64,000 bases of DNA from a virus. Taxonomy: Duplodnaviria > Heunggongvirae > Uroviricota > Caudoviricetes. Positions 1 through 64,000 of this stretch are shown piece by piece (positions within the stretch are counted from its first letter, which is position 1; each line of letters begins with the position of its first letter). The stretch is from positions 20,381 through 84,380 of IMG/VR virus record IMGVR_UViG_3300020577_013140. One strand, 5' to 3'. The notes under the pieces are model-generated. The model was not told the origin of the DNA. It did not search any database and saw nothing but the letters and a program-made list of their open reading frames with translations. Both the position numbers and the translations under genes were made by a program.

Positions 1-3000
1 TTTGAGCCTCTCGCTGCGACAGATTTGGGAGCAGGTACCTACTTTGCAGAATACCCTGCAGGGTACGGAAAGACGCTAAACGTCGACATTCAATACCGCG
101 TGGTGGCGAAGCCAGTCGTGGATGCCAACTCCAGCAAGATCGTGCTGTACCAGCGGGCCTACTTCACGCCAGCCCAGCTCTCGTGGACCGGCCAGCCTGA
201 GAAAACTTATCGAGTCAAACGACACCAATTGCTTGCTAACGGTACGGAAGAAGTCGTAGAGATCTCCTCTGAATTGTCAGGTCGGACAAGCTATTTCTTC
301 GTCGACGCACCTACTTCGATTTGCCCAGTACGTATTCACCCAAGCCATTTAGACGAAAAAGATCTTTACCAAGTAAACGATAGTATCTTGCATTACTACG
401 TGTATGATACCACCGGTAATCAGTCGACGCTGTTGCACTCCTGGACACCGGCGCAGCTACGGGCAACGAGCGCGCCATTATTTGTAGTACGTCCAGACAA
501 TATTCTCCCGACCGACGCCGGAGACCTCTTCGGCGTATATGCCCAGGCGCTCACCGATACTTCCAACAATCCCCTATATGCCTCTCCTGGGAACGAGCGA
601 AGCTTGATCTCTACTCCAGGAGGAAAAGGACTGCTCTACAAAATTTACGGGCCTAACACCCCTGCCGGTATCAGCGGCATCCGCTTTGTGGCGCCGTATT
701 ACGACTCACCGGTTGAGCCTCTAGGCAGTAAGTATGAACAGTTCGTCGAGCTCTTTGCCAATGAGACCTTTACCTGGTCAAAAGAGCGCTTATCGACAGT
801 TCAGAATACCTGCAGTGGTCGGCCGACGCCTTGTGTTAACCCATGGTTTCCGTCTCCGCTAAACTTCTATGGATTGGAACAAGTCTGGCGGGTCACCGGG
901 CAACCTGAAGCTTCGTCGACCGACATCATGTCGCAACGCTGCAGGATCTTTCAGCACAAAAGGTTCTTCGGCGCGACACCAATGCTTATCGAGAATACCG
1001 CAGGCTGCGAACCTGGGCAGTTTACAGGCGTATTTGTCTTCAACCCAGCCGTAAATTCCCTGACCGGAGTAGGTAACTTTCGCACCCTGGTCACTGCCAA
1101 CGAATGCTGGTACACCGGCGTAGATAACATCGACAGCTTCCCTATTTACGAGACAGTCGAAGACTTTGCGTGGAACGCAGGGTTACCAGCTTACGACGAG
1201 GCCTTTTACTCCACCCAATGGACCCCATGGTCTGACGCCACTCCATGTACTATCAACGGCGCCGACGCAGCCTGGTACGTACTTCGAACCGGCTACGAGC
1301 GTCTGCACCTTCAATCATTGATGGTGCCAGCACCTGGGGAGTACCAGGTTCGCGGACTAGGCTACATCACCTACAACGGACAAAAATACTACAGTGGGGA
1401 TCCGATCACTTTCCAGTCAAACAACCTGATCTACAACGTTTCTGACCCCACCATGAAACTGGTGACGGTCACCAGTATTGCTTGTAACGAGTTGGTCTTC
1501 GACTTTTTCGCAGGTATCGCTCCAGCCAAGGATCTTGGAGAAAGCGAGCTGCGGGATGGCTTGATATACCGTGTGTGCCAAGGCAAGGGTATCACATATC
1601 TGAAAAAGACCAATACCGGGCAAGAGCTTACAACGGTCTTGCCGGGACAAACTTTCACTTGGCGTGCTGGCGATACTTCAGTAATCCGGCTACCTGCCAA
1701 CGCCGTTTCACAAATCAGGGCGGTGGAAGGCATCATACACCAAGAGGATGTGCCCAAGAAGGGTGTCTCCAATGAGTGGTGTATGTTCTTGTCCTTAAAC
1801 CACTACCATCCGTCTGAAAGCTCCATCTGGAAAACTGATCTCTACGGTGATGTCATGCCTTTCTTGCATAACAGGTGCCACACATACTCGATTGAGATCA
1901 AGGACCCATACCATCCAGTCTTGTCGCAGCAGTTTTGCTACGGGCAGTTCCCTCCATTAGTATCTGAAGCTCCTCCAGGTTACACCTACCTGGAAGACAT
2001 CAACTTCCCTTACTGGCCCGATCGCCAGGTGGCGCGTGACTACTATCGCAGCTGCCAGGTTTACCGCCAACCATACATGTTGGAATCCGTGCAGCTCGTC
2101 TACACACCTACTGGGCAAGAGGACGCCGACGGTAATCCTGCCTATAGCGATAACATCGTAAAGGTGGTAATCAGAGGCCGTATTCAGCATACCCGTGCAG
2201 CGGCTGCGGCCGTGGACAGCACTAACGATGGCGCCAGCGACAAACGAGCCGCCTTGCGTTCTGAGCCCTACCGTACTGACGAAAACGCCATACGCGAATA
2301 CTTGCAATACAATGGTGGGCACTACCACTGTGTGAAAGGAATGATCGGAGATAGCGCCACCAGCTACAACGTATTCACGCTGCCTGATGATCCAATGGGC
2401 GCCTGCCATCCGAGGTTCTATTTGGTGAAGCTTGTCCCTTATGTCCACGAAGACGGTAATACCAGTGTGGAGCAAGACTCTGACAGTCTCATCCGGGTGG
2501 ATCCATACGTCCAAATGGACATGTACCTTCGGGCAATGTGTGGTGGATGGATGGACCTGGATTCTCTCAAGTCGATTAACTGTGACCAGGGCCTGTCTTC
2601 GAGCCCTGTGGCGGACTATCTATACGAAAACCTGTGTTACCAGGCCATTCGTTCGTACGGCGCACATCTTGACGTTACTCCTACCGTGTTGGAAGGAAAA
2701 AACTTTCTACCGCTCAAGACACTGGTGCAGTACGACTTTGACTTCAGCCAAGCTTCTAGCGGCGATGAGCAGCTGATGTTGGAATACCGTACTTGGTTAC
2801 TAGACCGCTGCACCTGGGGACCATGGACGACGTACTCAGGTGCCATATCACCGACTGCTTCCAGCACGCCAATAGGCGGCACAGGTTATAGCACGCCTCC
2901 GGTGATCGAAGTGTCAGCCGGTGTTCCGGAACAGTTCAAGTATGAGGCCTTAGGCTCGCCGGTCACACTACAGGCAAACACGACCTACTTCCTATTCTCG

Positions 3001-6000
3001 GAAGAAACATCCGGAGGAGACTATTGGCATGACAGGACCTACACCGACCTCCAGAACAATAGTTACAAGGCCGAGTTGGCAACGCACGGGATATACAGCG
3101 TGTTCCCAGCCAAATACGTGAGTGGTGCATTGACGGTTTACACGAGCGGCGGTGACCAGAACTCCGGCTTTGGCTTAGTGAGCTTGCGCACAGGCTGCGT
3201 CGGGTGTGCACAAAACAGTGCAATCACACCAGTCGGTGAATACGGTAACAAGGTGCACAACATCACCGGACGCGTAGGTATTCGCTTTACAACCGGTAAC
3301 ACACCAATCACCGTTTACGAGCTTGGGCGTATGGTGATCGCCGGCAACAGTCAAATCCATACCGTTCGCCTAATGGCTTCGGATGGTGTGACACAATTGG
3401 CTGCAGTAAATATCGATGCCTCCTCGGCACTGATAAACCCCAATGACACAGCCACATGGACTCCACCGATACTGACTCCAGTCGTAGCTAATGGTGTGAT
3501 CACAGCAATCAACGTCGAAAACTCAGGCAGTGGGCTGGATGCTTCCAAGATAGCGTTGACCAAGCTGTACATCACCGGTGCCATAGGCAGCGGCGCTCAG
3601 GCACAAATTAACGAGATCTACCCAGCCAATTACGTCGCCGGGCAGGACGACCCGCCTTACAGTTACCCGGGTGGTATAAAGAGTGTTACAGTCACAAACG
3701 GAGGCACCGGTTACGCCTCGCCTGTGGTCGTGACATTTACAAATGAGAGCTTCAGAAACTCGGCCCCAGGCCAGCACTTTCCAGCCCAAGCAGTAGCTAC
3801 GGTTGGTGAGCAGGTGGTCGACCGTATTGTCGTGCCTGTCGGTGGAGAGGGAACAGGATATACCACAGCAACCGTACTGCTCTCTGGAGGAGGAGGTACC
3901 GGAGCCAGGGCGACGGCCGAGATAGTTAATGGAAGTATCACCCGCATCACCGTCACGGATCCTGGGCATAACTACCAGAATCCTCCAATCGTCTCAATTT
4001 CCGGAGACGGCACAGGTGCGGAAGGTATAGCCTTTCTGCGGCTGCTTCAGGGGTCTGTGGGGTCAATCGCAAAAATAACCATCACCCCAGAGACAGAGGC
4101 TAATTACGGCTACGTGTTCCCTCCGGATGTAGTCATCACAGGAGGCGACAGTGGCGACAACTCTGCTCACGGCGCATACGGTGTTGCCAAGATGCAAGTG
4201 CTTAACATGGCTGACGACACCAGCATGCGGGTGGTCGGAGTCGATCTGGTGCCTGAGCCTTACGATGGCCTGGCCTCCGTCACTATTCCTTACGACGGCC
4301 CCACCATGACCAAGACCGAGTTTCGGTTTACTCGACTGGCTGACTGGCCGGGAGGTATCAAGAATGCTAACGCAGCGGAAGTGGCAGACATTAGTGTAAC
4401 AGCGACCTCGCTGCTTTCGTTTTACTTCCTTCCTGACCTTCCAGGAAATCCGCATAAGTACGAAATCAAGCGAGCTGACTTTCTGTACGGTTCAGGTTGC
4501 AACCGTACGCCAACCAGTTGGACAACCTTGACTGGGCTGAATGGCGTAACAGGTCCATTGTGTACTGCCAATAGTAACCACTACGAGTACGATGACTGTA
4601 CCGATAACTGTGCCTGCTTGTGGCCGGATCCGACCACCGATCACCTTCTTCCACTACACGCCCCACTGGAAGGTACTGACATAGTGGGTTCCACGTACCG
4701 CATAAAGGATCTGAACGAAATCGGCGGATCAGGGCATGTGACCTCAGTAGCTGTGGACTCACAAGGCACCTCCTATTCTGCTGGCACGTATGCAACTGTT
4801 GTAGGAGGCGGAGGCACAGGAGCCACCGTTGCGCTTACCGTCAGTGGAGGCTTGGTGACAGGCATCACGTTGACAAACACTGGTAGTGGATACACCCAGA
4901 ACCCGCATATCGTAATCACTGACCCGACCGGCGCCGGGCACGGTGCCAAGGCATCGGCTATTGCTGACTCAAAACTACTCAGCTATTACCTGACGTGGCC
5001 TATGCAGCCATTGGTCGTCTACAACGTAGAGCGCCGCCTGTTTTATCGATTCGACTCCGACATGTCGTGGCATACGTTGGCAACCGGCGTACGTGCTCCG
5101 TATATCGACAACGCACCATGGGAAGAAGGATTCTCGAAGGAGATAGGCGTCGATATCGTCGAGAACCGGCAGAGTCTCGGTGCTCCCGTCGTTATAAGCT
5201 CTGACAATAACCAGTCTTCCCAGACTGCCCGCTCCTTCAATATTACGGCCAGCAAAACCTACAAGAACGTTTACGTAAATTGTGTCGTAACGGTGACAAC
5301 ACCACTGGACGGGCAAGTGGGGTCAGTGGATATTGACTTTCCTGTCGAGGAAGTGGTGGTATATGCCGAAGATTCCACCACAATTGCCTTTGAAGACACC
5401 CGCACATTCTCGCAATGGGATGGGCGCATTGTGTCCTTCACCTATACGATGAGTGAAGTTTCATCAGTGACCGCCTCCTGGCCGACGTTGAACAACCATA
5501 AGGTTCTGGTGGAAAACGCAGCGGAGTCTGAGGTGACGTATGAACTGCACCGTACATTTGAAACAGCTGAAAACTCAGGCTCGACCCTGGTTGACGAGAT
5601 CATCGCGGTTTCAAAAATATCTGGTGCTTCAGCGCCGGACTTTAACCTGGCCGCCGACCAAACCGGCATTACCGTGCAATGGACTGGCTGGAATGACGAT
5701 AGTCACAGACGGCTAGACGATGAACGTAACAACATCGGGTTCTCTCCGAAGCCCCGTATTACGAACACCGAAAAGTACCATGTGATCGCGCACTGGAAAG
5801 ACTGGCCGGAAACTCGCTGCATCGAGGACGCTCAACAGAACCGTGAGGAGTGCGATCCCTTGAACCCGGATACTCCATGCATCAATGCAAACCGACAATA
5901 CCGGGTGGAGACAATCGTGGCGGTCAGGAACCGCTGGTTCACCGCCATGCCCATGGGAATTAACATCGAGCGCCCTCAAGGGTTCTCGCCTGTGCCAAAT

Positions 6001-6852
6001 ACTTGCACCTACGCCGAGATGTTCAACAACTTCGCTAACGCGATTAACAAGCTCATCTACGTCCGGTTGGAACTTCCGTTTACCAAGCGCATGCGCAAGA
6101 TGTACCAGACCTCGGTCCCTTCCTCCTTCTGGTCTGCTCAAATTCCTCCGACTGACTGCTCAAGTATTGGCTGTCTAGGCAGCGGTACGGCACGTGGAGT
6201 GTGTGCTGAGGGCGTCGCAGAAACGACGTACACTGATTGGGACGAAATTCCGGTAGCTGCCTCAGTCACAGCTTCGGCGAGCGTAGGCCCAACCGGCTGG
6301 TCCTCGAACGGCGACTGTGTCAACAACATGAAAATGGGCACTTACCGCGCCTCCACACAGTTTGGAGTAGATCCTGACCAGGAAGCGTTCTCAGCCATAC
6401 CCACGGAGCTGCTGGATAATTTCAGCATCACAAACCTGGCGCTGATCGGTAAACGGTCGGACGAATATGGAAACTGCCGTCTCCGTAGCGGGCTGTACCA
6501 GGGATGTGCAGCAGACACCTGTTGCCGAAACTATTACCAGGGTGACTGCGATTGCCAGGATGAACCTGGTGGACCGGTATATACCACCAACCGCTGTGGA
6601 TGTAACTGCAGGTTGCAGGAAAATGGTACCTTTGCCCGAAATGAATGCCGCACACTATGGACCAACGAAGGCGAATGTGCAGTATTTATGGAAGGAGTAA
6701 TTACGGCCCCCGGACTTCCTTGTGGTGACGCTGGTTGGATAGGTGGTAACGGGTTTGAACGGCAGATTCTGTGCACCTCTGGTGCCTCCTGGTCAGCCTC
6801 GTACATCGACGGCATTCGGAGCTTGGTTTACATGAGCTTCCCATTATACTAA
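1..6852 (+). CDS. Giant Gly-rich repeat protein (5'-partial, >=2283 aa), probable virion structural or adhesin protein
   Basis: Open from nt 1 in frame (the track start at 25 is TTG). Repeated G-rich modules (GGTGYASPVVVTF, GGEGTGYTTATVLLSGGGGTGARATA, VVGGGGTGATVALTVSGG..GSGYTQNPHIVITDPTGAGHGA) and a Cys-rich C-terminus (CRLRSGLYQGCAADTCCRNYYQGDCDCQ..). Confidence 0.6.
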   Translation, partial: FEPLAATDLGAGTYFAEYPAGYGKTLNVDIQYRVVAKPVVDANSSKIVLYQRAYFTPAQLSWTGQPEKTYRVKRHQLLANGTEEVVEISSELSGRTSYFFVDAPTSICPVRIHPSHLDEKDLYQVNDSILHYYVYDTTGNQSTLLHSWTPAQLRATSAPLFVVRPDNILPTDAGDLFGVYAQALTDTSNNPLYASPGNERSLISTPGGKGLLYKIYGPNTPAGISGIRFVAPYYDSPVEPLGSKYEQFVELFANETFTWSKERLSTVQNTCSGRPTPCVNPWFPSPLNFYGLEQVWRVTGQPEASSTDIMSQRCRIFQHKRFFGATPMLIENTAGCEPGQFTGVFVFNPAVNSLTGVGNFRTLVTANECWYTGVDNIDSFPIYETVEDFAWNAGLPAYDEAFYSTQWTPWSDATPCTINGADAAWYVLRTGYERLHLQSLMVPAPGEYQVRGLGYITYNGQKYYSGDPITFQSNNLIYNVSDPTMKLVTVTSIACNELVFDFFAGIAPAKDLGESELRDGLIYRVCQGKGITYLKKTNTGQELTTVLPGQTFTWRAGDTSVIRLPANAVSQIRAVEGIIHQEDVPKKGVSNEWCMFLSLNHYHPSESSIWKTDLYGDVMPFLHNRCHTYSIEIKDPYHPVLSQQFCYGQFPPLVSEAPPGYTYLEDINFPYWPDRQVARDYYRSCQVYRQPYMLESVQLVYTPTGQEDADGNPAYSDNIVKVVIRGRIQHTRAAAAAVDSTNDGASDKRAALRSEPYRTDENAIREYLQYNGGHYHCVKGMIGDSATSYNVFTLPDDPMGACHPRFYLVKLVPYVHEDGNTSVEQDSDSLIRVDPYVQMDMYLRAMCGGWMDLDSLKSINCDQGLSSSPVADYLYENLCYQAIRSYGAHLDVTPTVLEGKNFLPLKTLVQYDFDFSQASSGDEQLMLEYRTWLLDRCTWGPWTTYSGAISPTASSTPIGGTGYSTPPVIEVSAGVPEQFKYEALGSPVTLQANTTYFLFSEETSGGDYWHDRTYTDLQNNSYKAELATHGIYSVFPAKYVSGALTVYTSGGDQNSGFGLVSLRTGCVGCAQNSAITPVGEYGNKVHNITGRVGIRFTTGNTPITVYELGRMVIAGNSQIHTVRLMASDGVTQLAAVNIDASSALINPNDTATWTPPILTPVVANGVITAINVENSGSGLDASKIALTKLYITGAIGSGAQAQINEIYPANYVAGQDDPPYSYPGGIKSVTVTNGGTGYASPVVVTFTNESFRNSAPGQHFPAQAVATVGEQVVDRIVVPVGGEGTGYTTATVLLSGGGGTGARATAEIVNGSITRITVTDPGHNYQNPPIVSISGDGTGAEGIAFLRLLQGSVGSIAKITITPETEANYGYVFPPDVVITGGDSGDNSAHGAYGVAKMQVLNMADDTSMRVVGVDLVPEPYDGLASVTIPYDGPTMTKTEFRFTRLADWPGGIKNANAAEVADISVTATSLLSFYFLPDLPGNPHKYEIKRADFLYGSGCNRTPTSWTTLTGLNGVTGPLCTANSNHYEYDDCTDNCACLWPDPTTDHLLPLHAPLEGTDIVGSTYRIKDLNEIGGSGHVTSVAVDSQGTSYSAGTYATVVGGGGTGATVALTVSGGLVTGITLTNTGSGYTQNPHIVITDPTGAGHGAKASAIADSKLLSYYLTWPMQPLVVYNVERRLFYRFDSDMSWHTLATGVRAPYIDNAPWEEGFSKEIGVDIVENRQSLGAPVVISSDNNQSSQTARSFNITASKTYKNVYVNCVVTVTTPLDGQVGSVDIDFPVEEVVVYAEDSTTIAFEDTRTFSQWDGRIVSFTYTMSEVSSVTASWPTLNNHKVLVENAAESEVTYELHRTFETAENSGSTLVDEIIAVSKISGASAPDFNLAADQTGITVQWTGWNDDSHRRLDDERNNIGFSPKPRITNTEKYHVIAHWKDWPETRCIEDAQQNREECDPLNPDTPCINANRQYRVETIVAVRNRWFTAMPMGINIERPQGFSPVPNTCTYAEMFNNFANAINKLIYVRLELPFTKRMRKMYQTSVPSSFWSAQIPPTDCSSIGCLGSGTARGVCAEGVAETTYTDWDEIPVAASVTASASVGPTGWSSNGDCVNNMKMGTYRASTQFGVDPDQEAFSAIPTELLDNFSITNLALIGKRSDEYGNCRLRSGLYQGCAADTCCRNYYQGDCDCQDEPGGPVYTTNRCGCNCRLQENGTFARNECRTLWTNEGECAVFMEGVITAPGLPCGDAGWIGGNGFERQILCTSGASWSASYIDGIRSLVYMSFPLY

Positions 6853-6856
6853 GCCT

Positions 6857-7303
6857 ATGATTTACTTTCCTGTCCCGAATAATGCACCACCGACTCCGGT
6901 CGCTCACATTATCAGAGGGCCGGCGAGAAAGGCGAGTGCAACATCTCCGCTTGTTGCGCCGAAGTCCATTACTCCGCCCCATGAGGAATTAAAGAAGCTG
7001 GTCCAAAAGACCAGTGTGCCTCTGCCACCACCAGAGACCGTGCTGACAGAAGAGTCGGTGCCGTCACTGCCCAGCATGACGCAGATGGCAAAAAACGTAC
7101 TGGGAAGTCTAGGGAGAGTAGTGAAGTCAGCTGCTCAAGGACAGGGTGTGCAGCTGGGGAAAGAAGCAGCAGAGGCACGTCTCGCAATTTGCAAAACGTG
7201 CCCCTTTTTCCGACATGTCGACGAACGCTGTTCCAAATGCGGCTGTTACATGGCCGTGAAGACGTACCTTCGTGCGGAGAAATGCCCGGTAGGAAAATGG
7301 TAA
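6857..7303 (+). CDS. Pro-rich protein with C-terminal Cys4 zinc-ribbon (CKTCPFF..CSKCGC)
   Basis: 148-aa ORF immediately after the giant ORF; C-terminal CxxC..CxxC. Confidence 0.4.
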   Translation: MIYFPVPNNAPPTPVAHIIRGPARKASATSPLVAPKSITPPHEELKKLVQKTSVPLPPPETVLTEESVPSLPSMTQMAKNVLGSLGRVVKSAAQGQGVQLGKEAAEARLAICKTCPFFRHVDERCSKCGCYMAVKTYLRAEKCPVGKW

Positions 7304-7993
7304 CTATACCTCCGGGATCTTCACCCGGCTATTGAGAATAGTCTCGTGGTCCACCCACTTGAGCTTGCCTTCCTTGTCCTTGACGAGCTTGTAGAGCTTG
7401 TTGTCGCGCCCCTTGAGGGTGTTGGCTGCGATGTACTGCGTCACACCAACCTTGTCGGATTCAGCGATGTGCAGGGGGTCAAAGAAACCGAACGACGAGG
7501 TATTGATCTGCCGTGACTCCTTCGGGATAGACTCGCTGCCGGCAATACCGCCCTCACCCATCTTCGTCACGCGATGGGCATTGTCGAAATGCTCCATCGG
7601 GTTAATACCTTCCACGTTATTACTCAGGCTGTTCCCGATAACCACAGACTTAATTTGAGGCGTGAAGAAGGAAGACGAGAGCCAGCTAAGATTTTTTCTT
7701 TGCTGGATCTTGAGCGCTGCCTTTTTACGTAGTCCCGCAGCGTCTTTTTCAATATGGTCTTTGATGAAGTCTTCAAGTCCTAGAAAGCTGGAAAAACGAA
7801 GGTTATCGCGGTCATCCGGTTCGACTTCCTTCTTGTTGATTTTGATCAGCTTGGCCGAAGCAAGCAGCAACGTACGAGCGGAAACGCTGGAGAGCGGCTC
7901 CCCTAACGTTTGCTTCGTGACGACTGGATCGACGTAAGTGCGAGCCAACCACTTTTTCAGCGCGTCGATTTTTTCTTGTTTGGATAAGACCAT
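7304..7993 (-). CDS. Fragment of multisubunit RNA polymerase beta subunit (split-RNAP piece, fork/Rif-region homolog)
   Basis: [42 protein letters not shown] aligns to rpoB [65 protein letters not shown] aligns to [31 protein letters not shown]. Confidence 0.6.
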   Translation of the reverse strand: [229 protein letters not shown]

Positions 7994-7994
7994 A

Positions 7995-8010
7995 TGCGTA
8001 TATTACTCAA
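7995..8010 (+). promoter_or_regulatory. AT-rich TATATTAC element resembling phiKZ-type early promoter core
   Basis: gcgtatattactc sits in the intergenic region upstream of the dCMP deaminase gene. Confidence 0.2.
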
Positions 8011-8239
8011 TAGACCGGTTTTACACAAGCTCTATGACCCTACAAATCGAACTAGACGAGGCCGCCGAAACAGTGCATCTCGTCGTTGACGATCAGCTGG
8101 TCCTTAACGCCCACCGTCGCTCTCCGACCCATATCGTTTTCCGAAACTTCGACGCGCTCGTTGACGACAGGATCCACGACGCCGTAAAGGCAATCGCAAC
8201 CACGCTACTAGATTTGACAGGGGTCTGAGGTGTGCTAGA

Positions 8240-8662
8240 TTGCACCTCATGTCGAGTAAGAAACGAGCAACTTGGCCAGAGTTCGCAATGAGCCTGGCCC
8301 AACAAGCAGCGGATCAACGCTGCCAGGACCCTTACGTTCAGGTAGGGGCGTGCTGCCTACGGCACGATAACTCCGTGGCATCAATTGGTTACAACGGCCC
8401 ACCTCCTGGGGTCGAGGTCGACTGGAGCAACCGGGATGACCGGCGCAAACGCATGCTCCATGCCGAGGTCAACTGTCTCCGCTACGTCAACCCCGGCGAA
8501 GGCAAGCTCTTGGCTGTCACTGTAATTCCTTGCCTCTCATGCCTTTCCGTCATCGCTAGCTGGGGTATCAAGGAAGTCTATTACAAAAATGAGTGGACAG
8601 GTACCGATCCTGACCTCTTCACGGTAGCTAAAGAATTCGGAATCACCTTGCAAAAACTATGA
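8240..8662 (+). CDS. dCMP/cytidine deaminase (zinc-dependent)
   Basis: HAEVNCL and PCLSC zinc-binding motifs. Confidence 0.8.
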   Translation: MHLMSSKKRATWPEFAMSLAQQAADQRCQDPYVQVGACCLRHDNSVASIGYNGPPPGVEVDWSNRDDRRKRMLHAEVNCLRYVNPGEGKLLAVTVIPCLSCLSVIASWGIKEVYYKNEWTGTDPDLFTVAKEFGITLQKL

Positions 8663-9063
8663 GCACACTGCGCACTGTAAAAACTTTTGAGGCCAAGATC
8701 TACGTGGGTCTTCGTAAGCGCTATTCTCGAGAGATATTACCCATGAAGGAACTCCTCGCCATTTGCAAAGAGGCAGTCAAGGATGGCTGGTGCCTGACGG
8801 TGCAAATAATCGACTACGTCTACACTCCCACCTACACCGTCGGGCAACTGGACCCTGTCGATGGTGAGCCTGGTGCAGTAATCGGGGCGATCAACTACCC
8901 CAGGTTTCCTACAGAGCCTGAGGTCTTGAAGGCCAAGGTGTTAGCCTTGGCCAGTTCCTTGCGTGAACAACTGGAACAGGAGCGAGTATCTGTGGTCTTT
9001 ACCGACGAGACAGTGCTGGTCGAACGCGAAGTTGTGTCAACAGAGAAAAGTTCAGAAAAGTGA
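8659..9063 (+). CDS. hypothetical protein
   Basis: 134-aa ORF with a 4-nt overlap with the upstream gene. Confidence 0.4.
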   Translation: MSTLRTVKTFEAKIYVGLRKRYSREILPMKELLAICKEAVKDGWCLTVQIIDYVYTPTYTVGQLDPVDGEPGAVIGAINYPRFPTEPEVLKAKVLALASSLREQLEQERVSVVFTDETVLVEREVVSTEKSSEK

Positions 9064-9113
9064 TGCCGGTAAGTTGCGCGGGAAATGATCGTGGTGTATG
9101 TTAGAAAGACTGT

Positions 9114-9545
9114 ATGAAGATTAAATTCAAACGCCTAAGCCATACGGCGAAAGTTCCAACCAAAGCTACGACAGGTAGCGGAGCATACGACCTTTATTCG
9201 GTCGTCCAGACTATACTTTTCCCCGGTGAGCGCGAAGCTGTCGACACCGGTATTGCCATGGAGATCCCTGAAGGATTTGTCGGCCTGATCTGCCCTCGAA
9301 GTGGGTTGGCTGCCAAGCAGGGAGCAACAGTTCTGAACGGCCCAGGAGTAATTGACTCCGACTTCCGTGACTCAGTCAAGGCCATCGTGATCAATCAAAA
9401 TGTGAAAGTCCCTTGGGCTATCGAGATCGGAGACAAGATCGCACAGATTCTGTTTGTAAAAGCTGAGGAGGTCGACTTCGAAGAAACAAGCGAGTTATCA
9501 TCGACTGTACGTGGCACCGGCGGACTGGGTTCAACAGGTAAATAA
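9114..9545 (+). CDS. dut: dUTP diphosphatase (trimeric dUTPase)
   Basis: All five dUTPase motifs are present: GSGAYDL, PRSGLAAK, GVIDSDFRD, DKIAQIL, RGTGGLGSTGK. Confidence 0.9.
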   Translation: MKIKFKRLSHTAKVPTKATTGSGAYDLYSVVQTILFPGEREAVDTGIAMEIPEGFVGLICPRSGLAAKQGATVLNGPGVIDSDFRDSVKAIVINQNVKVPWAIEIGDKIAQILFVKAEEVDFEETSELSSTVRGTGGLGSTGK

Positions 9546-9546
9546 C

Positions 9547-11652
9547 ATGAGTATCAATTTTCTAGACGAGATTTCCGGATTTATTTTCACCAACAAGTAT
9601 GCTCGTTACAACGGGCTGGTAGAACGTCGCGAAACGTGGGAAGAGTGTGTGGACCGTGTGGCCACCATGCACATCAGCAAGTTCCGCAAGAAGTTGCCCA
9701 AGGAGGACTTGGACCGCATTCGCTGGGCTTTCGAGCTGGTGAAGTCCAAGACTATCGTGCCCTCGATGCGTTCCATGCAATTCGGTGGCAAGGCTGTGAC
9801 CACACACAACGCTCGTGTCTATAACTGCGCAGTCCGCCATATCGACAGTATCCGCGCTTTTGCTGAAGTATTCTACCTGCTGCTCTGCGGCTGCGGTGTA
9901 GGTATCGGTGTCATGCCGCATTTCATTGACCGTCTTCCTTCGCTGGTAAATGCCAACGACAAGACCGGCGCCGTGCTAACTTATGTGGTCGATGATTCCA
10001 TTGAGGGTTGGGCCGACTCCATCGAGGCCCTGCTCAACTGTTATTTCCGTAATACAGCTTACACCGGTCGCAAGATCGTGTTTGATTACAGCAAGATCCG
10101 GCCTGAAGGCGCACCGCTGAAGACCTCTGGTGGCAAGGCCCCTGGTTACAAGGGGCTCAAGAACTGCCATAAGCAGATCAAGGCGTTGCTCGACCACGTC
10201 ATCGAGGATCTACAGCAAAGCCGGCTGAAGCCGATCAACGCTTACGATGTGCTCATGCACGTTTCGGATGCTGTGTTGTCTGGAGGTATCCGCCGTTCAG
10301 CCACCTGCGTGATCTTTGACGTCAACGACCAGGAGATGATGGATGCCAAGACCTACTTCAAGGTCACCAAGCACACCAAGTTCAGCTATGACGAAGACAC
10401 CAAGAAGCACTACGGCAAGGTGACAGTAAACAAGAAAGTTTACGAGGTCGAGCTGACGGACTGGGAGCACGGGCAGTTGCTCAAGGAAGGTACCGTTGGC
10501 TGGAATCACATCGAGCCTCAGCGCGGGCGTAGCAACAACAGTGTGTTGCTTCTCCGGGACAAGGTGACTCGTGAGCAGTTCAAGGCCATCGTCGAACGTA
10601 CTAAGCAGTTTGGTGAGCCAGGCTTCGTATTTGCCAACCATCCGTGGCAGATGTTCAATCCCTGCTTCGAGATCGGGTTTATTCCTGTGACCGAGGATGG
10701 CGTCTGTGGTGTGCAGTTCTGTAACCTAAGCTCTGTCAACGGTGCACAGATTACCACGCAGGCCAGCTTCCTCGAAGCAGTCGAAGCTGCGACTATCATC
10801 GGTACACTCCAGGCGTCTTACACGGACGAACTACGGTATCTCAACCAGGCAGCCAAGAAGCTAACGGAGCAGGAAGCCCTGCTCGGGGTTTCCATCACGG
10901 GGGTCATGGATAATCCTGAAGTCCTCTTGAACAAGGAGAACCAGGCGGAAGCAGCCAAGCACGCTGTTTCCATCAACGACCTGTGGGCACGTAAGCTGGG
11001 CATCAACCCTGCTGCTCGTGTCACCTGCATCAAGCCTGAAGGCACCAGCAGCCTCGTACTGCGCAGTGCCTCTGGTATCCATCCGCATCACGCTCGTCGG
11101 TATTTCCGCCGTGTGCAATGCAATAAAATGGACCCAGTGTACAAATACTTTAAGTCCATTAACCCGCACATGTGCGAGCCTGGTGTTTGGAGTGCCAATA
11201 AAACAGACGACGTAATTACGTTTCCGTTGACCGTCTCCGATCAGGCCATGGTCAAGGCAGACCTTGACGCCACCAAGCATCTGGAGATTGTTAAATCGAC
11301 CCAACAAAGCTGGGTCCTTGAAGGTGTAAACAAAGAGCACAATAACAAACCGGTGACCCACAACGTATCGTGCACGATCCTCGTGAAGGACGACGAATGG
11401 GATACGGTTATTGACTATCTCTTTGATAACCGTGAATTCTTCAGCGCCGTATCGTTGCTGCCTTTGATCGGTGACAAGCTGTACAAGCAGGCACCGCTCG
11501 AAGCCGTGACTACGCAAGCCGACGAGGAGCTATGGTCTAAGCTGGTGACCGGCTACACTCCTGTCGATTACCGTAAGTTGAAGGAGGAGGAAGACACCAC
11601 CCGAGTGCAGGAAAGTGCTGCATGTGCTGGAGGAAAATGCGAGTTGTACTAG
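9547..11652 (+). CDS. nrdJ: Ribonucleotide reductase large chain, class II (B12-dependent)-like
   Basis: 702 aa with CNLSSVN and NPCFEIGF active-site motifs. No small-subunit gene is adjacent. Start set at ATG 9547, after the dut stop. Confidence 0.7.
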   Translation: MSINFLDEISGFIFTNKYARYNGLVERRETWEECVDRVATMHISKFRKKLPKEDLDRIRWAFELVKSKTIVPSMRSMQFGGKAVTTHNARVYNCAVRHIDSIRAFAEVFYLLLCGCGVGIGVMPHFIDRLPSLVNANDKTGAVLTYVVDDSIEGWADSIEALLNCYFRNTAYTGRKIVFDYSKIRPEGAPLKTSGGKAPGYKGLKNCHKQIKALLDHVIEDLQQSRLKPINAYDVLMHVSDAVLSGGIRRSATCVIFDVNDQEMMDAKTYFKVTKHTKFSYDEDTKKHYGKVTVNKKVYEVELTDWEHGQLLKEGTVGWNHIEPQRGRSNNSVLLLRDKVTREQFKAIVERTKQFGEPGFVFANHPWQMFNPCFEIGFIPVTEDGVCGVQFCNLSSVNGAQITTQASFLEAVEAATIIGTLQASYTDELRYLNQAAKKLTEQEALLGVSITGVMDNPEVLLNKENQAEAAKHAVSINDLWARKLGINPAARVTCIKPEGTSSLVLRSASGIHPHHARRYFRRVQCNKMDPVYKYFKSINPHMCEPGVWSANKTDDVITFPLTVSDQAMVKADLDATKHLEIVKSTQQSWVLEGVNKEHNNKPVTHNVSCTILVKDDEWDTVIDYLFDNREFFSAVSLLPLIGDKLYKQAPLEAVTTQADEELWSKLVTGYTPVDYRKLKEEEDTTRVQESAACAGGKCELY

Positions 11653-11662
11653 ACAACTCATA

Positions 11663-11700
11663 GCTAAAAAAAGGCGTCCCGCAAGGGGCGCCTTTTTTGT
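11663..11700. terminator. Bidirectional intrinsic terminator between convergent genes
   Basis: AAAAAAA-GGCGTCCC-GCAA-GGGGCGCC-TTTTTT. Confidence 0.6.
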
Positions 11701-11712
11701 ACCTACTGTCGA

Positions 11713-12345
11713 TCACTTCGCAGCAGGAGGAATCGTTCCGATCACAGCTTGGTTGGAGATGCGCTTCTCGATGTCGCGGATTCGCGCCATGATAAGGTCC
11801 TCTCCTTCCTTCTGCGGAACCGTATGATTCGCGAAGGAACTCGTACCACCGAGCCACTCAGGCAAGAGACGACGGAACGTTCCGCGTTCCGCGACCTCCG
11901 CATTCCGTGCACTGGTGGCCTGGAACACTTTTCCGACGGCAGCATCAGCAGCCGTGAGATTCCGCGCAGTCGCCCACTCGGTCTGCAGGTTATTGCGTAC
12001 GGTACGGTCGACGCCCAACGCCTTGGCCTCGGCCAGCGCACGGGTCATGACGGCGACCGTCGCAGTCTGCGGGGCAGCATCCCGGAGGTTCAGGAGGTTG
12101 TAGGAGCGCTCTTCGGCGGCTTGCAACACTACGAGAGCTTCCGCCAGCTGACGCACTTCCGAGGCCGTGGAAACAGCAGAACACCGGTTGGTGTTGCTTC
12201 CGTTGAGACGGCTGGTGATCTGTTGGACGACGGCATCCTGTGCGCCTTGGATGGAGGCGATGCCGCTTGGGCCGGACTGGGCGGACGAGGTGAAGGTCAG
12301 GGCGGCGGCGATGGCCAGGCCCGCGAACAAACGAGTGATGGTCTT
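11713..12345 (-). CDS. Secreted hypothetical protein (signal peptide MKTITRLFAGLAIAAALTF)
   Basis: Start taken at the internal Met that gives a signal peptide. Confidence 0.5.
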   Translation of the reverse strand, partial: KTITRLFAGLAIAAALTFTSSAQSGPSGIASIQGAQDAVVQQITSRLNGSNTNRCSAVSTASEVRQLAEALVVLQAAEERSYNLLNLRDAAPQTATVAVMTRALAEAKALGVDRTVRNNLQTEWATARNLTAADAAVGKVFQATSARNAEVAERGTFRRLLPEWLGGTSSFANHTVPQKEGEDLIMARIRDIEKRISNQAVIGTIPPAAK

Positions 12346-12394
12346 CATGGTGATAAGTGAGTATTTGGTTTTGTTTTGAAGGGGTACGACCCCC

Positions 12395-12408
12395 ACAAGA
12401 TATTATAC
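12395..12408 (+). promoter_or_regulatory. CAAGnTATTATACC promoter-like motif (copy 1)
   Basis: caagatattatacc in the divergent intergenic region. Confidence 0.35.
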
Positions 12409-12596
12409 CTTCTAGGGGGGTGGTTATTTACCTAGGGTCCCGGGGGGCTAAAAAAAGGCAGGGAGGTGTGACCCCCCTGCCCGGCGGTGTCCCTACCGCC
12501 ATAGGCCTCACGAGCCAGCAACAATCCAATTACTCACTGCAACGCTCCCTTCCACCACTCCTCTCCAAGAGGGGTAGAAAGAAGCCAAAGTGTCTA

Positions 12597-12610
12597 CAAG
12601 TTATTATACC
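12597..12610 (+). promoter_or_regulatory. CAAGnTATTATACC promoter-like motif (copy 2), about 75 nt upstream of tmk
   Basis: caagttattatacc. Confidence 0.4.
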
Positions 12611-12683
12611 TTCATATGGAAGGATTTACACATAGGGGCGGGCCCCCTTGACAACTTTCGATGGTCTGCTACAGTTACAGCCT

Positions 12684-13307
12684 ATGACCAACGGCTTATT
12701 CATCACTCTCGAAGGAAACGAAGGCAGCGGTAAGAGCACCCAGAGCACGTTACTGCGTGACGCGCTACTCGCTCAGGGCCACATCGTCACGCTCCTCCGG
12801 GAACCTGGCTCCACCGATATCGGCACCAAGATTCGCGGCCTACTCAAGGACCCAGGTAACAAGATCTGTTCCGAGGCGGAGCTGTTTCTGTTCCAGGCAG
12901 CGCGGGCGCAGCTCGTGCACGACGTCATCGCACCAAAACTGCGCGCTGGAGAAATCATCATTGCCGATCGCTTTTATGACTCCACTTGGGTCTACCAAGG
13001 TTGGGCTCGTGGCATCAACTTGCTGGCTATCGAGTTTACCAACCGTCTAGCCACTCCCGGCGTCGAAATCAACAAGACCTTTTTTATCCGTGTCCCCCTT
13101 GATGTGTGTATGGCTCGTGTTGCCTCCCGTGGCAATACCGATCGCTTTGAGCAAGAAGGGGTAAAGCTTCTCTCCAAGATCCATGAGGGATACGAAGAGC
13201 TGAGCAAGAATTTTCCTCGTCGCGTTGAAGTTGTGGACGGTAATCGCCAAGCCACCCTTGTACACCAGGATCTTCTTGCCAAGACCCTCCGACTTATCCA
13301 GCAATAA
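12684..13307 (+). CDS. tmk: Thymidylate kinase
   Basis: MTNGLFITLEGNEGSGKST P-loop. Start at ATG 12684, not the TTG at 12648. Confidence 0.85.
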   Translation: MTNGLFITLEGNEGSGKSTQSTLLRDALLAQGHIVTLLREPGSTDIGTKIRGLLKDPGNKICSEAELFLFQAARAQLVHDVIAPKLRAGEIIIADRFYDSTWVYQGWARGINLLAIEFTNRLATPGVEINKTFFIRVPLDVCMARVASRGNTDRFEQEGVKLLSKIHEGYEELSKNFPRRVEVVDGNRQATLVHQDLLAKTLRLIQQ

Positions 13308-13308
13308 T

Positions 13309-13503
13309 ATGGAAACACTTCCTCCTCTCAATATCACATTCGTTAACGCCTACGGTGCACAACCCACAGAAACACTCAAAAAGAAGGAACAGTTGGAGCT
13401 TCCATTTACGAAGCCTTTGAGTCTTCCTGTGCACCGAAGTAAATTCCCCAAAGATAAATGGGAGCCCCTCGGTACCTTTCAGACGCCGCACATCCAGCAA
13501 TAA
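13309..13503 (+). CDS. hypothetical small protein
   Basis: 64-aa ORF between tmk and thyX. Confidence 0.3.
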   Translation: METLPPLNITFVNAYGAQPTETLKKKEQLELPFTKPLSLPVHRSKFPKDKWEPLGTFQTPHIQQ

Positions 13504-13504
13504 C

Positions 13505-14224
13505 ATGAACGACATCATCCCTGACGGTCCGCTTCAATCCGGTTTTACTATTCCCGTGCTAGACCACGGCTTTGTCCGCTACATCGACCACATGGGTACG
13601 GATACTCGTATCGTGGAGGCTGCTCGTATCAGTTATCGTTCTCCCAGCAAGGGCGCTGATGCCGACCAGAAGCTCTTGGAGTATCTCTGGAAGAACAAGC
13701 ACACCAGCCCATTCGAGATGGTAAAGGTGACGATGAACGTCAAGTTGCCCATCTTCGTGATGCGCCAGTACGTAAGGCATCGTATGCAGAACCTTAACGA
13801 GGTTAGTGCTCGATATACGGAACTACCCAAGGAGTTTTACACCCCAAGTGTCTGGCGCGTACAGGACGTGAAGAACAAGCAAGGCAGTGGGGCTGCCGAC
13901 GAGAAGCCGGCTGAATGGCACGCCCAGCTTACTGAGGACCTGGTTAAACACTGCGACGCCAGCTATGACCTTTATCAGAGCATGCTCGACCGCGGCGTGG
14001 CTCGTGAAATGGCCCGCATGGTGCTGCCTGTAAACATCTACACTGAAATCTATGCCTGCTGGGACATGAAGAATCTCTTGCACTTCATCACCCTCCGGGA
14101 CGACGGCCACGCTCAGTCGGAAATCCAGGAATACGGCAAAGCGATTAAAGCTATCTGCCGTAAGCTGTTTCCTGGCGTGATCAAGGCTTACGAGAAATAC
14201 CAGTGGAAGCTGGTGGAAAGCTGA
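13505..14224 (+). CDS. thyX: Flavin-dependent thymidylate synthase ThyX
   Basis: RHRMQNLNEVSARY matches the ThyX RHRxxxxxS signature. Confidence 0.85.
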   Translation: MNDIIPDGPLQSGFTIPVLDHGFVRYIDHMGTDTRIVEAARISYRSPSKGADADQKLLEYLWKNKHTSPFEMVKVTMNVKLPIFVMRQYVRHRMQNLNEVSARYTELPKEFYTPSVWRVQDVKNKQGSGAADEKPAEWHAQLTEDLVKHCDASYDLYQSMLDRGVAREMARMVLPVNIYTEIYACWDMKNLLHFITLRDDGHAQSEIQEYGKAIKAICRKLFPGVIKAYEKYQWKLVES

Positions 14225-14230
14225 GGTACC

Positions 14231-14470
14231 ATGCCTGAGTTCAAAGATTACAACCTACTGTACCAGCGAGTAAATATCGACGGTGGTAAACCTCAACTGC
14301 GTGTGGTACTACAGACAGCGGAATTTGGTCCAATGGAAAGCCGGATTATCGACGCTGTAGCAGATGAGGCGCTCAATGAACAACTCCTTGGCACGTTGGC
14401 TGACGATGTCATCGACGAATACGAGTTAAGACTTTCCCGACGACCTGTTGTCGTACAGGGATGGAAGTGA
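14231..14470 (+). CDS. hypothetical protein
   Basis: 79-aa acidic ORF. Confidence 0.35.
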   Translation: MPEFKDYNLLYQRVNIDGGKPQLRVVLQTAEFGPMESRIIDAVADEALNEQLLGTLADDVIDEYELRLSRRPVVVQGWK

Positions 14471-14507
14471 TGAATGTCGGGCCGAGGAGAAATCCTCGGC
14501 CTTTTTC

Positions 14508-14541
14508 ATAGCTAAAAAAAGGTGCCCCGTGAAGGGCACCT
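14508..14541 (-). terminator. Intrinsic terminator (minus strand) after the Sel1 gene
   Basis: On the minus strand: GGTGCCC-TTCACG-GGGCACC then TTTTTTTAGC. Confidence 0.55.
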
Positions 14542-14544
14542 TGA

Positions 14545-15033
14545 CTATTTCCGTGATGGCAGTTTCTTCAACAATTCATCACGGGCGGCATCCGCCACCG
14601 CACGTCCAAACAGGGTGTTACATCTGAACGGGCTATCCACCCTGCCATTCGGCGCAGTAACTTCTTCCAGCATGGTTTTCTCGTCCTTTACACCAGCGAG
14701 CTTACAAGCCCGTCGGATCCATGCCTCACCAGCGGCCTTGTCTGCCTTGAGGCCTCCTAGGCCCCAATACACTGCCACCCCATAGTCGTGGGTAGCCAAG
14801 GCGTGACCCTGCTTTAGCGCGGCCTGCAGCTTCTGAAGGCTGTCGACTTCGCTTCGGGCCACTCTCTTTCCGATCCACAAACGGCCAGCCAGGTTGTACT
14901 GACTTTGCGGATCATTCGTTGTGGGTTGGACCTGCCAGGCAGACGGACCTGCCTGACCGGTAGGATATGACTGAGCGCTTACGGATAAAATGGAAACAGC
15001 CGTAAGGATTACCAATCTGAGTAGTAGGTTCAT
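14545..15033 (-). CDS. Secreted Sel1/TPR-like repeat protein
   Basis: Signal peptide MNLLLRLVILTAVSILSVSA and a Sel1-like YGVAVYWGLGGLKADKAAGEAWIRRA repeat. Confidence 0.5.
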   Translation of the reverse strand: MNLLLRLVILTAVSILSVSAQSYPTGQAGPSAWQVQPTTNDPQSQYNLAGRLWIGKRVARSEVDSLQKLQAALKQGHALATHDYGVAVYWGLGGLKADKAAGEAWIRRACKLAGVKDEKTMLEEVTAPNGRVDSPFRCNTLFGRAVADAARDELLKKLPSRK

Positions 15034-15545
15034 AAATCCGAAGGAAGCCAGCCCTTGCGGACTGGCCTCCCGTAGGAGAGGGCGAAGGCCGCCAATAAAG
15101 ACTCCATGTTGGTCCACCAGAGCCACTGGTGGCATGGAGAAGAAAGGCTCTCCCGAAATTAACGCGACACCGGCTCGAGATCAGACGGCACAACCACCAT
15201 GCCGCGATAGATCGCACGGCCGAGGCGCCCATGGATCACGTGCCTGGCCTTCGAGGGGGAAGCCACCACGATCGTGTTGGCTCGGGGGTTCGTTCCGGCA
15301 ATCCTCGTTGGAGTTGGAGAGAAGGTTCGAGATGGAGACTTCATGTGACTTGTGTAGACTTGAGTTGTATTTGAGTAGTGTACTGGTAACCACGATGCGT
15401 TATAGGGCTAACACCCGCGGTTACATACTATACCTTAAAACGCACAATATCCGCACCCCGGGGGAGGGCTAAAAAAAGGCAGACGGTTGCTGCTGTATGT
15501 ACCCTGATATACCAAAGAACCCCCGGCGTTGCCACCGGGGGGTCT

Positions 15546-16148
15546 TCAACGTATAAACGGATCCCATTCAGGGAACCGAGGGTCGCGCCTTAACCTTACA
15601 GCCATTGGCTTGGGCTTCGGAGGTTCTAGCCTGATCCGTAGAGTCAGTCCGACTTCGTGTGCAGGACGGTCTCCCTTCTTGCGGTTATTAACGATCGCTG
15701 TTAATCCACAATTTGTCCAGTCCGTCTTGCCTCCCTTGGATTGCGCGATGTAGTGGTCCATATCGCAGTCATCCCACTTCATCTGTTCGAGCGTGTACAT
15801 ATCTTTGCCCTTCTGTCTCTCCCATAAAGCCACCTTGGTCAGGTTGGGCTCAACAAGAGGCACACGATCGTATTCCGCAAGTACAATGATGGATGGCACA
15901 CGTATGGTTTGTTTGGCTGTACTCACATGCCGGTCAGTGGGACGAACAGGCAGCGTCAACCAGTCTTCCCACTTGACCGGACCTACGATGTCATGGTTCT
16001 CGTCGACCTCCAGCGCCGTCGCCACTTTCGTAGAAGGGTCCTTGCGCCTTGGTTTGGAAAGGAGGAAAAAAGCACGCCGCACGGATATGAGCCGGAGCGG
16101 CTGCATAAGGCGATTCAACAGCAGTACTTTTTCGTCGAGAATGTTCAT
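15546..16148 (-). CDS. HNH endonuclease
   Basis: DMDHYIAQSKGGKTDWTNCGLTAIVNNRKKG. Confidence 0.55.
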   Translation of the reverse strand: MNILDEKVLLLNRLMQPLRLISVRRAFFLLSKPRRKDPSTKVATALEVDENHDIVGPVKWEDWLTLPVRPTDRHVSTAKQTIRVPSIIVLAEYDRVPLVEPNLTKVALWERQKGKDMYTLEQMKWDDCDMDHYIAQSKGGKTDWTNCGLTAIVNNRKKGDRPAHEVGLTLRIRLEPPKPKPMAVRLRRDPRFPEWDPFIR

Positions 16149-16645
16149 ATGACAACCATGTAGTTTTCGTTCAGTAGTTCCGCCAAGATTGGTCGGACTT
16201 GTGTTTCCCAGTCAAGACCTCCATTACCGCAGCCCACCTTCGGCAGGCAGATCGGCAGGATTTCTTTGGACGCCATTGTATATGATGCCATCACTTGTGG
16301 CCACCATAACGTTAAGGTTATTGCACTGGAGCGGATCAGTGATAAATCTGACGGGTTGCTCCAGTGATGCTTGGTTGGAAACGAGATGAGCCTCCCAGGA
16401 GGGTAAGCAAATGGATGGTTTCCCAGTCCGGCAACCAGGTTCCCCCAATTTTTTCGTACCTCTGGAAATCGCTCGGCCGCATCGCGTGCCAGCCCTTTAC
16501 CCATGATCAACAACCCGTCTCGATTTACAACTCCGTTAGTCGGTATGCAGATCCAGTGGCCCAGTGCATGGTAGTACCACAGGCTCCCTGATTGCGTGCG
16601 CATTGGTGATTTCCTGCCATTGTACGATAAAGGCACCACGACCAA
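16145..16645 (-). CDS. Macro-domain (ADP-ribose binding/processing)-like protein
   Basis: ICIPTNGVVNRDGLLIMGKGLARDAAERF matches a-IVNaaN..GgGV..aI. KVGCGNGGLDWETQVRPIL is the G-rich second motif. The start may be the internal Met at 16603. Confidence 0.4.
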   Translation of the reverse strand: MVVVPLSYNGRKSPMRTQSGSLWYYHALGHWICIPTNGVVNRDGLLIMGKGLARDAAERFPEVRKNWGNLVAGLGNHPFAYPPGRLISFPTKHHWSNPSDLSLIRSSAITLTLWWPQVMASYTMASKEILPICLPKVGCGNGGLDWETQVRPILAELLNENYMVVI

Positions 16646-17015
16646 GACGTCTTTGCAGAAACTTCTTGGTCGGGTCCAGGCCTTTTTCTCGCATCAACTT
16701 ATCGCGCAACGGGATGTCTGTGACTTCAGCCACGGATAGATCAATGGACTTTGTTATCCAGGTGCGCTTCATACGCTTACTCGACCGAGGTGCCCCCTGA
16801 GTCAACAAAGCGTTGGATGAATTGGACGTTAGCAAGTACCTGCCTTGCTTTTCCAAGCCCCATGGAGAACGGAAACCGTGCTCCTGGGTTTAATAGAATC
16901 GTTGGTTTGCCCTGGTACTCGCTGATCACCGGAATCGAAGACTCAGGGACAGGGGCAGGTGCAGGGGCAGAATTTTCAGGGATATCGGTGCGTGTTACGT
17001 TAGACATGATGGAAA

Positions 17016-17090
17016 TGCTCCGTACAGGACTTGAACCTGTAGCCTTCTCGTTAGGACCGAGACGCTCTAATCCAGTTGAGCTAACGGAGC
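17016..17090 (-). tRNA. tRNA-Arg(CCT)
   Basis: Cloverleaf with acceptor GCTCCGT/ACGGAGC and anticodon loop GTCCTAA. Confidence 0.7.
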
Positions 17091-17097
17091 GAAGAGG

Positions 17098-17916
17098 TTA
17101 TTGTTGGGTTGCAGCAGAAGCACTATTAAAAACTGGCGGAGCGTTGTCGAAGATTGCTTCCTCCTTGTTCACGACCTTACTAAGTTCGTAAGGCCATTCG
17201 ACTACGTCTGTCCTAAGCACCTTGCTGCCGGGTGGAGGGCGATGTTGCTCCGGGATGGCCACAAAGTCATCCGGGCATAGCTCCCGCTCGACAGTCTGCT
17301 TGCGATAGAAGGCACCGGTCTTAACCCACTTCGGGTAGTCGGCCCAGTTAATACCTTTTTGGAAAAGCATCTCCTGTTGCTCGTCGGCACTTTTACCGTG
17401 CAGCTCTTTGTTCGAATAGTGCGCTTGAGCTGCCGACGAGATGCTATTTCTTCGAGCGTCCTTCTCACGCCACAATAGTACGTTCACAGCTTCGTACTTT
17501 GTCGGAAGCTGCCAAACGCGACAATCAAACGTCGCAGGCTTCACAAGAGGCACTGACAGGCTTTTTCCGAGAAACTCGTTGAACGCCGCAGTGGCGATCG
17601 AAGCCAGTACCGAGGTCAGCTTGTACAGCTTACCATCGAAGAATATCTGTGACTTCGGATTCTCTTGATACAAGATCAAAGAGATCTCATCCGATTGCGT
17701 GTAGCCGATCACGGCCCCAGACTCACGCAGCAGTTGGTCGGTCGCGTAGACAAACGCCGCATGGAGGTCTTCATCAAAGGGTTTCTTGAACCGCTTAGTA
17801 AATGTGTGGAATGCACGCCCATCAATTCGGGCGGCGACTGGAAGCAGAGGGAGTAACGTTCGACCCGTCTCCATTGCTTCATACTCTTTCATCCGATCGC
17901 CAAATTCATCTCTCAT
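17098..17916 (-). CDS. Thg1-like protein (tRNA-His guanylyltransferase / 3'-5' polymerase family, TLP)
   Basis: ARIDGRAFHTF..KPFDEDL..VIGYTQSDEISLIL..FFDGKLYKLTSVLASIATAAFNEF aligns to human THG1L VVRLDGRNFHRF..KPNDSRAL..IVIAYGQSDEYSFVF. Confidence 0.85.
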   Translation of the reverse strand: MRDEFGDRMKEYEAMETGRTLLPLLPVAARIDGRAFHTFTKRFKKPFDEDLHAAFVYATDQLLRESGAVIGYTQSDEISLILYQENPKSQIFFDGKLYKLTSVLASIATAAFNEFLGKSLSVPLVKPATFDCRVWQLPTKYEAVNVLLWREKDARRNSISSAAQAHYSNKELHGKSADEQQEMLFQKGINWADYPKWVKTGAFYRKQTVERELCPDDFVAIPEQHRPPPGSKVLRTDVVEWPYELSKVVNKEEAIFDNAPPVFNSASAATQQ

Positions 17917-17919
17917 AAA

Positions 17920-17949
17920 GAAAAAAGCCTGCGTAAAACGCAGGCGGAA
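17920..17949 (-). terminator. Intrinsic terminator (minus strand) between the tRNA cluster and the Thg1-like gene
   Basis: AAAAAA-GCCTGCG-TAAAA-CGCAGGC. Confidence 0.45.
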
Positions 17950-17950
17950 A

Positions 17951-18053
17951 TGGTGCCCTCGGCAGGATTCGAACCTGCATACGTGCGCTTATCTAGCGCA
18001 TGCTTTCGCCCGGGAATAAGCCGGGAGCCCTAACCAGTTGAAGCTACGAGGGC
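17951..18053 (-). tRNA. Atypical 103-nt tRNA (encoded CCA; anticodon loop CTTATTC giving UAU?) with a 30-nt variable region
   Basis: GCCCTCG..CGAGGGC-A-CCA acceptor, T-arm GCAGG-TTCGAAT-CCTGC, anticodon stem CCCGG/CCGGG, extra hairpin GCATGCGC-TAGATAA-GCGCA. Confidence 0.5.
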
Positions 18054-18256
18054 TATTTAGTGCTGTTCGTCCAAACCTGAGACACAGTCGACCCATCAGG
18101 ATAGATGTAGTGTATGTGGTCAGGATCGTTCTTCGGAACTTTCACCGGCGCAGTTTTGGCTGTCGGTGTATGTTCTTTGTACGTATTGGAAGAGTTGCAG
18201 CCAACGACGATGCCTGCAGTTACGAGCAACGCGATAAAAATCTGAGGCGCTTTCAT
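18053..18256 (-). CDS. Small lipoprotein
   Basis: MKAPQIFIALLVTAGIVVGC lipobox. Confidence 0.45.
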   Translation of the reverse strand: MKAPQIFIALLVTAGIVVGCNSSNTYKEHTPTAKTAPVKVPKNDPDHIHYIYPDGSTVSQVWTNSTK

Positions 18257-18272
18257 GGCTGTAGAAGGGAAT

Positions 18273-18361
18273 TGGCGGATGGGGAGGGATTCGAACCCTC
18301 ACCGGCTTTTAACCGGGCAGCTTAGCAGGCTGCTCTAGCACTCCAACTCTAGCGCCCATCC
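18273..18361 (-). tRNA. tRNA-Ser(GCT), class II, CCA encoded
   Basis: Acceptor GGATGGG/CCCATCC, anticodon loop CTGCTAA, long variable arm. Confidence 0.7.
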
Positions 18362-18400
18362 ATAAACCAACGATGCACGCCTCATCAATAAAAGTCAATC

Positions 18401-18685
18401 TCAATTCTTAGGGAGAGGCTTGAAACGGAGGTGTAAACCTTCTTCATGCCATTTTTTGTTAATCCGAAGAAAGCCTCGGAGGTAAAAGCCTTCCTGATCC
18501 ACCCACCAGCGGGTAATCACCCCTTCGAGCTCGGTAAAATCGTGAGGCTGCCCGTCGTTCAAGACAATGTTTTTGGCGGGAGTATCAAGGTAAAAAGTAA
18601 AGGCCTGTCCATCGTTGCAGTGCAGCTCGCCTGCTAGGTTATGGACGTTGTTATCTTTGTCGCATCGCTGAAGATAAGCTTTCAT
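18401..18685 (-). CDS. hypothetical protein
   Basis: 94-aa ORF. Confidence 0.4.
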   Translation of the reverse strand: MKAYLQRCDKDNNVHNLAGELHCNDGQAFTFYLDTPAKNIVLNDGQPHDFTELEGVITRWWVDQEGFYLRGFLRINKKWHEEGLHLRFKPLPKN

Positions 18686-18734
18686 GAGAAAAATCGAGTT
18701 TTTGCTGAGTCATTAGCGGTTCATGAGTATCCAG

Positions 18735-18971
18735 TCATGTGCAACAATGCACAACGATGTCGTGCTCCTGTTCCTCCATCCAACGAGGTTTGGCTTTCAT
18801 GTCAGTTCGAGGAGGGTTAATTGGTGGATCCTGGCACTCAAACCAGACTACGATGTCTTGTTCCCCTTGAGCTTCAAACCAACGTGCGAAGTGGCGCGCC
18901 TGCTCAATGGTGAGACCGTCGAAGATTACTCTTGCCATAATGTGTTCTTTTCCCATCGACTGTGGCGCCAA
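18735..18971 (-). CDS. hypothetical protein
   Basis: 78-aa ORF; overlaps the 3' end of the next gene. Confidence 0.3.
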   Translation of the reverse strand: MAPQSMGKEHIMARVIFDGLTIEQARHFARWFEAQGEQDIVVWFECQDPPINPPRTDMKAKPRWMEEQEHDIVVHCCT

Positions 18972-19969
18972 TGGCTGTCTGTGCTTACGTGGTTCGGCCG
19001 TACAAACTTTGCCACGTTACTGCGAAAGGCACCGTAATTGAACGCACTGGAATTGCGCACGACATAGCCTTCCATCAAGTCCGGTGTTCTATTCGGAACA
19101 TACAATGACCGGATCTTCTCTTCATCCCATGCGCCGCGATACAGCACTGGAACTGTTTGAAGCCCAAGTAGTTCTGCCCACTCGGTTGTTTCATCCCAGG
19201 ACAAACAAACGTTCCGTTCGTTCCAAATGGAGAACACCTGGAAATACGCACGCAACTGCTTGTAGTGGATGCTGTGTTTAATCAGTAAGTTCTCTCCGCA
19301 CACACGCCAGCCTTCTGGAATTTCATGTGCGACCTGTGTCCACGCGCGCCATACTTCAGCACGGTCCGCACCACTGGCCTTTTCCAAGGAGCGCGCATGA
19401 ACGTAGTCGTTGTAAAGCGTCGTATTTTCACCATCCAGTTTTTCAGTGACCACCACTTCCATTCCATTGAACGGCTCCAAGGAAGGAAGCACCCGGTCAT
19501 CGCTTGAAGGGCAGGACCAAGGCAAATGATAAGTTCGTGGGTACTTGACGTACTTTACAAACAGAGGCAACACTCCACCTTGTGACAGAATCTTCTGTAC
19601 GCTCTCGTCAAAGAACAACTCGCCTTTTAGCCGTGTGCCATTCGGCAAGACCGGATTGCCCCATTTGTCGTATTCTTGGTCTCGGTACAGATGCGCCGGT
19701 AAAAGAGTCTGTGTTATTCCTGCACGTTCTCGCAAGGTCGCCGGAGACAGTGTCGTCTCCTCGGCCTGGATGTGGTGTATGGCACAGAGGCTTGCTCCGT
19801 TGTCCAGGAAGTAACCGCCGGCCTCAGTCGGCTCCGTCCAGAGCCTCCGCTCCATAATATGATGTGCGTCGAGAGGACCAGAGGCCCGACATACTACGCA
19901 GCGATTGTCGTCGCGGGCAAACACAGCCTCACGAAAAGCGTTACGTTCCAGCAAGGTAGAAGTTGTCAT
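18926..19969 (-). CDS. HNH-nuclease-domain / RNA ligase (Rnl2/Rnl5-like nucleotidyltransferase) fusion protein
   Basis: N-terminal CVVCRASGPLDAHHI..LCAIHH (HNH). C-terminal ligase motifs TEKLDGEN (I), CGENL (III), EGYVVR (IV), KFVR (V). Start moved to the Met at 19969 because tRNA-Leu occupies 19976..20056. Confidence 0.65.
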   Translation of the reverse strand: MTTSTLLERNAFREAVFARDDNRCVVCRASGPLDAHHIMERRLWTEPTEAGGYFLDNGASLCAIHHIQAEETTLSPATLRERAGITQTLLPAHLYRDQEYDKWGNPVLPNGTRLKGELFFDESVQKILSQGGVLPLFVKYVKYPRTYHLPWSCPSSDDRVLPSLEPFNGMEVVVTEKLDGENTTLYNDYVHARSLEKASGADRAEVWRAWTQVAHEIPEGWRVCGENLLIKHSIHYKQLRAYFQVFSIWNERNVCLSWDETTEWAELLGLQTVPVLYRGAWDEEKIRSLYVPNRTPDLMEGYVVRNSSAFNYGAFRSNVAKFVRPNHVSTDSHWRHSRWEKNTLWQE

Positions 19970-19975
19970 AGAAAA

Positions 19976-20056
19976 TGCGCCCAGCAGGACTTGAACCTGC
20001 ACCCCTCACGGGACTAGATTTTGAGTCTAGCGCGTCTGCCATTCCACCATGAGCGC
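19976..20056 (-). tRNA. tRNA-Leu(CAA), class II
   Basis: Anticodon arm CTAGA-CTCAAAA-TCTAG, long variable arm. Confidence 0.65.
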
Positions 20057-20065
20057 GTCTGAAGA

Positions 20066-20362
20066 TTATCGACTTGGGTCTCCTATCTCGATTCGACGTA
20101 GTTCCCCAACACCAGGAGGCAGCATTTGGGTTACTTGCTCCCGTTGCCAGGCACGGTACAGGTCCAATGCTTTCTTGCCCTCCGCGAGGAAAAACTCAAG
20201 GGCGTCACCACCATGGAACATCAACGCCGGAATCGACACAGTCGCACCGTCATTGACTTGAAGGAAGGAAATCCTGTCAGCACCATTCTCGGCCGCTCCT
20301 GGAAGGACCTGGACAAGAAACCCCTGTTTCGTTTTTGGACTGCAAAACGTGTGAACGATCAT
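20066..20362 (-). CDS. hypothetical protein
   Basis: ORF shortened to the internal Met because tRNA-Ser occupies 20369..20461. Confidence 0.3.
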   Translation of the reverse strand: MIVHTFCSPKTKQGFLVQVLPGAAENGADRISFLQVNDGATVSIPALMFHGGDALEFFLAEGKKALDLYRAWQREQVTQMLPPGVGELRRIEIGDPSR

Positions 20363-20368
20363 AAATCG

Positions 20369-20461
20369 AGGATGGGGTGGGATTCGAACCCACAGTGCCT
20401 CCCAAACGGGACGCACGCTTGCTTTCCAAGCAAGTGCAATAAACCGTTCTGCCACCCATCC
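20369..20461 (-). tRNA. tRNA-Ser(GGA), class II
   Basis: Acceptor GGATGGG, anticodon arm CTTGC-TTGGAAA-GCAAG, long variable arm. Confidence 0.65.
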
Positions 20462-20468
20462 ATAAAAG

Positions 20469-20789
20469 TTAAATTTCGAGGTGAATACGAATCTTGCAGG
20501 GATTCTCTTTCTCTGCGCGCTTGATCTTGACGACCAACTCGTTGGTAGCCTCGTCCACCGTTTGTTCCGTGGTGAAAGTGAACCCATTCATGCGTTCTTC
20601 CAAGGCGGACATGACCGTCTGGAATATCGCGGCTTCTTCCTGTTCGTTGCGGCTGGTGCTCATTGGTCTTTGTGGATTCTCTGCTTTGTTGTGTGCGAAA
20701 AAATTTGGGTCACAGATGGGGCAATGTTGATAAACTTCACAGTAGCACATCGGGCTACCGTCTTCTCGACGTTCGATGATTTCAGCCAT
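20469..20789 (-). CDS. hypothetical protein (Cys motif CYCEVYQHCPIC)
   Basis: 106-aa ORF. Confidence 0.4.
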   Translation of the reverse strand: MAEIIERREDGSPMCYCEVYQHCPICDPNFFAHNKAENPQRPMSTSRNEQEEAAIFQTVMSALEERMNGFTFTTEQTVDEATNELVVKIKRAEKENPCKIRIHLEI

Positions 20790-20808
20790 GATTTGATTTA
20801 GTTGAAAA

Positions 20809-20887
20809 TGGCGCCCATGGCAGGACTCGAACCTGCAACCCTCTCCTTAGAACGGAGTGGCTCTTGTTCCGATTGAGCTACATGGGC
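20809..20887 (-). tRNA. tRNA-Arg(TCT), CCA encoded
   Basis: GCCCATG..CATGGGC-G-CCA; anticodon loop GTTCTAA. Confidence 0.6.
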
Positions 20888-20891
20888 AAAA

Positions 20892-21197
20892 TTACCACCA
20901 ACGGTTGACGAGAACTCTGGTGCCTTTTTTGGCTCCGTTGTCAAACAGCCAATCCGCCACAATGTCGTCACCACGCTCGATGACGCCGTAACGATTTCTA
21001 AACAGAACTTCTCGCTCGTTCTTTATGTCGGTTGCCGGCTTGTACTCGTCGTAGACGTAGTACGACACAAAGGTGTCGTTGGCGCCAGGGTTATCCTTAA
21101 AGAAAGCTTCCCTGACTTTATCCGGTGCGTTCTGAATATCAAACACCTGCGCTCGCCAGAAGTTCTCGCCTTTGCGTTTGTCAGTTGAATAAACCAT
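20892..21197 (-). CDS. hypothetical protein
   Basis: 101-aa ORF. Confidence 0.4.
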   Translation of the reverse strand: MVYSTDKRKGENFWRAQVFDIQNAPDKVREAFFKDNPGANDTFVSYYVYDEYKPATDIKNEREVLFRNRYGVIERGDDIVADWLFDNGAKKGTRVLVNRWW

Positions 21198-21405
21198 ATC
21201 TTATCGATAACAATCGACAGTAGTCATAAATGGAATTTGCAGCGCGGCTGTCAGGGGTTCCTCCCGTAGGTTTAGCTTACCCGACGATTCTCGTGCCTTT
21301 ACCGTGCACGCGCTGCAACAATACCACAGGTTACGGATTACCTGCCAAGACCACCCCTGTGAAGGGCAAGTTGTCTGCTTGAGTGCTAATGCACCGGTAT
21401 TAAGA

Positions 21406-21489
21406 TGGCGGACATGGAGGGACTCGAACCCCCAGTTTCAGCTCCAATTACGGATCCAGCGTTCCGAAGACGCGGCCGGCTACATGTCC
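21406..21489 (-). tRNA. Atypical tRNA-like gene (84 nt, CCA encoded; anticodon arm unresolved)
   Basis: Acceptor GGACATG/CATGTCC-G-CCA, T-arm GGGGG-TTCGAGT-CCCTC; the D/anticodon region is about 9 nt too long. Confidence 0.4.
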
Positions 21490-21496
21490 GTGTAAA

Positions 21497-22618
21497 TTAC
21501 TTTTTGGTCTTTTTCTTGACCTTCTTGGAGCGCCGGGCCTTCGGGGCAGCGATCTCCCTGGCCGTCACCACTTGCCCGGTGAGCTCGCAATACTGGTTGC
21601 GATTCTGCCAGCGGCTTTCATACCGCTTGGAATTCCGAACATTGTGTCGCTCGAAGAATCGCCGAACTTTTTCGAGATCGACTTGATCAGTCGGATGCTT
21701 CAGGTTGTGTTTGTCGAGTATCCTGAGCATTTCCTTCAGCTTATGCTCATAATGGAAACGCCGGTCGAGCAACCACAGCGTACCGAGCACACGCTCTTGC
21801 GTACTGAGCTTACCCTTCTTCTGAAGCTTGGCCCAATATTTATGCAAGTCTTCGACGTTGTGTACTTCAAGCCCGAGGTCGTGGTGAAGCCATCCTTCGC
21901 GCCAGATCTTGACGACAGTATCATCCGAGCCAATCCGGAGGTATATAAACTTTCGGGCGATCTGGTACGTGTACCATGCTGCCCGGAATCGGAAGTCAGA
22001 CGTGAAGGCCGCAAAGCATCGACCGAGAAGGTTCGATACCAAATCATCCAGCTCCTTGCCTTTGGCTGAGAGCTCGTCTTTGTAGCGGTTCAGTGCATAA
22101 CGAATGTGTTCGCACTCCTCAAACAACTGATAAACCTCGGCCAACGCCGGGTCGCTCCGACGCAACACACTCTCGAATTCTGGGCGGTGCTTCCGTTGAT
22201 ACGTTGCTGCGGCGTGCTTCTCCTCTATTTCGGCCTTGGCCTCAGGTGAGGGCGCAGCATCTATCTGAGCTGTCCACCAGTCATCGAGATGATCTTCCAA
22301 GTCGTCCGCCTGTGAACTTTCATGATTGCCGCAAATAGCGGTCGCGAATAGTGAAGGGCGGTCCATCACCTCATTATCGACGCCTGAGCCAAGTATCCAA
22401 TAGGCTCCGTTTCCTTTTCCTCCCAGCCAGGCAGGCCACAGCTTGGGAAGTAGCTCCGCGATGTCCGGGAAGCGTTCTTTAAGGGACTCAAACACTTCAG
22501 GCTTGGTCATCCGATAAAGGCTAAAATAGATCTTACTGATGCGTTCCGGGTCAGATAGTCCCATTGGGTTTTTCAGGTTCAACTGCCGGAGGAGTGCAAA
22601 CCGAACAGAGGCACTCAT
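21497..22618 (-). CDS. hypothetical protein with Lys-rich C-terminal tail
   Basis: 373-aa ORF ending ...KARRSKKVKKKTKK. Confidence 0.45.
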   Translation of the reverse strand: MSASVRFALLRQLNLKNPMGLSDPERISKIYFSLYRMTKPEVFESLKERFPDIAELLPKLWPAWLGGKGNGAYWILGSGVDNEVMDRPSLFATAICGNHESSQADDLEDHLDDWWTAQIDAAPSPEAKAEIEEKHAAATYQRKHRPEFESVLRRSDPALAEVYQLFEECEHIRYALNRYKDELSAKGKELDDLVSNLLGRCFAAFTSDFRFRAAWYTYQIARKFIYLRIGSDDTVVKIWREGWLHHDLGLEVHNVEDLHKYWAKLQKKGKLSTQERVLGTLWLLDRRFHYEHKLKEMLRILDKHNLKHPTDQVDLEKVRRFFERHNVRNSKRYESRWQNRNQYCELTGQVVTAREIAAPKARRSKKVKKKTKK

Positions 22619-22726
22619 CCTGGCTGAGAAGGGTTTGTAGGCTGTATCGACGAATCTGGGCTTTGCAACGTAAACACAAAACCCGCTTGATAAGAATATG
22701 ACTGTAGTCGCCGTAAGAGATGTGCT

Positions 22727-23110
22727 TCATAACGCAAGAGCTAGCTGCCTCAGCTGATCAACTGCCGCATCCGGTGATGGCGCAGGGTCGACAAACCGAA
22801 AGGCAGGGGCCGCCTTTTTCCGGTCTTTCTCCTCCTCCTCGCGCTCTTCTTCTTTGGTAGGAGCCGGACCCATTTGCTTCAGTACGCAAGGTTCACAGTA
22901 GCCCAACAGCTGATACTTGAAAGCATACCATGGGTGGCTAAATGCCTTTGCCTTCCCCTTGCAGAGTTGGCAATTTTCACCGTCATAGAAAATAGGAAAG
23001 CCATCGCTGTCCCGTTTCCATTGTTTGCACTCAGGAAACTTCGGAATATGCCGCTTCCAGAACGGCACAGGTTTTTCTTCTTTGTCGGATTTCTTCATGA
23101 GGTTGGCCAC
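22727..23110 (-). CDS. Cys-rich hypothetical protein (CQLCKGK..CEPC)
   Basis: 127-aa ORF. Confidence 0.4.
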   Translation of the reverse strand: MANLMKKSDKEEKPVPFWKRHIPKFPECKQWKRDSDGFPIFYDGENCQLCKGKAKAFSHPWYAFKYQLLGYCEPCVLKQMGPAPTKEEEREEEEKDRKKAAPAFRFVDPAPSPDAAVDQLRQLALAL

Positions 23111-23574
23111 ACATATGGCAAGTTATCAGGCACTACCCAATTAAACTGGCGGTACCACTCCGGGGCTTTCCGCAGCAAGTTGCTGCGATGTGAATCATGG
23201 AAAGCGTCCGTACCGAACCACGGAGGCTTTAAGGCGTCTTCAGTTTTCGTTGCAGGGTTTACGGCAGGTACCAACGCAATAATCCGTGCACGACAGGAAT
23301 CCCTATAGTTACGACGGACCCATTCATCGCAGATTTCAATACCGTATTCCGCCAGGGAAGGCTCGAATCCTTTCCACATCTTGGCGGCCGGGTGATTCAC
23401 CCACCCTTTCGGGTTGAACGGCTCAACGATCCAGCCGGTAACTGTTTCGACCACCTTCGTTCTGGTCAACGCTTGAAGTAGTTGAACACACTCAACGCGC
23501 TGTTTACCAAGTCGTTTATTGTCCAGCGCCCAAGCTGAGCGCCGGAAGTCAGGATACGGAAGAAAGGTCTGCAT
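23095..23574 (-). CDS. conserved hypothetical protein (N-terminal MQTFLPYPDF..LDNKRLGKQRVE motif)
   Basis: 159-aa ORF; the family was not confidently recognised. Confidence 0.45.
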   Translation of the reverse strand: MQTFLPYPDFRRSAWALDNKRLGKQRVECVQLLQALTRTKVVETVTGWIVEPFNPKGWVNHPAAKMWKGFEPSLAEYGIEICDEWVRRNYRDSCRARIIALVPAVNPATKTEDALKPPWFGTDAFHDSHRSNLLRKAPEWYRQFNWVVPDNLPYVWPTS

Positions 23575-23579
23575 GAAAT

Positions 23580-23661
23580 TGGTGCGAGTGACAGGAGTCG
23601 AACCTGCAAGGGTTTCCCCACGTCGTCCTAAGCGACGCGCGTCTGCCGTTCCGCCACACTC
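23580..23661 (-). tRNA. tRNA-Leu(TAG), class II
   Basis: Anticodon arm CGTCG-CTTAGGA-CGACG, long variable arm. Confidence 0.65.
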
Positions 23662-24104
23662 GCAAAAGTCTTCACCGCGTGACAGTTTGGGCAGAGTGAC
23701 TGTAAATTCTCAATGCGGTTATCGAAATGATCACCATTGATATGGTCCAGCTCCAATGGTATAGAAGTTCCCTGCCACTTACGACGGTTACAATGTTGGC
23801 ATTTGTCTGGGAGTAATCCTTCCGCGACAAGCCTTTTACGCAGCTTGGATGGTGTAATCTTTACTACAGTTTCTCGTGTTAGGTAATCGGTGACTGGGCG
23901 GGCAGGTGGGAAGGTCTTTCCACGCCTCCAAGCTGATCCTGTAAAGTGCGAGCTGTCTATCCCGAGTTGCTGCGCTCTTTTTGTCAAGTGCGTTTGCGCT
24001 CCGGTTGCCGGAGTAACATTTAACTTTTTGCAAACTTGTGCCCAAGATGAGGACGCAGCAATGACAGGTGAGAGCAGTTCTTTTGTATAACGATTTCGTG
24101 GCAT
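23628..24104 (-). CDS. HNH homing endonuclease
   Basis: LELDHINGDHFDNRIENLQSLCPNCH; the C-terminal 11 codons overlap the tRNA-Leu gene. Confidence 0.7.
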   Translation of the reverse strand: MPRNRYTKELLSPVIAASSSWAQVCKKLNVTPATGAQTHLTKRAQQLGIDSSHFTGSAWRRGKTFPPARPVTDYLTRETVVKITPSKLRKRLVAEGLLPDKCQHCNRRKWQGTSIPLELDHINGDHFDNRIENLQSLCPNCHAVKTFASVAERQTRVA

Positions 24105-24145
24105 ACGTACTAATCTTATCGACAGTACGTATGCCAGTCAAGGAA

Positions 24146-25483
24146 CTATTCGTAGTTCCGAATCGCCCTTACAAAGGGGATCTGAGGAACTCCATATTCC
24201 GACAGCTGTTGGTATTCCACAGTAGCCATCTCGCCGATGAACTCCTCACGGCGTTCATACAGTTCACGTAGCCATTCACGATCACCCTCAATATTGGAGG
24301 CAAACGCTGTCTCACCTGTGGGAGTAGGATCGTGAAGCTTGAGCACAATGCGTTTGGCGCACCCGACCCAATCTCCATTACCCTCCTCGATGGCAACGAC
24401 TTCAAACTCGTCGTCATCCTCGTGCTTAAGCTTTAGCATCTGTTTGGATCGTCCATGCTTGAACTCGCATTTACCCCAGCGGATCATCAGACCTTCACCC
24501 TTGGCTGCCTTGTTGGCTTCCATGAGCTTGGTGATCTCGGCCTTGGATTTGGCCACGACGTACGGGTGCATCACCAGATGGCGGCCGACCTTGTATTTCT
24601 TCTGGATATCCTCAATCAAGGTCTTGACCGCAGCATACCGCTCAATCCACGGAGTTTCCGTAGTAATACCATTGAAGCCGTAACCATCGAACACGTAGAA
24701 CTTGACCAGCTCTTCGGATTCGGCACGCATCTCAGGCGTGATGTCCTTGGGTTGATAGACCACGCTGACGATCTCAACCAACCGGTTCAGTCGTTCCCGC
24801 AACTCGTGATTGTGCGCTTCGCCGTCAATGAACGCTTCCGGATGCTCCGCGAAGATAGGCGAAAGGGCCGCACGGATATGGGGAATCGTATGAAATAGTT
24901 TTCCGCCTGTCGACAGTGCGCCCACCGCGGTGTTCTGACAGCGGATGCCGTTGAGCTTGTCTTGGACATAGACCGGATATTCGACTTCATCTTCTCGGTC
25001 GACGAACTTGTCACCCTTCATGGGTTTCTTGAACGCGACTTTGTCGACCGCCTTGATATCAGCCGTGTAGCCAAGGGTTTGCTTCTTGTCCCATTTGGCT
25101 TTCGCTTCCTTGATGGCTTGCTCGGCCGCCGTGGTAGCGTTCGCCTTGCCGGTGTTCTTGGCTTCACAGGTATGCGCCGCGGAGGTCGTCAACTTGCCAC
25201 CGACAACACCCTCTTCAACGAAGTAGCTGTTGCCTTTGGTATAGATGCGCCACTGCTGGAGCTTACCGTTAGAATTTCGTTTGTAGAGAGTTGCTAGTGT
25301 TTCGGACATGTTGTTGAATTGAATTGCGGCGCCACACGCTCCACCGTTTGCAACCGGTGCCCAATGCTTAATCGGGTTGCTACCCTGAGTTGTGGTCTTC
25401 GGGGCCGTCGCCCCTGTTTCGGATACCATGTACGCCGTATCTCGGTAGTTCTGAGCACGGAACGTTTTGATCACGGGCCGCAA
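24146..25483 (-). CDS. ATP-dependent DNA ligase with N-terminal extension
   Basis: Motifs KLNGIR (I), FIDGEAH (III), EGLMIR (IV), LKLK (V); start uncertain. Confidence 0.7.
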   Translation of the reverse strand: MRPVIKTFRAQNYRDTAYMVSETGATAPKTTTQGSNPIKHWAPVANGGACGAAIQFNNMSETLATLYKRNSNGKLQQWRIYTKGNSYFVEEGVVGGKLTTSAAHTCEAKNTGKANATTAAEQAIKEAKAKWDKKQTLGYTADIKAVDKVAFKKPMKGDKFVDREDEVEYPVYVQDKLNGIRCQNTAVGALSTGGKLFHTIPHIRAALSPIFAEHPEAFIDGEAHNHELRERLNRLVEIVSVVYQPKDITPEMRAESEELVKFYVFDGYGFNGITTETPWIERYAAVKTLIEDIQKKYKVGRHLVMHPYVVAKSKAEITKLMEANKAAKGEGLMIRWGKCEFKHGRSKQMLKLKHEDDDEFEVVAIEEGNGDWVGCAKRIVLKLHDPTPTGETAFASNIEGDREWLRELYERREEFIGEMATVEYQQLSEYGVPQIPFVRAIRNYE

Positions 25484-25962
25484 AAAAATGGTGGGGAGGG
25501 CAGGTAATTCTCCTGCATTGCACTGCGCTTTGTCGACCGCAACTTCGCTTTATCAGAGCGCTGCGTTCGATTATGCCTAGCAGACTCAAGCTTAAAATGC
25601 TCGTGCTTCCAGTTATCGAAGCTCCCTTCCCGTTGAATACAAAGACCGGACGATGCTACCCGCCTATGTGCTGCTTCGCTGATCGCAGCTAGGCCAGATG
25701 GTTCAGCTTTACCTGCACCGTCCGGTCTACACCGATACATGACGTCGGGCTCGCCACTCCCGATAAACGAGGGTTTAATCCATCACCCGTCCAGCCGTTT
25801 TGGATCGGCTGCCTGTGTCACTGCATCCACAGCGCTTTCACGTATCTGAAGTTGTGCTTCGCGCTTCAATCGAGCACGAACCGGCGTACCGTCCTTCTTG
25901 TGATAGGTGGACGAATTACAAGAACGATCGTTGTGCTTGCGATGGTGCGCTTTCATTGAAAT

Positions 25963-26070
25963 TGGTGTGCGAGGCGGGACTTGAACCCGCATAGCCCTCA
26001 CGAACAGGTTGGTGCCTGCTTGAGTCGGTATGGGCATCCCCGGATACCACTCCGGAGCGTATCTCACCTA
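25963..26070 (-). ncRNA. tRNA-like element (clear T-arm + acceptor 3' half + CCA; 5' half unresolved)
   Basis: GCGGG-TTCAAGT-CCCGC-CTCGCAC-A-CCA; no canonical 5' acceptor partner was found. Confidence 0.25.
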
Positions 26071-26124
26071 CAATCCCTTTGGTTATTTGTTCCCTCGGGG
26101 TGACGGCTCACACATGAAGATAAA

Positions 26125-26197
26125 AGCCACAGGTGGGAATTGAACCCACATAACCCAGTTTACAAAACTGGTGCATTACCGGTCTAGCCACTGTGGC
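26125..26197 (-). tRNA. tRNA-Thr(TGT)
   Basis: Acceptor GCCACAG/CTGTGGC, anticodon arm CCAGT-TTTGTAA-ACTGG. Confidence 0.7.
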
Positions 26198-26206
26198 GAA
26201 GAGGAA

Positions 26207-26277
26207 TAGCTGTGAGTGGAATCGAACCACCATCAACGGCTTATGAGTCCGCTGCTCTACCACTGAGCTACACAGCT
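26207..26277 (-). tRNA. tRNA-Met(CAT) (elongator/initiator/Ile2 not distinguished)
   Basis: Anticodon loop CTCATAA, T-arm GGTGG-TTCGATT-CCACT. Confidence 0.6.
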
Positions 26278-26284
26278 ATGATTG

Positions 26285-26833
26285 CTACGCTCGCAGCTTG
26301 CGAGCAAGACGACGAAGCGCCGTGCCGGCCGACTTCGGTATGGTTTCGTTGGCCGGTCCGGCGTAGAGGACGTCGGCCCAGCGCTCCAGGACCCGGTCGG
26401 CGATCCCAGCAGGCAAAGTATCCGTCAGGAACTCCACCACCCGCTGGGCCTCGGTATCGTAGTCGTTGAGGTATTCACCGGTTTCCACAGTAGGCCAAGA
26501 AACCGTCACGGACGCCGAGCGGCGAGGACGGCTGGGCGTACTGACTCGCGGGGCGATCCGGATGCGCCGCGTGGCACCTGGCGAAACCGAGGTCACAGCC
26601 AGAGGCGGCGTCGGGAAGCCAGAGGCAAGAGAGATGATGGAGGATTGCGGGAAGTTGAAAAGACCGTCATACGCATCCACAGCTTCGTACCACGGGAGGT
26701 TGTTGGCGCCGGGGAAGAAAGAACTCGAGGCCGGGCGGGCAGTCAAGTGCTTCGTGATGCGCACCGTGCGTCCACTCGGAAGAACGACAAAAGAACCAAT
26801 TGGAGTGGTATGTGAACGATAAGTTGAGGGCAT
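26285..26833 (-). CDS. hypothetical protein
   Basis: Start moved to the internal Met to avoid tRNA-Thr at 26864..26934. Confidence 0.4.
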   Translation of the reverse strand: MPSTYRSHTTPIGSFVVLPSGRTVRITKHLTARPASSSFFPGANNLPWYEAVDAYDGLFNFPQSSIISLASGFPTPPLAVTSVSPGATRRIRIAPRVSTPSRPRRSASVTVSWPTVETGEYLNDYDTEAQRVVEFLTDTLPAGIADRVLERWADVLYAGPANETIPKSAGTALRRLARKLRA

Positions 26834-26863
26834 GGAATTAGTCTGGTTGAATGAGATGAGTTG

Positions 26864-26934
26864 TAAATAAACGAGCCTCAGTCGGGAGTCGAACCCGGGT
26901 CTTCTCCTTACCAAGAAGATGTTCTACCGTTAAA
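26864..26934 (-). tRNA. tRNA-Thr(GGT)
   Basis: Anticodon arm TCTTC-TTGGTAA-GGAGA. Confidence 0.6.
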
Positions 26935-27145
26935 CTACAGAGGCTTAAAATTTCAGTGGTACGTGAGCCAGGTGCATGCGGCTGCAATAACAGCGCATCC
27001 TAGGAGCGCCAAGGCACAGCGCTTTGCAAACAACAGCTGCGTCGGTATCTTGAGTGTGCCTAGAAAGTGTCCGCTACGTTCGAAGGAGTAGCGATACACT
27101 ATCCGACGTTTCCGCACTCGAGTTGACGAACGTGCGACAGGCATA

Positions 27146-27862
27146 TCAACTCCCTTTGATTCTTCGGCGCCAGTAAGCCAGCCCAAGGAGAGGAAATACT
27201 CCGAGGAGAACCTTGCCTGCTGAAGCCTCAGGGACAACAGCGACATTGCCGATAAGCCCTTGCGCCAGGCGGTAATCCCCTTGAGACGTTGACGGTCCCC
27301 ACCAGATGGCTGCGTCACCGGCTACCGCAAGCTCCTCAGGAGAGTGGATCCAGGAAGTGACCTGCCCGTAAGCACCGTCAGTCATTCCATGCGTTGACGC
27401 ACGGAAACGCCCAGAAGACAACGAAGGAGTTTCGTCATACAACGACTCCCACACCAACACCTGAAGCGCGACGGCTTCGGCGTTGTTGTGCACCTGGTCA
27501 TGGAACGTGAAGTACACACGAACAGCGCGTTCGAGGCCACCCGGAGCCCAATCAGGAGTCTGCCAAGAAGGCATTCCCTGGGCCACGAGGATCGGAATCG
27601 GGGTGAATTGCCCCGAACTCAGATGCGCGCCGATGTCCGTGCAGTACGTCAGCCACGAGGCTCCAGCCGTCGGAGTGGCGCGAAGCTGCCCGGCATTGAC
27701 CGACGAAAAGTCGCTGCCATCAATGGACACACGAGCAGTTCCGCCGAATAAAGATGGTACGTTGAGCCAGGAATCAACAGCGAGGTTGTCTCCGAGGGCC
27801 GTGAATGCGGTCATGAGGAACATGACAGCGCCGAACAGTAGTGACCGGATGTTTTTCTTCAT
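27146..27862 (-). CDS. Secreted protein with PEP-CTERM-like C-terminal sorting signal
   Basis: Signal peptide MKKNIRSLLFGAVMFLMTAFTALG. C-terminus VPEASAGKVLLGVFPLLGLAYWRRRIKGS: PEA, a TM helix, then an Arg cluster. Confidence 0.55.
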   Translation of the reverse strand: MKKNIRSLLFGAVMFLMTAFTALGDNLAVDSWLNVPSLFGGTARVSIDGSDFSSVNAGQLRATPTAGASWLTYCTDIGAHLSSGQFTPIPILVAQGMPSWQTPDWAPGGLERAVRVYFTFHDQVHNNAEAVALQVLVWESLYDETPSLSSGRFRASTHGMTDGAYGQVTSWIHSPEELAVAGDAAIWWGPSTSQGDYRLAQGLIGNVAVVPEASAGKVLLGVFPLLGLAYWRRRIKGS

Positions 27863-27900
27863 TGGGTTATGTATCTTAACTTTGATTATGAGGTAAAGCA

Positions 27901-27973
27901 AGCGCTACCAGGGAATCGAACCCTGCGAAGAGAGTTTTGCAGACTCCTCAGTTACCCAGCTCCGTCGTAGCGC
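27901..27973 (-). tRNA. tRNA-Cys(GCA)
   Basis: Anticodon arm GGAGT-CTGCAAA-ACTCT. Confidence 0.6.
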
Positions 27974-27979
27974 AGAAAT

Positions 27980-28058
27980 TGGGGTGACCAACGGGACTCG
28001 AACCCGCAACCGACAGCTTCACAAGCTGTGGCTCTACCGATTGAGCTATGGCCACCAT
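27980..28058 (-). tRNA. tRNA-His(GTG) with genomically encoded G-1, C73 and CCA
   Basis: G-GTGGCCA..TGGTCAC-C-CCA; anticodon arm ACAGC-TTGTGAA-GCTGT. Confidence 0.7.
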
Positions 28059-28059
28059 A

Positions 28060-28797
28060 TCAGGGCAAAACGAGCTCTCGTTCCCCTATGGAAAATTTAC
28101 CGTCCGTGAACACGCCGTAATACCTTAAGTAAGTATCAAGGCAGTAGTTTTGGCTCCCATGCACGACGCCTGTGCGTCGGTTGGTATCGTACTTCCAGAC
28201 ATCTCGACGAGGCGTATGACCGAATAACTGGTTCAACCCAGGGGTGGGTAGAAACTCAGACGTGTCACACCAGAGGAGACCTCCGAATGGCGTTCGTCCT
28301 CCACGTGCCGTACCGGCTTCAAAGAACCAGTGCGGACGTTCCTGCCGGAGTTTCATCTGAGCTTGCACAGACTGTCCTTCGAGCCACTCCTTCGGTGCCG
28401 CCCGGAAAGAAGCAGGGATATGGGAAGTCGTTACGCCAGCGTGTGTGCATAGCCAGTCTTCTTCCCAGTGAACGAATTCAAATCGGTCCCAATGTTTTTG
28501 AGTAACGAGATCTCGAATGGCTTCGCATTTAGCTGTCGTATAGCCGGAGCAACGGGTGTGGCGACTTGGAAAGGCGTAGTGCACGTCGTGGTTGCCCCAG
28601 ATGAATACGTCTTCCGGATGAAGGCGCATCCGGCGGATCAACCAGGTGGCCGTATGCTGCGACAGCTCTTCATCATCATGGAAATCGTCAAACCAGTCAC
28701 CGAGAAAGACTACTTTGTCTGGTAACTCTTTTAGAAGAATCTCTTCAACCGCAATGGTGTTATGATGGATATCCGGAATGATGACGGTCTTTTTCAT
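28060..28797 (-). CDS. Calcineurin-like metallophosphoesterase
   Basis: IPDIHHN, GDWFDDFHDD and GNHD motifs; start at MKKTVII to avoid tRNA-Val. Confidence 0.65.
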   Translation of the reverse strand: MKKTVIIPDIHHNTIAVEEILLKELPDKVVFLGDWFDDFHDDEELSQHTATWLIRRMRLHPEDVFIWGNHDVHYAFPSRHTRCSGYTTAKCEAIRDLVTQKHWDRFEFVHWEEDWLCTHAGVTTSHIPASFRAAPKEWLEGQSVQAQMKLRQERPHWFFEAGTARGGRTPFGGLLWCDTSEFLPTPGLNQLFGHTPRRDVWKYDTNRRTGVVHGSQNYCLDTYLRYYGVFTDGKFSIGERELVLP

Positions 28798-28803
28798 CGA
28801 AAA

Positions 28804-28878
28804 TGGTGGGCGCTGCAGGGATTGAACCTGCGACATGCTGTGTGTAAGACAGCTGCTCTACCGCTGAGCTAAGCGCCC
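28804..28878 (-). tRNA. tRNA-Val(TAC), CCA encoded
   Basis: Anticodon arm GCTGT-CTTACAC-ACAGC. Confidence 0.7.
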
Positions 28879-28914
28879 GAAATTGATTTGCTGGGTTGCC
28901 CCAGCGGCCGATGG

Positions 28915-29460
28915 CTACGACCCGTGGTGGTCGATCGGCTTCCAGTTTTTCTTTGCCATGTATATCGCGACCTCATCAAAGGTGACAGGGCGATATCCGT
29001 GAACGTCCACGCCAACGTCGATTGACCGAGCATTGGGGTCGTCCGGCAAAGAGCCATGGGAATGGCCGTACAGTTGCCAGGTGCCGTGGTGTGACTTGTT
29101 CCACACTCTCATGGCATAGTGGCTTAATATAATCCGTTGTCCTTCGACGTCTACCTCTGCTTCAGCTGGAAGAAAGGTAACCTTGTGATCCCACCGTCGT
29201 TCCTGACGGACGCGCTTCATTTCTTTGTCGTGATTTCCCATGACGAAGAAGATGTGTCCATTCAGTCTGGAGAGATATCTTTCTGAGGGGGCGAAGGAGA
29301 AATCCCCCAAGTGATACACGGTTTCCTCCGGTCCAACAACTGCGTTCCAGTTTTGGATCAGTGATTCATCCATGTCGTAAACGCTCTTAAAAGGGCGGTT
29401 ACAATACCGAATAATATTTGCGTGGCCGAAATGTGTATCGGCCGTGAAGTATGTGTTCAT
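28915..29460 (-). CDS. Metallophosphoesterase (lambda-phosphatase / YfcE-like)
   Basis: ADTHFGH, GDFSF and GNHDKE motifs. Confidence 0.65.
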   Translation of the reverse strand: MNTYFTADTHFGHANIIRYCNRPFKSVYDMDESLIQNWNAVVGPEETVYHLGDFSFAPSERYLSRLNGHIFFVMGNHDKEMKRVRQERRWDHKVTFLPAEAEVDVEGQRIILSHYAMRVWNKSHHGTWQLYGHSHGSLPDDPNARSIDVGVDVHGYRPVTFDEVAIYMAKKNWKPIDHHGS

Positions 29461-29514
29461 TAAAACTAGAAGAGCCGCCTAGTCTCCCAGGCGGCTCCGC
29501 ACCGATTGGTGCTA

Positions 29515-30039
29515 TTAGAAGGTCCAGCGCAGTCCGGCTCGTACGAGCGACTCGCCACCATTGTTGAGGTAGTCGCGCCAGCGGTATTGGACGTCCGTGA
29601 ACGTTCCGACGTGCTGCGTAAAGCGGTACTCAACTCCTCCACCGGCGTAATAAAATCGATCGTTTTGATGGTCAAAGTCAAATCCGATTCCACCAAGCAC
29701 ATAAGGCGCAAAGCCAGTGTCCTTGATAGGTAGTCGAACGACCGGGCCGATCGAAAGATTTTGGAAAAAGCCTCCGTCATCAAAGCGGTCCTTGGACGTC
29801 GCCAATGAGAGGCCGATATTCTTCGTGACGAAGTAATCGGCTTGAAGGCCAGCGCCCCATCGGCCGTCACCGGCCACTTGGCCAGTTGCCTGATAGGTTG
29901 CGAACGTTGATACTGCCAACTCCTTGGCCTGATAAGGCGATACGGAGGCTGTGGTGTTGGTGGCGCCTAGGGCACCAATCGCAAACGCGAACATTGCGAT
30001 CAACGCGAAGAACAGGGTCTTGAGTTTATTGAACTTCAT
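29515..30039 (-). CDS. Outer-membrane beta-barrel protein (OmpA/OmpW-like)
   Basis: Signal peptide, alternating amphipathic strands, C-terminal ...RAGLRWTF with terminal Phe. Confidence 0.55.
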   Translation of the reverse strand: MKFNKLKTLFFALIAMFAFAIGALGATNTTASVSPYQAKELAVSTFATYQATGQVAGDGRWGAGLQADYFVTKNIGLSLATSKDRFDDGGFFQNLSIGPVVRLPIKDTGFAPYVLGGIGFDFDHQNDRFYYAGGGVEYRFTQHVGTFTDVQYRWRDYLNNGGESLVRAGLRWTF

Positions 30040-30053
30040 GTGTTTACTGTCTG

Positions 30054-30341
30054 TTATGGTTTTTCTGAGACTGGCCCGATGGTAAACTCCACCCCGAGAT
30101 TACTCTCGTTGCAAAGCGCTTCGAGCCTCTTGAGGCGTGCTTGCGCGGCCTCAAGACGGGTTATCGCCTCTACCGTATTCTGTTGCACAGCGGCGCAATC
30201 CCCTTGCGCTGCCTGCAGCTCTTGTTGGAACACGCCGAGGGCGTGAACAGCTTCGCCAATATGATTCTGCTGCCCTTCATACACTCGTTGTAGAGCCTTC
30301 AGGTCTTCCACCACACTAGCTAACGTCACGACTTTTTGCAT
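30054..30341 (-). CDS. coiled-coil hypothetical protein
   Basis: Start at MQKVVTL (ATG 30341) because tRNAs occupy 30356..30570. Confidence 0.4.
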   Translation of the reverse strand: MQKVVTLASVVEDLKALQRVYEGQQNHIGEAVHALGVFQQELQAAQGDCAAVQQNTVEAITRLEAAQARLKRLEALCNESNLGVEFTIGPVSEKP

Positions 30342-30355
30342 AGTTCCCCCAAATT

Positions 30356-30433
30356 TGGTGCACATGGCAGGATTCGAACCTGCAACCCTCAGCTCCGTAG
30401 GCTGATGCTCTGATCCAATTGAGCTACACGTGC
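30356..30433 (-). tRNA. tRNA-Arg(ACG), CCA encoded
   Basis: Anticodon arm TCAGC-CTACGGA-GCTGA. Confidence 0.7.
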
Positions 30434-30495
30434 GAAAGTTTCCTAATTGTCTATGAGGGATGCACGGAAAGCAAGAGCCAATTACTGACAACAAA

Positions 30496-30570
30496 TGGCC
30501 CCGGAGGTCGGTATCGAGCCGACGTCTCGGCTTTTTCAGAGCCGCGCTAATCCACCTCAGCTACTCCGGG
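30496..30570 (-). tRNA. tRNA-Phe(GAA), CCA encoded
   Basis: Anticodon arm CGGCT-CTGAAAA-AGCCG, T-arm GTCGG-CTCGATA-CCGAC. Confidence 0.6.
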
Positions 30571-30620
30571 GAAAGAAAAAAGCCCCTCTTTCAAGGGGCC
30601 CGTGAAACCAATCAACTGCC

Positions 30621-31121
30621 TTACAGCCAGGCGAGTTGCACCGTCACTACGCCACCGGCTACTGAAGTCGGTGTACCTGTGAGCTTGACGGCAAGACGAT
30701 CACCTGCTGCCAGCGTAAGCGTGGCCGCCGTGGTCGAAAGCGTCGCATTCTGCACCGTGTTGTTCGCACCCTTCAAGTTGAAAGAACCTGACTGATGGAG
30801 TGAGGTACCGGCGCCAGGTGCCTGCGTACCGGTGTCCTTGGTGACAACTGCGGTCACTGCTCCGCCGTCGGTACCGAGAGTCGAGTGGACTTCGCTGATC
30901 GCAACTACCTTACAGGCTTGCGGTGCAACGAAGAAGGTGCCAGTTGCGAAGGTTGCTGGCTGAATGTACGTGGCGACTGGACCGACTGAAAACTCCACCC
31001 AGTCAGTACCGTCGCTCACCTTGGCGGCATTGTTGGTGGTGTCGTAGCGGACTCCACCGCGATTACGACCGGTTGCGGCGGGAAGAGTTGCCGCGTAACG
31101 AATAGAACTTGCATCTGCCAT
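30621..31121 (-). CDS. hypothetical protein (Thr/Ala/Gly-rich, possibly structural)
   Basis: 166-aa ORF. Confidence 0.4.
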   Translation of the reverse strand: MADASSIRYAATLPAATGRNRGGVRYDTTNNAAKVSDGTDWVEFSVGPVATYIQPATFATGTFFVAPQACKVVAISEVHSTLGTDGGAVTAVVTKDTGTQAPGAGTSLHQSGSFNLKGANNTVQNATLSTTAATLTLAAGDRLAVKLTGTPTSVAGGVVTVQLAWL

Positions 31122-31212
31122 AATAAATCCTCTGGTTTGTTGTTAACCTTGGATCATTATGGCAGACGCAATTAAGAGGGTCAATACGGAATATTGTAGC
31201 GGATATACCGCT

Positions 31213-31527
31213 TTACTGCTTCTTGACGGCCTGCAGCATCGAGGCGAACGAGGAGGATAATGCCAGTGCTTGGTCGGAAGAGAATCCCTCGCTGAGCAGC
31301 TCCAGGTAGTACCTGCGCTGGAGTTTGGCCGCGGTGGCGAGGAGGTCAGACTCGAGGACAATAGCCAGAACCCTCTCGGCGGCGCCAATGGCGACCGTGA
31401 CAGGCTTCAGCATCTCGAGAACTGTATCGTTGAACTCCGATTGAAACGACGCCTGCTCTTCAGGAGACAGGGATTGGAATTCCTTCAGGTCCTTACCGGA
31501 CAGGATGGTTTCAGCTTTGATAGGCAT
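31213..31527 (-). CDS. hypothetical helical protein
   Basis: 104-aa ORF. Confidence 0.4.
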   Translation of the reverse strand: MPIKAETILSGKDLKEFQSLSPEEQASFQSEFNDTVLEMLKPVTVAIGAAERVLAIVLESDLLATAAKLQRRYYLELLSEGFSSDQALALSSSFASMLQAVKKQ

Positions 31528-31532
31528 GATTG

Positions 31533-32411
31533 TTACTTGTTGACGTTGAGCATTGGGGTGAGCTTCGAGTCGTAGGGCAGTACCAAGAAGGTAGTATTGG
31601 TAGAATGTGCCAGCCCTTCGATCGCTTTAATATAGTACCATTGCAGATACTCCGGTGTCAGTGATTTGGCGATCTCATTGTTCGCCTTGGCGATACCTTG
31701 AGCTTCTTTCTCCTTGCGTTCGATTTCCTGCCGCTCCTTGTCGATCGTGTAGGTCATCGCTTCGGAAGCCTGCTGTGCGGCGGCCTTCTTCTCCAGGGCT
31801 TCACGGGTGGACGGCGGCGGAATGGCTCCTCGCAGCAACACACGGTCAACGATGATTCCCTTGGGAGCCAACATCGTCTTTACCTCCGCAAAGATCTTGT
31901 CGCTGGCAGCTGCGCGATTGCTGCTGTACAAGTCTTCGTAGGTGTAACCCGCGATGACGTTGCGAGTGGCGCTTCGTTTCGCCGAAGTAACGAGGCTTTC
32001 AAATCCACCAGGGCCGATCTCGTTTACGAATTTGACCAGTGATGCCGTAGAAGGGTCAAGCGCAACCCACGAGCTGGACTCAAGGGTCACAGGAAGACCA
32101 CTGGATGTGGGAGTATCCATGGCTTCCTTGATCTCCGTCAGCTGCACATTCAGCCGGACTCCGGATTGCCACGGTGCGATGATATGAATCCCAGGCTCCA
32201 GTACAGCCCCGGTCGTACGACCGAAGCTCTTCACAACATACCGAGTACCAGCTTCCACCTGCACGGGGCAGCGGAGCGCGAAGAAAAGAACGAACAAGCC
32301 GAGCAACACCAAAACGGCGACGTTGCGGATTGTGCGGAACGTCTGCTGTGCAGCCGCCGCTTGAAGTTGTTGACGTGTGAGGTCAGGCTGACGGTAACCG
32401 TAATTGCTCAT
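31533..32411 (-). CDS. SPFH / band-7 (prohibitin/HflK-like) membrane protein
   Basis: N-terminal TM helix, SPFH core and a C-terminal coiled coil. Confidence 0.7.
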   Translation of the reverse strand: MSNYGYRQPDLTRQQLQAAAAQQTFRTIRNVAVLVLLGLFVLFFALRCPVQVEAGTRYVVKSFGRTTGAVLEPGIHIIAPWQSGVRLNVQLTEIKEAMDTPTSSGLPVTLESSSWVALDPSTASLVKFVNEIGPGGFESLVTSAKRSATRNVIAGYTYEDLYSSNRAAASDKIFAEVKTMLAPKGIIVDRVLLRGAIPPPSTREALEKKAAAQQASEAMTYTIDKERQEIERKEKEAQGIAKANNEIAKSLTPEYLQWYYIKAIEGLAHSTNTTFLVLPYDSKLTPMLNVNK

Positions 32412-32794
32412 CGAATTTGGAACCCACGAAAACCTTGTAGATCTGGCTCTGTGTGCCAGTCCAGTTCAAGTTCTTCTCGGGTAGTTTCCTGCGTTGTTAT
32501 GGTCTCTAGGGCCAGCCGAATAGCTTCGGCTTCTTCTTCCCCTTCGACCTCAATGTAGAACTCTGTCCCTCCCAGGATTGATCGTACCCGGAAGTCTATG
32601 ATGGCAAAGGTTCTTCGGGATCCATACTGTCGAAGAAAGGCAGGAGGCAAAAAGGCTGTCGGCTGGTTGGCCTGGAGTCTGATTGCCTTTTCTGACAGTT
32701 CTTGAAGCGTAGACTCCACAGCGACTACGGCGCCAGGAATGACGTCGTGTTGGCTAAGAAAAGGAGGAAAGTCCTTTTTATCGAATTCACGCAT
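32408..32794 (-). CDS. hypothetical protein
   Basis: 128-aa ORF, overlap-coupled to the SPFH gene. Confidence 0.4.
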   Translation of the reverse strand: MREFDKKDFPPFLSQHDVIPGAVVAVESTLQELSEKAIRLQANQPTAFLPPAFLRQYGSRRTFAIIDFRVRSILGGTEFYIEVEGEEEAEAIRLALETITTQETTREELELDWHTEPDLQGFRGFQIR

Positions 32795-32804
32795 ATACTG
32801 AAGA

Positions 32805-32893
32805 TGGCGGAGACGGTAGGATTCGAACCTACGGCGGTGTGACCCGCGTCCGTTTTCAAAACGGATGCCTTAGACCGGCTCAGCCACGTCTCC
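32805..32893 (-). tRNA. tRNA-Ser(TGA), class II, CCA encoded
   Basis: Acceptor GGAGACG/CGTCTCC, anticodon arm TCCGT-TTTGAAA-ACGGA. Confidence 0.7.
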
Positions 32894-33307
32894 TAAAACT
32901 GTGATTGGAAAATCAGCTATAAGTAGCCTCGATTTAGCGTATTTACTGGGGGTTGTCGCCAACGATACCGTGCACGTGGATTTTACGTCTGCTGCTGGTA
33001 TCCAGCAAACCAAGTCTAATTCGTTTATGTAGACTGCAAGGACGTCACACTCTGTGGGGTCAAAACGAACAATGGTGTTAGTGCTTTTGTTAGGACGTAC
33101 TTTTTTGATTTGAACAGGATATGACCCATCTGAGCCCCTAACATTCGTGCTCTTTACAGAGATGCGAAGAAGCTGAGCACCTTTGGACGCAACCAAGTCA
33201 AATGGTGCTTTTCCAGAGATCTGCGAAAACACGTGATAACGTGCCTTGGTCAGCTCATAGATGGCCCGTGCCTCAGCTTTTGCCGAAAAATATGTCTTGT
33301 CATCCAT
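32870..33307 (-). CDS. hypothetical protein, possible PD-(D/E)XK-like nuclease fold
   Basis: 145-aa ORF with an FDLVA..LLRISVKS pattern; the 3' end overlaps tRNA-Ser. Confidence 0.35.
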   Translation of the reverse strand: MDDKTYFSAKAEARAIYELTKARYHVFSQISGKAPFDLVASKGAQLLRISVKSTNVRGSDGSYPVQIKKVRPNKSTNTIVRFDPTECDVLAVYINELDLVCWIPAADVKSTCTVSLATTPSKYAKSRLLIADFPITVLGDVAEPV

Positions 33308-33427
33308 GCCTTAAGTTTAGTAAACCTGAGGCAGTAATACAATAAAAATTGGCTCTAGTCCTGTGAATCGAACACAGATAAACGAGTTAACAGCTCGCCG
33401 TAATACCGTTATACGAGACTAGAATGA

Positions 33428-33457
33428 AAAAGCCCCGACGTTAATCGGGGCTGAAAG
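33428..33457 (-). terminator. Intrinsic terminator (minus strand) after tRNA-Gln
   Basis: AAAAA-GCCCCGA-CGTTAAT-CGGGGC. Confidence 0.45.
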
Positions 33458-33458
33458 C

Positions 33459-33532
33459 TGGCTGGTCCTCCAGGATTTGAACCTGGACAAGGACAGTCAA
33501 AGTGTCCTGTGCTACCGTTACACCAAAGACCA
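33459..33532 (-). tRNA. tRNA-Gln(TTG), CCA encoded
   Basis: Anticodon arm GGACA-CTTTGAC-TGTCC. Confidence 0.65.
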
Positions 33533-33539
33533 ACGGAAA

Positions 33540-33926
33540 TTAGCTGATAACCTTGACGGTCAGCGTGACCGTAGCGTTCATCGCTTCATGTGAATACCAG
33601 GCATAGGCGTAGCGCGCCTTCTTGACCGTTGGGGCACTCATTACTACACGAGTTTCGCTGGCTGTCGGCGAAAGAAGAACACGAATCTTTTCAGCGGTAG
33701 GACCTACAGCTGCCGGGATGTTTGAACCAATGAGCGACGAGGCCCAACCAACGTAGACATCCACCACGCTTCCATTGCCTGGAGGTGTGGCACCGTTGAC
33801 TGCAGTGACCTCGAGGATCACATCGTTTGCCGTTACGGCATTCAAATCAGTGCTGGCAGCGCCAGCGGCAATTTCAGCGGCCGCAGTGAGGGTCACGCCG
33901 TTCAAGAGTGTAGTCGCGGTATTCAT
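33540..33926 (-). CDS. hypothetical Ala/Thr-rich protein
   Basis: 128-aa ORF. Confidence 0.35.
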   Translation of the reverse strand: MNTATTLLNGVTLTAAAEIAAGAASTDLNAVTANDVILEVTAVNGATPPGNGSVVDVYVGWASSLIGSNIPAAVGPTAEKIRVLLSPTASETRVVMSAPTVKKARYAYAWYSHEAMNATVTLTVKVIS

Positions 33927-33982
33927 GGATATCCAATTGTTCTCCCATAATACTGCAACACCCTATTCTCGGCAATGGAAAA

Positions 33983-34056
33983 TGGCTGCCACTCCCGGAT
34001 TCGAACCAGGACTAAAGGTTCCAGAGACCTCTGTGCTACCGTTACACCAAGCGGCA
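33983..34056 (-). tRNA. tRNA-Gln(CTG), CCA encoded
   Basis: Anticodon arm GAGGT-CTCTGGA-ACCTT. Confidence 0.65.
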
Positions 34057-34149
34057 AAAGGGCGGCGCGTCGGGTATCTAATCCGACACACCCAGCAAAG
34101 ATCGAGGGCTATCCAGCCTACCTCTGCTGTTCCCCAAATAGCTAAAAAA

Positions 34150-34234
34150 GGATGGTGCAGGATTTGAACCTGCGGGGGCTGTTAACCCCGCCTGTTTTCG
34201 AAACAGGAGCCTTCAACCACTCAGCCAACCATCC
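34150..34234 (-). tRNA. tRNA-Ser(CGA), class II
   Basis: Acceptor GGATGGT/ACCATCC, anticodon arm CCTGT-TTCGAAA-ACAGG. Confidence 0.65.
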
Positions 34235-34241
34235 GTGAAAA

Positions 34242-34439
34242 TTAAGCAGCGATAGCACCGTGCAGCCAGCTTCCGTCGTCCCGTAACCGGTCGACGTGGC
34301 GGACGCTATCGTGGAGACAGAGGGCGTAGCTGGTTGGCAGTACATCGCCACCAGCTTCCGCCGTGAAAGAAGGAACATCGCTCTTTTCGAGATCAAGGTC
34401 GACGATGTCCTCGACAACTAGGTTTCGGTATCTTGGCAT
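34242..34439 (-). CDS. hypothetical small protein
   Basis: ORF trimmed to the internal Met because of tRNA-Leu at 34445..34526. Confidence 0.3.
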   Translation of the reverse strand: MPRYRNLVVEDIVDLDLEKSDVPSFTAEAGGDVLPTSYALCLHDSVRHVDRLRDDGSWLHGAIAA

Positions 34440-34444
34440 AAAGT

Positions 34445-34526
34445 GTGCCGGTGACAGGAATCGAACCTGCATGGCTGTTAACCAGCGGATTTTAAGTCCA
34501 CTGTGTCTACCTTTCCACCACACCGG
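34445..34526 (-). tRNA. tRNA-Leu(TAA), class II
   Basis: Anticodon arm GTGGA-CTTAAAA-TCCGC, variable hairpin GCTG-GTTAA-CAGC. Confidence 0.65.
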
Positions 34527-34707
34527 CGAGGTAATGTGAAAGTTCGAACGTTTCTTCTTTAAGCTGTCGAAGAACGGCTCGCGCCTGACCATTGGTCAGG
34601 ATGTCTCCAACAGCAACGCCATCAACGAGCAGCATGAATTCCCCATCGTCGTACCGTGTCAGCTCGACTTTTGGTTTGTACATACTCTCATCATAATGAC
34701 TATCCAT
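34507..34707 (-). CDS. hypothetical small protein
   Basis: 66-aa ORF; the 3' end overlaps tRNA-Leu by about 20 nt. Confidence 0.3.
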   Translation of the reverse strand: MDSHYDESMYKPKVELTRYDDGEFMLLVDGVAVGDILTNGQARAVLRQLKEETFELSHYLAGVVER

Positions 34708-34748
34708 GGCGATGAAGTTCCAATGAGGTTACAGACGTGAAACAAAAA

Positions 34749-34823
34749 TGGTGGTAGTGACAGGGATCGAACCTGTGACCTTCGCCTTATCAAGACGCTG
34801 CTCTACCGCTGAGCTACACTACC
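34749..34823 (-). tRNA. tRNA-Ile(GAT), CCA encoded
   Basis: Anticodon arm GCGTC-TTGATAA-GGCGA. Confidence 0.7.
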
Positions 34824-34827
34824 ATGG

Positions 34828-35240
34828 TGGAGATGCCGGGAGTTGAACCCGGGTCCCATAAACCAACTATCAACCAATGCTACATGCTTAGTTCGTTCAA
34901 ATAAGACCTCATACCCGAATGAACAAAGGAGTGAGGAATTTATCCACTGTGATATGAACGCCGGTACTGTGGACCCTGTGGCGTAAACCCTGAAAAACAC
35001 CGACCCTAAATATCAGGAGTCTCCAGGCGGTGGCTTCACCATGATTAGGCGAAGGCGAGCTGGGCAGGGGCAGGAAGCGCAAAGGCAGCCTTGACCGAAG
35101 CCCAGGCATTCTTGGCAAAACCGACAACTGCATTGATCACGTTATTGGCGTGTTGTTTTGATGGGTGTTGAAAGGGCTAACCATCATCCCTTGCATGCAT
35201 TGAGTATCCGTTTAGTCTAGGTCGAAACCAGTACATCCCC
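34828..35240 (-). ncRNA. ssrA: tmRNA (ssrA)
   Basis: 5' end GGGGATGTACTGGTTTCGACCTAG pairs with 3' end GGTTCAACTCCCGGCATCTCC-ACCA, a tRNA-Ala-like T-arm and acceptor. An internal ORF ends ..AKNAWASVKAAFALPAPAQLAFA* (candidate tag). Confidence 0.6.
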
Positions 35241-35335
35241 ATTAAATTCTTGAAAATAGCTGGACAGGTTCCCTGTGGTTGCTAGAATGAAGGAGTGCAC
35301 CAGTCGTGCACAAAAATTCAACCAAGGAAAAACAA

Positions 35336-35655
35336 TGGCACTTGTACTTACAGACGTACAAAAGGTCTCCCTGTCCGTGGTCTTCACCGATCGAGCCGGC
35401 AATCCGGCGGTCGTGGATGGCGCACCTCGGTGGAGCAGCTCGGATCCTGCGATCGTCGCAGTGACCGCGAGCGAAGATGGTCTCAGCGCTGAGGCCATTG
35501 CTGTTGGTCCTCTTGGCCAGGCACAGGTGAGTGTGGTCGCAGACGCCGATCTCGGCGAAGGCGTCACTGAAATCACCGGCGTGCTCGACATCGAAGTGAA
35601 GCCCTCGGTGGCTGTATTCGCAATTGTCGCGGCCGGAGCACCAGTCGAGAAGTAA
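35336..35655 (+). CDS. Ig-like (BIG2-type) domain protein
   Basis: An aaggaaaaacaATG RBS-like sequence precedes it; beta-rich LSVVFTDRAGNPAVVDG.. Confidence 0.45.
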
Positions 35656-35667
35656 CGACTTCAATTC

Positions 35668-35705
35668 TACACAGGCAGCAGGTTACGACTTGCTGCCTCT
35701 TTTTT
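35668..35705 (+). terminator. Intrinsic terminator (plus strand)
   Basis: GGCAGCAGG-TTACGAC-TTGCTGCC then TCTTTTTTT. Confidence 0.55.
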
Positions 35706-35777
35706 TAGCCTCCGGTGGGGATCGAACCCACGACCTTCCGCTTACGAAGCGGACGTTCTAACGCTGAACTACGGAGG
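35706..35777 (-). tRNA. tRNA-Thr(CGT)
   Basis: Anticodon arm TCCGC-TTCGTAA-GCGGA. Confidence 0.65.
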
Positions 35778-35781
35778 CAAA

Positions 35782-35868
35782 ATGGTGGGCGTGGGAGGAC
35801 TCGAACCTCCGTAGGCCGTTAGGCCGACGCGTTTACAGCGCGCTGCGATTGCCACTATGCGACACGCC
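35782..35868 (-). tRNA. tRNA-Tyr(GTA), class II, CCA encoded
   Basis: Anticodon arm GCGCG-CTGTAAA-CGCGT, long variable arm. Confidence 0.65.
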
Positions 35869-36112
35869 CAAAGTTTAATCTTGTTTGCAAATCCAGTATT
35901 TCGTCTGCGTCTACTTCCCAACCATTCTCACTATACTGATATTCACAACAAGGGAGTAAACGACCGCTGTCGTCTACTTCGTCTGATGCATTACAAGAAC
36001 ACCCACGTGGAACGTGAGTGTCACAAAAATAAGGGTACTCATTTCGAGTATCCGGCAGATACAGCCATCTGGCAATCTGATTGCACCTGCAACAGCGGTG
36101 TTTTTCGTTCAT
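35855..36112 (-). CDS. Cys-rich small protein
   Basis: 85 aa with CCRCN..CDTH..CSCN..CCEY. Confidence 0.35.
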   Translation of the reverse strand: MNEKHRCCRCNQIARWLYLPDTRNEYPYFCDTHVPRGCSCNASDEVDDSGRLLPCCEYQYSENGWEVDADEILDLQTRLNFGRVA

Positions 36113-36262
36113 GAAAAATGGCGGGGACCGAAAGGATTTTCACCTTCCTCTAGCCTTGCGGCGAACCAGGTCATGACTCCTGGACAGCTCTTCCTGTTTC
36201 GATACAGGACAGTGGGTGTTCCACAGCCCGGATCCCCAATGAATAATGAAAGTGGTCGGAGT

Positions 36263-36338
36263 GACAGGGCTCGAACCTGCAACCTCATGCTCCCAAAGCA
36301 CGTGCGCTACCAATTGCGCTACACTCCGATGAACCGCC
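36263..36338 (-). tRNA. tRNA-Pro(TGG), CCA encoded
   Basis: Anticodon arm CGTGC-TTTGGGA-GCATG. Confidence 0.65.
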
Positions 36339-36440
36339 AGCAATGGATTTCTTTTCTTACGTGTCCCACCAATTTTTATTGGGACGACCGGTGATGAGCC
36401 GGGGAGACGCCATTGCCAGCAGAAAGACTATAGAAAACGA

Positions 36441-36554
36441 AGCACCTGGTTGGACTCGAACCAACGGCCAGACCTTGCTCCCGGCATTTTGGTCCTTCAC
36501 CATTGCACTCTCGTGCTTGAGGGAGGTCTGCTCTACCAACTGAGCTACAGGGGC
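36441..36554 (-). tRNA. tRNA with 41-nt insertion in the anticodon loop (putative intron; identity unresolved)
   Basis: Canonical acceptor GCCCCTG, D-arm GCTC-AGTTGGTA-GAGC and T-arm GTTGG-TTCGAGT-CCAAC. Anticodon stem GACCT...AGGTC is separated by 48 nt instead of 7. Confidence 0.55.
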
Positions 36555-36559
36555 AAAAG

Positions 36560-36635
36560 TGGTGCATCTGGCGAGACTCGAACTCGCAACTTTTCGGTTA
36601 AGAGCCGATTACTCTACCAATTGAGTTACAGATGC
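36560..36635 (-). tRNA. tRNA-Lys(CTT), CCA encoded
   Basis: Anticodon loop CTCTTAA. Confidence 0.65.
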
Positions 36636-36900
36636 AAAAATCGAAGAGTCATCCACAGAGACCAGTTTTCCTTTGGGGGAAGCGCGCTGAACTCATTCAG
36701 GAAAGGATGACCCGCCTCAATCCTTACTGAGGTGTCCTGCCGTCGGAACCCATCGTATCCGACAACCTGCGTGTACAGGCGATTTTCGGCCGTCGTCCAA
36801 ATGGGTGGAGCGGAGCGGCTAACTTAGCAGCAAATTTGTGGGGAGTACCGTGCACTCACCCTTGCACTCGTCCGTTCGAGTTTATCCCTCGTGAGGAAAG

Positions 36901-36976
36901 TGGTGCGCTCGCCGGGGCTCGAACCCGGGACCTACGGCTTAAAAGGCCGCTGCTCTACCAACTGAGCTACAAGCGC
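36901..36976 (-). tRNA. tRNA-Lys(TTT), CCA encoded
   Basis: Anticodon arm GCGGC-CTTTTAA-GCCGT. Confidence 0.7.
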
Positions 36977-36982
36977 GAAAAC

Positions 36983-37297
36983 TTAAGCCGTCTTGATTTT
37001 GGCAAGAGGTTTGGGAGCCGCCCTATTTGGCGGTGGATTGTTACGTGGTGCCGTGAACTTGGGTGCACCGAGGAGCTCGTCGGCCGCGGCGACCAGAGCA
37101 TCGATCTCGTTGACCCCAGTCAAGGGCGCCTTCTTCTTCCGCTCAGGCGGACGTACAAATCCAATGCGCACAGTGCGCTTTCCCATCGTGTACCCTCCTG
37201 GGCGCATGACGGGAATGTCGAACTCCGTCGACCCTTGGTCGTTCGTACGGAAGTTCTTGAGCGCCGCACGAAAACGTTGGCGTGTGTTCTTGTTCAT
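36983..37297 (-). CDS. hypothetical basic protein (Pro/Lys/Ala-rich C-terminus)
   Basis: Start ATG overlaps the upstream stop (ATGA). Confidence 0.4.
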   Translation of the reverse strand: MNKNTRQRFRAALKNFRTNDQGSTEFDIPVMRPGGYTMGKRTVRIGFVRPPERKKKAPLTGVNEIDALVAAADELLGAPKFTAPRNNPPPNRAAPKPLAKIKTA

Positions 37298-37545
37298 GCT
37301 TTCACCTTCTTCTTGGAGGCGTACTTGGTTTTGCCCGCTGGAGCCTTGACAGGCGTCGGGCTTGTCGGCTGGTTGGGCCTTTCGAGGGCTGCGCGTCGAG
37401 CGGCCGCAACTCGCTTCCAACGCCGCTTGGTCTTAGCGCTGGCGAACTCGTACTTCGAGCCTTCGGCGAGCAGTTGTAGGATGTCGGAGTTGTCCTCAGC
37501 CTTTCCAAGGCGGGCCGACAAACTGAACGGTTTATTTTCAGGCAT
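37294..37545 (-). CDS. Lys/Ala-rich histone-H1-like small basic protein
   Basis: 84-aa ORF ending ..KAPAGKTKYASKKKVKA; trimmed because tRNA-Glu lies at 37580..37655. Confidence 0.4.
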   Translation of the reverse strand: MPENKPFSLSARLGKAEDNSDILQLLAEGSKYEFASAKTKRRWKRVAAARRAALERPNQPTSPTPVKAPAGKTKYASKKKVKA

Positions 37546-37579
37546 GGTGTCAATGATGTTACTCTCTACCAATGGAAAA

Positions 37580-37655
37580 TGGTAGCCGCACTCGGGATTG
37601 AACCGAGTTCCCTGTCGTGAGAGGACAGAATCCTTACCTTCTAGACGATGCGGCC
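37580..37655 (-). tRNA. tRNA-Glu(CTC), CCA encoded
   Basis: Anticodon arm CTGTC-CTCTCAC-GACAG. Confidence 0.65.
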
Positions 37656-37834
37656 AAAAAACTAGGTCTCCCTCACGGGAGCCTAGCAAGAATGACAAAG
37701 TATGTGACGAACAGCTCCCACCAAGCACGTCACTCGTTCGTTTCCGATGCGTTGTTGGACGAGTGGGATTCGACCTCAAGTAAATACTGGACGGCAAGCG
37801 TCCAGGTGCGAGAGGATCCTCGTCATCCTTAAAG

Positions 37835-38191
37835 TTAGAAGCGATGGTTGCAATGGGTGCAAGCCACGCGGAAAATCTTTTCGTCTCTCCAATCACCACC
37901 ATCTCGAATGGGAGGTTGATGGTCGACGGTCGCTTTCTTCTTCAACGGGCCGTCTAACAACAAAGGGCGCCCGCAGCGCCAGCACTTCAATTCACCGTTA
38001 TCCTTGTGGACCTTTTTGAGCCAGCGCCGGCTGATACGATACATCCTTGCGTCAGTGTAGATGCTGTGATCAAGGGCAACGTAATGTCGCGATAACAACA
38101 CTAGACTGGCAAACGATGACGCAACGGGTTTGGTGATCAATACTTTGTGCCGCGACCAGCGGCGCATATATTTGCCTTCTGATCGTGTCAT
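37835..38191 (-). CDS. HNH endonuclease
   Basis: CWRCGRP..VDHQPPIRDGG..ACTHCNHR. Confidence 0.6.
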   Translation of the reverse strand: MTRSEGKYMRRWSRHKVLITKPVASSFASLVLLSRHYVALDHSIYTDARMYRISRRWLKKVHKDNGELKCWRCGRPLLLDGPLKKKATVDHQPPIRDGGDWRDEKIFRVACTHCNHRF

Positions 38192-38200
38192 TGTGATAGT

Positions 38201-38277
38201 TGGTAGCCCTATTGGGATTCGAACCCAACTCTTCGTCGTGAAAGGACGAGATCCTGAGCCGGCTAGACGATAGGGCC
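38201..38277 (-). tRNA. tRNA-Glu(TTC), CCA encoded
   Basis: Anticodon arm TCGTC-CTTTCAC-GACGA. Confidence 0.7.
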
Positions 38278-38420
38278 ATTAAAAGGGAAGTCCGAGAAGA
38301 TAGAACAGAAGCGGGATAAAGAGCATGATCGCTACAACCCAACCGACAACTACCAGTGACGGGTTGTCCCATGGTCCCTCTGGACGCTGTTCTTCTTCGT
38401 CATCAAAGTTGTTAGGAATG

Positions 38421-38726
38421 TCAGCCACAACATTTCTTGTATTTCTTCCCGCTCCCGCAGGAGCAGGGGTCATTGCGTCCGGTCGTTTGAACTTTCACTG
38501 GATGGCGCACAACGTGAACACCTGCCGGAGAGATGTACAGGCCTTTGACTGTTGGGTGTTCGCGGTTTGCGATCTGCCGAAGGATTTCTGCACATACAGG
38601 ATCGCTGTCTTCTACCTTCGCAGGCACAGCCTCTCCCATAAAGTCGGCGTGCATTGAATGAGCTGCAGCATCCACCGCAAGCTGCATCAAAGCAAGGCGC
38701 TCTGGTCGGTTCAAATTACAATTCAT
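38421..38726 (-). CDS. SEC-C motif (YecA-like metal-binding) protein
   Basis: C-terminal [19 protein letters not shown]. Confidence 0.45.
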
Positions 38727-38736
38727 GTATGATGAA

Positions 38737-38815
38737 TATGGCGGGAGCGACGGGATTCGAACCCGCAGCCTCTACCGTGACAGGGTAACGCTCTAAACCA
38801 TTTGAGCTACGCCCC
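38737..38815 (-). tRNA. tRNA-Asp(GTC), CCA encoded
   Basis: Anticodon arm TTACC-CTGTCAC-GGTAG. Confidence 0.65.
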
Positions 38816-38823
38816 CGCTGAAA

Positions 38824-39189
38824 TTATTCGGTTGTGAGAAGTCTTCCGAATTCGGCCAAGTGATACCGGAAATGTGCCACCACCTTGCTCATATCCAGCA
38901 TGGCCACCATGTGCTGACCGGTCGGATCCGGGCACTCGGACTTGAACCGGTTGTCAGCCAGACGGCGACGGGCCGAGATGTGTTCTGCTTGTTCAAGGCG
39001 CCACTTGTGAAAAGCGCGTGCGCGCTGCATGAATTCAAAGTAGCCAGGAAGACTTTCTGCACGTGTAAGAAACGCGACAGCGTCATGTTCGCCGCTACCA
39101 GTTGGCCGCATTTCCTGCGCCAATGCATTGATAGCGTCGTGTGTGGCCCAGTAATTTTGGGCAACCGTCACCAGTTCAGTTGTTGTCAT
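38824..39189 (-). CDS. hypothetical protein
   Basis: 121-aa ORF. Confidence 0.4.
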   Translation of the reverse strand: MTTTELVTVAQNYWATHDAINALAQEMRPTGSGEHDAVAFLTRAESLPGYFEFMQRARAFHKWRLEQAEHISARRRLADNRFKSECPDPTGQHMVAMLDMSKVVAHFRYHLAEFGRLLTTE

Positions 39190-39199
39190 GAAAATTTGT

Positions 39200-39271
39200 G
39201 GAGCCTAGGGGATTCGAACCCCTGACCTTCTCAATGCCATTGAGACGCTCTACCAACTGAGCTAAGACCCC
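39200..39271 (-). tRNA. tRNA-Ala(GGC)
   Basis: Anticodon arm TCTCA-ATGGCAT-TGAGA; D-arm GCTC-AGTTGGTA-GAGC. Confidence 0.65.
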
Positions 39272-39279
39272 ATTGAAAA

Positions 39280-39756
39280 TCAGATGCCAGGATGCCGCAA
39301 TTCGACCATGGTCAAAACGGCATGTTCGGCCAGTTGTCGACGTATCAACCTTTCGGTGTACTCGGGGTCGTCCAGAGCACGGAGCGCACGAATGATCGCA
39401 CCAGATGCCTGGTGCAGGCATACTCCCGCCGCACCGTTCTTGGGTAACCCGTTTTCACCAACCGCAAGTTGATTGGCGAGAACGTCATATTCATCACTAG
39501 CAGCCTGCAGCTTTGCTTTGATTTCTTCCAGCGTAAGTTGGTTCGACATATTTGTGTGAGGAGGGTGTGCACTGCAGTTTCCGCCCACACATCTGCCAGT
39601 GTGGTCTACACGAATGAAACCACAGCCTTCGCAGAGCGCACTCACATACCTGCCGGCAGCGGTGTCTTCAGCGGTTGAAAGGCCAGAAAGATCCCCGGGT
39701 TCACTGTCTGAGATACCGAGAATATGAACAGAACATTGTCTACAGAAATCTGACAT
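39280..39756 (-). CDS. Cys-rich hypothetical protein
   Basis: 158-aa ORF. Confidence 0.4.
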   Translation of the reverse strand: MSDFCRQCSVHILGISDSEPGDLSGLSTAEDTAAGRYVSALCEGCGFIRVDHTGRCVGGNCSAHPPHTNMSNQLTLEEIKAKLQAASDEYDVLANQLAVGENGLPKNGAAGVCLHQASGAIIRALRALDDPEYTERLIRRQLAEHAVLTMVELRHPGI

Positions 39757-39764
39757 AAAAAAAT

Positions 39765-39836
39765 TGGCCGAGGGAGGGGTCGAACCTCCAATCTATCACT
39801 TACTAGAGCGATTGCTTTACCATTAAGCTACCCGGA
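39765..39836 (-). ncRNA. tRNA-like element (T-arm GGAGG-TTCGACC-CCTCC; acceptor and anticodon arms not resolvable)
   Basis: T-loop signature and tRNA-like spacing, but no canonical acceptor pairing was found. Confidence 0.25.
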
Positions 39837-39840
39837 AAAA

Positions 39841-39915
39841 TGGAGCACCATGAGGGACTTGAACCCTCGTATTCACTTTGGAAGAGTGATGCCTGAGCCT
39901 CTCGGCCAATGGTGC
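39841..39915 (-). tRNA. tRNA-Gly(TCC), CCA encoded
   Basis: Acceptor GCACCAT/ATGGTGC, anticodon arm TCACT-CTTCCAA-AGTGA. Confidence 0.65.
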
Positions 39916-39994
39916 GGGAAGAGGGACTGACGATGCACTGGGCCTCAGGATATACCTTTGGTTGGTGTGCCCCGCATCCGTATCCCTCAAAATA

Positions 39995-40067
39995 TGGAGC
40001 CTAGGGGATTCGAACCCCTGACCTGTTGCTTGCAAAGCAGCCGCTCTACCAACTGAGCTAAGGCCCC
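39995..40067 (-). tRNA. tRNA-Ala(TGC)
   Basis: Anticodon loop TTTGCAA; D-arm GCTC-AGTTGGTA-GAGC. Confidence 0.65.
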
Positions 40068-40265
40068 TGAAAACTAATAGGTCGGTAATCATCGGAGCAC
40101 CTGGGTGCTTAAGCGAGCCCGCCAATGGCGCCACGGCGTCTCTCTACTGTGTTTCCCTGAACTTACCGACCAAGGCATTCACCGTCCTCCGACACCGGAG
40201 GTCCATGATTATACTTGGTTTTCAATCATGTTGAGCCCGCGCGATATTGGGCACGATTACTGAAA

Positions 40266-40339
40266 GTGGCAGGCGGTGTAGGTGTCGAACCTACCTGAAC
40301 GGTTTTGGAGACCATTGTCCTCGCCAGCGAGGCCCGCCT
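40266..40339 (-). tRNA. tRNA-Trp(CCA) with atypically short D-arm, CCA encoded
   Basis: Anticodon arm ATGGT-CTCCAAA-ACCGT matches tRNA-Trp; acceptor AGGCGGG/ACCGCCT-G-CCA. Confidence 0.5.
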
Positions 40340-40351
40340 ATGAAAATTCAC

Positions 40352-40386
40352 TTGGCTAAAAAAAGATCGCGTAAGCCGCGATCTTT
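40352..40386 (-). terminator. Intrinsic terminator (minus strand)
   Basis: GCTAAAAAAA-GATCGCG-TAAGCC-GCGATC. Confidence 0.55.
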
Positions 40387-40404
40387 CGCGTAGCCGCCGC
40401 TGCT

Positions 40405-40923
40405 CTACTTGTCTTGGAGGACTTCCACGGCAGGCTCGTTCGATTGAGTCTGCACGAACTTACGGCTACCGACCCGGTAGATGGCATACGGCCGTCCCCA
40501 GATATCCTTCCGGACCTCGAACGTCCGTGTCATGAGACAGTCGACCGGTGCCAAGGCGGCCTGGCGGTACCAGGGCCCTTGGTGGTCCAGGCTGTTCGAT
40601 AGTTCGAACACGCTCTTGGAATTCTGGTAGCAGATGATCCAATGGATCAGCTTGCAGGCCACCAGGAGGATGCACAGCCGAACGAGCCAGCGGGGGAGGA
40701 ATATCTTTTTGCGATTGTTGTTGTTATTTTTATTCTTACCATTTTTAGGCGGGATTGTTGGAGGACTGCCACCACCAGTCGGAACTGGATTGGCGTTCGC
40801 CGGGGTTGCACCCGGAGGAGGCAGCGTACTCGAGGAGGACGCCGTGGGAGCAGCTTGAAGCTGTGCGTTGCGGGTGTTGAGGCCGGGAACCGCGTCCCCG
40901 ACTGTCGCGAATGAGGTAGTCAT
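40405..40923 (-). CDS. membrane protein with Pro/Asn-rich low-complexity N-terminal region
   Basis: TM helix LVRLCILLVACKLIHWII. Confidence 0.4.
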   Translation of the reverse strand: MTTSFATVGDAVPGLNTRNAQLQAAPTASSSSTLPPPGATPANANPVPTGGGSPPTIPPKNGKNKNNNNNRKKIFLPRWLVRLCILLVACKLIHWIICYQNSKSVFELSNSLDHQGPWYRQAALAPVDCLMTRTFEVRKDIWGRPYAIYRVGSRKFVQTQSNEPAVEVLQDK

Positions 40924-40975
40924 AACAGTAGTATCCGTAGATCAGTCCGCCGTTTGTTAGGTGCGACGGACCTGT

Positions 40976-40989
40976 CAAGCTATTATACC
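40976..40989 (+). promoter_or_regulatory. CAAGnTATTATACC promoter-like motif (copy)
   Basis: caagctattatacc. Confidence 0.3.
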
Positions 40990-41032
40990 ATCTATCGACG
41001 CATAGCCCTACGGGGGGAGGGGAGGGGTGGAG

Positions 41033-41107
41033 CGGGTAGAGGGAATCGAACCCTCACATGGATCTTGGCAAGATCCCAGGCTGGCCGTTACATCATACCC
41101 ACAAAAA
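41033..41107 (-). tRNA. tRNA-Gly(GCC), CCA encoded
   Basis: Anticodon arm GGATC-TTGCCAA-GATCC. Confidence 0.65.
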
Positions 41108-41308
41108 TCAATGACCTCCTCGTTTACCCATTGCCCTTAGGAGGTCGTCAATATACCCACTGCCGTGGATGTTATTGGCCTTCAAGTACTCTTTCCATTT
41201 GGCGATAAACACGGCGCGTGTACGATGGGAAACGGTTCCATTAAATGGAGGCTCGGCGATGATCTTCTCAAATGCCTTCTTCAACTGTTCAATCTGCTCT
41301 TTTTCCAT
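41108..41308 (-). CDS. hypothetical small helical protein
   Basis: 66-aa ORF. Confidence 0.3.
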   Translation of the reverse strand: MEKEQIEQLKKAFEKIIAEPPFNGTVSHRTRAVFIAKWKEYLKANNIHGSGYIDDLLRAMGKRGGH

Positions 41309-41592
41309 GTGGGTGATTATGCCAAACAGTTATTTGATTGCAAGAAAGTAATGGACGTTGGGCGGATACTGACGCTTGGTCAGCCCATACGAGCGAGGTG
41401 TCCGGGCCTGCCTGATGACTTTCGATCCGCCCCTTGGGGGAACCAGTGTGGATCAACTGGTTCCGTGTACAAAGAACATACACCTAAAAGCATTTCTGCA
41501 GCCCACAGGTATTTCAAGGTGGTCTTCGATAGCGTATCGTCCTATCAGACGACCGGAGAGTCACTCCGATTCAAATTGTCCATGTCGATAAC

Positions 41593-41628
41593 AAAAAACC
41601 CCGCCTGGCTTGGCGGGGTGTTTTATTT
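41593..41628. terminator. Bidirectional intrinsic terminator
   Basis: AAAAAA-CCCCGCC-TGGCTTG-GCGGGG-TGTTTT. Confidence 0.55.
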
Positions 41629-41807
41629 CGAAGAGAAGTTATACAACCCGCCTGTGAGTACCCAATTCGTCCGTATTCTGTGACAGCGCAAATGGGTGTA
41701 CTACACAATATGCCCATCCACCGATATCTGTCGGCGCGGAGTGGGTTTGCGATTTTGCAAATCTCTTGTGCATGGTCTTTACAGATTACGGTATCGTTGA
41801 ATAACTG

Positions 41808-42497
41808 TCAACAGGTTTTTCGTTCACAAGTCTGCGAGCGAAATATTCCGTCATCTACGGCATGTACTGGAACGTTTATCTGCCCTGGCGCTGTGTACAC
41901 CAGCGAACGCTGCTGTGCGAACATTGGGTCGGAGTAAACGTACACACCACCAACCTCGTTAAAAAGTGATTGAATCTGCACATCCATTGGGATGTCGCAA
42001 TTCAATCGAGGCAAAGCATGGGCCGCTGCCTTTTTATTTATCATGTAGGCATGGCAGCACATTGGCGGCCACGAAACGCGATCGAAAGATTTGTTCACTG
42101 GCTCGCGCGCTTCGAAGTTACACCAGCAATAGCCCCAATACACAACGTTCCAGTCAGATGGCAGAGCAAAAGCATACGCCTTGAACATCGTGGCCAACGC
42201 GTTGCTTGGGAGTAAAACGTCGTCTTCAAAAATCAAGAAGGCCTTGTGGTCTGAGGCCAACAAGGATTTCCACAGAGCCATATGCCCAAGCTGGCAGCCG
42301 ATCATGCCTGGTGTCATTGATTGTTTTAGCGAGCTCAATTCCATGCGACGGCCGTGGAAGCCGTGAAATGGGCGAGCTGAGAAACCTCGCTCGGTGTTAA
42401 GATGGCGTAACGCAATTTGCTCCCGCTCTGGCGTCTCTGCAAGAGTCAGAACATACGTGGGAGGCAAGCAAAAGTTGTGGAGTCTGGAGAGAAGCAT
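41808..42497 (-). CDS. Glycosyltransferase family 25
   Basis: YVLTLAETPEREQ.. and GCQLGHMALWKSLLASDHKAFLIFEDDVLL. Confidence 0.65.
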   Translation of the reverse strand: MLLSRLHNFCLPPTYVLTLAETPEREQIALRHLNTERGFSARPFHGFHGRRMELSSLKQSMTPGMIGCQLGHMALWKSLLASDHKAFLIFEDDVLLPSNALATMFKAYAFALPSDWNVVYWGYCWCNFEAREPVNKSFDRVSWPPMCCHAYMINKKAAAHALPRLNCDIPMDVQIQSLFNEVGGVYVYSDPMFAQQRSLVYTAPGQINVPVHAVDDGIFRSQTCERKTC

Positions 42498-42514
42498 GGT
42501 ACAATTTTGGCGAA

Positions 42515-44137
42515 ATGAACGTCGCCATTATAGTCATCGCCACAGGTGCGTACACCAAATTCTTCAAAAACCTGTACCAGTCAGTTAAGAAGTATTTCTT
42601 ACCAGGGCACGAGAAAACATTCTTGTTGCTGACTGATAATAAAACTGGTTGGCCAGCTGACGTCAAAGTGTTCCCGGCGCTACATCTTCCTTGGCCACTA
42701 CCTTCTCTACTGCGTTTCGATCGATTTCTGGAACTGGGGCTGGAACAATACGACCTTGTTTACTACTTGGATGCTGATCAAGAAGTAGTTGCAACAATTG
42801 GTAGTGAGGTCATTCCTTCTAAAGGGCAGCTGGTTGCCGTGACGCACCCATGCAGCCAGCATCTAAAAAATGAACTGTTCGAGACCAACCCCGCAAGCGC
42901 TGCTTATTGCAATCCACGGATATTAGGAACCTACTACCATGCCAATTTCTTTGGTGGGTACGCTGCCGATTTCCTGGCCCTGGCAAGGGAGTGTGCGGCC
43001 ACAGTGGCAAAGGACTTCAATAACAAAATCATCGCGAAGTGGGACGATGAATCGCACATGAATCGATATCTGGCGTCTCATCCGCCAAAAGTACTTCCAT
43101 CAACCTACGGCTACCCAAGCTACGATACTACGAACAACCCGGATAAAAAGATCCTCCATTTCGCCAAAGACCAAGACTCTATGCGAGCTTATCGAACAAC
43201 CGGAACAAGTGCTTCCAGGGGTATTGTACTCCTTGCGGCCGGCGCCGCGTGCTATGGTGATTACGCCGCCAACTTTGCTGCCAGCGTATTGAAGTCCGAC
43301 CCGGAAGCCAAGATCACACTGTTCACCACCCCGTCAGCCTCAGAGCATCTCAGCAAGCAACAACGAGGGTACTTCGACAAAATACTACCGGTGCCACGGG
43401 AGACATTGTACGTAAACAACATTCCCTATTACAACCGATTCAAATTGTTTCTGCCGCATATTTCTCCTTATGACGAGTCGTTGTATTTTGACGTCGATTC
43501 GTTATGGGTTTCCAACACGCCTGTTGGTCAGCTGTTCGATTTCATGAAGGTACATAAAACTCCAATAGGCGGGCAATGTGAGGCAGTTGTGCCAATAAAT
43601 GAGGCAGCAGTATTGTTCAAAGGGATTAAGGACTTGAAGCCTCTTGAGGCGTTTCATCCGGCCTTGACCTTTACAAACAAAAACTTCTACCAGCTTCACG
43701 GACAATGTCTGTATTGCACAAAAACTGCCACAGCCATTCAAGTGTTCGACATGGCTTTACGGTTATTCGATGCGATGTTGAAGAACGAGCTCACTTCTTC
43801 CGTGTACTGGGTTTGGCACGGTCAACCCCTTGAAGAGCTATGTATCACACTCGCCACCGGCATGGTTAATGTGCATGTGCCAGACGCGGTCACAAAGATT
43901 GCACCGGTCTCAGTGCAGAGCGACGGGTTGAAGGAAATTGATCCCTTCTCTACCACTCGGTTTGTCATTTCCATCATTGGGTACAACACGCATGCCGAGG
44001 CCCAGAAGGTAGGCGGATACTGTATGGGAGAGGAAGTAACTGCCTTGTACGTCGGCCATTACAACAATAAGATTGACCAGTTGCGCCAGGCAGGGTACGA
44101 CGTGCACCATTACACCTCAAAAACTGTTCAGCTATGA
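42515..44137 (+). CDS. Two-domain nucleotide-sugar glycosyltransferase (GT-A fold, DxD motifs LDAD and FDVD)
   Basis: 540-aa ORF; GT8-like second half. Confidence 0.55.
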   Translation: MNVAIIVIATGAYTKFFKNLYQSVKKYFLPGHEKTFLLLTDNKTGWPADVKVFPALHLPWPLPSLLRFDRFLELGLEQYDLVYYLDADQEVVATIGSEVIPSKGQLVAVTHPCSQHLKNELFETNPASAAYCNPRILGTYYHANFFGGYAADFLALARECAATVAKDFNNKIIAKWDDESHMNRYLASHPPKVLPSTYGYPSYDTTNNPDKKILHFAKDQDSMRAYRTTGTSASRGIVLLAAGAACYGDYAANFAASVLKSDPEAKITLFTTPSASEHLSKQQRGYFDKILPVPRETLYVNNIPYYNRFKLFLPHISPYDESLYFDVDSLWVSNTPVGQLFDFMKVHKTPIGGQCEAVVPINEAAVLFKGIKDLKPLEAFHPALTFTNKNFYQLHGQCLYCTKTATAIQVFDMALRLFDAMLKNELTSSVYWVWHGQPLEELCITLATGMVNVHVPDAVTKIAPVSVQSDGLKEIDPFSTTRFVISIIGYNTHAEAQKVGGYCMGEEVTALYVGHYNNKIDQLRQAGYDVHHYTSKTVQL

Positions 44138-44916
44138 TCCCAAAGCGCATTCATTTCATATTCGGGCTTCGAGAAGACTTCGGTGGTAAGCCTTGGTCCA
44201 TGATCCACTACCTTGCGGTTGCTTCTGCGAAAGAGATCAACCCTGAGTACGAAGTCATGATGCACGCCAAGTATGAGCCGAAGGGGAACTTCTGGTGGGA
44301 CGCAACCAAAGCGATGGTGACGATGGTCCCTGTCGAAGAGGTCCCGATGAGTATTTTCGGTAAGCCAATCAAAAACCACGCACACTCAGCAGACGTACTC
44401 AGACTACGCGCGATTCAGAAATATGGCGGCATCTACCTCGACTCCGACACAATCTGCGTCAAGCCATTTGACCCATTGTTGTCTCATGAGTTTGTAATGG
44501 GTGTGGAGAAGTTCGAGGGACACATAAACGGGCTGTGCAATGCAGTCATCATGAGCGCACCCAATGCTCCCTTTCTGGATCACTGGTACAACGCCTACCA
44601 TGAGTTTAATCCTGATGGTTGGATTGAAATCTCAGTACAAAAACCGATGGCGTTATCTCAGCAATTTCCTGACCTGATACATATTGAGCCGAACGAGAGT
44701 TTTTTCAAGTTCGACTGGTCCCAAAAGCATGTTGCGATGCTACATGACGGAGTAGCTGACGTCAGTGATTGCTACTCCATCCACCTATGGGAAACCATCG
44801 TATGGCGAGAAATACTCAGCGGGCTAGATCCAGTTAAGCTGCTGAGGAAGACGACGACATATTCAACGTTGGCACGGCGTCACCTACAGCGTTTTGGATC
44901 AACAGCGTTCGCTTGA
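44134..44916 (+). CDS. Glycosyltransferase family 32 (DXD sugar-binding region)
   Basis: IHFIFG.. and LRAIQKYGGIYLDSDTICVKPFDPL. Confidence 0.65.
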   Translation: MIPKRIHFIFGLREDFGGKPWSMIHYLAVASAKEINPEYEVMMHAKYEPKGNFWWDATKAMVTMVPVEEVPMSIFGKPIKNHAHSADVLRLRAIQKYGGIYLDSDTICVKPFDPLLSHEFVMGVEKFEGHINGLCNAVIMSAPNAPFLDHWYNAYHEFNPDGWIEISVQKPMALSQQFPDLIHIEPNESFFKFDWSQKHVAMLHDGVADVSDCYSIHLWETIVWREILSGLDPVKLLRKTTTYSTLARRHLQRFGSTAFA

Positions 44917-45499
44917 CAAACGGACACGACTGAAAGTCGACTTTCGCATCCGGGTTCAAGTTAAATGGCGGCAACTCAAGGTTGATCTTACGAAATCCCC
45001 CGAGTGCGCAGTCAGTATTTGCATCATGGCACACGTCGTTCGTGATCAACAAAAACTTTACAACCTTGAGCTGCCGCAGCATGTGGTCGATCGTTTTTAT
45101 CGGTAGGTGTTGTAGCACGTCCTTTACAATCGCCAGATCAAATGACTGCAAGTCGACCACGTCCTCAAGCAGACCGCACTGGAATTGATGATTCTGTGGG
45201 AGGCTGAGCTTTCTATTCCGCTCAATGACAGAAGGCACCGGGTCAATACCCAGGTAATCCACGCCTGACCAGTCCACGTTCCCGAGGTGCTCCCACAAGC
45301 CGCAACCTACGTCAATCACCTTGCGTATGTTGTAGCTTTTCAACACACGACGCAAAAACGTGCGATACCCACCGGTATGTTGTACAGAAGAGCCAGGACC
45401 GCTGGTGTCCTTCCGCTGCCAGACGTCTTCGTTATAAACCTTAGTGAACGCCCTTGTGATGTCATCCTTTTGCGGGCCAGTCAATGAAGTTCCAATCAT
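44834..45499 (-). CDS. Class I SAM-dependent methyltransferase
   Basis: VIDVGCGLWEHLG (motif I). Confidence 0.6.
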   Translation of the reverse strand: MIGTSLTGPQKDDITRAFTKVYNEDVWQRKDTSGPGSSVQHTGGYRTFLRRVLKSYNIRKVIDVGCGLWEHLGNVDWSGVDYLGIDPVPSVIERNRKLSLPQNHQFQCGLLEDVVDLQSFDLAIVKDVLQHLPIKTIDHMLRQLKVVKFLLITNDVCHDANTDCALGGFRKINLELPPFNLNPDAKVDFQSCPFVKRTLLIQNAVGDAVPTLNMSSSSSAA

Positions 45500-46223
45500 A
45501 AGTAAGTGAACGATTCTCCGAGTTTAGGTTCGTCGGATTCTTTGCTAATACTGTATTGCGATAGTGCTCGAAAGACAACTGCCTGGCAAGCCCATCCGGA
45601 TACAAATAAACATTCATGCGAGGCAAAACGAACTCTCGTAGTTGCTCGTCGACGTGACACCAGATGCGATATCCTTCAGACAACAACTTAGGCAGCCCTC
45701 GCTTATGCACCATGTAGGCATGGGTGCAAAGTGGAGGGATCGAAGATTTTCGCAGGTACTTTCCGGCTTTCGTGACCTGAGCGCTGTCTGGCAAAAAGTT
45801 GTAGCCAACGAACGCAAACTCCCAATCGTTAGGCAACGTCGGCGTGATGCTTTCAAAGACCTCAGCAAACCCAGGCGACAACAGGATGTCGTCTTCGAAG
45901 ATCAAAAATTGATCGTCTGGCAAGTGCATGCATGTTTGCCAAATCATGTAATGAGAAAGAGAGCAGCCGAGATGCCCGGCCGTGACGTAATAGGGTTTGG
46001 TCTGGTCACGCTTTGTCGGAAGACCTACCACCTGGCGGTAATGTGCCTCTTTCATGGCAGCGACACGTTCGTTGGGCATGTCGGTAGCCAAATGAAACTT
46101 GGGGCCATACAAGCCATAAAATGGAGTCACTGGAACACCAGAAGAAGTCAAATGCCCCATGGCACGTTCCATGCGTTCCGGGAACTCATTGAGCACCAAG
46201 CAGAATGTTTTGGGCCATATCAT
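45462..46223 (-). CDS. Glycosyltransferase family 25
   Basis: HLGCSLSHYMIWQTCMHLPDDQFLIFEDDILL; start ATG overlaps the upstream stop (ATGA). Confidence 0.6.
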   Translation of the reverse strand: MIWPKTFCLVLNEFPERMERAMGHLTSSGVPVTPFYGLYGPKFHLATDMPNERVAAMKEAHYRQVVGLPTKRDQTKPYYVTAGHLGCSLSHYMIWQTCMHLPDDQFLIFEDDILLSPGFAEVFESITPTLPNDWEFAFVGYNFLPDSAQVTKAGKYLRKSSIPPLCTHAYMVHKRGLPKLLSEGYRIWCHVDEQLREFVLPRMNVYLYPDGLARQLSFEHYRNTVLAKNPTNLNSENRSLTYDWNFIDWPAKG

Positions 46224-47200
46224 AGAAGGGCCTCGATTTCCTGTGTTGTAAAAGTAAGCACGCCAGAAGCAATCTCGTTCACTCCGGTACCCAGCAACCA
46301 CCGATCTCCTCGACGCACTCCTCCACAAGGAAACAATGCTGCATGCTGGAACTTGTGAGACGATGGTGCTGTTGATCCCAGAAAGCAATTCAATTGTGGC
46401 TGAAATTCCTTGCCGTTTGTCAGTGCCAAATCGCCTATCGCCAATGGTGCTTTGGTGCTTCGCAGGACCTTAAACGGCGGGCGATTCTCCATCAAGTAAG
46501 CCCCAATATGGTATGTTCGGTTTACTCCTTGAGATGTAAAGCTATGGAAGAATACGAGAGAGCTCGCATCATCGAACGGCAGAGGAGGAGTGCTGCCGCT
46601 GGGTCGCCCGTACTCCCAAACTGGAACACCCGGTGTAATATGCTCCTCAGTCGAATACTCGTCGATCTCACGAAAAACAGTGTGCGGAGCAACATGATAG
46701 ATCATGAACAGTTGCTCATCGTAGAGGAATGGTAGCCAATTCTTTTCAGCCTTCAGGTTTGAGAAATGATGCACACCGTTGTAACCGTAAACGGGATGGG
46801 TGATGCGGAGCACGTTAAAGGCCTTGTCTAACTCATAAATCACCTGATGCCCGACGGTGTGGAAGTTTACGCCATCTTCAAAATATTGCCCCGCCCACGA
46901 ACATACCGTCATGTAGAAACTGCCATCTTTACGACGGACTAATCGAGGGTCTTCATAATGGTAAAGCAGTGCGGTGCGGTTGTTGCAGACTACTACAGGC
47001 TTACGCACCCCGTTGTAGACGGCCAGGTTCTCATGAAGAGGCTGACAAACAATGGAGCTGACTGGCCGAGTTGGATTAGGGGTCGAAGGTGCAACATGTC
47101 GGAGAACTGCGTGTAACCGCCCATTACAGTCGTCTATCAGTGCACAGTTGGTGTCAAAGGCCAGGCTATTCTGTTCACGAGGCAGGAAAGTCAAATTCAT
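46220..47200 (-). CDS. hypothetical protein, possibly glycoside hydrolase/phosphorylase-like
   Basis: 326-aa ORF in the glycosyltransferase operon. Confidence 0.35.
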   Translation of the reverse strand: MNLTFLPREQNSLAFDTNCALIDDCNGRLHAVLRHVAPSTPNPTRPVSSIVCQPLHENLAVYNGVRKPVVVCNNRTALLYHYEDPRLVRRKDGSFYMTVCSWAGQYFEDGVNFHTVGHQVIYELDKAFNVLRITHPVYGYNGVHHFSNLKAEKNWLPFLYDEQLFMIYHVAPHTVFREIDEYSTEEHITPGVPVWEYGRPSGSTPPLPFDDASSLVFFHSFTSQGVNRTYHIGAYLMENRPPFKVLRSTKAPLAIGDLALTNGKEFQPQLNCFLGSTAPSSHKFQHAALFPCGGVRRGDRWLLGTGVNEIASGVLTFTTQEIEALL

Positions 47201-48756
47201 AGCGATTGAAAAATTGGTGACGCTTGGATATCTCGCAAAAACGTTTCCGGTTTCACCTTGTCAGCGACACCTGAAGTACGTAAGTACGCCGAGGTCTCTG
47301 CGATCAATGTGCGGCTTCCGAGCTTCTTATTAGCTTCCTCAATAGTCTTAAAATAGAATGGATAGTCGACGCCAAGGTAGTCCACAACCGACGGCAAAGG
47401 GTTGACTAGAATCGGCGTCCCACGTGCCATACACTCTACGATCGCATTATTGGCGATCGCGTCGTACATGTGGAGCATGACGAGGTTGTTTGACAACAGA
47501 ATGTCGTAGTCTTGATCTGACAAAAAATCTTGGCAGTGTACCGAAGCTGTTTGTTCCTCTGAGAGTTTGTACTGCTGGGTATTTGCTTCGATGTCTCGCA
47601 AGGCAGCAACCGACGCCTTGTTATTGAGATGTGGGTTCAGGAACACCTTACGGTATGGAGACTGCAGGTCGTACAAGGTACGGAAACGGCGACACCACCA
47701 ACCAACCTGAACGATGCTTCGCTCCGCATTAGCGTCGAACTTCTCCATGCTGAACATATGCTCCGGTGCGGGCACTCCAGTTGTGGAATACACGTGGTTG
47801 ACCGGTACTGGTAGTACGTTGCCTAGAAATTCGGCCGCAGGCTTCGACATCACATAAATTCCCTTGCACGTTGGGAGACTCGCATGAAACGTCGGTGCTC
47901 GAAGAAAACTTCCTGGCTGCATTTCGTGCGTAGTAAACCATTCTGGCATACGAAGAACCGGGTTGTGCATGAAGCCAAACCAGGGCTGCTGGTATGGCAG
48001 TTGACGTTCGTTCACCGGTGGAACTGCCAGGTGGTTCCAACGGAAGGTGCTGTCAATGAATCCATCCAACATTGGCCCTTCAGTACCATGGAACCTCTCG
48101 AGCAGCCCGAGGACGTAACTCCAGCCATATCGGTGCCCGATAAAGGTGAGCACTCCGTTCATGTTCATCTTGCCTGTGCGCTTCGCTGGGTCAAACGTCA
48201 AATGAAGCGCACCATATGAGTCACGTCGTATATCTGTGGCACCAGCGACCTTGCTTCTTTCCTCTGCCAAGATATGGTAATACTGGGCGTGGTTATTAAG
48301 CACATGTATGCCTACCTCACGACTGCTGCCGTCCTTGTATTCTACAGTAAAAGAAAATACCTGCATTCCGATGGAACGGAAGTCGTTGTTGTTGACTACG
48401 TTATGGGGTACGAAACATGCCGAACGCAGCACTACTTTTACCTGCGGCCGACTTGGTTGTACAGGCATCGCAACGTCGAAGTGCCTCTCTCCATCGATAA
48501 CATTGTCTTCAGCCACGACCACTAGACCATCCACTTCCAGAGTCACCTTACGACTCGCTCTTACATAACCAGAGAGTGATGCGCGGATACGAATGCGCTT
48601 AACAAGTGCGGTGTCTACATAAAGCTCCGAGACTCCTCCGGAAGTCCAACGGTAAGCTCGCCGACCATGATCATTGTAAAACTCCTGGGTGCTCCAACCC
48701 TCTCCGAGCAACAACTCATCGGACTTTAACGTGGATAGATGTGACATGTTAATCAA
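47197..48756 (-). CDS. Glycosyltransferase with GT1/GT4-type C-terminal domain and unknown N-terminal domain
   Basis: C-terminal AIVECMARGTPILVNPLPSVVDYLG. Confidence 0.55.
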   Translation of the reverse strand: MINMSHLSTLKSDELLLGEGWSTQEFYNDHGRRAYRWTSGGVSELYVDTALVKRIRIRASLSGYVRASRKVTLEVDGLVVVAEDNVIDGERHFDVAMPVQPSRPQVKVVLRSACFVPHNVVNNNDFRSIGMQVFSFTVEYKDGSSREVGIHVLNNHAQYYHILAEERSKVAGATDIRRDSYGALHLTFDPAKRTGKMNMNGVLTFIGHRYGWSYVLGLLERFHGTEGPMLDGFIDSTFRWNHLAVPPVNERQLPYQQPWFGFMHNPVLRMPEWFTTHEMQPGSFLRAPTFHASLPTCKGIYVMSKPAAEFLGNVLPVPVNHVYSTTGVPAPEHMFSMEKFDANAERSIVQVGWWCRRFRTLYDLQSPYRKVFLNPHLNNKASVAALRDIEANTQQYKLSEEQTASVHCQDFLSDQDYDILLSNNLVMLHMYDAIANNAIVECMARGTPILVNPLPSVVDYLGVDYPFYFKTIEEANKKLGSRTLIAETSAYLRTSGVADKVKPETFLRDIQASPIFQSL

Positions 48757-49825
48757 AGAAATGAATTTGTGTTAGTACCTTTTCCAAACGACGATGCGCG
48801 GCCGTCCAGGAATACTTCATGGCGCGCTCGGATGCTGCTTTTCCAAGAGCAGCTACCTTGTCCGGGTGATTGTAAGCCCAACGCATCTGATCGATGAGTG
48901 AATCACGATCGATCTCGGCCCAATAACCTCCAGCTGAGAAATCGTCCTGGGCATAAATCCCATGGCACGGCACAAGCTTGAAGTCGACAGGGTAACCAAC
49001 AGAATCATCAAAATACTCGCGCATACCGCCGAAGCGAGGAGCGATCGCTGGTCTTCCGATTGCCATCGCTTGATGAGGCATCAACCCCCAGCCTTCAGAG
49101 TTCGACACCGAGACGTACACGCTCAAGCGTGAATACCACTGTGCCATATCTTGCGGCGACAGGAAACGATTTGTCACTTCAACCCGATTGTCATTCACCT
49201 TGGCCGAGGCTTCATCAGGGAACGTTTTCAACAACAGCCGTACATCTTTTTGCGTCGGGAACGCATCGGCAAAAATTGCAGCCATGCTGTCGACATTCTT
49301 TCGGATCCCGCCGACCGATAAACGTCCGCCAGTACCGAACGTGAAAAAATCTTCGTTTGGCCTTTGGCGCGGATAATACACGTCTGTGTCGATCCCAAGC
49401 TGCGAAATGCTTATTGGTCGGGCGACACCGCATGCGTTAAACGAACAAGCGTTCCATTCGCAGGGTACCACGACGTGGCTCACTTTATTCAAGTTGTCCA
49501 CGCCTTTGCGTGGGATGCGATTCGTCTCCCACATCGTAAAAAACACGCGCTGTCTGCCGTCTCGCGGGAATTCATGGTAAGGCAGCCCAAGCACCAACTC
49601 CTTTCGGCAATCGAAATTTTCCTCGACCTTGTTCCGTTCGGCTAACACGGAGTCAGCAGTCTTTGTGGGTCGGAAGGTGTCATCACGAAAGTCAATTGAC
49701 ATTGGCAGAACCCTGACGTCGTAGCCAAATGCCGTAAAGTCTTTTAAGATCTGCAGCCCGTGCAGGCCATAACCAAAATAATTGCTGATATAAGATCTCA
49801 GCAGCAGTTGCTTCATGCGGCACAT
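48749..49825 (-). CDS. Glycosyltransferase family 4 (GT1 fold)
   Basis: SNSEGWGLMPHQAMAIGRPAIAPRFGGMREYF. Confidence 0.65.
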   Translation of the reverse strand: MCRMKQLLLRSYISNYFGYGLHGLQILKDFTAFGYDVRVLPMSIDFRDDTFRPTKTADSVLAERNKVEENFDCRKELVLGLPYHEFPRDGRQRVFFTMWETNRIPRKGVDNLNKVSHVVVPCEWNACSFNACGVARPISISQLGIDTDVYYPRQRPNEDFFTFGTGGRLSVGGIRKNVDSMAAIFADAFPTQKDVRLLLKTFPDEASAKVNDNRVEVTNRFLSPQDMAQWYSRLSVYVSVSNSEGWGLMPHQAMAIGRPAIAPRFGGMREYFDDSVGYPVDFKLVPCHGIYAQDDFSAGGYWAEIDRDSLIDQMRWAYNHPDKVAALGKAASERAMKYSWTAAHRRLEKVLTQIHFFD

Positions 49826-49867
49826 TTAATAGCAACGAAAGGTGAACTTCAAGCAAAATCAAAGGCA

Positions 49868-49906
49868 ACGAGCTGCTAGCTAAAAAAAGGAGGCGCCGTA
49901 GCGCCT
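49868..49906 (-). terminator. Intrinsic terminator (minus strand)
   Basis: AGCTAAAAAAA-GGAGGCGC-CGTA-GCGCCTCC. Confidence 0.55.
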
Positions 49907-49913
49907 CCCGTGA

Positions 49914-51221
49914 TCAACCGAAGTTTGCAGCCAGTTCGCGCTGCGTCCTCGCATATTCAGGCGACGAGGGCGACAAGGCGGCGCGCAGGCTGGTGTCGTT
50001 GGTGAGCTTCTCGTAGCCGGCGAGAAAGGTTTCCATCAGCGAATGTTCGCCCAGTTGGGCCATCTTCGCCAAGATAGCGAGGAAGGCGTTGGGTTCACTG
50101 GCCATGACCTTCACCACCCTCTTGAAGGACGAGCTGTCCGGCCCTTCTGATGCCAGCAGGCGCTTTCCCTCCGAAATGGTCTCCTCCAGTACGCGAAGCC
50201 GGAAGCCGAATGCGGCGGCGCGATCTTCCGGATGCTCCGGCGGGATGTCACGGTCAGGGTAATACGGTGTAAGGGCCTCCAGGAAGAGGAGGTACTCCGT
50301 TGTACCAGGTTTTGGCACCAAGACGAACTTCGGGTCGTCTTCCAGGATGACACGGATCCATTTCTCCGTGACGTCCGTGTACCCCAATTCCGCCAATCGG
50401 AGGATCGTCGCTTGGAGCGACGCCACGCTCGGCGCCTGGCGCGTAAATTTCCGTACGTACGCGACATCATCTCTCACGAACTTCTCCCTCAGCAAGGCGC
50501 CGAGCTCGACCAACTCCGCGCGAGCTTCGCGGTAGGACTGAAATCCGGGCCGGGCCTTCGGCTGGGAAAAGTCCAAACGACCTCCCAGCATCTTCCCGAC
50601 CTCGGCAGCAATAAACCGGGCGAGGTCGTCGTCCGATCCCCCTGCAAGCGACTGACCAGCGCGCTCGCTCGGTGCATCAGCCTCCTGGCCGGGCGCCGAA
50701 TCCTGGCCGGGCGCCGAATCCTGGCCGGGCGCGGTGGCTGCTCCGAACTGCCGTTCCTGTCGACATGCGGGGCAGCCGCATATACTCGCCAAACCTCCCG
50801 CAGCCACCTTCTGTCGGAAGTCCAGAATGCCTTGCATCTGGGTGCGCATGTAGCCGGGACCCGTGTTATCGGAGTAACCGTCGATCTCGGCCACGGAAGG
50901 TAAGTTGGCTTGGATGGACTCCAAAGCCATGTTGAACGCTCCGGCCGGAAAAGCGTACCGGTACGCGAAGAACCCGGCCTTCAAGGCCAGTTGAAAGGCC
51001 GCCACGTCTCCGGGATAACCGTTCCCTTCGTGGATACCAAATTGGGCGGCGGCGCGAGCCTCGTACCAACGGTTGAAGGCAGCCCCAAGCCCCTTGCGCA
51101 GGGCTTCAGTAACCACCTTCTTGTCGGCCGGGTCGTCGGGAATAAGAACAGTAACGGCTGGAAGCGCCAATAGCGCAGCGGTCAATGCCTGGAATGAGCG
51201 GAAGGATTTTTGATTTTTCAT
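49914..51221 (-). CDS. Secreted protein with (APGQDS)n tandem repeat
   Basis: Signal peptide MKNQKSFRSFQALTAALLALPAVTVLI; 18-nt DNA repeat at about 50685..50735. Confidence 0.5.
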   Translation of the reverse strand: MKNQKSFRSFQALTAALLALPAVTVLIPDDPADKKVVTEALRKGLGAAFNRWYEARAAAQFGIHEGNGYPGDVAAFQLALKAGFFAYRYAFPAGAFNMALESIQANLPSVAEIDGYSDNTGPGYMRTQMQGILDFRQKVAAGGLASICGCPACRQERQFGAATAPGQDSAPGQDSAPGQEADAPSERAGQSLAGGSDDDLARFIAAEVGKMLGGRLDFSQPKARPGFQSYREARAELVELGALLREKFVRDDVAYVRKFTRQAPSVASLQATILRLAELGYTDVTEKWIRVILEDDPKFVLVPKPGTTEYLLFLEALTPYYPDRDIPPEHPEDRAAAFGFRLRVLEETISEGKRLLASEGPDSSSFKRVVKVMASEPNAFLAILAKMAQLGEHSLMETFLAGYEKLTNDTSLRAALSPSSPEYARTQRELAANFG

Positions 51222-51407
51222 GTGTACTGACGTTGATGATTATCGGCTACTAATTACCGGACGGTGCCGGTTGTGGACGAAGGAGCTTTTTTGCTCGCTT
51301 CTGTTGTCGTTGATAAATAGCCCTGAGACGGAGTTGCTCAGCTTGTACCTCGTCAGCACAAGAGAAGATTCGCCCGTGGGCATGAACAAGCGTGGCGTTC
51401 ATCCAAT

Positions 51408-51416
51408 ATTATACCC
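51408..51416 (+). promoter_or_regulatory. TATTATACC promoter-like motif about 45 nt upstream of the 51459 gene
   Basis: catccaatattataccc. Confidence 0.35.
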
Positions 51417-51458
51417 CCGTATGGCGTTTATCTTGACACGGGGGGAGGGGGTGAGATA

Positions 51459-52595
51459 ATGCGCGCCATGCTGACGTTTCACTCCATTTGGACTAAGCCT
51501 GCCGTCGCGAAGGGCGTCAAGGATATCGTATTATGGGATTTTGAATGGCTTACGTGGCTCGCTGGTCTTCTATCCGCTAAAAGCAACGGAAAAACGGTGC
51601 TGGTCGCCGATGAGCGCGGCCGTTCCTTCGTCGAAAAGATGGGGTTGGCCAGTCTATATGACGAGATCCTAACGGAGCTTGATTCGATCCCTCCCACGAT
51701 CGATCCAGAGCTGTTTTGGGCGGCCGGTAAGCTGTACGCCATCCGCGCCCTCAAGAAGCTAAAAACAATCGATCCGTTTGTCTTGCCAATCGCCAGCCTG
51801 GACTGGGACTGTATTCCGTGGAACTATCCGGACGCTTCTTCAGACATTATGTGCTTGAATCTGGAGCAACTCCGTTGGGCTTGGTACAAGGACTGCCGGT
51901 CAAAATACGAAAAGTTCACGCCAAAGGCCGTAAACTGGAAGCTCGCACCAGCTAACAACGGTGTGATCTATTTCCGGCGGTTCAAAGACATGTTGCATTA
52001 TGCCGATTTCTCCACTGAGTTTATGGAGACTTTTTCCAAGGAGGCGACTACGCACAACTACTTTGACCTGCCACGGTACGTTTACGGTGACGCCATGACC
52101 TTCGCCGAACAACAGATACTCCCAAGCGCTGCCTGGCACCTGCATGAAACCGTGGAGCCGTTCCTACCTGTACGCGATGATGGGTTCCTTCCAGGCAACG
52201 CCTTCTTCACACATCTTTGGACAACCAAGACCTTGTACCGGGCTTTTCCAGAAGCAAGAATCCATTACACAAATCAGCTGATCCGCCACCTACGCAAGCA
52301 TTATCCTATTTGCATACCTCTGCTAAAAGCTCGAGATTTACACATCACCCAGCCGGTCTTGACTCAAGATGAGAACACCCGATGGAACCGAGAAGGCGTG
52401 AGACACTTCAAAAATTACAATGTCGCAATTGTGAAGTCAGTCAGTGGACGAGTTGAACTCCGTGATCGAAATATCTCAGGCACAAGGACTTTGAATGTCG
52501 GAAGCATTGTACTGCCAGGAGATCGTCTTGTTCACCAGACGTCGGACAGTAAAATAGAGCTTGAATTCAACCAAACAAACGAATACCTTACATAG
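51459..52595 (+). CDS. hypothetical protein
   Basis: 378-aa ORF. Confidence 0.45.
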   Translation: MRAMLTFHSIWTKPAVAKGVKDIVLWDFEWLTWLAGLLSAKSNGKTVLVADERGRSFVEKMGLASLYDEILTELDSIPPTIDPELFWAAGKLYAIRALKKLKTIDPFVLPIASLDWDCIPWNYPDASSDIMCLNLEQLRWAWYKDCRSKYEKFTPKAVNWKLAPANNGVIYFRRFKDMLHYADFSTEFMETFSKEATTHNYFDLPRYVYGDAMTFAEQQILPSAAWHLHETVEPFLPVRDDGFLPGNAFFTHLWTTKTLYRAFPEARIHYTNQLIRHLRKHYPICIPLLKARDLHITQPVLTQDENTRWNREGVRHFKNYNVAIVKSVSGRVELRDRNISGTRTLNVGSIVLPGDRLVHQTSDSKIELEFNQTNEYLT

Positions 52596-52783
52596 CGTAT
52601 GAAGTTCATTTCAGCACTCATGAAAGCCATTAGCCGGATGTTTCAGTTCCTCGTTCAAAAGAAGGCGACGCCGCCTCCTGCCTATTACCTTGGTCAACCA
52701 AGTACCGCCAACAGCGGCTATACCGCTCCTGTAGGCGCCAAGATCCTCAAGGGCTAACAGCCCCTCCACGTCGTGTTTATTCT

Positions 52784-52809
52784 GCCCGGGACTTCCCGGG
52801 CTTTTTTTT
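52784..52809 (+). terminator. Intrinsic terminator (plus strand)
   Basis: GCCCGGGA-CTTC-CCGGGC-TTTTTTTT. Confidence 0.55.
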
Positions 52810-52856
52810 ACCCTTGAGGTGGCAACTTCTAATAGGGCATAATGCTTGTAGAGGTT

Positions 52857-53636
52857 ATGAAAAAGATTCTCTCACTCCTCCTCGCAAGTTTATTGCTAGC
52901 AGGTATTTCGGGTTGTTCACTTCTATCGCCAGGAAAGAAGGAGTTCTTCCAAACTAAGATGCCTGCCTTCCCAGAGAAAACCAAGGTGGAAGAGAAACAG
53001 AAACAGGCAGCGACATACCTTGCCGAGCAAGTCGGGCTGGCGTACGACGCCGCGCTGCTCTCACAAACCACTAATACCGTCATGGTTCCGCTCAGAGAGG
53101 CGCGAACTGTGGCTGAACCATTAGCCGAGTCACTGGGGCCTCCAACAACACCTTATAAAGGCCCTGCAACCAACCTAGTGGCCGACTTGCGCCAACTGGA
53201 AGCCAGATACGATGCCGCCCTTCGTAAGCTCGAAGCCAAGCTTGGTGATTTGGAGGGCAAGAAGATTGAAGGAACTGGGCTCATTCAGATGGGTTACTTC
53301 ACCTGGCTGCTGTTGCTGTTCGGGGTCATAGCCTTACTATTCTTCATACTGAAGATAGTTGCAATTTTCAACCCGCCGGTGCAAGTGGCTACTTCTGCAA
53401 TATCCGCAGGCGCTCACGTTCTCCGTCGCGGCTTTAGCGAAGTAATCGAAGCTGGGGAAAAGTTCAAGGATATGGTGAAGGCAAAGGTGGAAGACCCTGA
53501 AACCCAAGAGTACATCTTGGATCTCTTCCGCCGGGCACACATGGAAACACAAAGCCGTGACGTGCAACAAGTTATCCAACATTTGACAGCAAAAGAACCT
53601 GATCCAGCGAAGATCGCTAAGCAGTTGAAAACATAA
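52857..53636 (+). CDS. Lipoprotein with internal TM helix
   Basis: MKKILSLLLASLLLAGISGC lipobox. Confidence 0.5.
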   Translation: MKKILSLLLASLLLAGISGCSLLSPGKKEFFQTKMPAFPEKTKVEEKQKQAATYLAEQVGLAYDAALLSQTTNTVMVPLREARTVAEPLAESLGPPTTPYKGPATNLVADLRQLEARYDAALRKLEAKLGDLEGKKIEGTGLIQMGYFTWLLLLFGVIALLFFILKIVAIFNPPVQVATSAISAGAHVLRRGFSEVIEAGEKFKDMVKAKVEDPETQEYILDLFRRAHMETQSRDVQQVIQHLTAKEPDPAKIAKQLKT

Positions 53637-53658
53637 GAAACCTCACAGAAGGCCGCCA

Positions 53659-54144
53659 ATGTCCCATAAGAACCAACCACCTCCCGATGAGCTGAGCGAT
53701 ACCGCCAAGTTTCTAGAAAACTTGCGTCTAAGAGCGATGGCTACATTCCTAGGCACGCTCATGCTCCTCTACTCCTTTTTCGGTAGTATCTACCGGGTCC
53801 CAACTCAAATGGAACAACAAGGGAAGGAGATCGTTACGCTACAAGCCACGTCAGATAAGACACTTACACGCGTAAACGAGCTGGAAAAGTTTCTGGCTAC
53901 AAAAGAAGACACCTTCGCAGAAGTGGCTCGCTCACGTCAGCGCATCGAGACGCTCGAAAAGATCGAGGCAAGTCGAATGAGTATGCAGCAGCAGATTGAC
54001 CGGTTGGAAAATACTTCCAAGGAACTCGCAAAGCTTCTTGACAATACCTCTCTAAGATTATCAGAATTAAATGTGACTGTTACGGCCTTGAAAGAAACTG
54101 CGGCCGAGACGCGGCGTACACTTGAAGACTTAAAGAGGAAGTAA
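53659..54144 (+). CDS. Membrane-anchored coiled-coil protein
   Basis: N-terminal TM helix and heptad-rich C-terminus. Confidence 0.45.
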   Translation: MSHKNQPPPDELSDTAKFLENLRLRAMATFLGTLMLLYSFFGSIYRVPTQMEQQGKEIVTLQATSDKTLTRVNELEKFLATKEDTFAEVARSRQRIETLEKIEASRMSMQQQIDRLENTSKELAKLLDNTSLRLSELNVTVTALKETAAETRRTLEDLKRK

Positions 54145-54149
54145 TCCCT

Positions 54150-54827
54150 GTGAATCAACTCAGAAAATTTCTTGGCCGGTGGCTGTTCCCTTTGCTGATC
54201 GGTATTGCGTATTGGGTATTTGACGCAGTCATCGACTACTTCAACCCAGGCACTCCGAGCCGTCCGACTACGTTTGTACAAGCTCTCCTGGCAGACTGGC
54301 ACTCGATGGACATCGTGTTCCGGGTCATAATGACGATATTGTGCTCTTGTGGTGCCGCGTATTACGAAAGAGTGATGCAAAAGGTGCAGAAGCTGGAGAA
54401 GTTACTTTATCTGAATGAATACGCTGTCGAACGAACCAAGGCCTTTGCCTTACTATGGACCGACGAAAACGGAAACCTGATCAAAGCCAATCAATACGCC
54501 GCCGAACGGCTCGGCTACACTAAAGCGGAGTTGCTTAGCCGCACCATCTTTGACATTACACCAAGCCACACCCTTGAAAAATGGAAACAGCTCCTCTCAC
54601 AGCTAAAAGAAAAGGGCAGTCTTTCGTACGCAACCATGCAACGCAAAAAAGACGGAACCAGTATTGATGCGATCGTGTATCTCCAGTACCTGAAGACCAA
54701 GACCGATCAATACCAGTTCGCCTTTGTTTGCGATGCATTCCACTGCCCTGTTCCCAACTCCAGGCACCCAATCTCCCCATGTGGAAAACCTGTGTTACCT
54801 ACGTTTGAAACTCTGGTGCCTTCATAG
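54150..54827 (+). CDS. Membrane protein with PAS domain
   Basis: Two TM helices; LLWTDENGNLIKANQYAAERLGYTKAELLSRTIFDITP.. is a PAS fold. Confidence 0.5.
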   Translation: MNQLRKFLGRWLFPLLIGIAYWVFDAVIDYFNPGTPSRPTTFVQALLADWHSMDIVFRVIMTILCSCGAAYYERVMQKVQKLEKLLYLNEYAVERTKAFALLWTDENGNLIKANQYAAERLGYTKAELLSRTIFDITPSHTLEKWKQLLSQLKEKGSLSYATMQRKKDGTSIDAIVYLQYLKTKTDQYQFAFVCDAFHCPVPNSRHPISPCGKPVLPTFETLVPS

Positions 54828-54991
54828 GTCTCAAAGGCTGTTTCATTTTTGACGGATGCCTAGGCCGACGATAATGTACCGTCGGCCTTTCTGTTTGTCG
54901 GAATTCCTTAATGACTTGACGGTTCTTACGAGGAATCTTTTCAAAGTTGTCAGAGCTCACACGAGTATTTTATTTCATGCTGGGAGCATCT

Positions 54992-55444
54992 TCAAGCCTC
55001 CGTCGGAGTCATTTGATCCATTTCGGTTTCTTCCAGACGCAACACGCCGGTGTCGAATAACCCTTTGACATAGTTACAAACAAAGTTGGCCGTGTCAGTT
55101 CTCAAAGGAGCCAGTACAGTTTCAAGACGTTGCGCCAACGCACCTAGCCGAGGTGAGTACCTGTGCGCATCAGGAGTTGCGGCCTGGCGTTCAGCCTCCT
55201 CGTTCAGTATGCGGTACACCCAGTAGGCAACCGCGTCTTTGGCGCTTGGACGCGTGTTAAACGTCGTCTTGTTCCCACGAAGCCATAAATACCGGTTATT
55301 GTACACTATCCGATAAACCCTCCGCCTTCGTACCGGGATCGTCCCCATCTGCAACAACTGGGCCACGGCATCTGGAAAGCCTGTGGGTGTAATAAGCGTG
55401 TGAAAATTCTTTGGTAGTTCTCTTGGGTTGGTAGGCATAGACAC
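54992..55444 (-). CDS. Paralog family member (C-terminal ..G[IV]L..E..motif)
   Basis: Shares the N-terminal basic region and C-terminal TGVLRLEE motif with 56467, 58253 and 58647. Confidence 0.4.
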   Translation of the reverse strand: MSMPTNPRELPKNFHTLITPTGFPDAVAQLLQMGTIPVRRRRVYRIVYNNRYLWLRGNKTTFNTRPSAKDAVAYWVYRILNEEAERQAATPDAHRYSPRLGALAQRLETVLAPLRTDTANFVCNYVKGLFDTGVLRLEETEMDQMTPTEA

Positions 55445-55495
55445 AAAGAAACCCCGGCCAGCAATTGCCGACCGGGGCTGATTATTGGTCGCCGA

Positions 55496-56464
55496 CTAAG
55501 GTTCAATGGGCTCCGGCTCCTTGTACGAGATGAGACCTTCATCTGGATGCGGAAGCCCCGATGGTACGTCAACCGCCCGGAGCATGCGTACGGTCGTCGC
55601 CAAGTCGTCCAAGGTAGTGCCACGCGCACGAGAAGCAGCACGGTGGTTGGCAACCTGAGACATGATCTGCGCTCGCTTATCAGCACTGACTACGCCACTG
55701 ACGCCAGTACCACCAGTCAAATCAAGCCCTTTCGATCGATCGGCGCTATAGAACGTGTCGACCGTCACCGCCTGCTGCTCAGGCGTAAGCGACGAAAGAC
55801 GAGTCATGTACGACGATCGTGCAGAGGCGGCGGCGGCGAACATGGCGCGCGTTCCTTCGCTCGACGCGGTGAACTGCATCGTGTTACTTACTGGTACACC
55901 GATGCTCTCTGCTTCCACCGCTGCGTTGATGTTTGTGCCAATGAAGGTAATTACCCAGCGATGGTCTTGTTGGAGCTTCTCAACATACCTGCGCAGGGAG
56001 ACTTGACCCCAACCCTCAGTATGATCGGTGTTCTCACCATCAGTGATGATGGTAACAACGACTCGCTCCTGACGTAACCGCTCAGCTCCAAGGTGTTCCT
56101 CAAGATGCTTCAATGTTTGCCCAACAGTGCCGTACAACCGGGTACTGCCGTCAGGTACGTAGTCCGCCTCCGAGATCTCTTGAATACCGTCGGCTGGAAT
56201 ATCGAAGTAGCGTTCTTCGGCCCGACCGTTGAACACCACCAGTGTAACGTAGTTCGACTGGTTCGGAAGGTCCCGCATGAGCTGGCGAATGTTCTGCACC
56301 TGCTCGTTGAACCCTGTGATTGTGCTTTGGCGCAAACGCAGCATGGAGCCACTCGCGTCCAGGATGAACACGTGATGAACAACGGTCGGCGGCGTCGGTG
56401 GGGCGTCGGCGGATACGCCTGGAATATGAATCTGCGGTAGTGGATCTAGTTGTGTGTCTGACAT
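55496..56464 (-). CDS. von Willebrand factor type A domain protein
   Basis: VFILDASGSM MIDAS motif. Confidence 0.65.
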   Translation of the reverse strand: MSDTQLDPLPQIHIPGVSADAPPTPPTVVHHVFILDASGSMLRLRQSTITGFNEQVQNIRQLMRDLPNQSNYVTLVVFNGRAEERYFDIPADGIQEISEADYVPDGSTRLYGTVGQTLKHLEEHLGAERLRQERVVVTIITDGENTDHTEGWGQVSLRRYVEKLQQDHRWVITFIGTNINAAVEAESIGVPVSNTMQFTASSEGTRAMFAAAASARSSYMTRLSSLTPEQQAVTVDTFYSADRSKGLDLTGGTGVSGVVSADKRAQIMSQVANHRAASRARGTTLDDLATTVRMLRAVDVPSGLPHPDEGLISYKEPEPIEP

Positions 56465-56466
56465 GG

Positions 56467-56916
56467 TTATTCTTCCTCTGTTGGCATCGGGATGGTATCC
56501 AACGGACGTACTTGTAGTATTCCGCTGTCGCGCAAGGCTTTTGTAATGGCGGTCACCGCTCGATGTCCGTGCTCGTCTTTGAAGGCTAATAAGTCATCAG
56601 GGAGTGCAGGGGAGTGCTCGTCTTCCAACATCTGCAACACCCGGCGTACGTAGGTATTAAATTCTGCAATTGGTGCAGCTGGGCTGTTCCATACAGTCTT
56701 GCCCAACCCGAGCAATCGGTTATTCCAAAAAAGTCCGTAGACTGGGCGGGCGCACCGGTCCACGTGATAAGCGTGGTTCTCGGTCCCAGGGACACCGTAT
56801 CGATGGCCTCTTGGGTTCGATATTCGCTGTTCGACTGCTCCCATCAAACGCGAGATTAAAATCGCTTCTTCATGTTTTGTCAATTGCTTTGTCATCTTTT
56901 TGTATCGTAATCTCAA
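56467..56916 (-). CDS. Paralog family member
   Basis: ..AITKALRDSGILQVRPLD. Confidence 0.4.
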   Translation of the reverse strand: MRLRYKKMTKQLTKHEEAILISRLMGAVEQRISNPRGHRYGVPGTENHAYHVDRCARPVYGLFWNNRLLGLGKTVWNSPAAPIAEFNTYVRRVLQMLEDEHSPALPDDLLAFKDEHGHRAVTAITKALRDSGILQVRPLDTIPMPTEEE

Positions 56917-57874
56917 GTTTGTTGAAGGGGATGATTTCGACGGCGGTTCTCAACCAATAGTCGAAAAAAGTCTTTCGCTGCTTCGGTTCTAAACACCATT
57001 CCTTCAACCGCTCTGGCAGCCTGCTTAACCAATCACGATACTCCATGTGGAAACTTCCTTGCAGCGCGGCGAGAGCATTCTCTTTAGTCGGAAATAGCAG
57101 CTTACCCAGGACTTTTATGGGAATGCCGTTTACAAGAACAATGAATTCTCTCACCCCTCGTGTGTCTTTGGTGTACAACAGGTTAAGTTGCTCGGCCATG
57201 ACATGCACCTGCCTGTCGTCCGGGGTAAATGGTGCAGGCGTGCGTGCATACGTTACCGTTAATTGCATCCCCCGGCGAGGAACGATCACTTCCAAAGACA
57301 AGTCTTTAGCTACGATATCCGTTCCCTGTCGCCACCCAGTGAAAAGGTATGTTTCCTTGAGGTGCTTGTATAACACATCAGGTACTGAAACCTCAATCCG
57401 CGGATCAACCTTGAATGTCACCTTCTCGCCAAACATGTATGTAAGTCGGCCTGGGGTAACGATCTCCGTACGTCCGTTGATGTCTGGCTTGTCAGCGTAA
57501 ACCTTCATATGACTCTTTGAGGTTACGCCGTGAAACACCACGTCACATGGAATACGCTGCTCGTAAACGGCAACGTATCGGTCGTTGCGTTTTACGTTCT
57601 CCAACACCAACACAGGCTCCGTGCTGACGATCTGGTCTGTCCTTGGGTTCTCCCAATGCTTGAACTGATCGTATCCAACCTGCTCCGGCACAGTAAATGT
57701 GTAAGGCCGTCCTTCCTCACACATGAAGGTTGCTGGAGTGAGCCTGGACCAGAACTTCTCCTGGTCTCCAGGCTCAACATCTATCATGACTTCGGCCACT
57801 GGCCTTGCTGCCATCTGGATTTTCCAGACGTTTACTTTATTTGTGACTGGTGGGGTGGACGGAACTTTTGCCAT
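56870..57874 (-). CDS. hypothetical protein
   Basis: 334-aa ORF. Confidence 0.45.
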   Translation of the reverse strand: MAKVPSTPPVTNKVNVWKIQMAARPVAEVMIDVEPGDQEKFWSRLTPATFMCEEGRPYTFTVPEQVGYDQFKHWENPRTDQIVSTEPVLVLENVKRNDRYVAVYEQRIPCDVVFHGVTSKSHMKVYADKPDINGRTEIVTPGRLTYMFGEKVTFKVDPRIEVSVPDVLYKHLKETYLFTGWRQGTDIVAKDLSLEVIVPRRGMQLTVTYARTPAPFTPDDRQVHVMAEQLNLLYTKDTRGVREFIVLVNGIPIKVLGKLLFPTKENALAALQGSFHMEYRDWLSRLPERLKEWCLEPKQRKTFFDYWLRTAVEIIPFNKLEITIQKDDKAIDKT

Positions 57875-57891
57875 GGCGCCATCTTACCACG

Positions 57892-58251
57892 TCAAGGCTT
57901 CTTGTCCAGCGGCGAAGAGATACGCTGGATGCAGAACCTTTCGCGACTGATGGCCTCCGCGATTGCCCGTTGCCGGAGTTTGTTGTCCTTGAGCGCCCGA
58001 CGGACCTGCGAAACTGTGGAGGCAAGGTGTTGACCTGACAGTGTGGCAACGATCCGAGGAACCAGTCTCACGATCGCCTGCGCAGCGGCTTTCGGTGAGT
58101 CGTAGGTTCGTTTTCCAAACATGTTCCTCCCAATAAAGAGGGCGTACTTGCTTGGGCTGGCGCCAGGCTGGGCAAGCGGATGCCCATCAATGGCGCCGCA
58201 AAACAGGTTAATAACTTCGGTGTCACTGAGTTTCTGAGCTGTTTTCTTCAT
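57892..58251 (-). CDS. hypothetical protein
   Basis: 119-aa ORF. Confidence 0.4.
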   Translation of the reverse strand: MKKTAQKLSDTEVINLFCGAIDGHPLAQPGASPSKYALFIGRNMFGKRTYDSPKAAAQAIVRLVPRIVATLSGQHLASTVSQVRRALKDNKLRQRAIAEAISRERFCIQRISSPLDKKP

Positions 58252-58252
58252 G

Positions 58253-58654
58253 TTATGTCAATGTGGGTTCTACTGATCCATATGGTATCGGCCTGTATTC
58301 GATCTCCCCTGAAGCCTCAAGCTCCGCCATGATCCTGCTGAGGCCGGCGTTCCGGCAAAGTGACCATTCCTCGTTCGGCATCCTCGGGTTAACCGCTTCT
58401 CCTTGGAGGGTAAGCGCCCAACGGGTGTGACTTTGAAAGGCGTGGACTAACTGCCGGCGAAGAAACCTTCGGCACGAGTCCACACTGTCCCGAGGACGTT
58501 CACCGTATGGAACAATCCCTCGAACGTAAGTCATGTACCTCGTACGGGTGAAAGTTCGGATAGGGAGGATTTCGGTGAACGCCTGATCCAACCGGCTGCG
58601 AAGACGGTCGACTGCTCGTACAATGTCCGTTTCAGTTACTTTTTTCTTAGCCAT
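58253..58654 (-). CDS. Paralog family member
   Basis: ..RIMAELEASGEIEYRPI. Confidence 0.4.
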   Translation of the reverse strand: MAKKKVTETDIVRAVDRLRSRLDQAFTEILPIRTFTRTRYMTYVRGIVPYGERPRDSVDSCRRFLRRQLVHAFQSHTRWALTLQGEAVNPRMPNEEWSLCRNAGLSRIMAELEASGEIEYRPIPYGSVEPTLT

Positions 58655-59060
58655 TAGCGATTCCTATCGCATTCGAGGTTGTTCCTAGGATGGAGTTGAC
58701 CTCCCGGTATTCCACCACACCAGAAGCTTCGAGCTCGGCGATAAGCTGGTTAAGCCCGCCGGCTATGTAGAAACGTCGCCAATCAGACCAGAAAACGGTG
58801 TTATTGGGGTCTCTTCGCAAAGCTGTATAAAGTGAGGAATAAAACTCGGAGGCCAATAGTCGCTTTAAGGAAGCCCGGCAGTGACCAGGTGAACGACGGA
58901 GGCGTTCACCCCTTGGAATAGTCCCCCGAATAAACAACAGGTATTGAGGACGGACACCACCAGCTACATTCGCGCCTTGAACCCGATCCAACACGCCCTC
59001 CAAATGAGGGCGCATCAAATCAGCGTACTTAGCTCTTGTAGCCTTACCTACGTTTGCCAT
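58647..59060 (-). CDS. Paralog family member (tandem duplicate of 58253..58654)
   Basis: ..QLIAELEASGVVEYREV. Confidence 0.4.
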   Translation of the reverse strand: MANVGKATRAKYADLMRPHLEGVLDRVQGANVAGGVRPQYLLFIRGTIPRGERLRRSPGHCRASLKRLLASEFYSSLYTALRRDPNNTVFWSDWRRFYIAGGLNQLIAELEASGVVEYREVNSILGTTSNAIGIANG

Positions 59061-59284
59061 AATTTACGGGAGGAAGGCAGGCTGTTGTGGCACCATGTCT
59101 GAGACAGGCACAATACGTATGAACGTACCGTCCTCGGTGGGCGTGACAATGCTTGCACGAGACTCTTCGGCCTCAGCCTCACGCTTCTTGGTTTCAGCAC
59201 CCCATTTGGTAGTAAGATGAATGGCGTAGCAGACTGCTCCAATGAAGAGAGCAGCTCCTGCGAATCCGATTGTTTGGTCAGTCA

Positions 59285-59665
59285 TTAGATGGCGATTGCG
59301 GTTACAGGTGGTGAAGGCGGGCGCGGCTCTGAGGGCTGACCCGCATTGATATTAAGATGGTTTCCGACCTCCTGGGAGGCCCATTGAGTGAGCACGTGCT
59401 GGATATTCGACACGAGAGCCGGATCGGTGAAACAGAATGTAAGCTGCCCGAGTACCGGTGTGGTGGTCTCGTAAGAAATCACCAGCTTGGCCTTTGTATC
59501 AGGAGGATCTCCCGGTGTGGTGACTTGTTGTCCATTCGGTAGACGTTGGGTCGCCGCAGGTTCTGCCGGCAGCATGTCGATTGACACCAGTCGCTCACGC
59601 GGGACGATATGAAGATATCCAGCTGTATCTACGATAATGATCATTTTGCTTCTTGGTTGGAACAC
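59285..59665 (-). CDS. hypothetical protein
   Basis: 126-aa ORF. Confidence 0.35.
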   Translation of the reverse strand: MFQPRSKMIIIVDTAGYLHIVPRERLVSIDMLPAEPAATQRLPNGQQVTTPGDPPDTKAKLVISYETTTPVLGQLTFCFTDPALVSNIQHVLTQWASQEVGNHLNINAGQPSEPRPPSPPVTAIAI

Positions 59666-59985
59666 CGGGCGATGGCCAGGCGCAGGGACTTGACCTGATT
59701 GGCGTAACCTGTGTTAACTTCCTGAATAACCCGGAGCCGGGCTGCACGGAGCCTATCCAGCTCCCACTTAAGTGCCTTCCCGGCCTTCAAGTCGTGTATC
59801 ACACACGTTGGAGCGACTCCGCGAAGAGTCATTTGATACGAGGGTATATGTATTGCCCCGTCTTCCGTCCACTCGCCGATCGCCCCTAAGAGGTGCGGGA
59901 AGCTGTCGTAAGGCCAGAAGACATAGCATTTACGTCGGGAATTACGCCGGGGTTTGCGCCGGGGCGCTTGTTTTGGTCGAGCCAT
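59641..59985 (-). CDS. hypothetical protein with Arg-rich N-terminus
   Basis: 114-aa ORF. Confidence 0.35.
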   Translation of the reverse strand: MARPKQAPRRKPRRNSRRKCYVFWPYDSFPHLLGAIGEWTEDGAIHIPSYQMTLRGVAPTCVIHDLKAGKALKWELDRLRAARLRVIQEVNTGYANQVKSLRLAIARCSNQEAK

Positions 59986-60090
59986 ATGTGATTGGTTTTT
60001 TGGTTACCCTGGGTGGCCGTGGGCGAGTTGTAGCCGCCGAAGCCGCCGGGCGATAACGAAAGATACGATAGATGATAAATAGCAAGAGCG

Positions 60091-60690
60091 CTAGGAGCCA
60101 TCCGAAGTCGGCCACTCATCCTCCTTGGTTAAATTCACTTGAGACTGCAGGGGCACAGGTCGAATCATACCCTTTCTCAAGTCCTCCAACGGCAGTACCT
60201 GATAGGTCTGATGATCCCAGCCGAGCTTACGCTGCGCGTCGTACTGGTTACAATCAGATTCAAGCAGCCCGATCATATTGTTGAAGTCGGCCGGGTCGAG
60301 CGAGGCCACCGGCGCGCTCCGTAAAAACCAAATAAGACGACGAGCGGTCTCGATAACTGTAGTTGCGTACCGTGTCTCTCGCTGCCACGCCATGGTGGTA
60401 ACCCCGACCGTTCGCTTCACCACCTTACAAATACCCACTCTTGTGTCGTCGTATTTCAAACAACGAGAACAAAAGACTTTCTGGTGCGCTGGTATGGGTT
60501 CCTTGGGCAGATGATAACGGGCGGAACAGATGCCGCACTCGAGGTAAGAGGCCTCCTCTGTACCTTGTCGTAATAGTTCTGGAATCGCCTGCATCCAAAT
60601 CTTCTCGGCTGCAAGCACTCCTTGTTGAAATTCAGAGTTCTCTTTGCTCATGTTATACGGGGAACTGGACCGCAGGCGATATACCTCCAA
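60091..60690 (-). CDS. Zinc-finger (CxxC..CxxC) protein
   Basis: YLECGICSARYHL..FCSRCLKY. Confidence 0.4.
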   Translation of the reverse strand: MEVYRLRSSSPYNMSKENSEFQQGVLAAEKIWMQAIPELLRQGTEEASYLECGICSARYHLPKEPIPAHQKVFCSRCLKYDDTRVGICKVVKRTVGVTTMAWQRETRYATTVIETARRLIWFLRSAPVASLDPADFNNMIGLLESDCNQYDAQRKLGWDHQTYQVLPLEDLRKGMIRPVPLQSQVNLTKEDEWPTSDGS

Positions 60691-61046
60691 ACACGGTGTC
60701 CAACAGGAAAGTGATGACTTAACAACCGGTAAAGCGGATGGCGCTTTGACATTTTAACCTTCATGCCGCTACCTGCATCAGGGCACCATAACCCGCTCGG
60801 GTGCGGCAGCCCGGTGGCTCTCCGATGGTCGTAAAACACGTTATGATCTTCAAACAGTCGATCAGGGTTGGCCCGAATAAGGCGGAGAAGAACAAAGAAG
60901 GCCTCACCCATGTATCGAGCTTCCCAATACTGCGTGTGGCTGCCGACCGCGCTTAACAGCTCGTGTACTAGCTCCCTGTCGTATTCGACAGCAAGGTTCT
61001 CTACCTTCCGTGACAGATATCGTTCGTAGTCAGACAGCATAACCAA
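60648..61046 (-). CDS. hypothetical protein
   Basis: 132-aa ORF. Confidence 0.35.
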   Translation of the reverse strand: MVMLSDYERYLSRKVENLAVEYDRELVHELLSAVGSHTQYWEARYMGEAFFVLLRLIRANPDRLFEDHNVFYDHRRATGLPHPSGLWCPDAGSGMKVKMSKRHPLYRLLSHHFPVGHRVWRYIACGPVPRIT

Positions 61047-61338
61047 TCTGTTTGGACATGGCAGGAGTCATCCCGCCAAATCGGTTGAATCGTTCGTAAA
61101 AAGCGTCGTTCAACGCTGTACCTTTACGAAAATAAGGATGACCAATTGGTGCAAAACGCACCAGCATGCACATGTCGTGGTGCGACATGGTTTTGAGTTG
61201 GGCAAGGTACTCCTCGTTATTCCCAGGCTGGAGTGCCTCCAAGACTGTACCGTTCATATGGCTTTCAATGGTGTGCAGCTCCACGGGTAGCCGCGAGTGA
61301 ATAAAAATGACGTGCCTATGCTGGCGTATGACACCCAC
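61030..61338 (-). CDS. hypothetical protein
   Basis: 102-aa ORF. Confidence 0.35.
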   Translation of the reverse strand: MGVIRQHRHVIFIHSRLPVELHTIESHMNGTVLEALQPGNNEEYLAQLKTMSHHDMCMLVRFAPIGHPYFRKGTALNDAFYERFNRFGGMTPAMSKQIGYAV

Positions 61339-61519
61339 GGAGTATCCTCACCAGGACGGCACATGCTGCCCAGCACCACGTCGCCAACTGCAGGGTTCGC
61401 AGGGTTGACTCCGCCCACGGTCATGGTACACAGGAGCTTCAGCCCTTTCGCGCACTCCGCCAGATACTGTTCCTTGGTGATTTCCTGGATGCCGAGTTGT
61501 TCAGGGTTGCAGTACGTGC

Positions 61520-62209
61520 TCATACGTTTTCTTCATGCCGAAGTTCTTCCACCTTCGCCAAACGAAAACCTGTGACCTTAATGGGGTTGAATTGCCCCCA
61601 GCCTCGAGCAGCGGCCACGCGATTACCGGCCGCATTGAATCCTTCGACCCGCTTCTTTAGAAAGTCGATGGTCTTGCGGTTGGGTTTCTCGGCGAAGAAA
61701 ATTCCCACGGACAAATAGGCCGGGTATTGGCTTACCCTCTTGGCGGCGGCTACCTTCGCGTTTTCTTTCTCCAGCCGGACGATCTCCTTGTTGACATACT
61801 CCGGTTTCCAATTTACCGGGGCAGAAGTGGGGTTGAGCTGATATTGCCGTAGCTTGGTAAGCTGCTCGTTATGACGCTCGGTGGCGAACTTTTTGTAGGC
61901 CACCAAGGCAGACTCGTTGTTTCCAACACGGAAATTGCCACCATAACCGTTGTTGAACCAACCGGGAGTGGTCTGGATCTCGCACGGCCAGCTGAACCGG
62001 CTGCAGCCGGTGGAGTCCGGCACACTAAGCAGCAACTCGTCGAAGTTCGGTGTGGAGCGCTTTCTCTTGGTCTCTTCCTTAAAGATATCGCTGTACTCAC
62101 GACCCATACCACACTCACCAATCCTGCCAGTGAGATAAGCGGTCAGTTCACGTTCGAAATTGCCAGAATATTGTTCAGTATCGATGATGAAAATCCAATG
62201 TTTAACCAT
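61520..62209 (-). CDS. hypothetical protein
   Basis: 229-aa ORF. Confidence 0.4.
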   Translation of the reverse strand: MVKHWIFIIDTEQYSGNFERELTAYLTGRIGECGMGREYSDIFKEETKRKRSTPNFDELLLSVPDSTGCSRFSWPCEIQTTPGWFNNGYGGNFRVGNNESALVAYKKFATERHNEQLTKLRQYQLNPTSAPVNWKPEYVNKEIVRLEKENAKVAAAKRVSQYPAYLSVGIFFAEKPNRKTIDFLKKRVEGFNAAGNRVAAARGWGQFNPIKVTGFRLAKVEELRHEENV

Positions 62210-62330
62210 AGCGTGCTAAAGAAAAGGTTCGGGTAGTAAAAAAGCCACCGCTGCAAACGCAACGGTGGCCAATGGCCGTCAAAACTACATGACTAAGAAA
62301 ATCCGGTTGTGGCCTGAGAACCGGCCTTAT

Positions 62331-62340
62331 CTATTATACC
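62331..62340 (+). promoter_or_regulatory. TATTATACC promoter-like motif (copy)
   Basis: ctattataccc. Confidence 0.25.
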
Positions 62341-62402
62341 CTCTTAACGGGGTGTTCGTTACCGGGAGGTGGGGGAGCCAACCCAGGGTTTATGAATCGA
62401 GT

Positions 62403-62723
62403 TCATGTGTATAGAGGAAATGTTTTGAACTTGTCAGGCCAGGCCTCCCTTGGGCAAAACGCCAAGGCGACCTCCTTGTTATCAAGGGCGGACTCTGTAA
62501 GCAACACCCAGCCCCAGCTGTATTTGGCGTCCTCAAACTGCTCTCTGGTTACCTTCACTGTCACCTTCTTGAAGGAATGATCCAACCATTTCTGCATGGC
62601 AGGTACATCGCTGTATTTCAGGTAGCAAGCCAGCGAGGCGTGGGCTGCGGAGTTGATTGCATGCCCCAACGGAATATCGTCGGGGATGAGGATGTACATT
62701 TTTAGCTTAGTCGCGTTGGTCAT
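62403..62723 (-). CDS. Peptidyl-tRNA hydrolase, PTH2 (archaeal/eukaryotic) type
   Basis: [28 protein letters not shown] aligns to PTRH2 [46 protein letters not shown] aligns to MLKQWEYCGQPKVVVKA. Confidence 0.55.
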   Translation of the reverse strand: [106 protein letters not shown]

Positions 62724-63318
62724 AGGCAGGTAAAGAGCCCCAGAGTATCGGTCAGGGTCTGAAACCTCAACTGTTTTCCGTACTCAGCTTCGATCAGTGC
62801 AAGCAGGTGGCTGTACATGTCGTGTATGGCCACCCAAGCCCCTTTTTTAGCCAACCGTATGGCATGAGGCAGGTTGGCCTGTACTTCTTCCGGTCCGTGG
62901 ACCGTATCGAGAAAGAGTATGTCATAAAAGGACTGATCGGTTCGGAAGTCTCCTTTTACCAAGGTCACATAGTCCAGCAGACCGGCTTCCCGTAGGTAAG
63001 CCTGAGCCTGCAGATAACTGTTGGTGCCCTTGGCCCACAAAGCGTGGAGCTCTGCCGGCATATGAAGGTAGCCGGTGTGCCCCAGGGTTTGGGCGAATTT
63101 CTGATACTCCTGATCCGAGTCACAGGCCAGGTCGTACGAGAAAAATTCCGGGGGCTGCTATCACGGATCGCCTCACAAATGCATGCCGTAGACCTGCCAC
63201 AGTACGTCCCTGCCTCCAATATGCGCGCACCTGACGTCTTACGCACAAGCTTGTACAGCTGAGCCGCCTCCGCGTCTGAAAACCAACCGGGGATGTTTTT
63301 GTACGCCGCTGGTTGCAC
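62720..63318 (-). pseudogene. Class I SAM-dependent O-methyltransferase (family 3-like) interrupted by a frameshift
   Basis: N-terminal half ILEAGTYCGRSTACICEAI (62965..63318 frame) and C-terminal half ..YDILFLDTVHGPEEV..AKKGAWVAIHDM (62720..63061 frame) overlap around 63100..63160. Confidence 0.4.
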
Positions 63319-63370
63319 GGTTAGAGGAAGGTCACGTTGATGTCCGGAATGGACGGTTTATTTGGTGTGT

Positions 63371-63676
63371 TCATTTCTTTGCACGCAGTTGTTCTTGTTC
63401 TTGCCGACGAAGGCGCTCGTACTCTGTCACTACGCTTCCAAGGAGTCTCAGGTACCGAGGGCGGACATCAAAGAATATCCACCGGCAATAGATGTCGCCG
63501 TAGAGCGTCAGTTCATCATATAACTTCGATGCCTCGGCCGGGCTCTGGACCCCGATCAGCCTGGCGACGAAGTCAGACAACACGGAATGCGCCGCGTCGG
63601 CCCTTTTTTTACACAGGTAGTAGATGTAGCCGATCCACGCAAGCGCCGCGGTCAGCACTATGAGGATAACGATCAT
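63371..63676 (-). CDS. small membrane protein
   Basis: N-terminal TM helix MIVILIVLTAALAWIGYIYYL. Confidence 0.35.
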   Translation of the reverse strand: MIVILIVLTAALAWIGYIYYLCKKRADAAHSVLSDFVARLIGVQSPAEASKLYDELTLYGDIYCRWIFFDVRPRYLRLLGSVVTEYERLRRQEQEQLRAKK

Positions 63677-63682
63677 AACTTG

Positions 63683-63964
63683 TTATTGTCCGGTTGAGAT
63701 TGGGTCAGGTTCGTCTGAAGAATAGATACGCTCCAGCTTCACGCTGCTGCAATCGATGTCCTCTCCCGCGTTCAGTGCCTGCATCAGCACAGGCTCGAGC
63801 TTTCGCGCCCGTTCTTCATCCACCAACTCGCCTGGTTGCCAGGAAAGTGTGTACGTGTAATCCTTGTAAAGTCCGGTGATGCCGAGACCGGCGTTGGCGA
63901 TAAAAGTGTTGATGCTCGCCTTTCCGATTCGTGCATGGAAGTCTGCCTTGAAACAAATGCTCAT
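63683..63964 (-). CDS. hypothetical protein
   Basis: 93-aa ORF at the window edge. Confidence 0.3.
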   Translation of the reverse strand: MSICFKADFHARIGKASINTFIANAGLGITGLYKDYTYTLSWQPGELVDEERARKLEPVLMQALNAGEDIDCSSVKLERIYSSDEPDPISTGQ

Positions 63965-64000
63965 TCTGGTACCTCGATTAACCGTCCATCTTCTTTCAGC

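What the first reader, a model, noticed from the sequence alone, without database searches (positions are those of the whole stretch)
7304..7993. 229-aa ORF is a fragment of a multisubunit RNAP beta subunit (split RNAP of phiKZ-like phages)
Two blocks align convincingly with the bacterial rpoB fork/Rif-cluster region ([20 protein letters not shown] vs [42 protein letters not shown] vs [22 protein letters not shown]). The ORF covers only about 170 residues of beta, implying the subunit is encoded in several pieces, as in nucleus-forming jumbo phages. If so, transcription is partly host-independent and the recurring TATTATACC motif may be its promoter.
Basis: partly seen in the sequence, partly recalled or inferred. 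Interest (0 to 1): 0.6.

Follow-up and report, generated by a model that had tools for sequence, protein, structure and literature searches.

The report
Free-standing middle piece of phage RNAP beta
This 229-residue gene is a real, strongly conserved stand-alone middle piece of a phage multisubunit RNA polymerase beta subunit, but the polymerase is of the little-studied Salmonella phage Arash type, here broken into four genes, not of the phiKZ (nucleus-forming jumbo phage) type.

Summary
The ORF at 7304-7993 (minus strand, 229 aa) is real and is homologous to RNAP beta. Pfam Rpb2_3 scores above its curated cut-off. The family profile matches E. coli beta 419-576 at E=4e-9.

Its closest cultured relatives are Salmonella phage Arash gp206 and Vibrio phages D69/D148/D181. 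In these, one ~1500-aa protein fuses beta to the N-terminal half of beta'. The window ORF covers positions 233-461 of that protein (E=4.5e-61).

More than 170 metagenomic relatives are all stand-alone proteins of ~228-230 aa on 190-240 kb phage contigs. They share synteny, and dN/dS is about 0.06.

The same relative contigs carry the complementary genes:
- an N piece (~221 aa, positions 7-225);
- a C piece (~997 aa, positions 472-1456, with the Asp triad);
- a beta'-C gene (~617 aa).

These lie outside this window. A relative 66-67% identical (in this protein) that shares the giant gene has the N-piece terminus just past the equivalent of the window's left edge.

The split clade nests inside the contiguous Arash-like lineage, so the fragmentation is secondary.

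TATTATACC is a genuine motif specific to this clade. Its link to this polymerase is unproven, and it does not precede this gene.

The parts
7304..7993 (-). 'M piece' gene: a 229-aa stand-alone polypeptide. It corresponds to positions 233-461 of the Arash-type beta-beta'N protein and roughly to E. coli beta 385-617. It contains the fork domain, fork-loop-2 (GEGGI) and the equivalents of Rif clusters I and II.
   Evidence: ORF. Pfam PF04565 above cut-off. Profile match at E=4.5e-61. PDB profile match to E. coli beta 419-576 at E=4e-9. More than 170 homologues of the same length. dN/dS 0.06 against an 88%-identical relative.
8000..8028 (-). Sigma70-like promoter candidate of the M gene. The -35 element TTGTGT lies at 8028-8023, followed by a 17-nt spacer and the -10 element TAATAT at 8005-8000. 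The ATG follows 6 nt later, implying a leaderless or near-leaderless mRNA.
   Evidence: Read directly from the sequence. The same layout is found upstream of M genes in relatives L003, L486, L488, L005, L007, L017, L032, L034 and L023, and upstream of C-piece genes in L481, L482, L484 and L485. Only 3 such sites occur in the window against 0.06 in shuffles. The simple consensus scanner did not call it because the -35 match is weak. Function is inferred, not shown.
7171..7205 (-). Terminator-like hairpin with a 16-bp stem, about 100 nt downstream of the M stop codon. It lies inside the convergent DUF6171 gene.
   Evidence: scan_promoters_terminators. The T-tail is weak and the count is no greater than in shuffles, so this part is tentative.
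6857..7303 (+). DUF6171 gene, the conserved convergent neighbour of the M gene. The two stop codons abut with no intergenic base between them.
   Evidence: Pfam PF19668 at 28.8 bits. The same arrangement is seen in relatives, and the two genes overlap by 26 nt in L017. Homologues lie downstream of the contiguous beta-beta'N gene in L084, L090 and L096.
25..6852 (+). Giant 2275-aa ORF. In this subclade it lies between the M gene and the expected position of the N-piece gene, which falls outside the window on the left.
   Evidence: ORF. Orthologues are 3182 aa in L003, 2731 aa in L486 and 2284 aa in L488. In L488 the N-piece C-terminus (…VDKFYNKVFTQY*) follows this gene, a 521-aa gene and three small genes.
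12401..12409 (+). TATTATACC motif copy 1 of 5. The other copies are at 12602, 40981, 51407 and 62332, all on the + strand. This is a candidate clade-specific promoter element with extended consensus TCAAnA-TATTATACC-A.
   Evidence: 5 sites against 0.17 expected. 61 sites in 721 kb of split-clade loci, about 11 times expectation, with no enrichment in contiguous Arash-like loci. The copy at 51407 lies 43 nt upstream of the ATG at 51459 with a G-rich Shine-Dalgarno sequence in between.

Best explanation
The ORF encodes a functional, separately translated subunit: the middle piece (M) of the beta moiety of a phage-encoded multisubunit RNA polymerase of the Arash type.

In contiguous relatives, one protein of about 1450-1525 aa carries all of beta fused to the N-terminal half of beta', including the catalytic Asp triad. 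A second protein of about 610 aa carries the rest of beta', including the bridge helix and trigger loop.

In the clade this window belongs to, the first gene has been secondarily broken into three genes:
- N, about 221 aa;
- M, about 229 aa (this ORF);
- C, about 997 aa, comprising the beta DPBB/flap region plus beta'-N.

These lie on both strands over about 17-30 kb. The core enzyme would therefore assemble non-covalently from four polypeptides (N, M, C and beta'-C).

M supplies the fork domain, fork-loop 2 and the wall of the Rif pocket that lines the RNA-DNA hybrid and the downstream fork.

M and C each carry a sigma70-like promoter immediately before the ATG. This suggests they are co-expressed as leaderless early transcripts, probably by host RNAP. 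The assembled phage enzyme may then read the clade-specific TCAAnATATTATACCA elements.

What is shown and what is inferred:
- Shown: homology, the stand-alone status of the gene, selection on it, and complementary pieces on relatives' contigs.
- Inferred: assembly of the pieces, enzymatic activity, timing of expression, and promoter specificity.
For: **Homology**
- Pfam Rpb2_3 above the curated cut-off.
- E. coli beta 419-576 matched at E=4e-9.
- Arash gp206 residues 231-469 and D181 matched at 28% identity, E=1e-24.
- Arash-type profile positions 233-461 matched at E=4.5e-61.
- Arash gp206 contains LHGNKGVVS, NRAPTL and AADYDGD. gp216 contains the GENVGVIAAQS trigger-loop motif.

**A real gene under selection**
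- 172 homologues at E<=1e-3. Of the 120 listed, nearly all are ~228-237 aa; the few longer ones carry mini-inteins or N-terminal extensions. Contigs reach up to 239 kb.
- 33 invariant columns among 36 sequences with 53-94% identity.
- dN/dS = 0.059.
- Synteny is conserved.
- Three members carry mini-inteins inserted in the fork-loop region.

**Complementary pieces**
- The N piece is a separate ORF in about 20 IMG/VR loci. At least 351 stand-alone N proteins of 217-222 aa exist.
- On contig 3300044614_002195 the pieces are N = positions 11-224, M = 230-461 and C = 472-1456 (997 aa, E=6e-296), with beta'-C of 619 aa at E=1e-175.
- 221 + 230 + 997 = 1448 aa. Most intein-free contiguous relatives are 1447-1490 aa.
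- The same four-gene set is seen in 27 further JGI/ENA loci. One of them is the 188,554-bp contig, whose length matches that of the contig holding M-piece P0118.
- The C piece keeps the DPBB lysine (FGAKGVVS) and the Asp triad (GYGGDCDGDQ).

**Secondary origin of the split**
- In a neighbour-joining tree of the beta C-terminal region, the split clade is monophyletic in 100/100 replicates. Split plus contiguous is monophyletic in 100/100. Contiguous alone is monophyletic in 0/100.

**Tolerated split points**
- Some contiguous-lineage loci are split at the same N|M junction (L127, L154, L162).
- D181 is split near residue 514 beside a homing endonuclease gene.

**Shared promoter layout of M and C**.
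Against: - No other RNAP piece lies in this 64-kb window. tblastn and a profile search run with --max found none.
- For this genome itself the N, C and beta'-C genes are inferred from relatives. The closest evidence is a 66-67%-identical relative with the same giant gene, whose locus ends in the N-piece C-terminus. The 83-88%-identical relatives could be viewed only +-10 kb around M.
- No experiment shows assembly or activity.
- AlphaFold2 of M alone is poor: mean pLDDT 61, with the fork region below 50. Foldseek gave no significant hit, with best E=0.76, although the top hits were RNAP beta chains.
- No sigma factor or other RNAP accessory gene was found among the ~40 window ORFs scanned against Pfam; ten of them were also scanned against PHROGs.
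- Whether the enzyme is packaged in virions, as gp206 and gp216 are in Arash (PMC10585845), is unknown.
Confidence: 0.85

Rival explanations
1. One reading: a fragment of a phiKZ-like (Chimalliviridae, nucleus-forming) split RNAP, belonging to a virion or non-virion RNAP set of that family.
For: phiKZ-like phages do split beta into two or three polypeptides (PMC7598289, PMC7824862). Relatives' contigs are jumbo-sized at about 190-240 kb.
Against: - tblastn of M and of the split-clade C piece against 50,697 phage records returns Arash and Vibrio D69/D148/D181 as the only full-length matches, and no phiKZ-like phage.
- The family profile hits only bacterial and plastid beta chains in PDB at E<=1.
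- The architecture, beta-C fused to beta'-N, differs from phiKZ.
- The clade is nested in the contiguous Arash-like lineage.
- The M and C genes carry sigma70-like promoters.
Confidence: 0.02
2. A decaying remnant (pseudogene fragment) of a formerly contiguous RNAP gene, with no present function.
For: The ORF stands alone on the opposite strand from its neighbours, and no other RNAP piece is in the window.
Against: - dN/dS is 0.059, with synonymous sites near saturation.
- Length is constant at ~228-230 aa in nearly all listed homologues, down to 53% identity.
- Fork-loop and Rif-region residues are invariant.
- Mini-inteins are maintained in some members.
- A conserved promoter layout precedes the gene.
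Confidence: 0.02
3. An exapted beta fragment that no longer works inside a phage polymerase. Instead it would act on the host, for example by docking onto host RNAP or its factors as a decoy or modulator.
For: For this genome the partner genes are unseen. The gene has its own early-type sigma70-like promoter. The isolated fragment is not predicted to fold as a compact domain.
Against: - Wherever enough of a relative's contig can be seen, N, C and beta'-C are all present. Their borders fit M to within a few residues: 225/230 and 461/472.
- The residues conserved in M are those that contact nucleic acid and the active-site cleft in beta.
- The summed length of the pieces equals that of the contiguous protein.
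Confidence: 0.06
4. The pieces are rejoined before use into one beta-beta'N chain. Possible routes are split-intein protein trans-splicing, RNA trans-splicing, or a programmed DNA inversion.
For: Inteins are very common in this protein family: L036 has one at the GNKG site, proteins with up to six matched stretches exist, and M pieces carry mini-inteins. D181 has a homing endonuclease gene at its split.
Against: - M starts at MVLSKQEK and ends at VKIPEV, exactly on the borders of homology, with no spare sequence for intein halves.
- N + M + C = 1448 aa leaves no room for Int-N or Int-C.
- Each piece has its own start codon. M and C have their own promoters.
- N lies on the opposite strand from M and C.
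- Only short imperfect inverted repeats flank M.
- No intron family was found by Rfam in the window.
Confidence: 0.03

Closest known systems
Salmonella phage Arash gp206 (1525 aa, annotated 'RNAP beta') plus gp216 (606 aa, beta'), and the homologues in Vibrio phages D69/D148/D181
   Same: These are the closest cultured relatives of the ORF: gp206 residues 231-469, 28% identity. They are also closest to the split clade's C piece: 30-31% identity over at least 94% of its length. They share the lineage-specific architecture, with the beta C-terminus fused to beta'-N and a separate beta'-C.
   Different: In Arash the N, M and C regions form one ORF. Here M is a separate gene, and in relatives N and C are too. 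Arash gp206 and gp216 are abundant in virions (PMC10585845), whereas packaging is unknown here. D181 is split at a different point (about residue 514) next to a homing endonuclease gene.
phiKZ/AR9-type jumbo-phage virion and non-virion RNAPs (Chimalliviridae and relatives)
   Same: They share the working principle: a bacterial-type two-barrel RNAP assembled from beta and beta' fragments encoded by dispersed genes, without an alpha subunit. In those phages beta is in two pieces (non-virion RNAP) or three pieces (virion RNAP) (PMC7598289, PMC7824862).
   Different: No detectable sequence relationship beyond general beta homology. The split points differ, and phiKZ-type enzymes have no beta-C/beta'-N fusion. 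The split here is demonstrably secondary within a contiguous lineage, whereas for phiKZ-type enzymes an ancestral multi-piece state has been proposed (PMC7824862).
mReC phages (multisubunit-RNAP-encoding Caudovirales, Weinheimer and Aylward 2020)
   Same: Environmental large phages with a bacterial-like msRNAP. In my neighbour-joining tree they are the sister group of the Arash-like plus split lineage.
   Different: mReC encode separate beta' (~905 aa) and beta (~1010 aa) proteins. Their beta scores only about 230 bits on the Arash-type profile, against about 1000 bits for the split-clade C piece. None of the six Arash-like or split-clade contig lengths I queried appear in their tables (one table is truncated in the held copy).
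Naturally split cellular RNAP large subunits: archaeal B''/B', and the cyanobacterial/plastid beta' split
   Same: They show that msRNAP large subunits tolerate being encoded as separate polypeptides. From memory, and not tested here, the archaeal B''/B' break lies just after the fork domain (Rpb2 domain 3), close to the M|C break seen here.
   Different: Those splits give adjacent genes in one operon. Here the pieces are on both strands and separated by unrelated genes, and beta is in three pieces.

Membership tests
Multisubunit RNAP beta subunit (Rpb2/RpoB), fork domain PF04565 | Match to RNA_pol_Rpb2_3 at or above Pfam's gathering score | tested here: met
   24.6 bits against a cut-off of 21, E=3e-5, residues 128-191. 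Precomputed PF04565 is recorded on about half of the homologues.
Multisubunit RNAP beta subunit (Rpb2/RpoB), fork domain PF04565 | Conserved fork-loop-2 / Rif-region motifs aligned with solved bacterial beta chains | tested here: met
   G146, G148, G149, S160, R161, F168, G169, D172, P173, E178 and G183 are invariant in 36 sequences. They align to E. coli beta 419-576 at E=4e-9.
Multisubunit RNAP beta subunit (Rpb2/RpoB), fork domain PF04565 | Catalytic DPBB domain (Rpb2_6) in the same polypeptide | tested here: not met
   The ORF ends at profile position 461. In relatives Rpb2_6 lies in the separate 997-aa C piece.
Arash-type phage RNAP (beta-beta'N fusion plus beta'C) | Closest similarity to gp206-like proteins, collinear over the whole ORF | tested here: met
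   tblastn finds only Arash and D69/D148/D181 among cultured phages. Profile E=4.5e-61 over positions 233-461.
Arash-type phage RNAP (beta-beta'N fusion plus beta'C) | Beta C-terminus fused to beta'-N (Asp triad) in one protein, with beta'-C as a second protein | tested here: met
   Seen in relatives of the window's clade, not in the window itself. The C piece covers profile positions 472-1456 and carries GYGGDCDGDQ. The beta'-C gene lies 1-3 kb downstream.
Arash-type phage RNAP (beta-beta'N fusion plus beta'C) | Beta N-terminal, middle and C-terminal regions contiguous in one ORF | tested here: not met
   M is a separate gene here. N, M and C are separate genes in all split-clade loci. The clade is nevertheless nested in the contiguous lineage.
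phiKZ-like (Chimalliviridae) split RNAPs | Specific sequence similarity to phiKZ/AR9-type beta fragments | tested here: not met
   No phiKZ-like record appears among the phage hits for M or C. Only bacterial and plastid beta chains appear among PDB hits at E<=1. The PHROG hit is to a generic full-length beta family at E=0.027.
phiKZ-like (Chimalliviridae) split RNAPs | Two RNAP gene sets (virion and non-virion), and nucleus proteins (chimallin, PhuZ) | not testable with these tools
   Only 64 kb of a genome of about 210 kb is available. Nothing of the kind was found among the ~40 window ORFs scanned.
mReC RNAP (Weinheimer and Aylward 2020) | Separate full beta (~1010 aa) and beta' (~905 aa) genes | tested here: not met
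   The mReC architecture is seen in L285-L359. The split clade has a different architecture and groups with Arash-like sequences in 100/100 replicates.
Split-intein (protein trans-splicing) gene pairs | Intein N- and C-halves at the broken ends | tested here: not met
   The ends of M coincide with the ends of homology. N + M + C = 1448 aa, which equals the contiguous length.

The most novel reading that the evidence does not exclude
An abundant, uncultured branch of the Arash-type phage RNAP lineage has secondarily shattered its fused beta-beta'N gene into three dispersed genes. The core enzyme is then built from four polypeptides, one of which is a free-standing 229-aa fork / Rif-pocket subunit. 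The M and C genes are co-regulated as leaderless early genes from sigma70-like promoters. The reassembled enzyme specifically reads the clade-wide TCAAnATATTATACCA promoters. I found no description of this architecture or this promoter class in the papers searched.
Probability: 0.45. Interest if true: 0.7.

Novelty: new variant of a known kind. Interest (0 to 1): 0.6.

Why it matters
**Natural split points.** Split multisubunit RNAPs in phages are known almost only from phiKZ/AR9-type jumbo phages. This is an independent, demonstrably secondary fragmentation in a different and very large lineage. The library search found 3129 protein clusters matching the contiguous C part (a count that may also include cellular RpoB/RpoC and mReC homologues), at least 172 for M and at least 351 for N. 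It yields natural "permissive" break points in beta, after roughly E. coli residues 385 and 617. It also yields a minimal free-standing fork-domain subunit. Both are useful for understanding RNAP assembly without an alpha platform and for engineering split polymerases.

**Evolution.** Because the split is derived within a contiguous lineage, it shows that piecewise RNAPs can arise by fragmentation. This bears on the debate over whether the phiKZ-type pieces are ancestral.

**Annotation.** Automated annotation that calls these ~220-230-aa proteins "RNAP beta subunit" or "hypothetical" misses that four genes make one enzyme.

**A testable promoter.** The clade-specific TATTATACC element offers a testable candidate promoter for this enzyme.

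Tried and rejected
**Searches within the window**
- Megablast of 20 kb of the window against phages found no match.
- tblastn at relaxed E and a profile search with --max found no other RNAP piece in the window.

**Searches that failed to reach the C piece**
- A single-protein scan of IMG/VR found nothing.
- Scans with C-part alignments from contiguous relatives (A2, A3, and A4 with a bacterial sequence placed first) returned only contiguous Arash-like or mReC contigs.
- The search for homologous proteins with the L036 C part, and the all-library HMMER search with P0130, were saturated by contiguous, often intein-laden relatives.
- The ~1000-aa hits P0130, P0238 and P0354 turned out to be truncated or ambiguous at contig ends.
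One apparent beta' (L407) was a eukaryote-type Rpb1 from a giant virus.

**What finally worked**
- An N-piece profile gave protein ids, then look-up of encoding contigs around N revealed the C piece.

**Structure**
- AlphaFold2 of M alone gave a low-confidence model, and Foldseek found no significant match.

**Ideas rejected**
- Homology continuing past the stop codon: the tblastn tail to 7190 is a weak extension.
- Identity of the Arash-like lineage with mReC.
- An invertible-segment architecture.
- The PDB hit to a designed repeat protein: it is the sum of sub-threshold helical repeats.
Full report
**1.

An ATG-initiated ORF of 229 codons lies at 7304-7993 on the minus strand.
- It matches Pfam RNA_pol_Rpb2_3 at 24.6 bits against a gathering score of 21 (E=3e-5, residues 128-191).
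- For the single sequence these matches are weak (E 0.04-1). A profile of 36 family members raises them to E=4e-9 for E. coli beta residues 419-576, and about 49 distinct bacterial or plastid beta sequences pass E<=5e-4.
- The top PDB hit, a designed helical repeat protein, is an artefact of summed sub-threshold repeats.

**2. What the ORF is most like**

tblastn against 50,697 phage records finds only four matches: Salmonella phage Arash and Vibrio phages D69, D148 and D181, at 28% identity over 97-99% of the ORF.
- In Arash the match is to residues 231-469 of gp206, a 1525-aa protein annotated as RNAP beta.
- Reading gp206 shows it is beta fused to the N-terminal half of beta' (LHGNKGVVS … NRAPTL … AADYDGD). 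gp216 (606 aa) carries the rest of beta', with a trigger-loop motif GENVGVIAAQS.
- The Arash paper reports gp206 and gp216 among the most abundant proteins detected in virions (PMC10585845).
- I built a profile from 32 such proteins recovered from IMG/VR. It matches the window ORF from end to end at positions 233-461 with E=4.5e-61. All 229 residues are therefore beta-homologous, roughly E. coli beta 385-617 by extrapolation.

**3. It is a bona fide stand-alone gene**

- The 5.8-billion-protein library holds 172 homologues at E<=1e-3. Of the 120 listed, nearly all are ~228-237 aa. They span 53-94% identity and sit on contigs of up to 239 kb.
- Thirty-three alignment columns are invariant, including the fork-loop GxGG and the SR…FG..DP…E….G block.
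- Against an 88%-identical relative, dN/dS is 0.059 with synonymous sites near saturation.
- Three members carry mini-inteins inserted in the fork-loop region. Inteins typically persist in conserved sites of indispensable proteins, which is an inference from general knowledge.
- Gene order is conserved in relatives of 66-88% identity: giant ORF, usually DUF6171, M on the opposite strand, then dCMP deaminase, dUTPase or MazG, and RNR.

**4. The rest of the polymerase**

Nothing else in the 64-kb window resembles RNAP. tblastn to E=50 gives only chance-level hits, and the profile search with filters off gives nothing. Relatives supply the missing parts.
- A more distant IMG/VR contig (L036, 37% identity) has the region contiguous, interrupted only by an intein at the GNKG site.
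- In about 20 IMG/VR loci of the stand-alone type, the first ~221 residues (profile positions 7-225) form a separate ORF 4-8 kb from M on the other strand.
- This N piece is itself a family of at least 351 stand-alone proteins of 217-222 aa.
- Looking around an N gene revealed a 997-aa gene with Rpb2_6, Rpb1_1 and Rpb1_2 domains about 8 kb away on the opposite strand.
- On IMG/VR contig 3300044614_002195, which also carries M (L017), this C piece covers profile positions 472-1456 (E=6e-296). It keeps the DPBB lysine (FGAKGVVS) and the Asp triad (GYGGDCDGDQ). A 619-aa beta'-C gene (E=1e-175) follows 1.6 kb downstream.
- N (11-224), M (230-461) and C (472-1456) are complementary to within a few residues. 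They sum to 1448 aa, against 1447-1490 aa for most intein-free contiguous proteins.
- The same set recurs in five IMG/VR and 27 JGI/ENA loci. One is a 188,554-bp contig whose length matches the contig holding M-piece P0118.
- The N-to-A change in GNKG explains why my earlier pattern-based scans missed these genes.

**5. What can be said for this genome itself**

- The window begins at the start of the giant ORF (25-6852).
- In a relative 66-67% identical that shares this giant gene (2284 aa there, 2275 aa here), the locus ends, after one 521-aa gene and three small genes, in a 230-aa gene. Its last residues, VDKFYNKVFTQY*, are the N-piece C-terminus (compare).
- The N, C and beta'-C genes of this phage are therefore expected just left of the window. 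This is inferred, not seen.

**6. Direction of evolution**

A neighbour-joining tree of 507 columns of the beta C-terminal region, rooted with bacterial RpoB, gives these results:
- The split clade is monophyletic in 100/100 replicates.
- Split plus contiguous Arash-like sequences are monophyletic in 100/100.
- Contiguous sequences alone are never monophyletic (0/100).

The split clade is thus nested among contiguous forms, and the fragmentation is secondary.

The break points appear intrinsically tolerated. A few contiguous-lineage loci are broken at the same N|M junction (L127, L154, L162), and D181 is broken near residue 514 beside a homing endonuclease gene.

No split-intein halves, introns or flanking inverted repeats are present. 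The pieces most likely remain separate polypeptides.

**7. Expression signals**

- Upstream of M the sequence reads TTGTGT-17 nt-TAATAT-6 nt-ATG. Equivalent TTGnnn-17-TAnnAT elements ending 5-8 nt before the ATG precede M in nine relatives and precede C in four.
- Only three such sites occur in the window, against 0.06 in shuffles.
- This suggests that M and C are co-regulated, leaderless, sigma70-type (probably host-transcribed, early) genes. That is an inference.
- It is conserved across the whole split clade despite ~50% protein divergence: 61 sites in 721 kb, 11 times expectation, with extended consensus TCAAnA-TATTATACC-A.
- It is not enriched in contiguous Arash-like loci.
- It does not precede M, C or N.
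- A dedicated promoter for the phage enzyme is a reasonable but untested idea.

**8. Comparison with known systems**

- *phiKZ/AR9-type RNAPs.* They work on the same principle, with two or three beta pieces (PMC7598289, PMC7824862). There is no specific sequence relationship and the architecture differs.
- *mReC phages of Weinheimer and Aylward.* They turned out to be a third lineage with separate beta' (~905 aa) and beta (~1010 aa). I recognised this through contig lengths listed in their supplement. The six Arash-like or split-clade contig lengths I queried are not in their tables.
- *Literature.* I found no paper describing the Arash-type fusion architecture or its fragmentation.

**9. Limits**

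- Structure prediction of M alone was poor, with mean pLDDT 61 and the fork region below 50. Foldseek gave no significant match. This is compatible with a segment that folds only within the complex, but is not evidence for it.
- Assembly, activity, timing of expression, virion packaging and promoter specificity are all untested.

**Verdict**

- "Split RNAP beta fragment" is correct.
- "phiKZ-like / nucleus-forming" is not supported.
- The finding is a new variant of a known kind: a four-polypeptide form of the Arash-type phage RNAP with a free-standing fork-domain subunit.

Noticed in passing
window 17016-41102, minus strand: A cluster of 34 tRNA genes covering most amino acids, interspersed with small ORFs. 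Two Rfam tRNA hits are unusually long (17954-18053 and 36441-36554) and may contain introns.
   Followed up: no
window 34825-35240, minus strand: A full-length tmRNA gene (Rfam RF00023, 108.9 bits against a gathering score of 47) lies inside the tRNA cluster. ARAGORN did not report it.
   Followed up: no
window 12401, 12602, 40981, 51407, 62332 (+); also L003-L039: TATTATACC sites are usually preceded by TCAAnA and often by a hairpin. They are followed 25-40 nt later by a G-run (GGGGGAGGGG) and in many loci by AGCTAAAAA. Some occur as tandem units about 200 nt apart (12401 and 12602). This could mark short transcripts or leaders and remains unexplained.
   Followed up: partly
window 7301-7306; L017 10668-10693: The M gene and the convergent DUF6171 gene end stop-to-stop with no intergenic base, and overlap by 26 nt in L017. 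Their transcripts must therefore overlap in antisense.
   Followed up: no
L285-L359 (IMG/VR): A separate phage RNAP lineage with beta' (~905 aa) encoded upstream of beta (~1005 aa) on contigs up to 356 kb. Matching contig lengths identify several of these loci as mReC contigs of Weinheimer and Aylward 2020.
   Followed up: partly
L036 9338-14776; proteins P0241-P0389; L486 5273-8350: Inteins are rampant in the Arash-type beta-beta'N protein. L036 has a 360-aa intein at the GNKG site, and library proteins reach 3350 aa with up to six matched stretches. The RNR of a close relative also carries a LAGLIDADG domain.
   Followed up: no
window 25-6852 (+): A giant 2275-aa ORF with no family match sought. 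It is 47% identical to a 3182-aa orthologue in L003/L004 and varies between 2284 and 3182 aa among relatives. Sequence features include glycine-rich GGGGTGA repeats.
   Followed up: no
window 54992-59060, minus strand: A run of five small paralogous ORFs (about 120-150 aa) with similar C-termini (…ELEASGxxEYRxx). None of the five was submitted to a family search.
   Followed up: no
window 17098-25483 and 41808-49825: RNA and DNA repair toolkit: a Thg1-like tRNA-His guanylyltransferase (17098-17916), an HNH-RNA ligase fusion (18926-20002), a pyrimidine-dimer glycosylase (23095-23574) and an ATP-dependent DNA ligase (24146-25483). There is also a block of at least four glycosyltransferases at 41.8-49.8 kb.
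   Followed up: no
window 7304-7993, residues aligned to E. coli beta 526 and 531: By my hand alignment, the positions equivalent to the rifampicin-resistance hot spots H526 and S531 are N and T in this protein. The phage enzyme is therefore probably rifampicin-insensitive. This is an inference from the alignment and textbook Rif-resistance positions.
   Followed up: no

Follow-up and report, generated by a model that had tools for sequence, protein, structure and literature searches.

A jumbo-phage tRNA array interleaved with RNA-end, DNA-repair and homing genes reads as a probable mosaic rather than a single repair pathway

In bacteriophage T4, Pnkp and Rnl1 repair tRNA-Lys that has been cleaved by PrrC. 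A broader RNA-repair toolkit, including an HNH–Rnl2 fusion, Thg1 and PTH2, has been catalogued in jumbo phages by Iyer et al. 2021 (PMC7824862), who read the RNA-repair genes as counter-measures to host defences that cleave tRNA and suggest that the HNH domain of the HNH–ligase attacks DNA. Long bacterial tRNA arrays adjoin HNH homing endonucleases and an RNA ligase (RtcB), in a study that also discusses T4 SegB (PMC8421152). Published Thg1-like proteins (TLPs) repair 5′-truncated tRNAs via templated 3′-5′ addition (PMC3061083, PMC3701042), and orphan DarG-like antitoxins have been reported from phages (PMC11481870, PMC11825919, PMC13309987). A tRNA array with repair, anti-defence and nuclease genes intermixed is an arrangement already described for giant phages.

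The stretch considered here, the window, is 64 kb of DNA from a tailed jumbo phage that has not been cultivated and is known, like its relatives, from contigs of 107–227 kb. Between positions 17016 and 41102, ARAGORN identifies 34 tRNAs and Rfam adds two tRNA-like genes with insertions (17954–18053 and 36441–36554), giving 36 tRNA or tRNA-like genes and a tmRNA, that is 33 standard, three aberrant and the tmRNA. All lie on the minus strand, as do the other genes for which coordinates are given below, and the count is close to that of the preliminary description (about 37 plus a tmRNA, 17.0–41.1 kb). An audit of acceptor stems and CCA ends found CCA encoded in 22 of the 36. The standard tRNAs cover 19 amino acids, in keeping with the at least 19 specificities claimed before, though the one then thought to be missing, tRNA-Asn(GTT), sits at 33350–33423, and Trp (CCA) is the single specificity for which ARAGORN and Rfam find no tRNA in the array. 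The tmRNA (34825..35240; Rfam RF00023, 108.9 bits against a gathering score of 47) has G3:U70, an encoded CCA and a long tag reading frame, and is also kept in the relatives L207 and L209. Genes on either side of the array, for a virion structural protein of 2275 aa and a block of nucleotide metabolism, bear out the phage origin, as do the homologues of its TLP and RNA ligase (see below) in many jumbo phages. The order of its tRNAs is the same in the close relatives L204, L206 and RXKB01000001.1 (L218/L207). It would provide the phage with a nearly full decoding set and, by the usual reasoning, could keep phage translation going if host tRNAs are unsuited, depleted or cleaved.

Matches to Pfam, PHROG, NCBIfam and solved structures bear out the families first proposed for the interleaved genes (a Thg1-like protein, an HNH–RNA ligase, two metallophosphoesterases, a macrodomain, three HNH proteins and a DNA ligase), and neither the Thg1-like, the ligase nor the macrodomain call falls in an unrelated family. 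We read these genes as a mosaic of independently acquired accessory genes within a decoding array, not as one pathway, with a probability of roughly 0.6. This reading is built on gene identities, synteny, independent losses and enrichments, from which biochemical activities and substrates are predicted. The mosaic would have three classes: two RNA-end enzymes, the TLP and the HNH–RNA ligase fusion; a DNA-repair or anti-defence set of a DNA ligase, an endonuclease V-like glycosylase, a DarG-like macrodomain and the two phosphoesterases; and selfish homing endonucleases of the kind typical of tRNA arrays. A contribution to tRNA maintenance is probable for both the TLP and the ligase, each acting independently.

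The HNH–RNA ligase fusion (18926..19969; Pfam RNA_ligase PF09414, 105.4 bits, 4.7e-30) joins an HNH/zinc domain at its N terminus to an ATP-dependent RNA-ligase nucleotidyltransferase domain at its C terminus, and matches PHROG 24030 over its full length (7.5e-127). No solved ligase matches it significantly in sequence; the top fold match of its AF2 model (pLDDT 93.7) is the Naegleria RNA ligase. Residues K177, D179, G180, E226, E300, G301 and K321 of the ligase part are invariant, and the enzyme could seal 3′-OH/5′-P breaks in tRNA. When considering dense arrays (at least 10 tRNAs within 10 kb) in IMG/VR, 10 of 36 ligase loci qualify compared to none of 79 ThyX control loci (p = 3e-6, a rough value because the locus sets hold near-duplicate contigs and the control is drawn from a somewhat different set of phages), and of the tRNAs close to the ligase 182 share its orientation and 11 do not. 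Among the enzymes encoded here, the ligase alone is repeatedly tied to tRNA arrays in other genomes, and the conserved co-localisation for which other phages were to be checked holds in its case.

That tie could also arise if the gene were mainly selfish and mobility-linked, its HNH domain cutting DNA in or near tRNA genes in the manner of T4 SegB and so spreading the ligase together with adjoining tRNAs, in which case the enrichment would reflect target preference and not tRNA repair; we consider this unlikely. The catalytic and zinc residues of the HNH part (C24, C27, H36, H37, N57, C62 and H66) are indeed invariant in 48 homologues, as would suit a domain that attacks DNA (PMC7824862), tRNA arrays are known to carry homing endonucleases (PMC8421152), and in relatives the ligase and a tRNA-Leu(CAA) form a presence/absence cassette between the same two tRNA-Ser genes. 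However, the neighbours of the ligase and its nearest tRNAs vary, so that there is no sign of a fixed homing site. Decay is the usual fate of homing endonuclease genes, whereas this family of at least 7830 members keeps 56–60% full-length identity, with all ligase motifs invariant.

Homing does look to be the nature of other genes in the array. A free-standing HNH endonuclease (23628..24104; PHROG 10822, 6.9e-43) has copies elsewhere in relatives, at differing places, and a PD-(D/E)XK endonuclease (32870..33307; Pfam PDDEXK_5, 5.5e-19) has copies at differing positions in L207 and L209; there is also a small HNH endonuclease (37835..38191; PHROG 589/338). At the place of the window's intact tRNA-Leu(taa), L207 shows a group I intron that contains an HNH ORF. 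Because positions differ among relatives and one of these has the intron, the two HNH genes and the PD-(D/E)XK gene look, from sequence comparison, like mobile homing endonucleases. A conserved 373-aa protein (21497..22618), encoded between the endonuclease V-like gene and the ligase, is 46–50% identical in all relatives and is without a match in Pfam, PHROG and NCBIfam.

The TLP (17098..17916; Pfam Thg1, 104.3 bits, 5.9e-30) is a bacterial-type 3′-5′ nucleotidyltransferase whose closest solved relative is that of Bacillus thuringiensis (PDB ID: 4kgk, 1.8e-41). It matches PHROG 4717 (3.5e-81), its RIDG and SDE carboxylates are invariant, and it may rebuild tRNA 5′ ends, including G-1 of C73-type tRNA-His. 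INPHARED has 164 records and IMG/VR 469 contigs with relatives of this protein, which speaks against the earlier view that Thg1, like PTH2, is unusual in a phage. Nor did co-localisation extend to this gene: TLP loci in IMG/VR are not enriched in tRNAs, with at least one tRNA at 24 of 80 compared to 18 of 79 ThyX controls (p = 0.37, rough for the same reasons), and one close relative has no TLP.

Other genes appear to act on DNA. The 152-aa macrodomain protein (16145..16603) gave no match in a Pfam search; it matches PDB IDs 5m3i/5m31 (1.5e-9), PHROG 335 and NCBIfam antitoxin_DarG (4e-14), the last over the macro part only, the DarT-binding domain being absent. By these matches it is DarG-like, of the DNA ADP-ribosyl glycohydrolase type, and therefore points to DNA de-ADP-ribosylation; it would probably reverse DarT-type ADP-ribosylation of DNA. 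Its gene overlaps by 4 nt one for an HNH-like protein (15546..16148; weak Pfam HNH, PHROG 16726), which adjoins it in all relatives examined and is 77–80% identical beside the macrodomain gene in L204, L206 and L218. The ATP-dependent DNA ligase (24146..25429; Pfam DNA_ligase_A_M; PHROG 114, 1.7e-56; NCBIfam PRK09125, 2.9e-19), reduced to a 22-aa remnant in L204, and the T4 endonuclease V-like pyrimidine-dimer DNA glycosylase (23095..23574; Pfam Pyr_excise, 2.2e-21) are classed by their families as DNA-repair genes. For metallophosphoesterase 1 (28060..28797; Pfam Metallophos, 1.5e-8), sequence searches gave no solved relative and NCBIfam a weak PdeM match (1.1e-5), and metallophosphoesterase 2 (28915..29460) matches Pfam Metallophos_2, PHROG 547 (4.7e-56) and PDB ID 1xm7 (6.8e-13).

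The preliminary description had combined all of these into one integrated heal-and-seal pathway for tRNA repair or counter-defence, in which the phosphoesterases would strip 2′,3′-cyclic phosphate, the TLP rebuild 5′ ends, the ligase seal and the macrodomain clear ADP-ribose. Such pathways have been proposed for jumbo phages (PMC7824862), the named families all lie within 14 kb on one strand in an arrangement that is syntenic in close relatives, the TLP and HNH–ligase are only 1 kb apart both here and in L204, and metallophosphoesterase 1 has a weak match (E = 3.9e-4) to a 737-aa ‘RNA ligase’ PHROG, in its phosphoesterase part. We nevertheless regard a single pathway as very unlikely, because the TLP and the ligase are independently lost in relatives that keep everything else: L206 has the ligase and no TLP, and RXKB01000001.1 the TLP and no ligase, though L204, which has lost the DNA ligase, has both. 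Many jumbo phages carry homologues of the two, and these are 330 kb apart in LR745208 and 42 kb apart in RsoM2USA; at none of 80 IMG/VR TLP loci is an HNH–ligase found within 10 kb. A different, Rnl5-like RNA ligase lies within 10 kb at 8 of the 80 compared to none of 79 controls (p = 0.0065, again rough), a modest enrichment, and TLPs and RNA ligases may thus be functionally linked in some way. Additionally, several of the genes are for DNA repair or homing, neither phosphoesterase has detectable similarity to solved RNA end-healing enzymes, and the 64 kb hold no polynucleotide kinase or Tpt1, as had been stated at the outset, the only real Walker-A ORF being a thymidylate kinase. With no Tpt1 there would be no ADP-ribose by-product for the DarG-type macrodomain to process. 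The window covers only 64 kb, and the rest of the genome could still encode a kinase, Tpt1 or CCA-adding enzyme. The PTH2-like peptidyl-tRNA hydrolase reported downstream is present as an ORF (62403..62723) 21 kb outside the array, but the call is marginal, since the Pfam PTH2 match reaches 23.5 bits against a cut-off of 23 and spans only the first half of the model, and that to NCBIfam arch_pth2 (2.2e-6) is under that model's cut-off. The proposal does agree with the interpretation usual in the literature, by which a TLP and an Rnl-type ligase in jumbo phages serve tRNA repair or counter-defence.

Within the locus, the mosaic leaves only one element unexplained, a set of three conserved aberrant tRNA-like RNAs. 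The first (17954..18053; Rfam tRNA, 47.1 bits) resembles tRNA-Ile(GAU) and has A33, an extra hairpin within the D loop and an encoded CCA; its conservation in L204 and L206 is 94% and includes two compensatory pair changes, and its folding z-score is -2.8. The second (36441..36554; 47.2 bits) has a structured 47-nt insert replacing the anticodon loop, nearly invariant in L207 and L209 and identical across three SRA assemblies. The third (39764..39838) is called ‘tRNA-???’ by ARAGORN, matches only positions 3–68 of the Rfam model, is identical in the independent assembly L221 and, aligned to L207, has an acceptor stem without G1G2 and an 8-nt anticodon loop. HNH cleavage leaves 3′-OH/5′-P ends, substrates that Rnl-type ligases are able to join with no kinase involved. 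That the TLP and/or the ligase mature these RNAs, by completing the 5′ end of the third or processing the other two, is highly improbable: though the RNAs are conserved, the ligase would need no kinase and the two 5′ nucleotides missing from the third are exactly those with which a templated 3′-5′ polymerase could pair C71 and C72, L207/L218 has a TLP yet an intact acceptor stem, L206 without a TLP still keeps the D-loop-insert RNA, seven distant HNH–ligase arrays hold no tRNA match longer than 93 nt, and simple excision of either insert never gives a canonical 7-nt anticodon loop.

Compared to known systems, the mosaic differs from the genome-wide inventories of Iyer et al. 2021 (PMC7824862) in that the genes are interleaved with tRNA genes, and the kinase, RlaP and CCA-adding enzyme of that set are absent within the 64 kb. 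As in T4, the phage has its own ATP-dependent RNA ligase, whose presumed role is to reseal breaks in the anticodon loop, but the window has no polynucleotide kinase-phosphatase, and the ligase is of the PF09414 type and not Rnl1, which is only a distant fold match. It shares the nucleotidyltransferase fold and motifs I, III, IV and V with NgrRnl/DraRnl (Rnl5) and T4 Rnl2, and with NgrRnl, its top fold match, a C-terminal catalytic domain; its N-terminal module is an HNH/zinc domain in place of that of Rnl5 ligases, and the C-terminal domain of Rnl2 is lacking. The TLP keeps the catalytic carboxylates of bacterial TLPs (PDB ID: 4kgk; PMC3061083, PMC3701042), but is phage-encoded and has about 60 extra C-terminal residues common to phage homologues. 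Like the orphan DarG-like antitoxins of phages, the macrodomain stands alone and is most similar to that of DarG, though in this lineage it is always paired with the HNH-like protein. The long arrays of bacteria (PMC8421152) likewise combine tens of co-oriented tRNA genes with an HNH homing endonuclease and an RNA ligase; there the ligase is RtcB in bacterial, stress-induced arrays, whereas here it is an HNH-fused Rnl-type enzyme in a phage.

The region at 17016-41102 carries 34 tRNA genes by ARAGORN, every one on the minus strand, which bears out the dense array seen at first reading. Rfam confirms these genes and adds two insertion-bearing tRNA-like genes (17954-18053 and 36441-36554, both minus strand). 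The array serves 19 amino acids; the preliminary description had found no tRNA-Asn with anticodon GTT, yet this gene lies at 33350-33423 and Trp is the absent specificity, and that detail is therefore reversed. An audit of acceptor stems found zero mismatches at positions 1-3 in the 33 standard tRNAs, the sole mismatch among them being at position 6 of tRNA-Thr(GGT), and CCA is encoded in 22 of 36 genes. The tmRNA suspected within the array is confirmed at 34825-35240 (minus strand), where Rfam RF00023 scores 108.9 bits against a gathering score of 47. It has a tRNA-Ala-like acceptor with G3:U70 and encoded CCA, begins with GGGGAUG, ends with CAUCUCCACCA, and has an open tag frame that stops at UAA. 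At about 33 codons (ANNVINAV...AQLAFA*), this frame is longer than usual. The gene, strong in Rfam though absent from the ARAGORN calls, is also kept at two loci from relatives (L207 and L209).

The source of the window is clearly a tailed jumbo phage. Upstream of the array lie a 2275-residue virion protein and a nucleotide-metabolism block (RNR, dUTPase, dCMP deaminase, Tmk and ThyX), and downstream a cluster of glycosyltransferases. For the virion ORF (25-6852, plus strand), which may start outside the window, the matching PHROGs are those of giant virion structural, baseplate and fibre proteins. In the segment adjoining the array at 41808-49825 the glycosyltransferases number at least five and are accompanied by a methyltransferase and a GH130-like protein. 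A 229-residue ORF (7304-7993, minus strand) matches RNA polymerase Rpb2 domain 3 weakly (E = 5e-4) and may be part of a beta subunit, encoded in pieces, of a multisubunit phage RNA polymerase. A near-identity DNA search of deposited phage records gave no match to the window; several SRA assemblies contain the same phage, and its relatives include contigs of 107 kb (ENA) and 211 kb (NCBI) and the 226.5-kb RXKB01000001.1, which holds loci L207 and L218. The last was deposited as Candidatus Dependentiae bacterium isolate AWTP1-30 (a MAG), and is probably a mis-binned phage genome because it shares a syntenic tRNA array, the tmRNA and a Thg1-like gene with the window. A 158-residue ORF tried as an anchor for finding relatives had too few homologues. 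For the Band 7 protein of the window, the protein cluster has a recorded contig of 182.7 kb.

The Thg1-like protein (TLP; 17098-17916, minus strand) named in the preliminary description is secure as a family assignment. Its Thg1 domain (PF04446) scores 104.3 bits against a gathering score of 29.2 (E = 5.9e-30), and the metal-binding carboxylates are kept, with D32 of the RxDG motif and S75, D76 and E77 of the SDE motif invariant in an alignment of five sequences. The closest solved structure is the Bacillus thuringiensis BtTLP (PDB ID: 4kgk; 1.8e-41), compared to only 1e-8 to 1e-11 for the yeast, human and Candida Thg1 proteins. This best solved relative and the conserved carboxylates therefore mark the protein, as judged by sequence, as a bacterial-type TLP and not the eukaryotic Thg1 subtype. 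Repair of 5′ ends by TLPs is established in vitro (PMC3061083, PMC3701042). Several specific tasks for the protein can be set aside. The tRNA-His G-1 is encoded in the genome opposite C73, so TLP is not strictly needed to supply it; mismatches at positions 1-3, as substrates for editing, occur in two odd genes only; and a CCA-adding enzyme is an improbable partner, being found at 3 of 80 TLP loci and nowhere in the 64 kb. The tRNA-His gene itself (27980-28056, minus strand) has the encoded G-1, C73 and CCA, as do its counterparts in L204, L218 and L209, while the TLP-less relative L206 has a different tRNA-His (1278-1349) with A73 and no CCA, a single case that may be coincidence.

The fusion of an HNH nuclease to an RNA ligase (18926-19969, minus strand; hereafter HNH–ligase) likewise stands. 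The protein has 347 residues, with an ATP-dependent, Rnl2/Rnl5-like RNA_ligase domain (PF09414) in its C-terminal half (105.4 bits against a gathering score of 27; 4.7e-30), and keeps motif I (KxDGxN) and motifs III, IV and V intact; K177, D179, G180, E226, E300, G301 and K321 are invariant across 48 sequences. In the N-terminal HNH (beta-beta-alpha-Me) domain the Cys/His zinc ligands and the His-Asn-His residues are also invariant (C24, C27, H36, H37, N57, C62 and H66), and several HNH PHROGs match at about 1e-5, with Pfam HNH_2 falling under its cut-off. Against the PDB, neither sequence nor profile searches gave a significant match. The AF2 model (pLDDT 93.7) has as its top fold match the nick-sealing RNA ligase NgrRnl of Naegleria, followed by archaeal Rnl3, REL1, T4 Rnl2 and Trl1 (probability 1.0, E from 4e-7 to 1e-4), and on this predicted structure the C-terminal half has the ligase nucleotidyltransferase fold. 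T4 Rnl2 carries a further domain C-terminal to its nucleotidyltransferase, whereas the HNH–ligase ends about 25 residues past motif V and has its extra domain at the N-terminus. The complete architecture corresponds to an existing family, PHROG 24030 (7.5e-127), with at least 7830 members, and the literature searched reports no biochemistry for it. In relatives a small DUF4326 gene lies upstream of the ligase (L204 8650-8922; L206 8394-8639); it has no match in the window, and the domain has been tied to Macro, NADAR and SLOG systems (Iyer et al., PMC7824862).

The remaining genes in and around the array are a mixed group. The families proposed at first reading for the two metallophosphoesterases (28060-28797 and 28915-29460, both minus strand), the three further HNH proteins and the ATP-dependent DNA ligase are all confirmed, as are a T4-endoV-like glycosylase, a PD-(D/E)XK endonuclease and a Band 7 protein; neither metallophosphoesterase shows similarity to known RNA end-healing enzymes. 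The macro-domain protein is overlooked by Pfam and is instead supported by structures (PDB IDs: 5m3i, 1.5e-9; 5m31, 1.1e-6) and by the NCBIfam model antitoxin_DarG (4e-14, model positions 25-138). At 152 residues and 52.6 bits, against a full-DarG cut-off of 250, it is without the C-terminal DarT-binding domain, and its sequence fits an orphan macrodomain; orphan DarG-like antitoxins are established in phages (PMC11481870, PMC11825919, PMC13309987). Its gene and, downstream of it, that of a 200-residue HNH-like protein (together 15546-16603, minus strand) overlap by 4 nt and adjoin in every relative examined, a conserved pair; identity among relatives is 77-80% for the HNH-like protein. The PTH2 call is marginal: the ORF at 62403-62723 passes Pfam barely (23.5 bits against 23), but over model positions 1-60 of 115 only, and in NCBIfam it reaches 28 bits where the cut-off is 82. 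Another ORF (27146-27901, minus strand; 238-251 residues, about 48-50% conserved in relatives) has a signal or transmembrane segment at its N-terminus and a PEP-CTERM sorting-signal-like C-terminus (VPEAS...LLGVFPLLGLAYWRRR), a possible hint that the host has an exosortase system.

Comparison across phages separates these genes from one another. Because the IMG/VR locus sets include near-duplicate contigs and the ThyX control is imperfect, the enrichment figures are indicative only: at least one, five and ten tRNAs lie within 10 kb of 20, 11 and 10 of 36 HNH–ligase loci, of 24, 10 and 1 of 80 TLP loci, and of 18, 7 and 0 of 79 ThyX control loci, so that enrichment is seen for the HNH–ligase alone (p = 3e-6 for at least ten tRNAs versus ThyX) and TLP loci show none (p = 0.37 for at least one tRNA). 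Near the HNH–ligase the tRNAs are also co-oriented with it, 182 versus 11. The co-localisation with tRNA arrays expected of the whole toolkit thus holds for the HNH–ligase, which tracks dense arrays, but does not extend to TLP. Conserved neighbours are few, namely a DNA ligase for the HNH–ligase (7/36), and relatives of the second metallophosphoesterase (7/80) and Rnl5-like ligases for TLP. The HNH–ligase could be mainly selfish, though this is less likely. Homing-endonuclease genes vary in location among relatives. Where tRNA-Leu(taa) is uninterrupted in the window, L207 has at 7715-7908 a group I intron (RF00028, 60 bits) that is overlapped by an HNH ORF; this is evidence that introns and homing endonucleases move through such arrays.

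The preliminary description had proposed that the end-processing enzymes form one system to heal and seal cleaved RNAs. An integrated pathway of this kind, like the repair by T4 Pnkp/Rnl1 or by bacterial Pnkp/Hen1, is possible but less likely, and one point in its favour is that an Rnl5-like RNA ligase lies within 10 kb of TLP at 8 of 80 loci (L046, L062, L069, L075, L081, L101, L107 and L117) versus 0 of 79 controls (p = 0.0065, again indicative only). These ligases differ from the HNH–ligase family in having an OB-like domain at the N-terminus, and an HNH–ligase is near TLP at 0 of the 80 loci. Against the pathway, profile and Walker-A searches of the 64 kb agree with the first reading that no 5′-OH polynucleotide kinase is recognisable, the sole Walker-A ORF being thymidylate kinase, and none of the scanned ORFs matches Tpt1/KptA. 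Moreover, though the window and its relatives agree in the order of their tRNAs and in the placement of most interleaved genes, the repair components are not inherited jointly: L206 is without TLP, L218 is without the HNH–ligase (tRNA-Leu(CAA) being absent along with it), and the DNA ligase of L204 is reduced to a 22-residue remnant.

A further alternative, that TLP or the HNH–ligase, or both, are dedicated to maturing odd RNAs, is likewise possible but less likely. Three aberrant tRNA-like genes are kept in relatives. The first (17954-18053), similar to Ile(GAU), carries A33 and a hairpin in its D loop, and shows two compensatory changes across relatives; in the second (36441-36554) a nearly invariant, structured insert of 47 nt replaces the anticodon loop, and each lineage has one, different, acceptor-stem mismatch; the third (39764-39838, minus strand) is without the G1G2 of its homologue in L207, and in both phages its anticodon loop is not 7 nt. 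By analogy with mitochondrial tRNA 5′ editing, the 5′-truncated tRNA could be completed by templated 3′-5′ synthesis; alternatively, the insert-bearing RNAs could be decoys or substrates of the HNH–ligase. However, L206 retains the first RNA without TLP, L207/L218 has TLP beside an intact stem, and 7 distant HNH–ligase arrays contain no such long tRNA-like genes, which removes insert-bearing tRNAs as general partners of the ligase; the comparisons establish no link between any of the three and the enzymes. Nor is a reading of the inserts as introns supported, as no simple excision yields a canonical anticodon loop. The inserts match no Rfam family (a YrlA match merely spans two neighbouring tRNAs), and exact-pattern IMG/VR searches for the odd RNAs returned ordinary tRNAs or nothing. 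That the three genes represent a new class of phage tRNA-derived RNAs dependent on neighbouring end-processing enzymes is very improbable.

The best reading is of a tRNA array serving translational autonomy that would have gathered independent accessory genes. TLP would be a plausible tRNA-maintenance enzyme acting on 5′ ends, and the HNH–ligase another, sealing 3′-OH/5′-P breaks for which a kinase is not needed; the other accessory genes would act in DNA repair, against DarT or as homing endonucleases. All these activities we infer, beside gene identities, synteny and statistics that are observed. The window is a clean, well-resolved case of a giant phage building translational autonomy, and the comparison tests the common assumption that the tRNA arrays of phages and their RNA-repair enzymes are parts of a single counter-defence system. 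It suggests a narrower picture in which the HNH–ligase tracks tRNA arrays while TLP and the other genes are gained or lost independently; of all the components, the HNH–ligase is thus the one best suited to experiments on tRNA repair in phages.

Current concepts are left unchanged by these findings. Much of the system is already known. The RNA-repair repertoire of jumbo phages includes tRNAs, HNH-fused Rnl2 ligases, calcineurin-like phosphoesterases, Macro, Thg1 and PTH2 (PMC7824862), and long tRNA arrays adjoined by HNH endonucleases and an RNA ligase have been described for bacteria and T4 (PMC8421152). To this toolkit, the array-linked nucleases and ligase, the orphan DarG-like antitoxins and the in-vitro repair by TLPs, the window, its relatives and the IMG/VR comparison add what is modestly new: an enrichment of the HNH–ligase that is specific to tRNA arrays, the loss of TLP and ligase independently of each other, and three conserved, odd tRNA-like RNAs.

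Follow-up and report, generated by a model that had tools for sequence, protein, structure and literature searches.

What a Thg1-like gene might do in a phage whose own tRNA-His gene already encodes the G-1 nucleotide is the question raised by this locus. The gene lies in a stretch of 64,000 nucleotides, here called the window (positions 20,381 to 84,380 of the IMG/VR record IMGVR_UViG_3300020577_013140), from an uncultured phage of the Caudoviricetes. A preliminary description of the sequence had assigned it to the Thg1-like proteins (TLP) and had preferred repair or editing of damaged tRNA 5' ends over canonical addition of G-1 to tRNA-His.

The TLP gene and its product

The TLP coding sequence occupies positions 17098..17916 on the minus strand and encodes, from an ATG start, a protein of 272 amino acids, by homology a templated 3'-5' nucleotidyltransferase. 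The position is exactly the one first described, and the three motifs quoted at that time are found at residues 30-39 (RIDGRAFHTF), 45-49 (KPFDE) and 72-80 (YTQSDEISL). The search with the Thg1 profile PF04446, proposed in the same description, gave a strong match (E 5.9e-30, 104.3 bits, curated cut-off 29.2 bits) spanning residues 7-138 of the protein and positions 2-130 of the 130 profile positions; the second profile proposed, Thg1C PF14413, stayed under its cut-off of 26.3 bits (E 0.021, 15.5 bits). PF14413 is matched by some close homologues, and the C-terminal domain of the phage protein is recovered by the fold search and by the alignment to the best solved relative, the TLP of Bacillus thuringiensis (BtTLP, PDB 4kgk; E 1.8e-41), which extends over residues 3-211. 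Similarity to Thg1 had been put at about 120 residues and is real, and it is longer than that, since PHROG 4717 ("tRNA-His guanylyltransferase") also matches residues 1-211 (E 3.5e-81). No NCBIfam model matched the protein.

The AlphaFold (AF2) model (pLDDT 92.6, pTM 0.88) includes a long beta-hairpin at residues 202-241. Comparison of a predicted structure with Thg1/TLP folds had been suggested as a check, and all 32 Foldseek matches in the PDB at E <= 0.001 are Thg1/TLP chains, with TM scores of 0.81-0.90 to BtTLP and 0.73-0.79 to the TLP of Methanosarcina acetivorans (MaTLP).

The conserved carboxylates D32, D76 and E77, two of which coordinate metal ions in Thg1 enzymes while the third supports the NTP-binding arginine, are present and are invariant in an alignment of 40 homologues (46-71% identity); they align with D30, D75 and E76 of BtTLP and with D29, D76 and E77 of hTHG1. 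The codons 17821..17829 (minus strand) specify R30-I31-D32, where by alignment with BtTLP R28 and D30 the arginine is the NTP-binding residue and the aspartate the first metal-binding carboxylate, and the codons 17686..17694 (minus strand) specify S75-D76-E77, the serine of the activation step followed by the second and third carboxylates (BtTLP S74, D75, E76). In total, E13, R30, D32, K45, S75, D76, E77 and R133 correspond to E12, R28, D30, K43, S74, D75, E76 and R131 of BtTLP, the roles of which have been described (PMC3701042). Seven of these eight catalytic residues are among the invariant positions of the alignment, K45 being absent from that list. The open reading frame is thus confirmed as encoding an enzyme of the Thg1 superfamily, with a polymerase-palm-like core and a C-terminal domain in the predicted fold.

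Upstream of the ATG the sequence is less reassuring: a terminator-like hairpin with a T-run, a pattern match from a consensus scan, lies at 17927..17945 (minus strand) between the preceding tRNA-like gene and the start codon, and inspection of the sequence just upstream of the ATG revealed no ribosome-binding site of the Shine-Dalgarno type. These two features would fit a functionless passenger gene. Such a reading is barely credible against an intact, full-length reading frame with every catalytic residue retained, an identical protein on contigs from at least four sequencing runs, relatives in which both position and sequence are kept at 61-70% identity, and 39 invariant columns across the 40 homologues.

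Bacterial TLP type versus Thg1 type

Bit scores place the phage protein nearest to BtTLP (145.6), followed by MaTLP (54.3, E 1.3e-13) and the eukaryotic Thg1s (35-45). BtTLP (PDB 4KGK/4KGM) is the best match in both sequence and structure, with 42% identity in the structural core and the same catalytic residues. MaTLP (PDB 5AXK-5AXN) has the same fold and serves as a mechanistic model, but it is archaeal and much more distant in sequence. The eukaryotic Thg1s (human 3OTB, yeast 5XOX, Candida 3WBZ) belong to the same superfamily and share the palm-like core and the three carboxylates, but are only 20-25% identical to the phage TLP.

True Thg1 is specific for tRNA-His, to which it adds a non-templated G-1 opposite A73. 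His154 of the HINNLYN motif of the yeast enzyme (ScThg1) stacks on the anticodon base G36 of tRNA-His (PMC6471195). HINNLYN is absent from the phage protein, which in the alignment with 5xox carries ARRNSIS at this position, H154 being replaced by R155; BtTLP has KNSIS where the phage TLP has RRNSIS, both being of the TLP type. Judged by this motif, the phage protein is therefore a bacterial-type TLP and not a true Thg1.

Some features set it apart from BtTLP. Residue S161 corresponds to M158 of BtTLP and N161 of ScThg1, and a C-terminal extension of about 60 amino acids (residues 212-272) falls outside the BtTLP sequence alignment. This extension is common to the subfamily of the phage protein, and R235, N250 and F256 within it are conserved in the alignment of 40 homologues. 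Unlike BtTLP, the protein is encoded by a phage, inside a tRNA array, and its activity is a predicted one.

tRNA-His and the G-1 nucleotide

The tRNA-His(GTG) gene of the phage (27980..28056, minus strand; ARAGORN and sequence) encodes G-1, C73 and the CCA end. The preliminary description had the G-1:C73 pair right and gave the upper coordinate of the gene as 28058, two bases too far: the tRNA body covers 27980..28055 and G-1 is base 28056. The tRNA-His genes found beside TLP genes in further loci (L017, L024 and L066/L067) likewise encode G-1 opposite C73. As G-1 is encoded in this way, non-templated addition opposite A73 by the phage TLP is neither expected nor needed. The label "tRNA-His guanylyltransferase", which most viral homologues carry, is probably a misnomer for the phage genes, because the anticodon-reading motif is absent and G-1 is already encoded by those phage tRNA-His genes that were examined; it is a family name, by which the function is not established.

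A more restricted role in tRNA-His upkeep has to be weighed. The TLP could be dedicated to Watson-Crick addition of G-1 opposite C73 on those phage or host tRNA-His molecules, or both, that result from RNase P cleavage at +1 in place of -1, with general repair as a side activity. In keeping with this, BtTLP is efficient at templated addition of G-1 to C73-containing tRNA-His (PMC3061083), MaTLP uses a second binding mode, separate and anticodon-dependent, when it adds G-1 to tRNA-His (PMC4820378), the phage has its own tRNA-His with C73, and 4 of 80 viral loci have a tRNA-His gene no more than 10 kb from the TLP gene, the distance in L017 being 321 nt. We consider this reading possible but rather unlikely. 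Every phage tRNA-His gene examined includes G-1, the anticodon-reading residue of Thg1 is not kept, BtTLP is kinetically better on truncated tRNAs than in -1 addition, and in the window the TLP gene adjoins tRNA-Arg and tRNA-Ser genes and is 10 kb away from tRNA-His.

The tRNA array and the genes around the TLP

The TLP gene is located at the downstream end of an array of about 24 kb (17016..41102) which comprises 36 tRNAs, 34 of them detected by ARAGORN and two by Rfam only, and a tmRNA (34825..35240), all on the minus strand. It had been described as immediately downstream of a tRNA block. Its neighbours are indeed tRNA genes, but it is situated inside the block, at the transcriptionally downstream end, with tRNA-Arg(CCT) (17016..17090, minus strand; ARAGORN and Rfam) beginning 7 nt after its stop codon.

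Directly upstream on the same strand is an unusually long tRNA-like gene of about 100 nt (17951..18053; Rfam tRNA, 47.1 bits), with a body at 17954..18053 and an encoded CCA reaching to 17951, ending about 35 nt before the ATG of the TLP. A gene of this kind occupies the matching position in L006, L008 and L009, with compensatory changes in both internal hairpins. It is followed upstream by tRNA-Ser(GCT) (18273..18361, minus strand; ARAGORN) and, about 1 kb from the TLP, by a gene for an HNH-like domain fused to an RNA ligase (18926..20002, minus strand), with a KxDG motif in EKLDGEN. The ligase matches Pfam RNA_ligase PF09414 (E 4.7e-30) and PHROG 24030 (E 8.4e-127) and has no sequence match in the PDB. 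Several neighbouring ORFs have no Pfam match.

The order RNA ligase, tRNA-Ser, odd tRNA-like gene, TLP, tRNA-Arg is kept in relatives whose TLPs are 61-70% identical. The HNH-RNA ligase is syntenic with the TLP in L001, L003, L004, L006, L007, L008 and L009, and tRNA-Arg(CCT) follows the TLP in L001, L006, L008 and L009.

Acceptor stems and 5'-editing

In the 5'-editing of tRNAs in protist mitochondria, an enzyme of the same class as the phage TLP, DdiTLP3 of Dictyostelium, is the only TLP with a demonstrated physiological repair role in vivo (PMC6471195). Editing of the phage tRNAs in the same manner, with mismatches at acceptor positions 1-3 removed and rewritten from the 3'-strand template, would depend on 5' mismatches being encoded in the tRNA genes. 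A few candidates exist: two U:C mismatches cap the stem of an odd tRNA at 39764..39838, an insertion-bearing tRNA of 114 nt at 36441..36554 has C3:U70, and one tRNA-Leu in L053 is mismatched at positions 2-3. Such mismatches are not general, either in the window phage or in other TLP loci. In the window the two tRNAs just named, both aberrant, are the only 2 of 36 with mismatches at positions 1-3; 32 of the 34 ARAGORN tRNAs have fully paired acceptor stems, and tRNA-Thr(GGT), a third exception, is mismatched only at position 6, which is not one of the edited positions. Across 160 tRNAs from other TLP loci, positions 1-3 were not enriched in mismatches, what looked like cases being initiator tRNAs with their normal C1xA72, and no candidate 5' exonuclease was identified. 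Editing, for which the preliminary description had allowed as an alternative to repair, is without support; we rejected it as very improbable.

The odd tRNA at 39764..39838 was not found elsewhere in pattern scans of IMG/VR and JGI metagenomes. The ORF adjoining it has few homologues, and in L093, the only relative that was informative, where a homologous ORF has a tRNA-Ala downstream, no such tRNA is present upstream. For these two reasons the odd tRNA is probably degenerate.

Gene neighbourhoods and distribution of phage TLPs

Adjacency to tRNA genes was considered as a general rule for phage TLPs and had to be discarded. Raw counts, made with no background control, gave tRNAs within 10 kb of the TLP in 22 of 80 IMG/VR loci and within 2 kb in 14 of 80, leaving 58 loci with none within 10 kb; where tRNAs do occur nearby they are nearly always co-oriented with the TLP gene (142 of 145 in the 80 loci). 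The TLP gene of Caulobacter phage CcrColossus has no tRNA gene within 20 kb, whereas the one in the window lies between tRNA genes and near an RNA ligase. A universal gene partner was likewise rejected: upon clustering of the neighbours within 5 kb, no family occurred in more than 7 of 84 loci. An RNA ligase, RlaP, AAA_33 kinase or metallophosphoesterase is present within 5 kb in 17 of 80 loci (again a raw count with no background control), and the HNH-RNA ligase type of the window adjoins the TLP in only 3 of the 80 viral loci, making it lineage-specific.

These neighbourhoods bear on whether tRNA is the substrate at all. The TLP might act on a non-tRNA or tRNA-like molecule, extending or activating the 5' end of the tmRNA or of the 100-nt tRNA-like RNA, or it might serve a broader RNA repair together with the neighbouring ligase. 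The ligase is only about 1 kb away and conserved in the lineage, RlaP, kinase and phosphoesterase genes are neighbours of the TLP in other phages, the tRNA-like gene directly upstream is conserved, and the tmRNA is part of the same array. One Dictyostelium TLP is reported to be active on non-tRNA substrates, which also counts for this reading. We nevertheless regard it as quite unlikely, given the lack of any widely shared neighbour family and the acceptor stem of the 100-nt RNA, which is perfectly paired and leaves its 5' end not recessed.

TLP homologues are present in at least 164 phage records of GenBank and in at least 592 contigs of IMG/VR. Nearly all TLP phages in a sample of 60 spread across these GenBank records have genomes of 88-635 kb. 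The phage genes of PHROG 4717, including CcrColossus gp300 and those of Rak2-like jumbo phages, Bacillus phage Bcp1, Pseudomonas phage 201phi2-1 and Lak megaphages, belong to the same family, and papers on jumbo-phage genomes count the TLP gene among those for tRNA turnover (PMC7760394). No phage copy in GenBank is more than 48% identical to the window TLP; megablast with 6 kb of the window gave no DNA match to known phages, and tblastn with a 519-aa ORF of the window gave no match. Since annotated members of the family are already widespread in large phages, novelty is low: the window gene is an ordinary new member and adds little beyond the hundreds of copies known. Our search of the literature found no experiment on any phage TLP.

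Proposed function

The likeliest function, to which we give somewhat more credence than doubt, would be templated repair of 5'-shortened tRNAs, including re-addition of G-1 where it has been lost. Both the tRNA substrate and the in vivo repair role are inferred from homologues, template-dependent 3'-5' addition with a preference for truncated tRNAs having been shown for BtTLP and MaTLP only. BtTLP prefers 5'-truncated tRNAs 5-160-fold over -1 addition, adds all four nucleotides in a templated manner and is active on tRNA-Phe too (PMC3061083). Binding by MaTLP involves the acceptor stem and the elbow but no reading of the anticodon, and its beta-hairpin measures the length of the stem (PMC4820378). 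The original preference for repair over canonical G-1 addition therefore appears reasonable, because the phage encodes G-1 opposite C73 and BtTLP prefers truncated tRNAs.

By homology, the enzyme would act by a two-metal-ion mechanism on a tRNA with a recessed 5' strand. The 5'-monophosphate would be activated with ATP or GTP, an NTP pairing with the opposing base of the 3' strand would be added (this base being number 72, then 71 and onward, or C73 in tRNA-His), pyrophosphate would be removed, and the reaction would stop once the acceptor stem has reached full length. In this manner 5' ends shortened by misprocessing or nuclease attack could be rebuilt and a lost G-1 of tRNA-His restored, so that the tRNA pool, consisting of the 36 tRNAs of the phage and possibly those of the host, may be kept usable during infection.

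As to what would shorten the 5' ends, our literature search found no process, defence nucleases included, that trims 1-3 nt from tRNA 5' ends in infected cells, and the cuts made by known anti-phage tRNases fall in the anticodon loop, in the T-loop or on the 3' CCA side. The TLP, the HNH-RNA ligase and the phosphoesterases of the array might form a module for tRNA maintenance or counter-defence against an undescribed host nuclease, or else the TLP might mature the aberrant phage tRNAs at 39764..39838 and 36441..36554. We hold this pair of proposals to be improbable; if either were true, it would provide the first physiological substrate for bacterial-type TLPs.

A TLP gene within a dense tRNA array offers a natural setting in which to study the cause of tRNA 5'-end damage during infection and the benefit, if any, that the phage draws from repair. 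The cultured carriers CcrColossus, Bcp1 and 201phi2-1 are better suited to such tests than the uncultured phage of the window.

Identity of the TLP gene

The gene for the Thg1-like protein (TLP) is an ORF with an ATG start at 17098..17916 on the minus strand, exactly as in the preliminary description, and encodes 272 amino acids. All three motifs quoted there occur in it: RIDGRAFHTF (residues 30-39), KPFDE (45-49) and YTQSDEISL (72-80). The product matches the Pfam profile PF04446 (E 5.9e-30, 104 bits, curated cut-off 29) and PHROG 4717, 'tRNA-His guanylyltransferase' (E 3.5e-81, residues 1-211), while PF14413, the separate Pfam model of the C-terminal domain, gives just E 0.021. Six solved Thg1/TLP structures in the PDB match by sequence, the top one being the Bacillus thuringiensis TLP (BtTLP, 4kgk; E 1.8e-41, residues 3-211). 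The likeness to Thg1 is far above chance and, since PHROG 4717 covers residues 1-211 and 4kgk residues 3-211, it extends over about 210 residues and not over the roughly 120 first claimed.

In BtTLP the metal-binding carboxylates are D30 and D75, E76 is a third conserved carboxylate, K43 and S74 act in the 5'-activation step, and R28, R131 and E12 hold the incoming NTP (PMC3701042). By sequence alignment these correspond in the phage protein to D32, D76 and E77, to K45 and S75, and to R30, R133 and E13, respectively. The codons for R30-I31-D32 (17821..17829, minus strand) and S75-D76-E77 (17686..17694, minus strand) were read off the sequence directly, and E13, R30, D32, S75, D76, E77 and R133 are invariant in the phage protein and 39 homologues of 46-71% identity. 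From the alignment of these 40 sequences, AlphaFold2 gave a model with a mean pLDDT of 92.6 and a pTM of 0.88. Each of the 32 Foldseek matches of the model in the PDB at E <= 0.001 is a Thg1 or TLP chain, with BtTLP on top (TM 0.81-0.90, normalised to the target). As the profile match is strong and the carboxylates D32, D76 and E77 are all kept, the family assignment holds: by sequence and predicted fold, the ORF is confirmed as encoding a Thg1-family protein.

Within the family, the protein scores 145 bits with BtTLP, 54 with the Methanosarcina acetivorans TLP (MaTLP) and just 35-45 with human, yeast and Candida Thg1. In eukaryotic Thg1 the histidine of a HINNLYN motif stacks on the tRNA-His anticodon base G36 (PMC6471195), whereas this motif is replaced by ARRNSIS in the phage protein and by SKNSIS in BtTLP. 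Judged by these comparisons the protein is a TLP and not a Thg1. MaTLP grips the acceptor stem and elbow of truncated tRNA, leaving the anticodon untouched, and gauges stem length via a flexible beta-hairpin; a second binding mode, for tRNA-His, is anticodon-dependent (PMC4820378). In the model of the phage protein, residues 202-241 form a long beta-hairpin, which may be the counterpart of the stem-measuring hairpin.

The tRNA array

ARAGORN finds 34 tRNA genes in the window (17016-41102), every one on the minus strand and none of them a tRNA-Trp. Rfam adds a tmRNA in mid-array (34825..35240, minus strand; RF00023, 108.9 bits, full length), for which the ARAGORN run gave no call, and two over-long tRNAs, 17954..18053 and 36441..36554. 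The TLP gene lies within the array, at its downstream end: tRNA-Arg(CCT) starts 7 nt past its stop codon, and a tRNA-like gene of about 100 nt ends some 35 nt ahead of its start codon, with a terminator-like hairpin between the two (17945..17927, minus strand; pattern match in a consensus scan).

This tRNA-like gene (17951..18053, minus strand; Rfam 47 bits, missed by ARAGORN) has five arms and an encoded CCA. Relatives stand directly upstream of the TLP gene in three metagenomic contigs (L006 3552..3650, L008 9837..9936, L009 2234..2331). Across the four copies both internal hairpins show compensatory changes, and the hairpin loops CTTATTC and TAGATAA are both invariant. The RNA may belong to the class-II-like tRNAs, in which case its anticodon is UAU (Ile, AUA) and its variable arm 30 nt long, or it may resemble tRNA-Ile(GAU) and have a 35-nt insertion in the D-loop.

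The 114-nt tRNA (36441..36554, minus strand; Rfam 47 bits) has about 47 nt in place of the 7-nt anticodon loop, and a C3:U70 mismatch. A group I intron was rejected, the insertion being far too short. An RNA ligase gene shares the array with this tRNA.

A further gene, 39764..39838 (minus strand; ARAGORN 'tRNA-???'), begins 2 nt past the CCA of tRNA-Gly(TCC). Its anticodon loop, UCUAGUAA, is 8 nt long and includes CUA, and its acceptor stem has two U:C mismatches at the top. Since a pattern search of IMG/VR and JGI gave no counterpart, and since it is missing in L093, a short ENA contig which is the sole relative covering that position, it is probably degenerate; less probably, it could be a suppressor or frameshift-type tRNA. 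In L093, a gene at 55..411 whose 118-aa product has a Pfam match to ribosomal protein S10 adjoins the homologue of the window ORF 39280..39756.

In protist mitochondria, a TLP rewrites mismatched tRNA 5' ends. In the window the acceptor stem is fully paired in 32 of the 34 ARAGORN tRNAs, the exceptions being 39764..39838 and tRNA-Thr(GGT), whose one mismatch at position 6 is outside the edited positions. Mismatches at positions 1-3 among 160 tRNAs of other TLP loci come down to register artefacts on initiator tRNAs, which carry their normal C1xA72, and two odd cases. With stems so nearly free of mismatches, 5'-editing of phage tRNAs, proposed earlier beside repair, is unsupported.

Gene context

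All neighbours described here share the minus strand with the TLP gene. Upstream of it, 18926..20002 encodes a fusion of an N-terminal HNH-like zinc-finger domain with an RNA ligase (motif EKLDGEN; PF09414 E 4.7e-30; PHROG 24030 E 8.4e-127); PHROG 24030 includes the identical fusion type from jumbo phages of Caulobacter, Ralstonia, Salicola and Acinetobacter, and no PDB entry matches at the sequence level. Also present are a pyrimidine-dimer glycosylase (23095..23574), an ATP-dependent DNA ligase (24146..25483) and two metallophosphoesterases (28060..28836 and 28915..29460), with tRNA-Val between them and tRNA-His next to them. Of the two, 28060..28836 gives a weak match (E 1e-5, below the cut-off) to PdeM, a ligase-associated phosphoesterase. 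Both may help to heal the ends of RNA or DNA; among their neighbours no polynucleotide kinase was recognised. Downstream, the second gene after the TLP gene encodes a stand-alone DarG-like macrodomain (16145..16645; E 1.5e-9 with PDB 5m3i and E 5.6e-14 with NCBIfam DarG, the latter far under the equivalog cut-off). It is kept in relatives, may serve in counter-defence against DNA ADP-ribosylation of the DarT type, and is followed by an HNH endonuclease (15546..16148). The window also encodes a 2275-aa protein with virion-structural PHROG matches, ribonucleotide reductase and glycosyltransferases, and appears to come from a large phage; its DNA matches no GenBank phage, and an identical TLP is found on a 182,660-base contig.

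In L006, L008 and L009, whose TLPs are 61-70% identical to this one, the order RNA ligase, tRNA-Ser(GCT), 100-nt tRNA-like gene, TLP, tRNA-Arg(CCT), 76-aa ORF, macrodomain ORF, HNH is maintained. Outside this lineage the context is looser. An IMG/VR scan gave at least 592 viral contigs with a TLP relative, and among the best 80 of these loci (up to 10 kb per side) a tRNA lies within 10 kb of the TLP gene in 22, within 2 kb in 14 and within 500 nt in 6, 142 of 145 tRNAs share the TLP gene's orientation, and 17 have RNA-repair-type genes within 5 kb (two RNA ligase types, RlaP (PF10127), AAA_33 kinase, metallophosphoesterase), figures which are descriptive only, as there is no background control. 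No gene emerged as a universal partner when the neighbours up to 5 kb away were clustered. An initiator-type tRNA-Met (C1xA72) adjoins the TLP gene in several IMG/VR loci, lying 41 nt upstream in two (L020 9890..9960, L022 7831..7901). Caulobacter phage CcrColossus has no tRNA within 20 kb of its TLP gene and a CCA-adding enzyme gene 6 kb upstream of it.

Proposed function

The phage tRNA-His (27980..28055, minus strand) encodes CCA, C at position 73 and G just before +1 (28056). G-1 opposite C73 is therefore encoded as described earlier, with the gene ending at 28055 and not at 28058. The same pair is encoded by tRNA-His genes within 10 kb of the TLP gene on four viral contigs (L017, L024, L066/L067), for L066 after T-arm-based correction of the ARAGORN register. 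BtTLP does put templated G-1 on C73-tRNA-His, but it prefers truncated tRNAs 5-160-fold over -1 addition, incorporates all four nucleotides and also accepts tRNA-Phe (PMC3061083). Given these substrate preferences we lean, if only slightly, towards general maintenance of tRNA 5' ends, G-1 restoration included; the repair role proposed at the outset is thus supported by analogy with BtTLP. An enzyme devoted to tRNA-His G-1 seems unlikely, and action on another RNA, or together with the neighbouring RNA ligase, more unlikely still.

In such maintenance the TLP would activate the 5'-phosphate of a 5'-recessed tRNA using ATP or GTP, attach the NTP complementary to the opposite base on the 3' strand, release pyrophosphate and halt once the stem is full length. 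Against this reading, the anti-phage tRNases that our literature search turned up attack the anticodon loop, the T-loop or the 3' CCA side of the acceptor stem, and not the 5' end.

The TLP family is already well known in phages, and a PHROG family exists. A large protein database holds more than 7,800 homologues, and 164 GenBank phage records carry one; in 60 records sampled across these, nearly all genomes are of 88-635 kb, and most bear the label 'tRNA-His guanylyltransferase'. Jumbo-phage papers place the gene among tRNA-turnover functions (PMC7760394), a 2019 family review leaves phages unmentioned (PMC6471195), and our literature search gave no published experiment on a phage TLP. The present copy shares no more than 48% identity with any counterpart in GenBank phages, and what distinguishes it is its especially tidy setting, with tRNA genes on both sides and an RNA ligase nearby.
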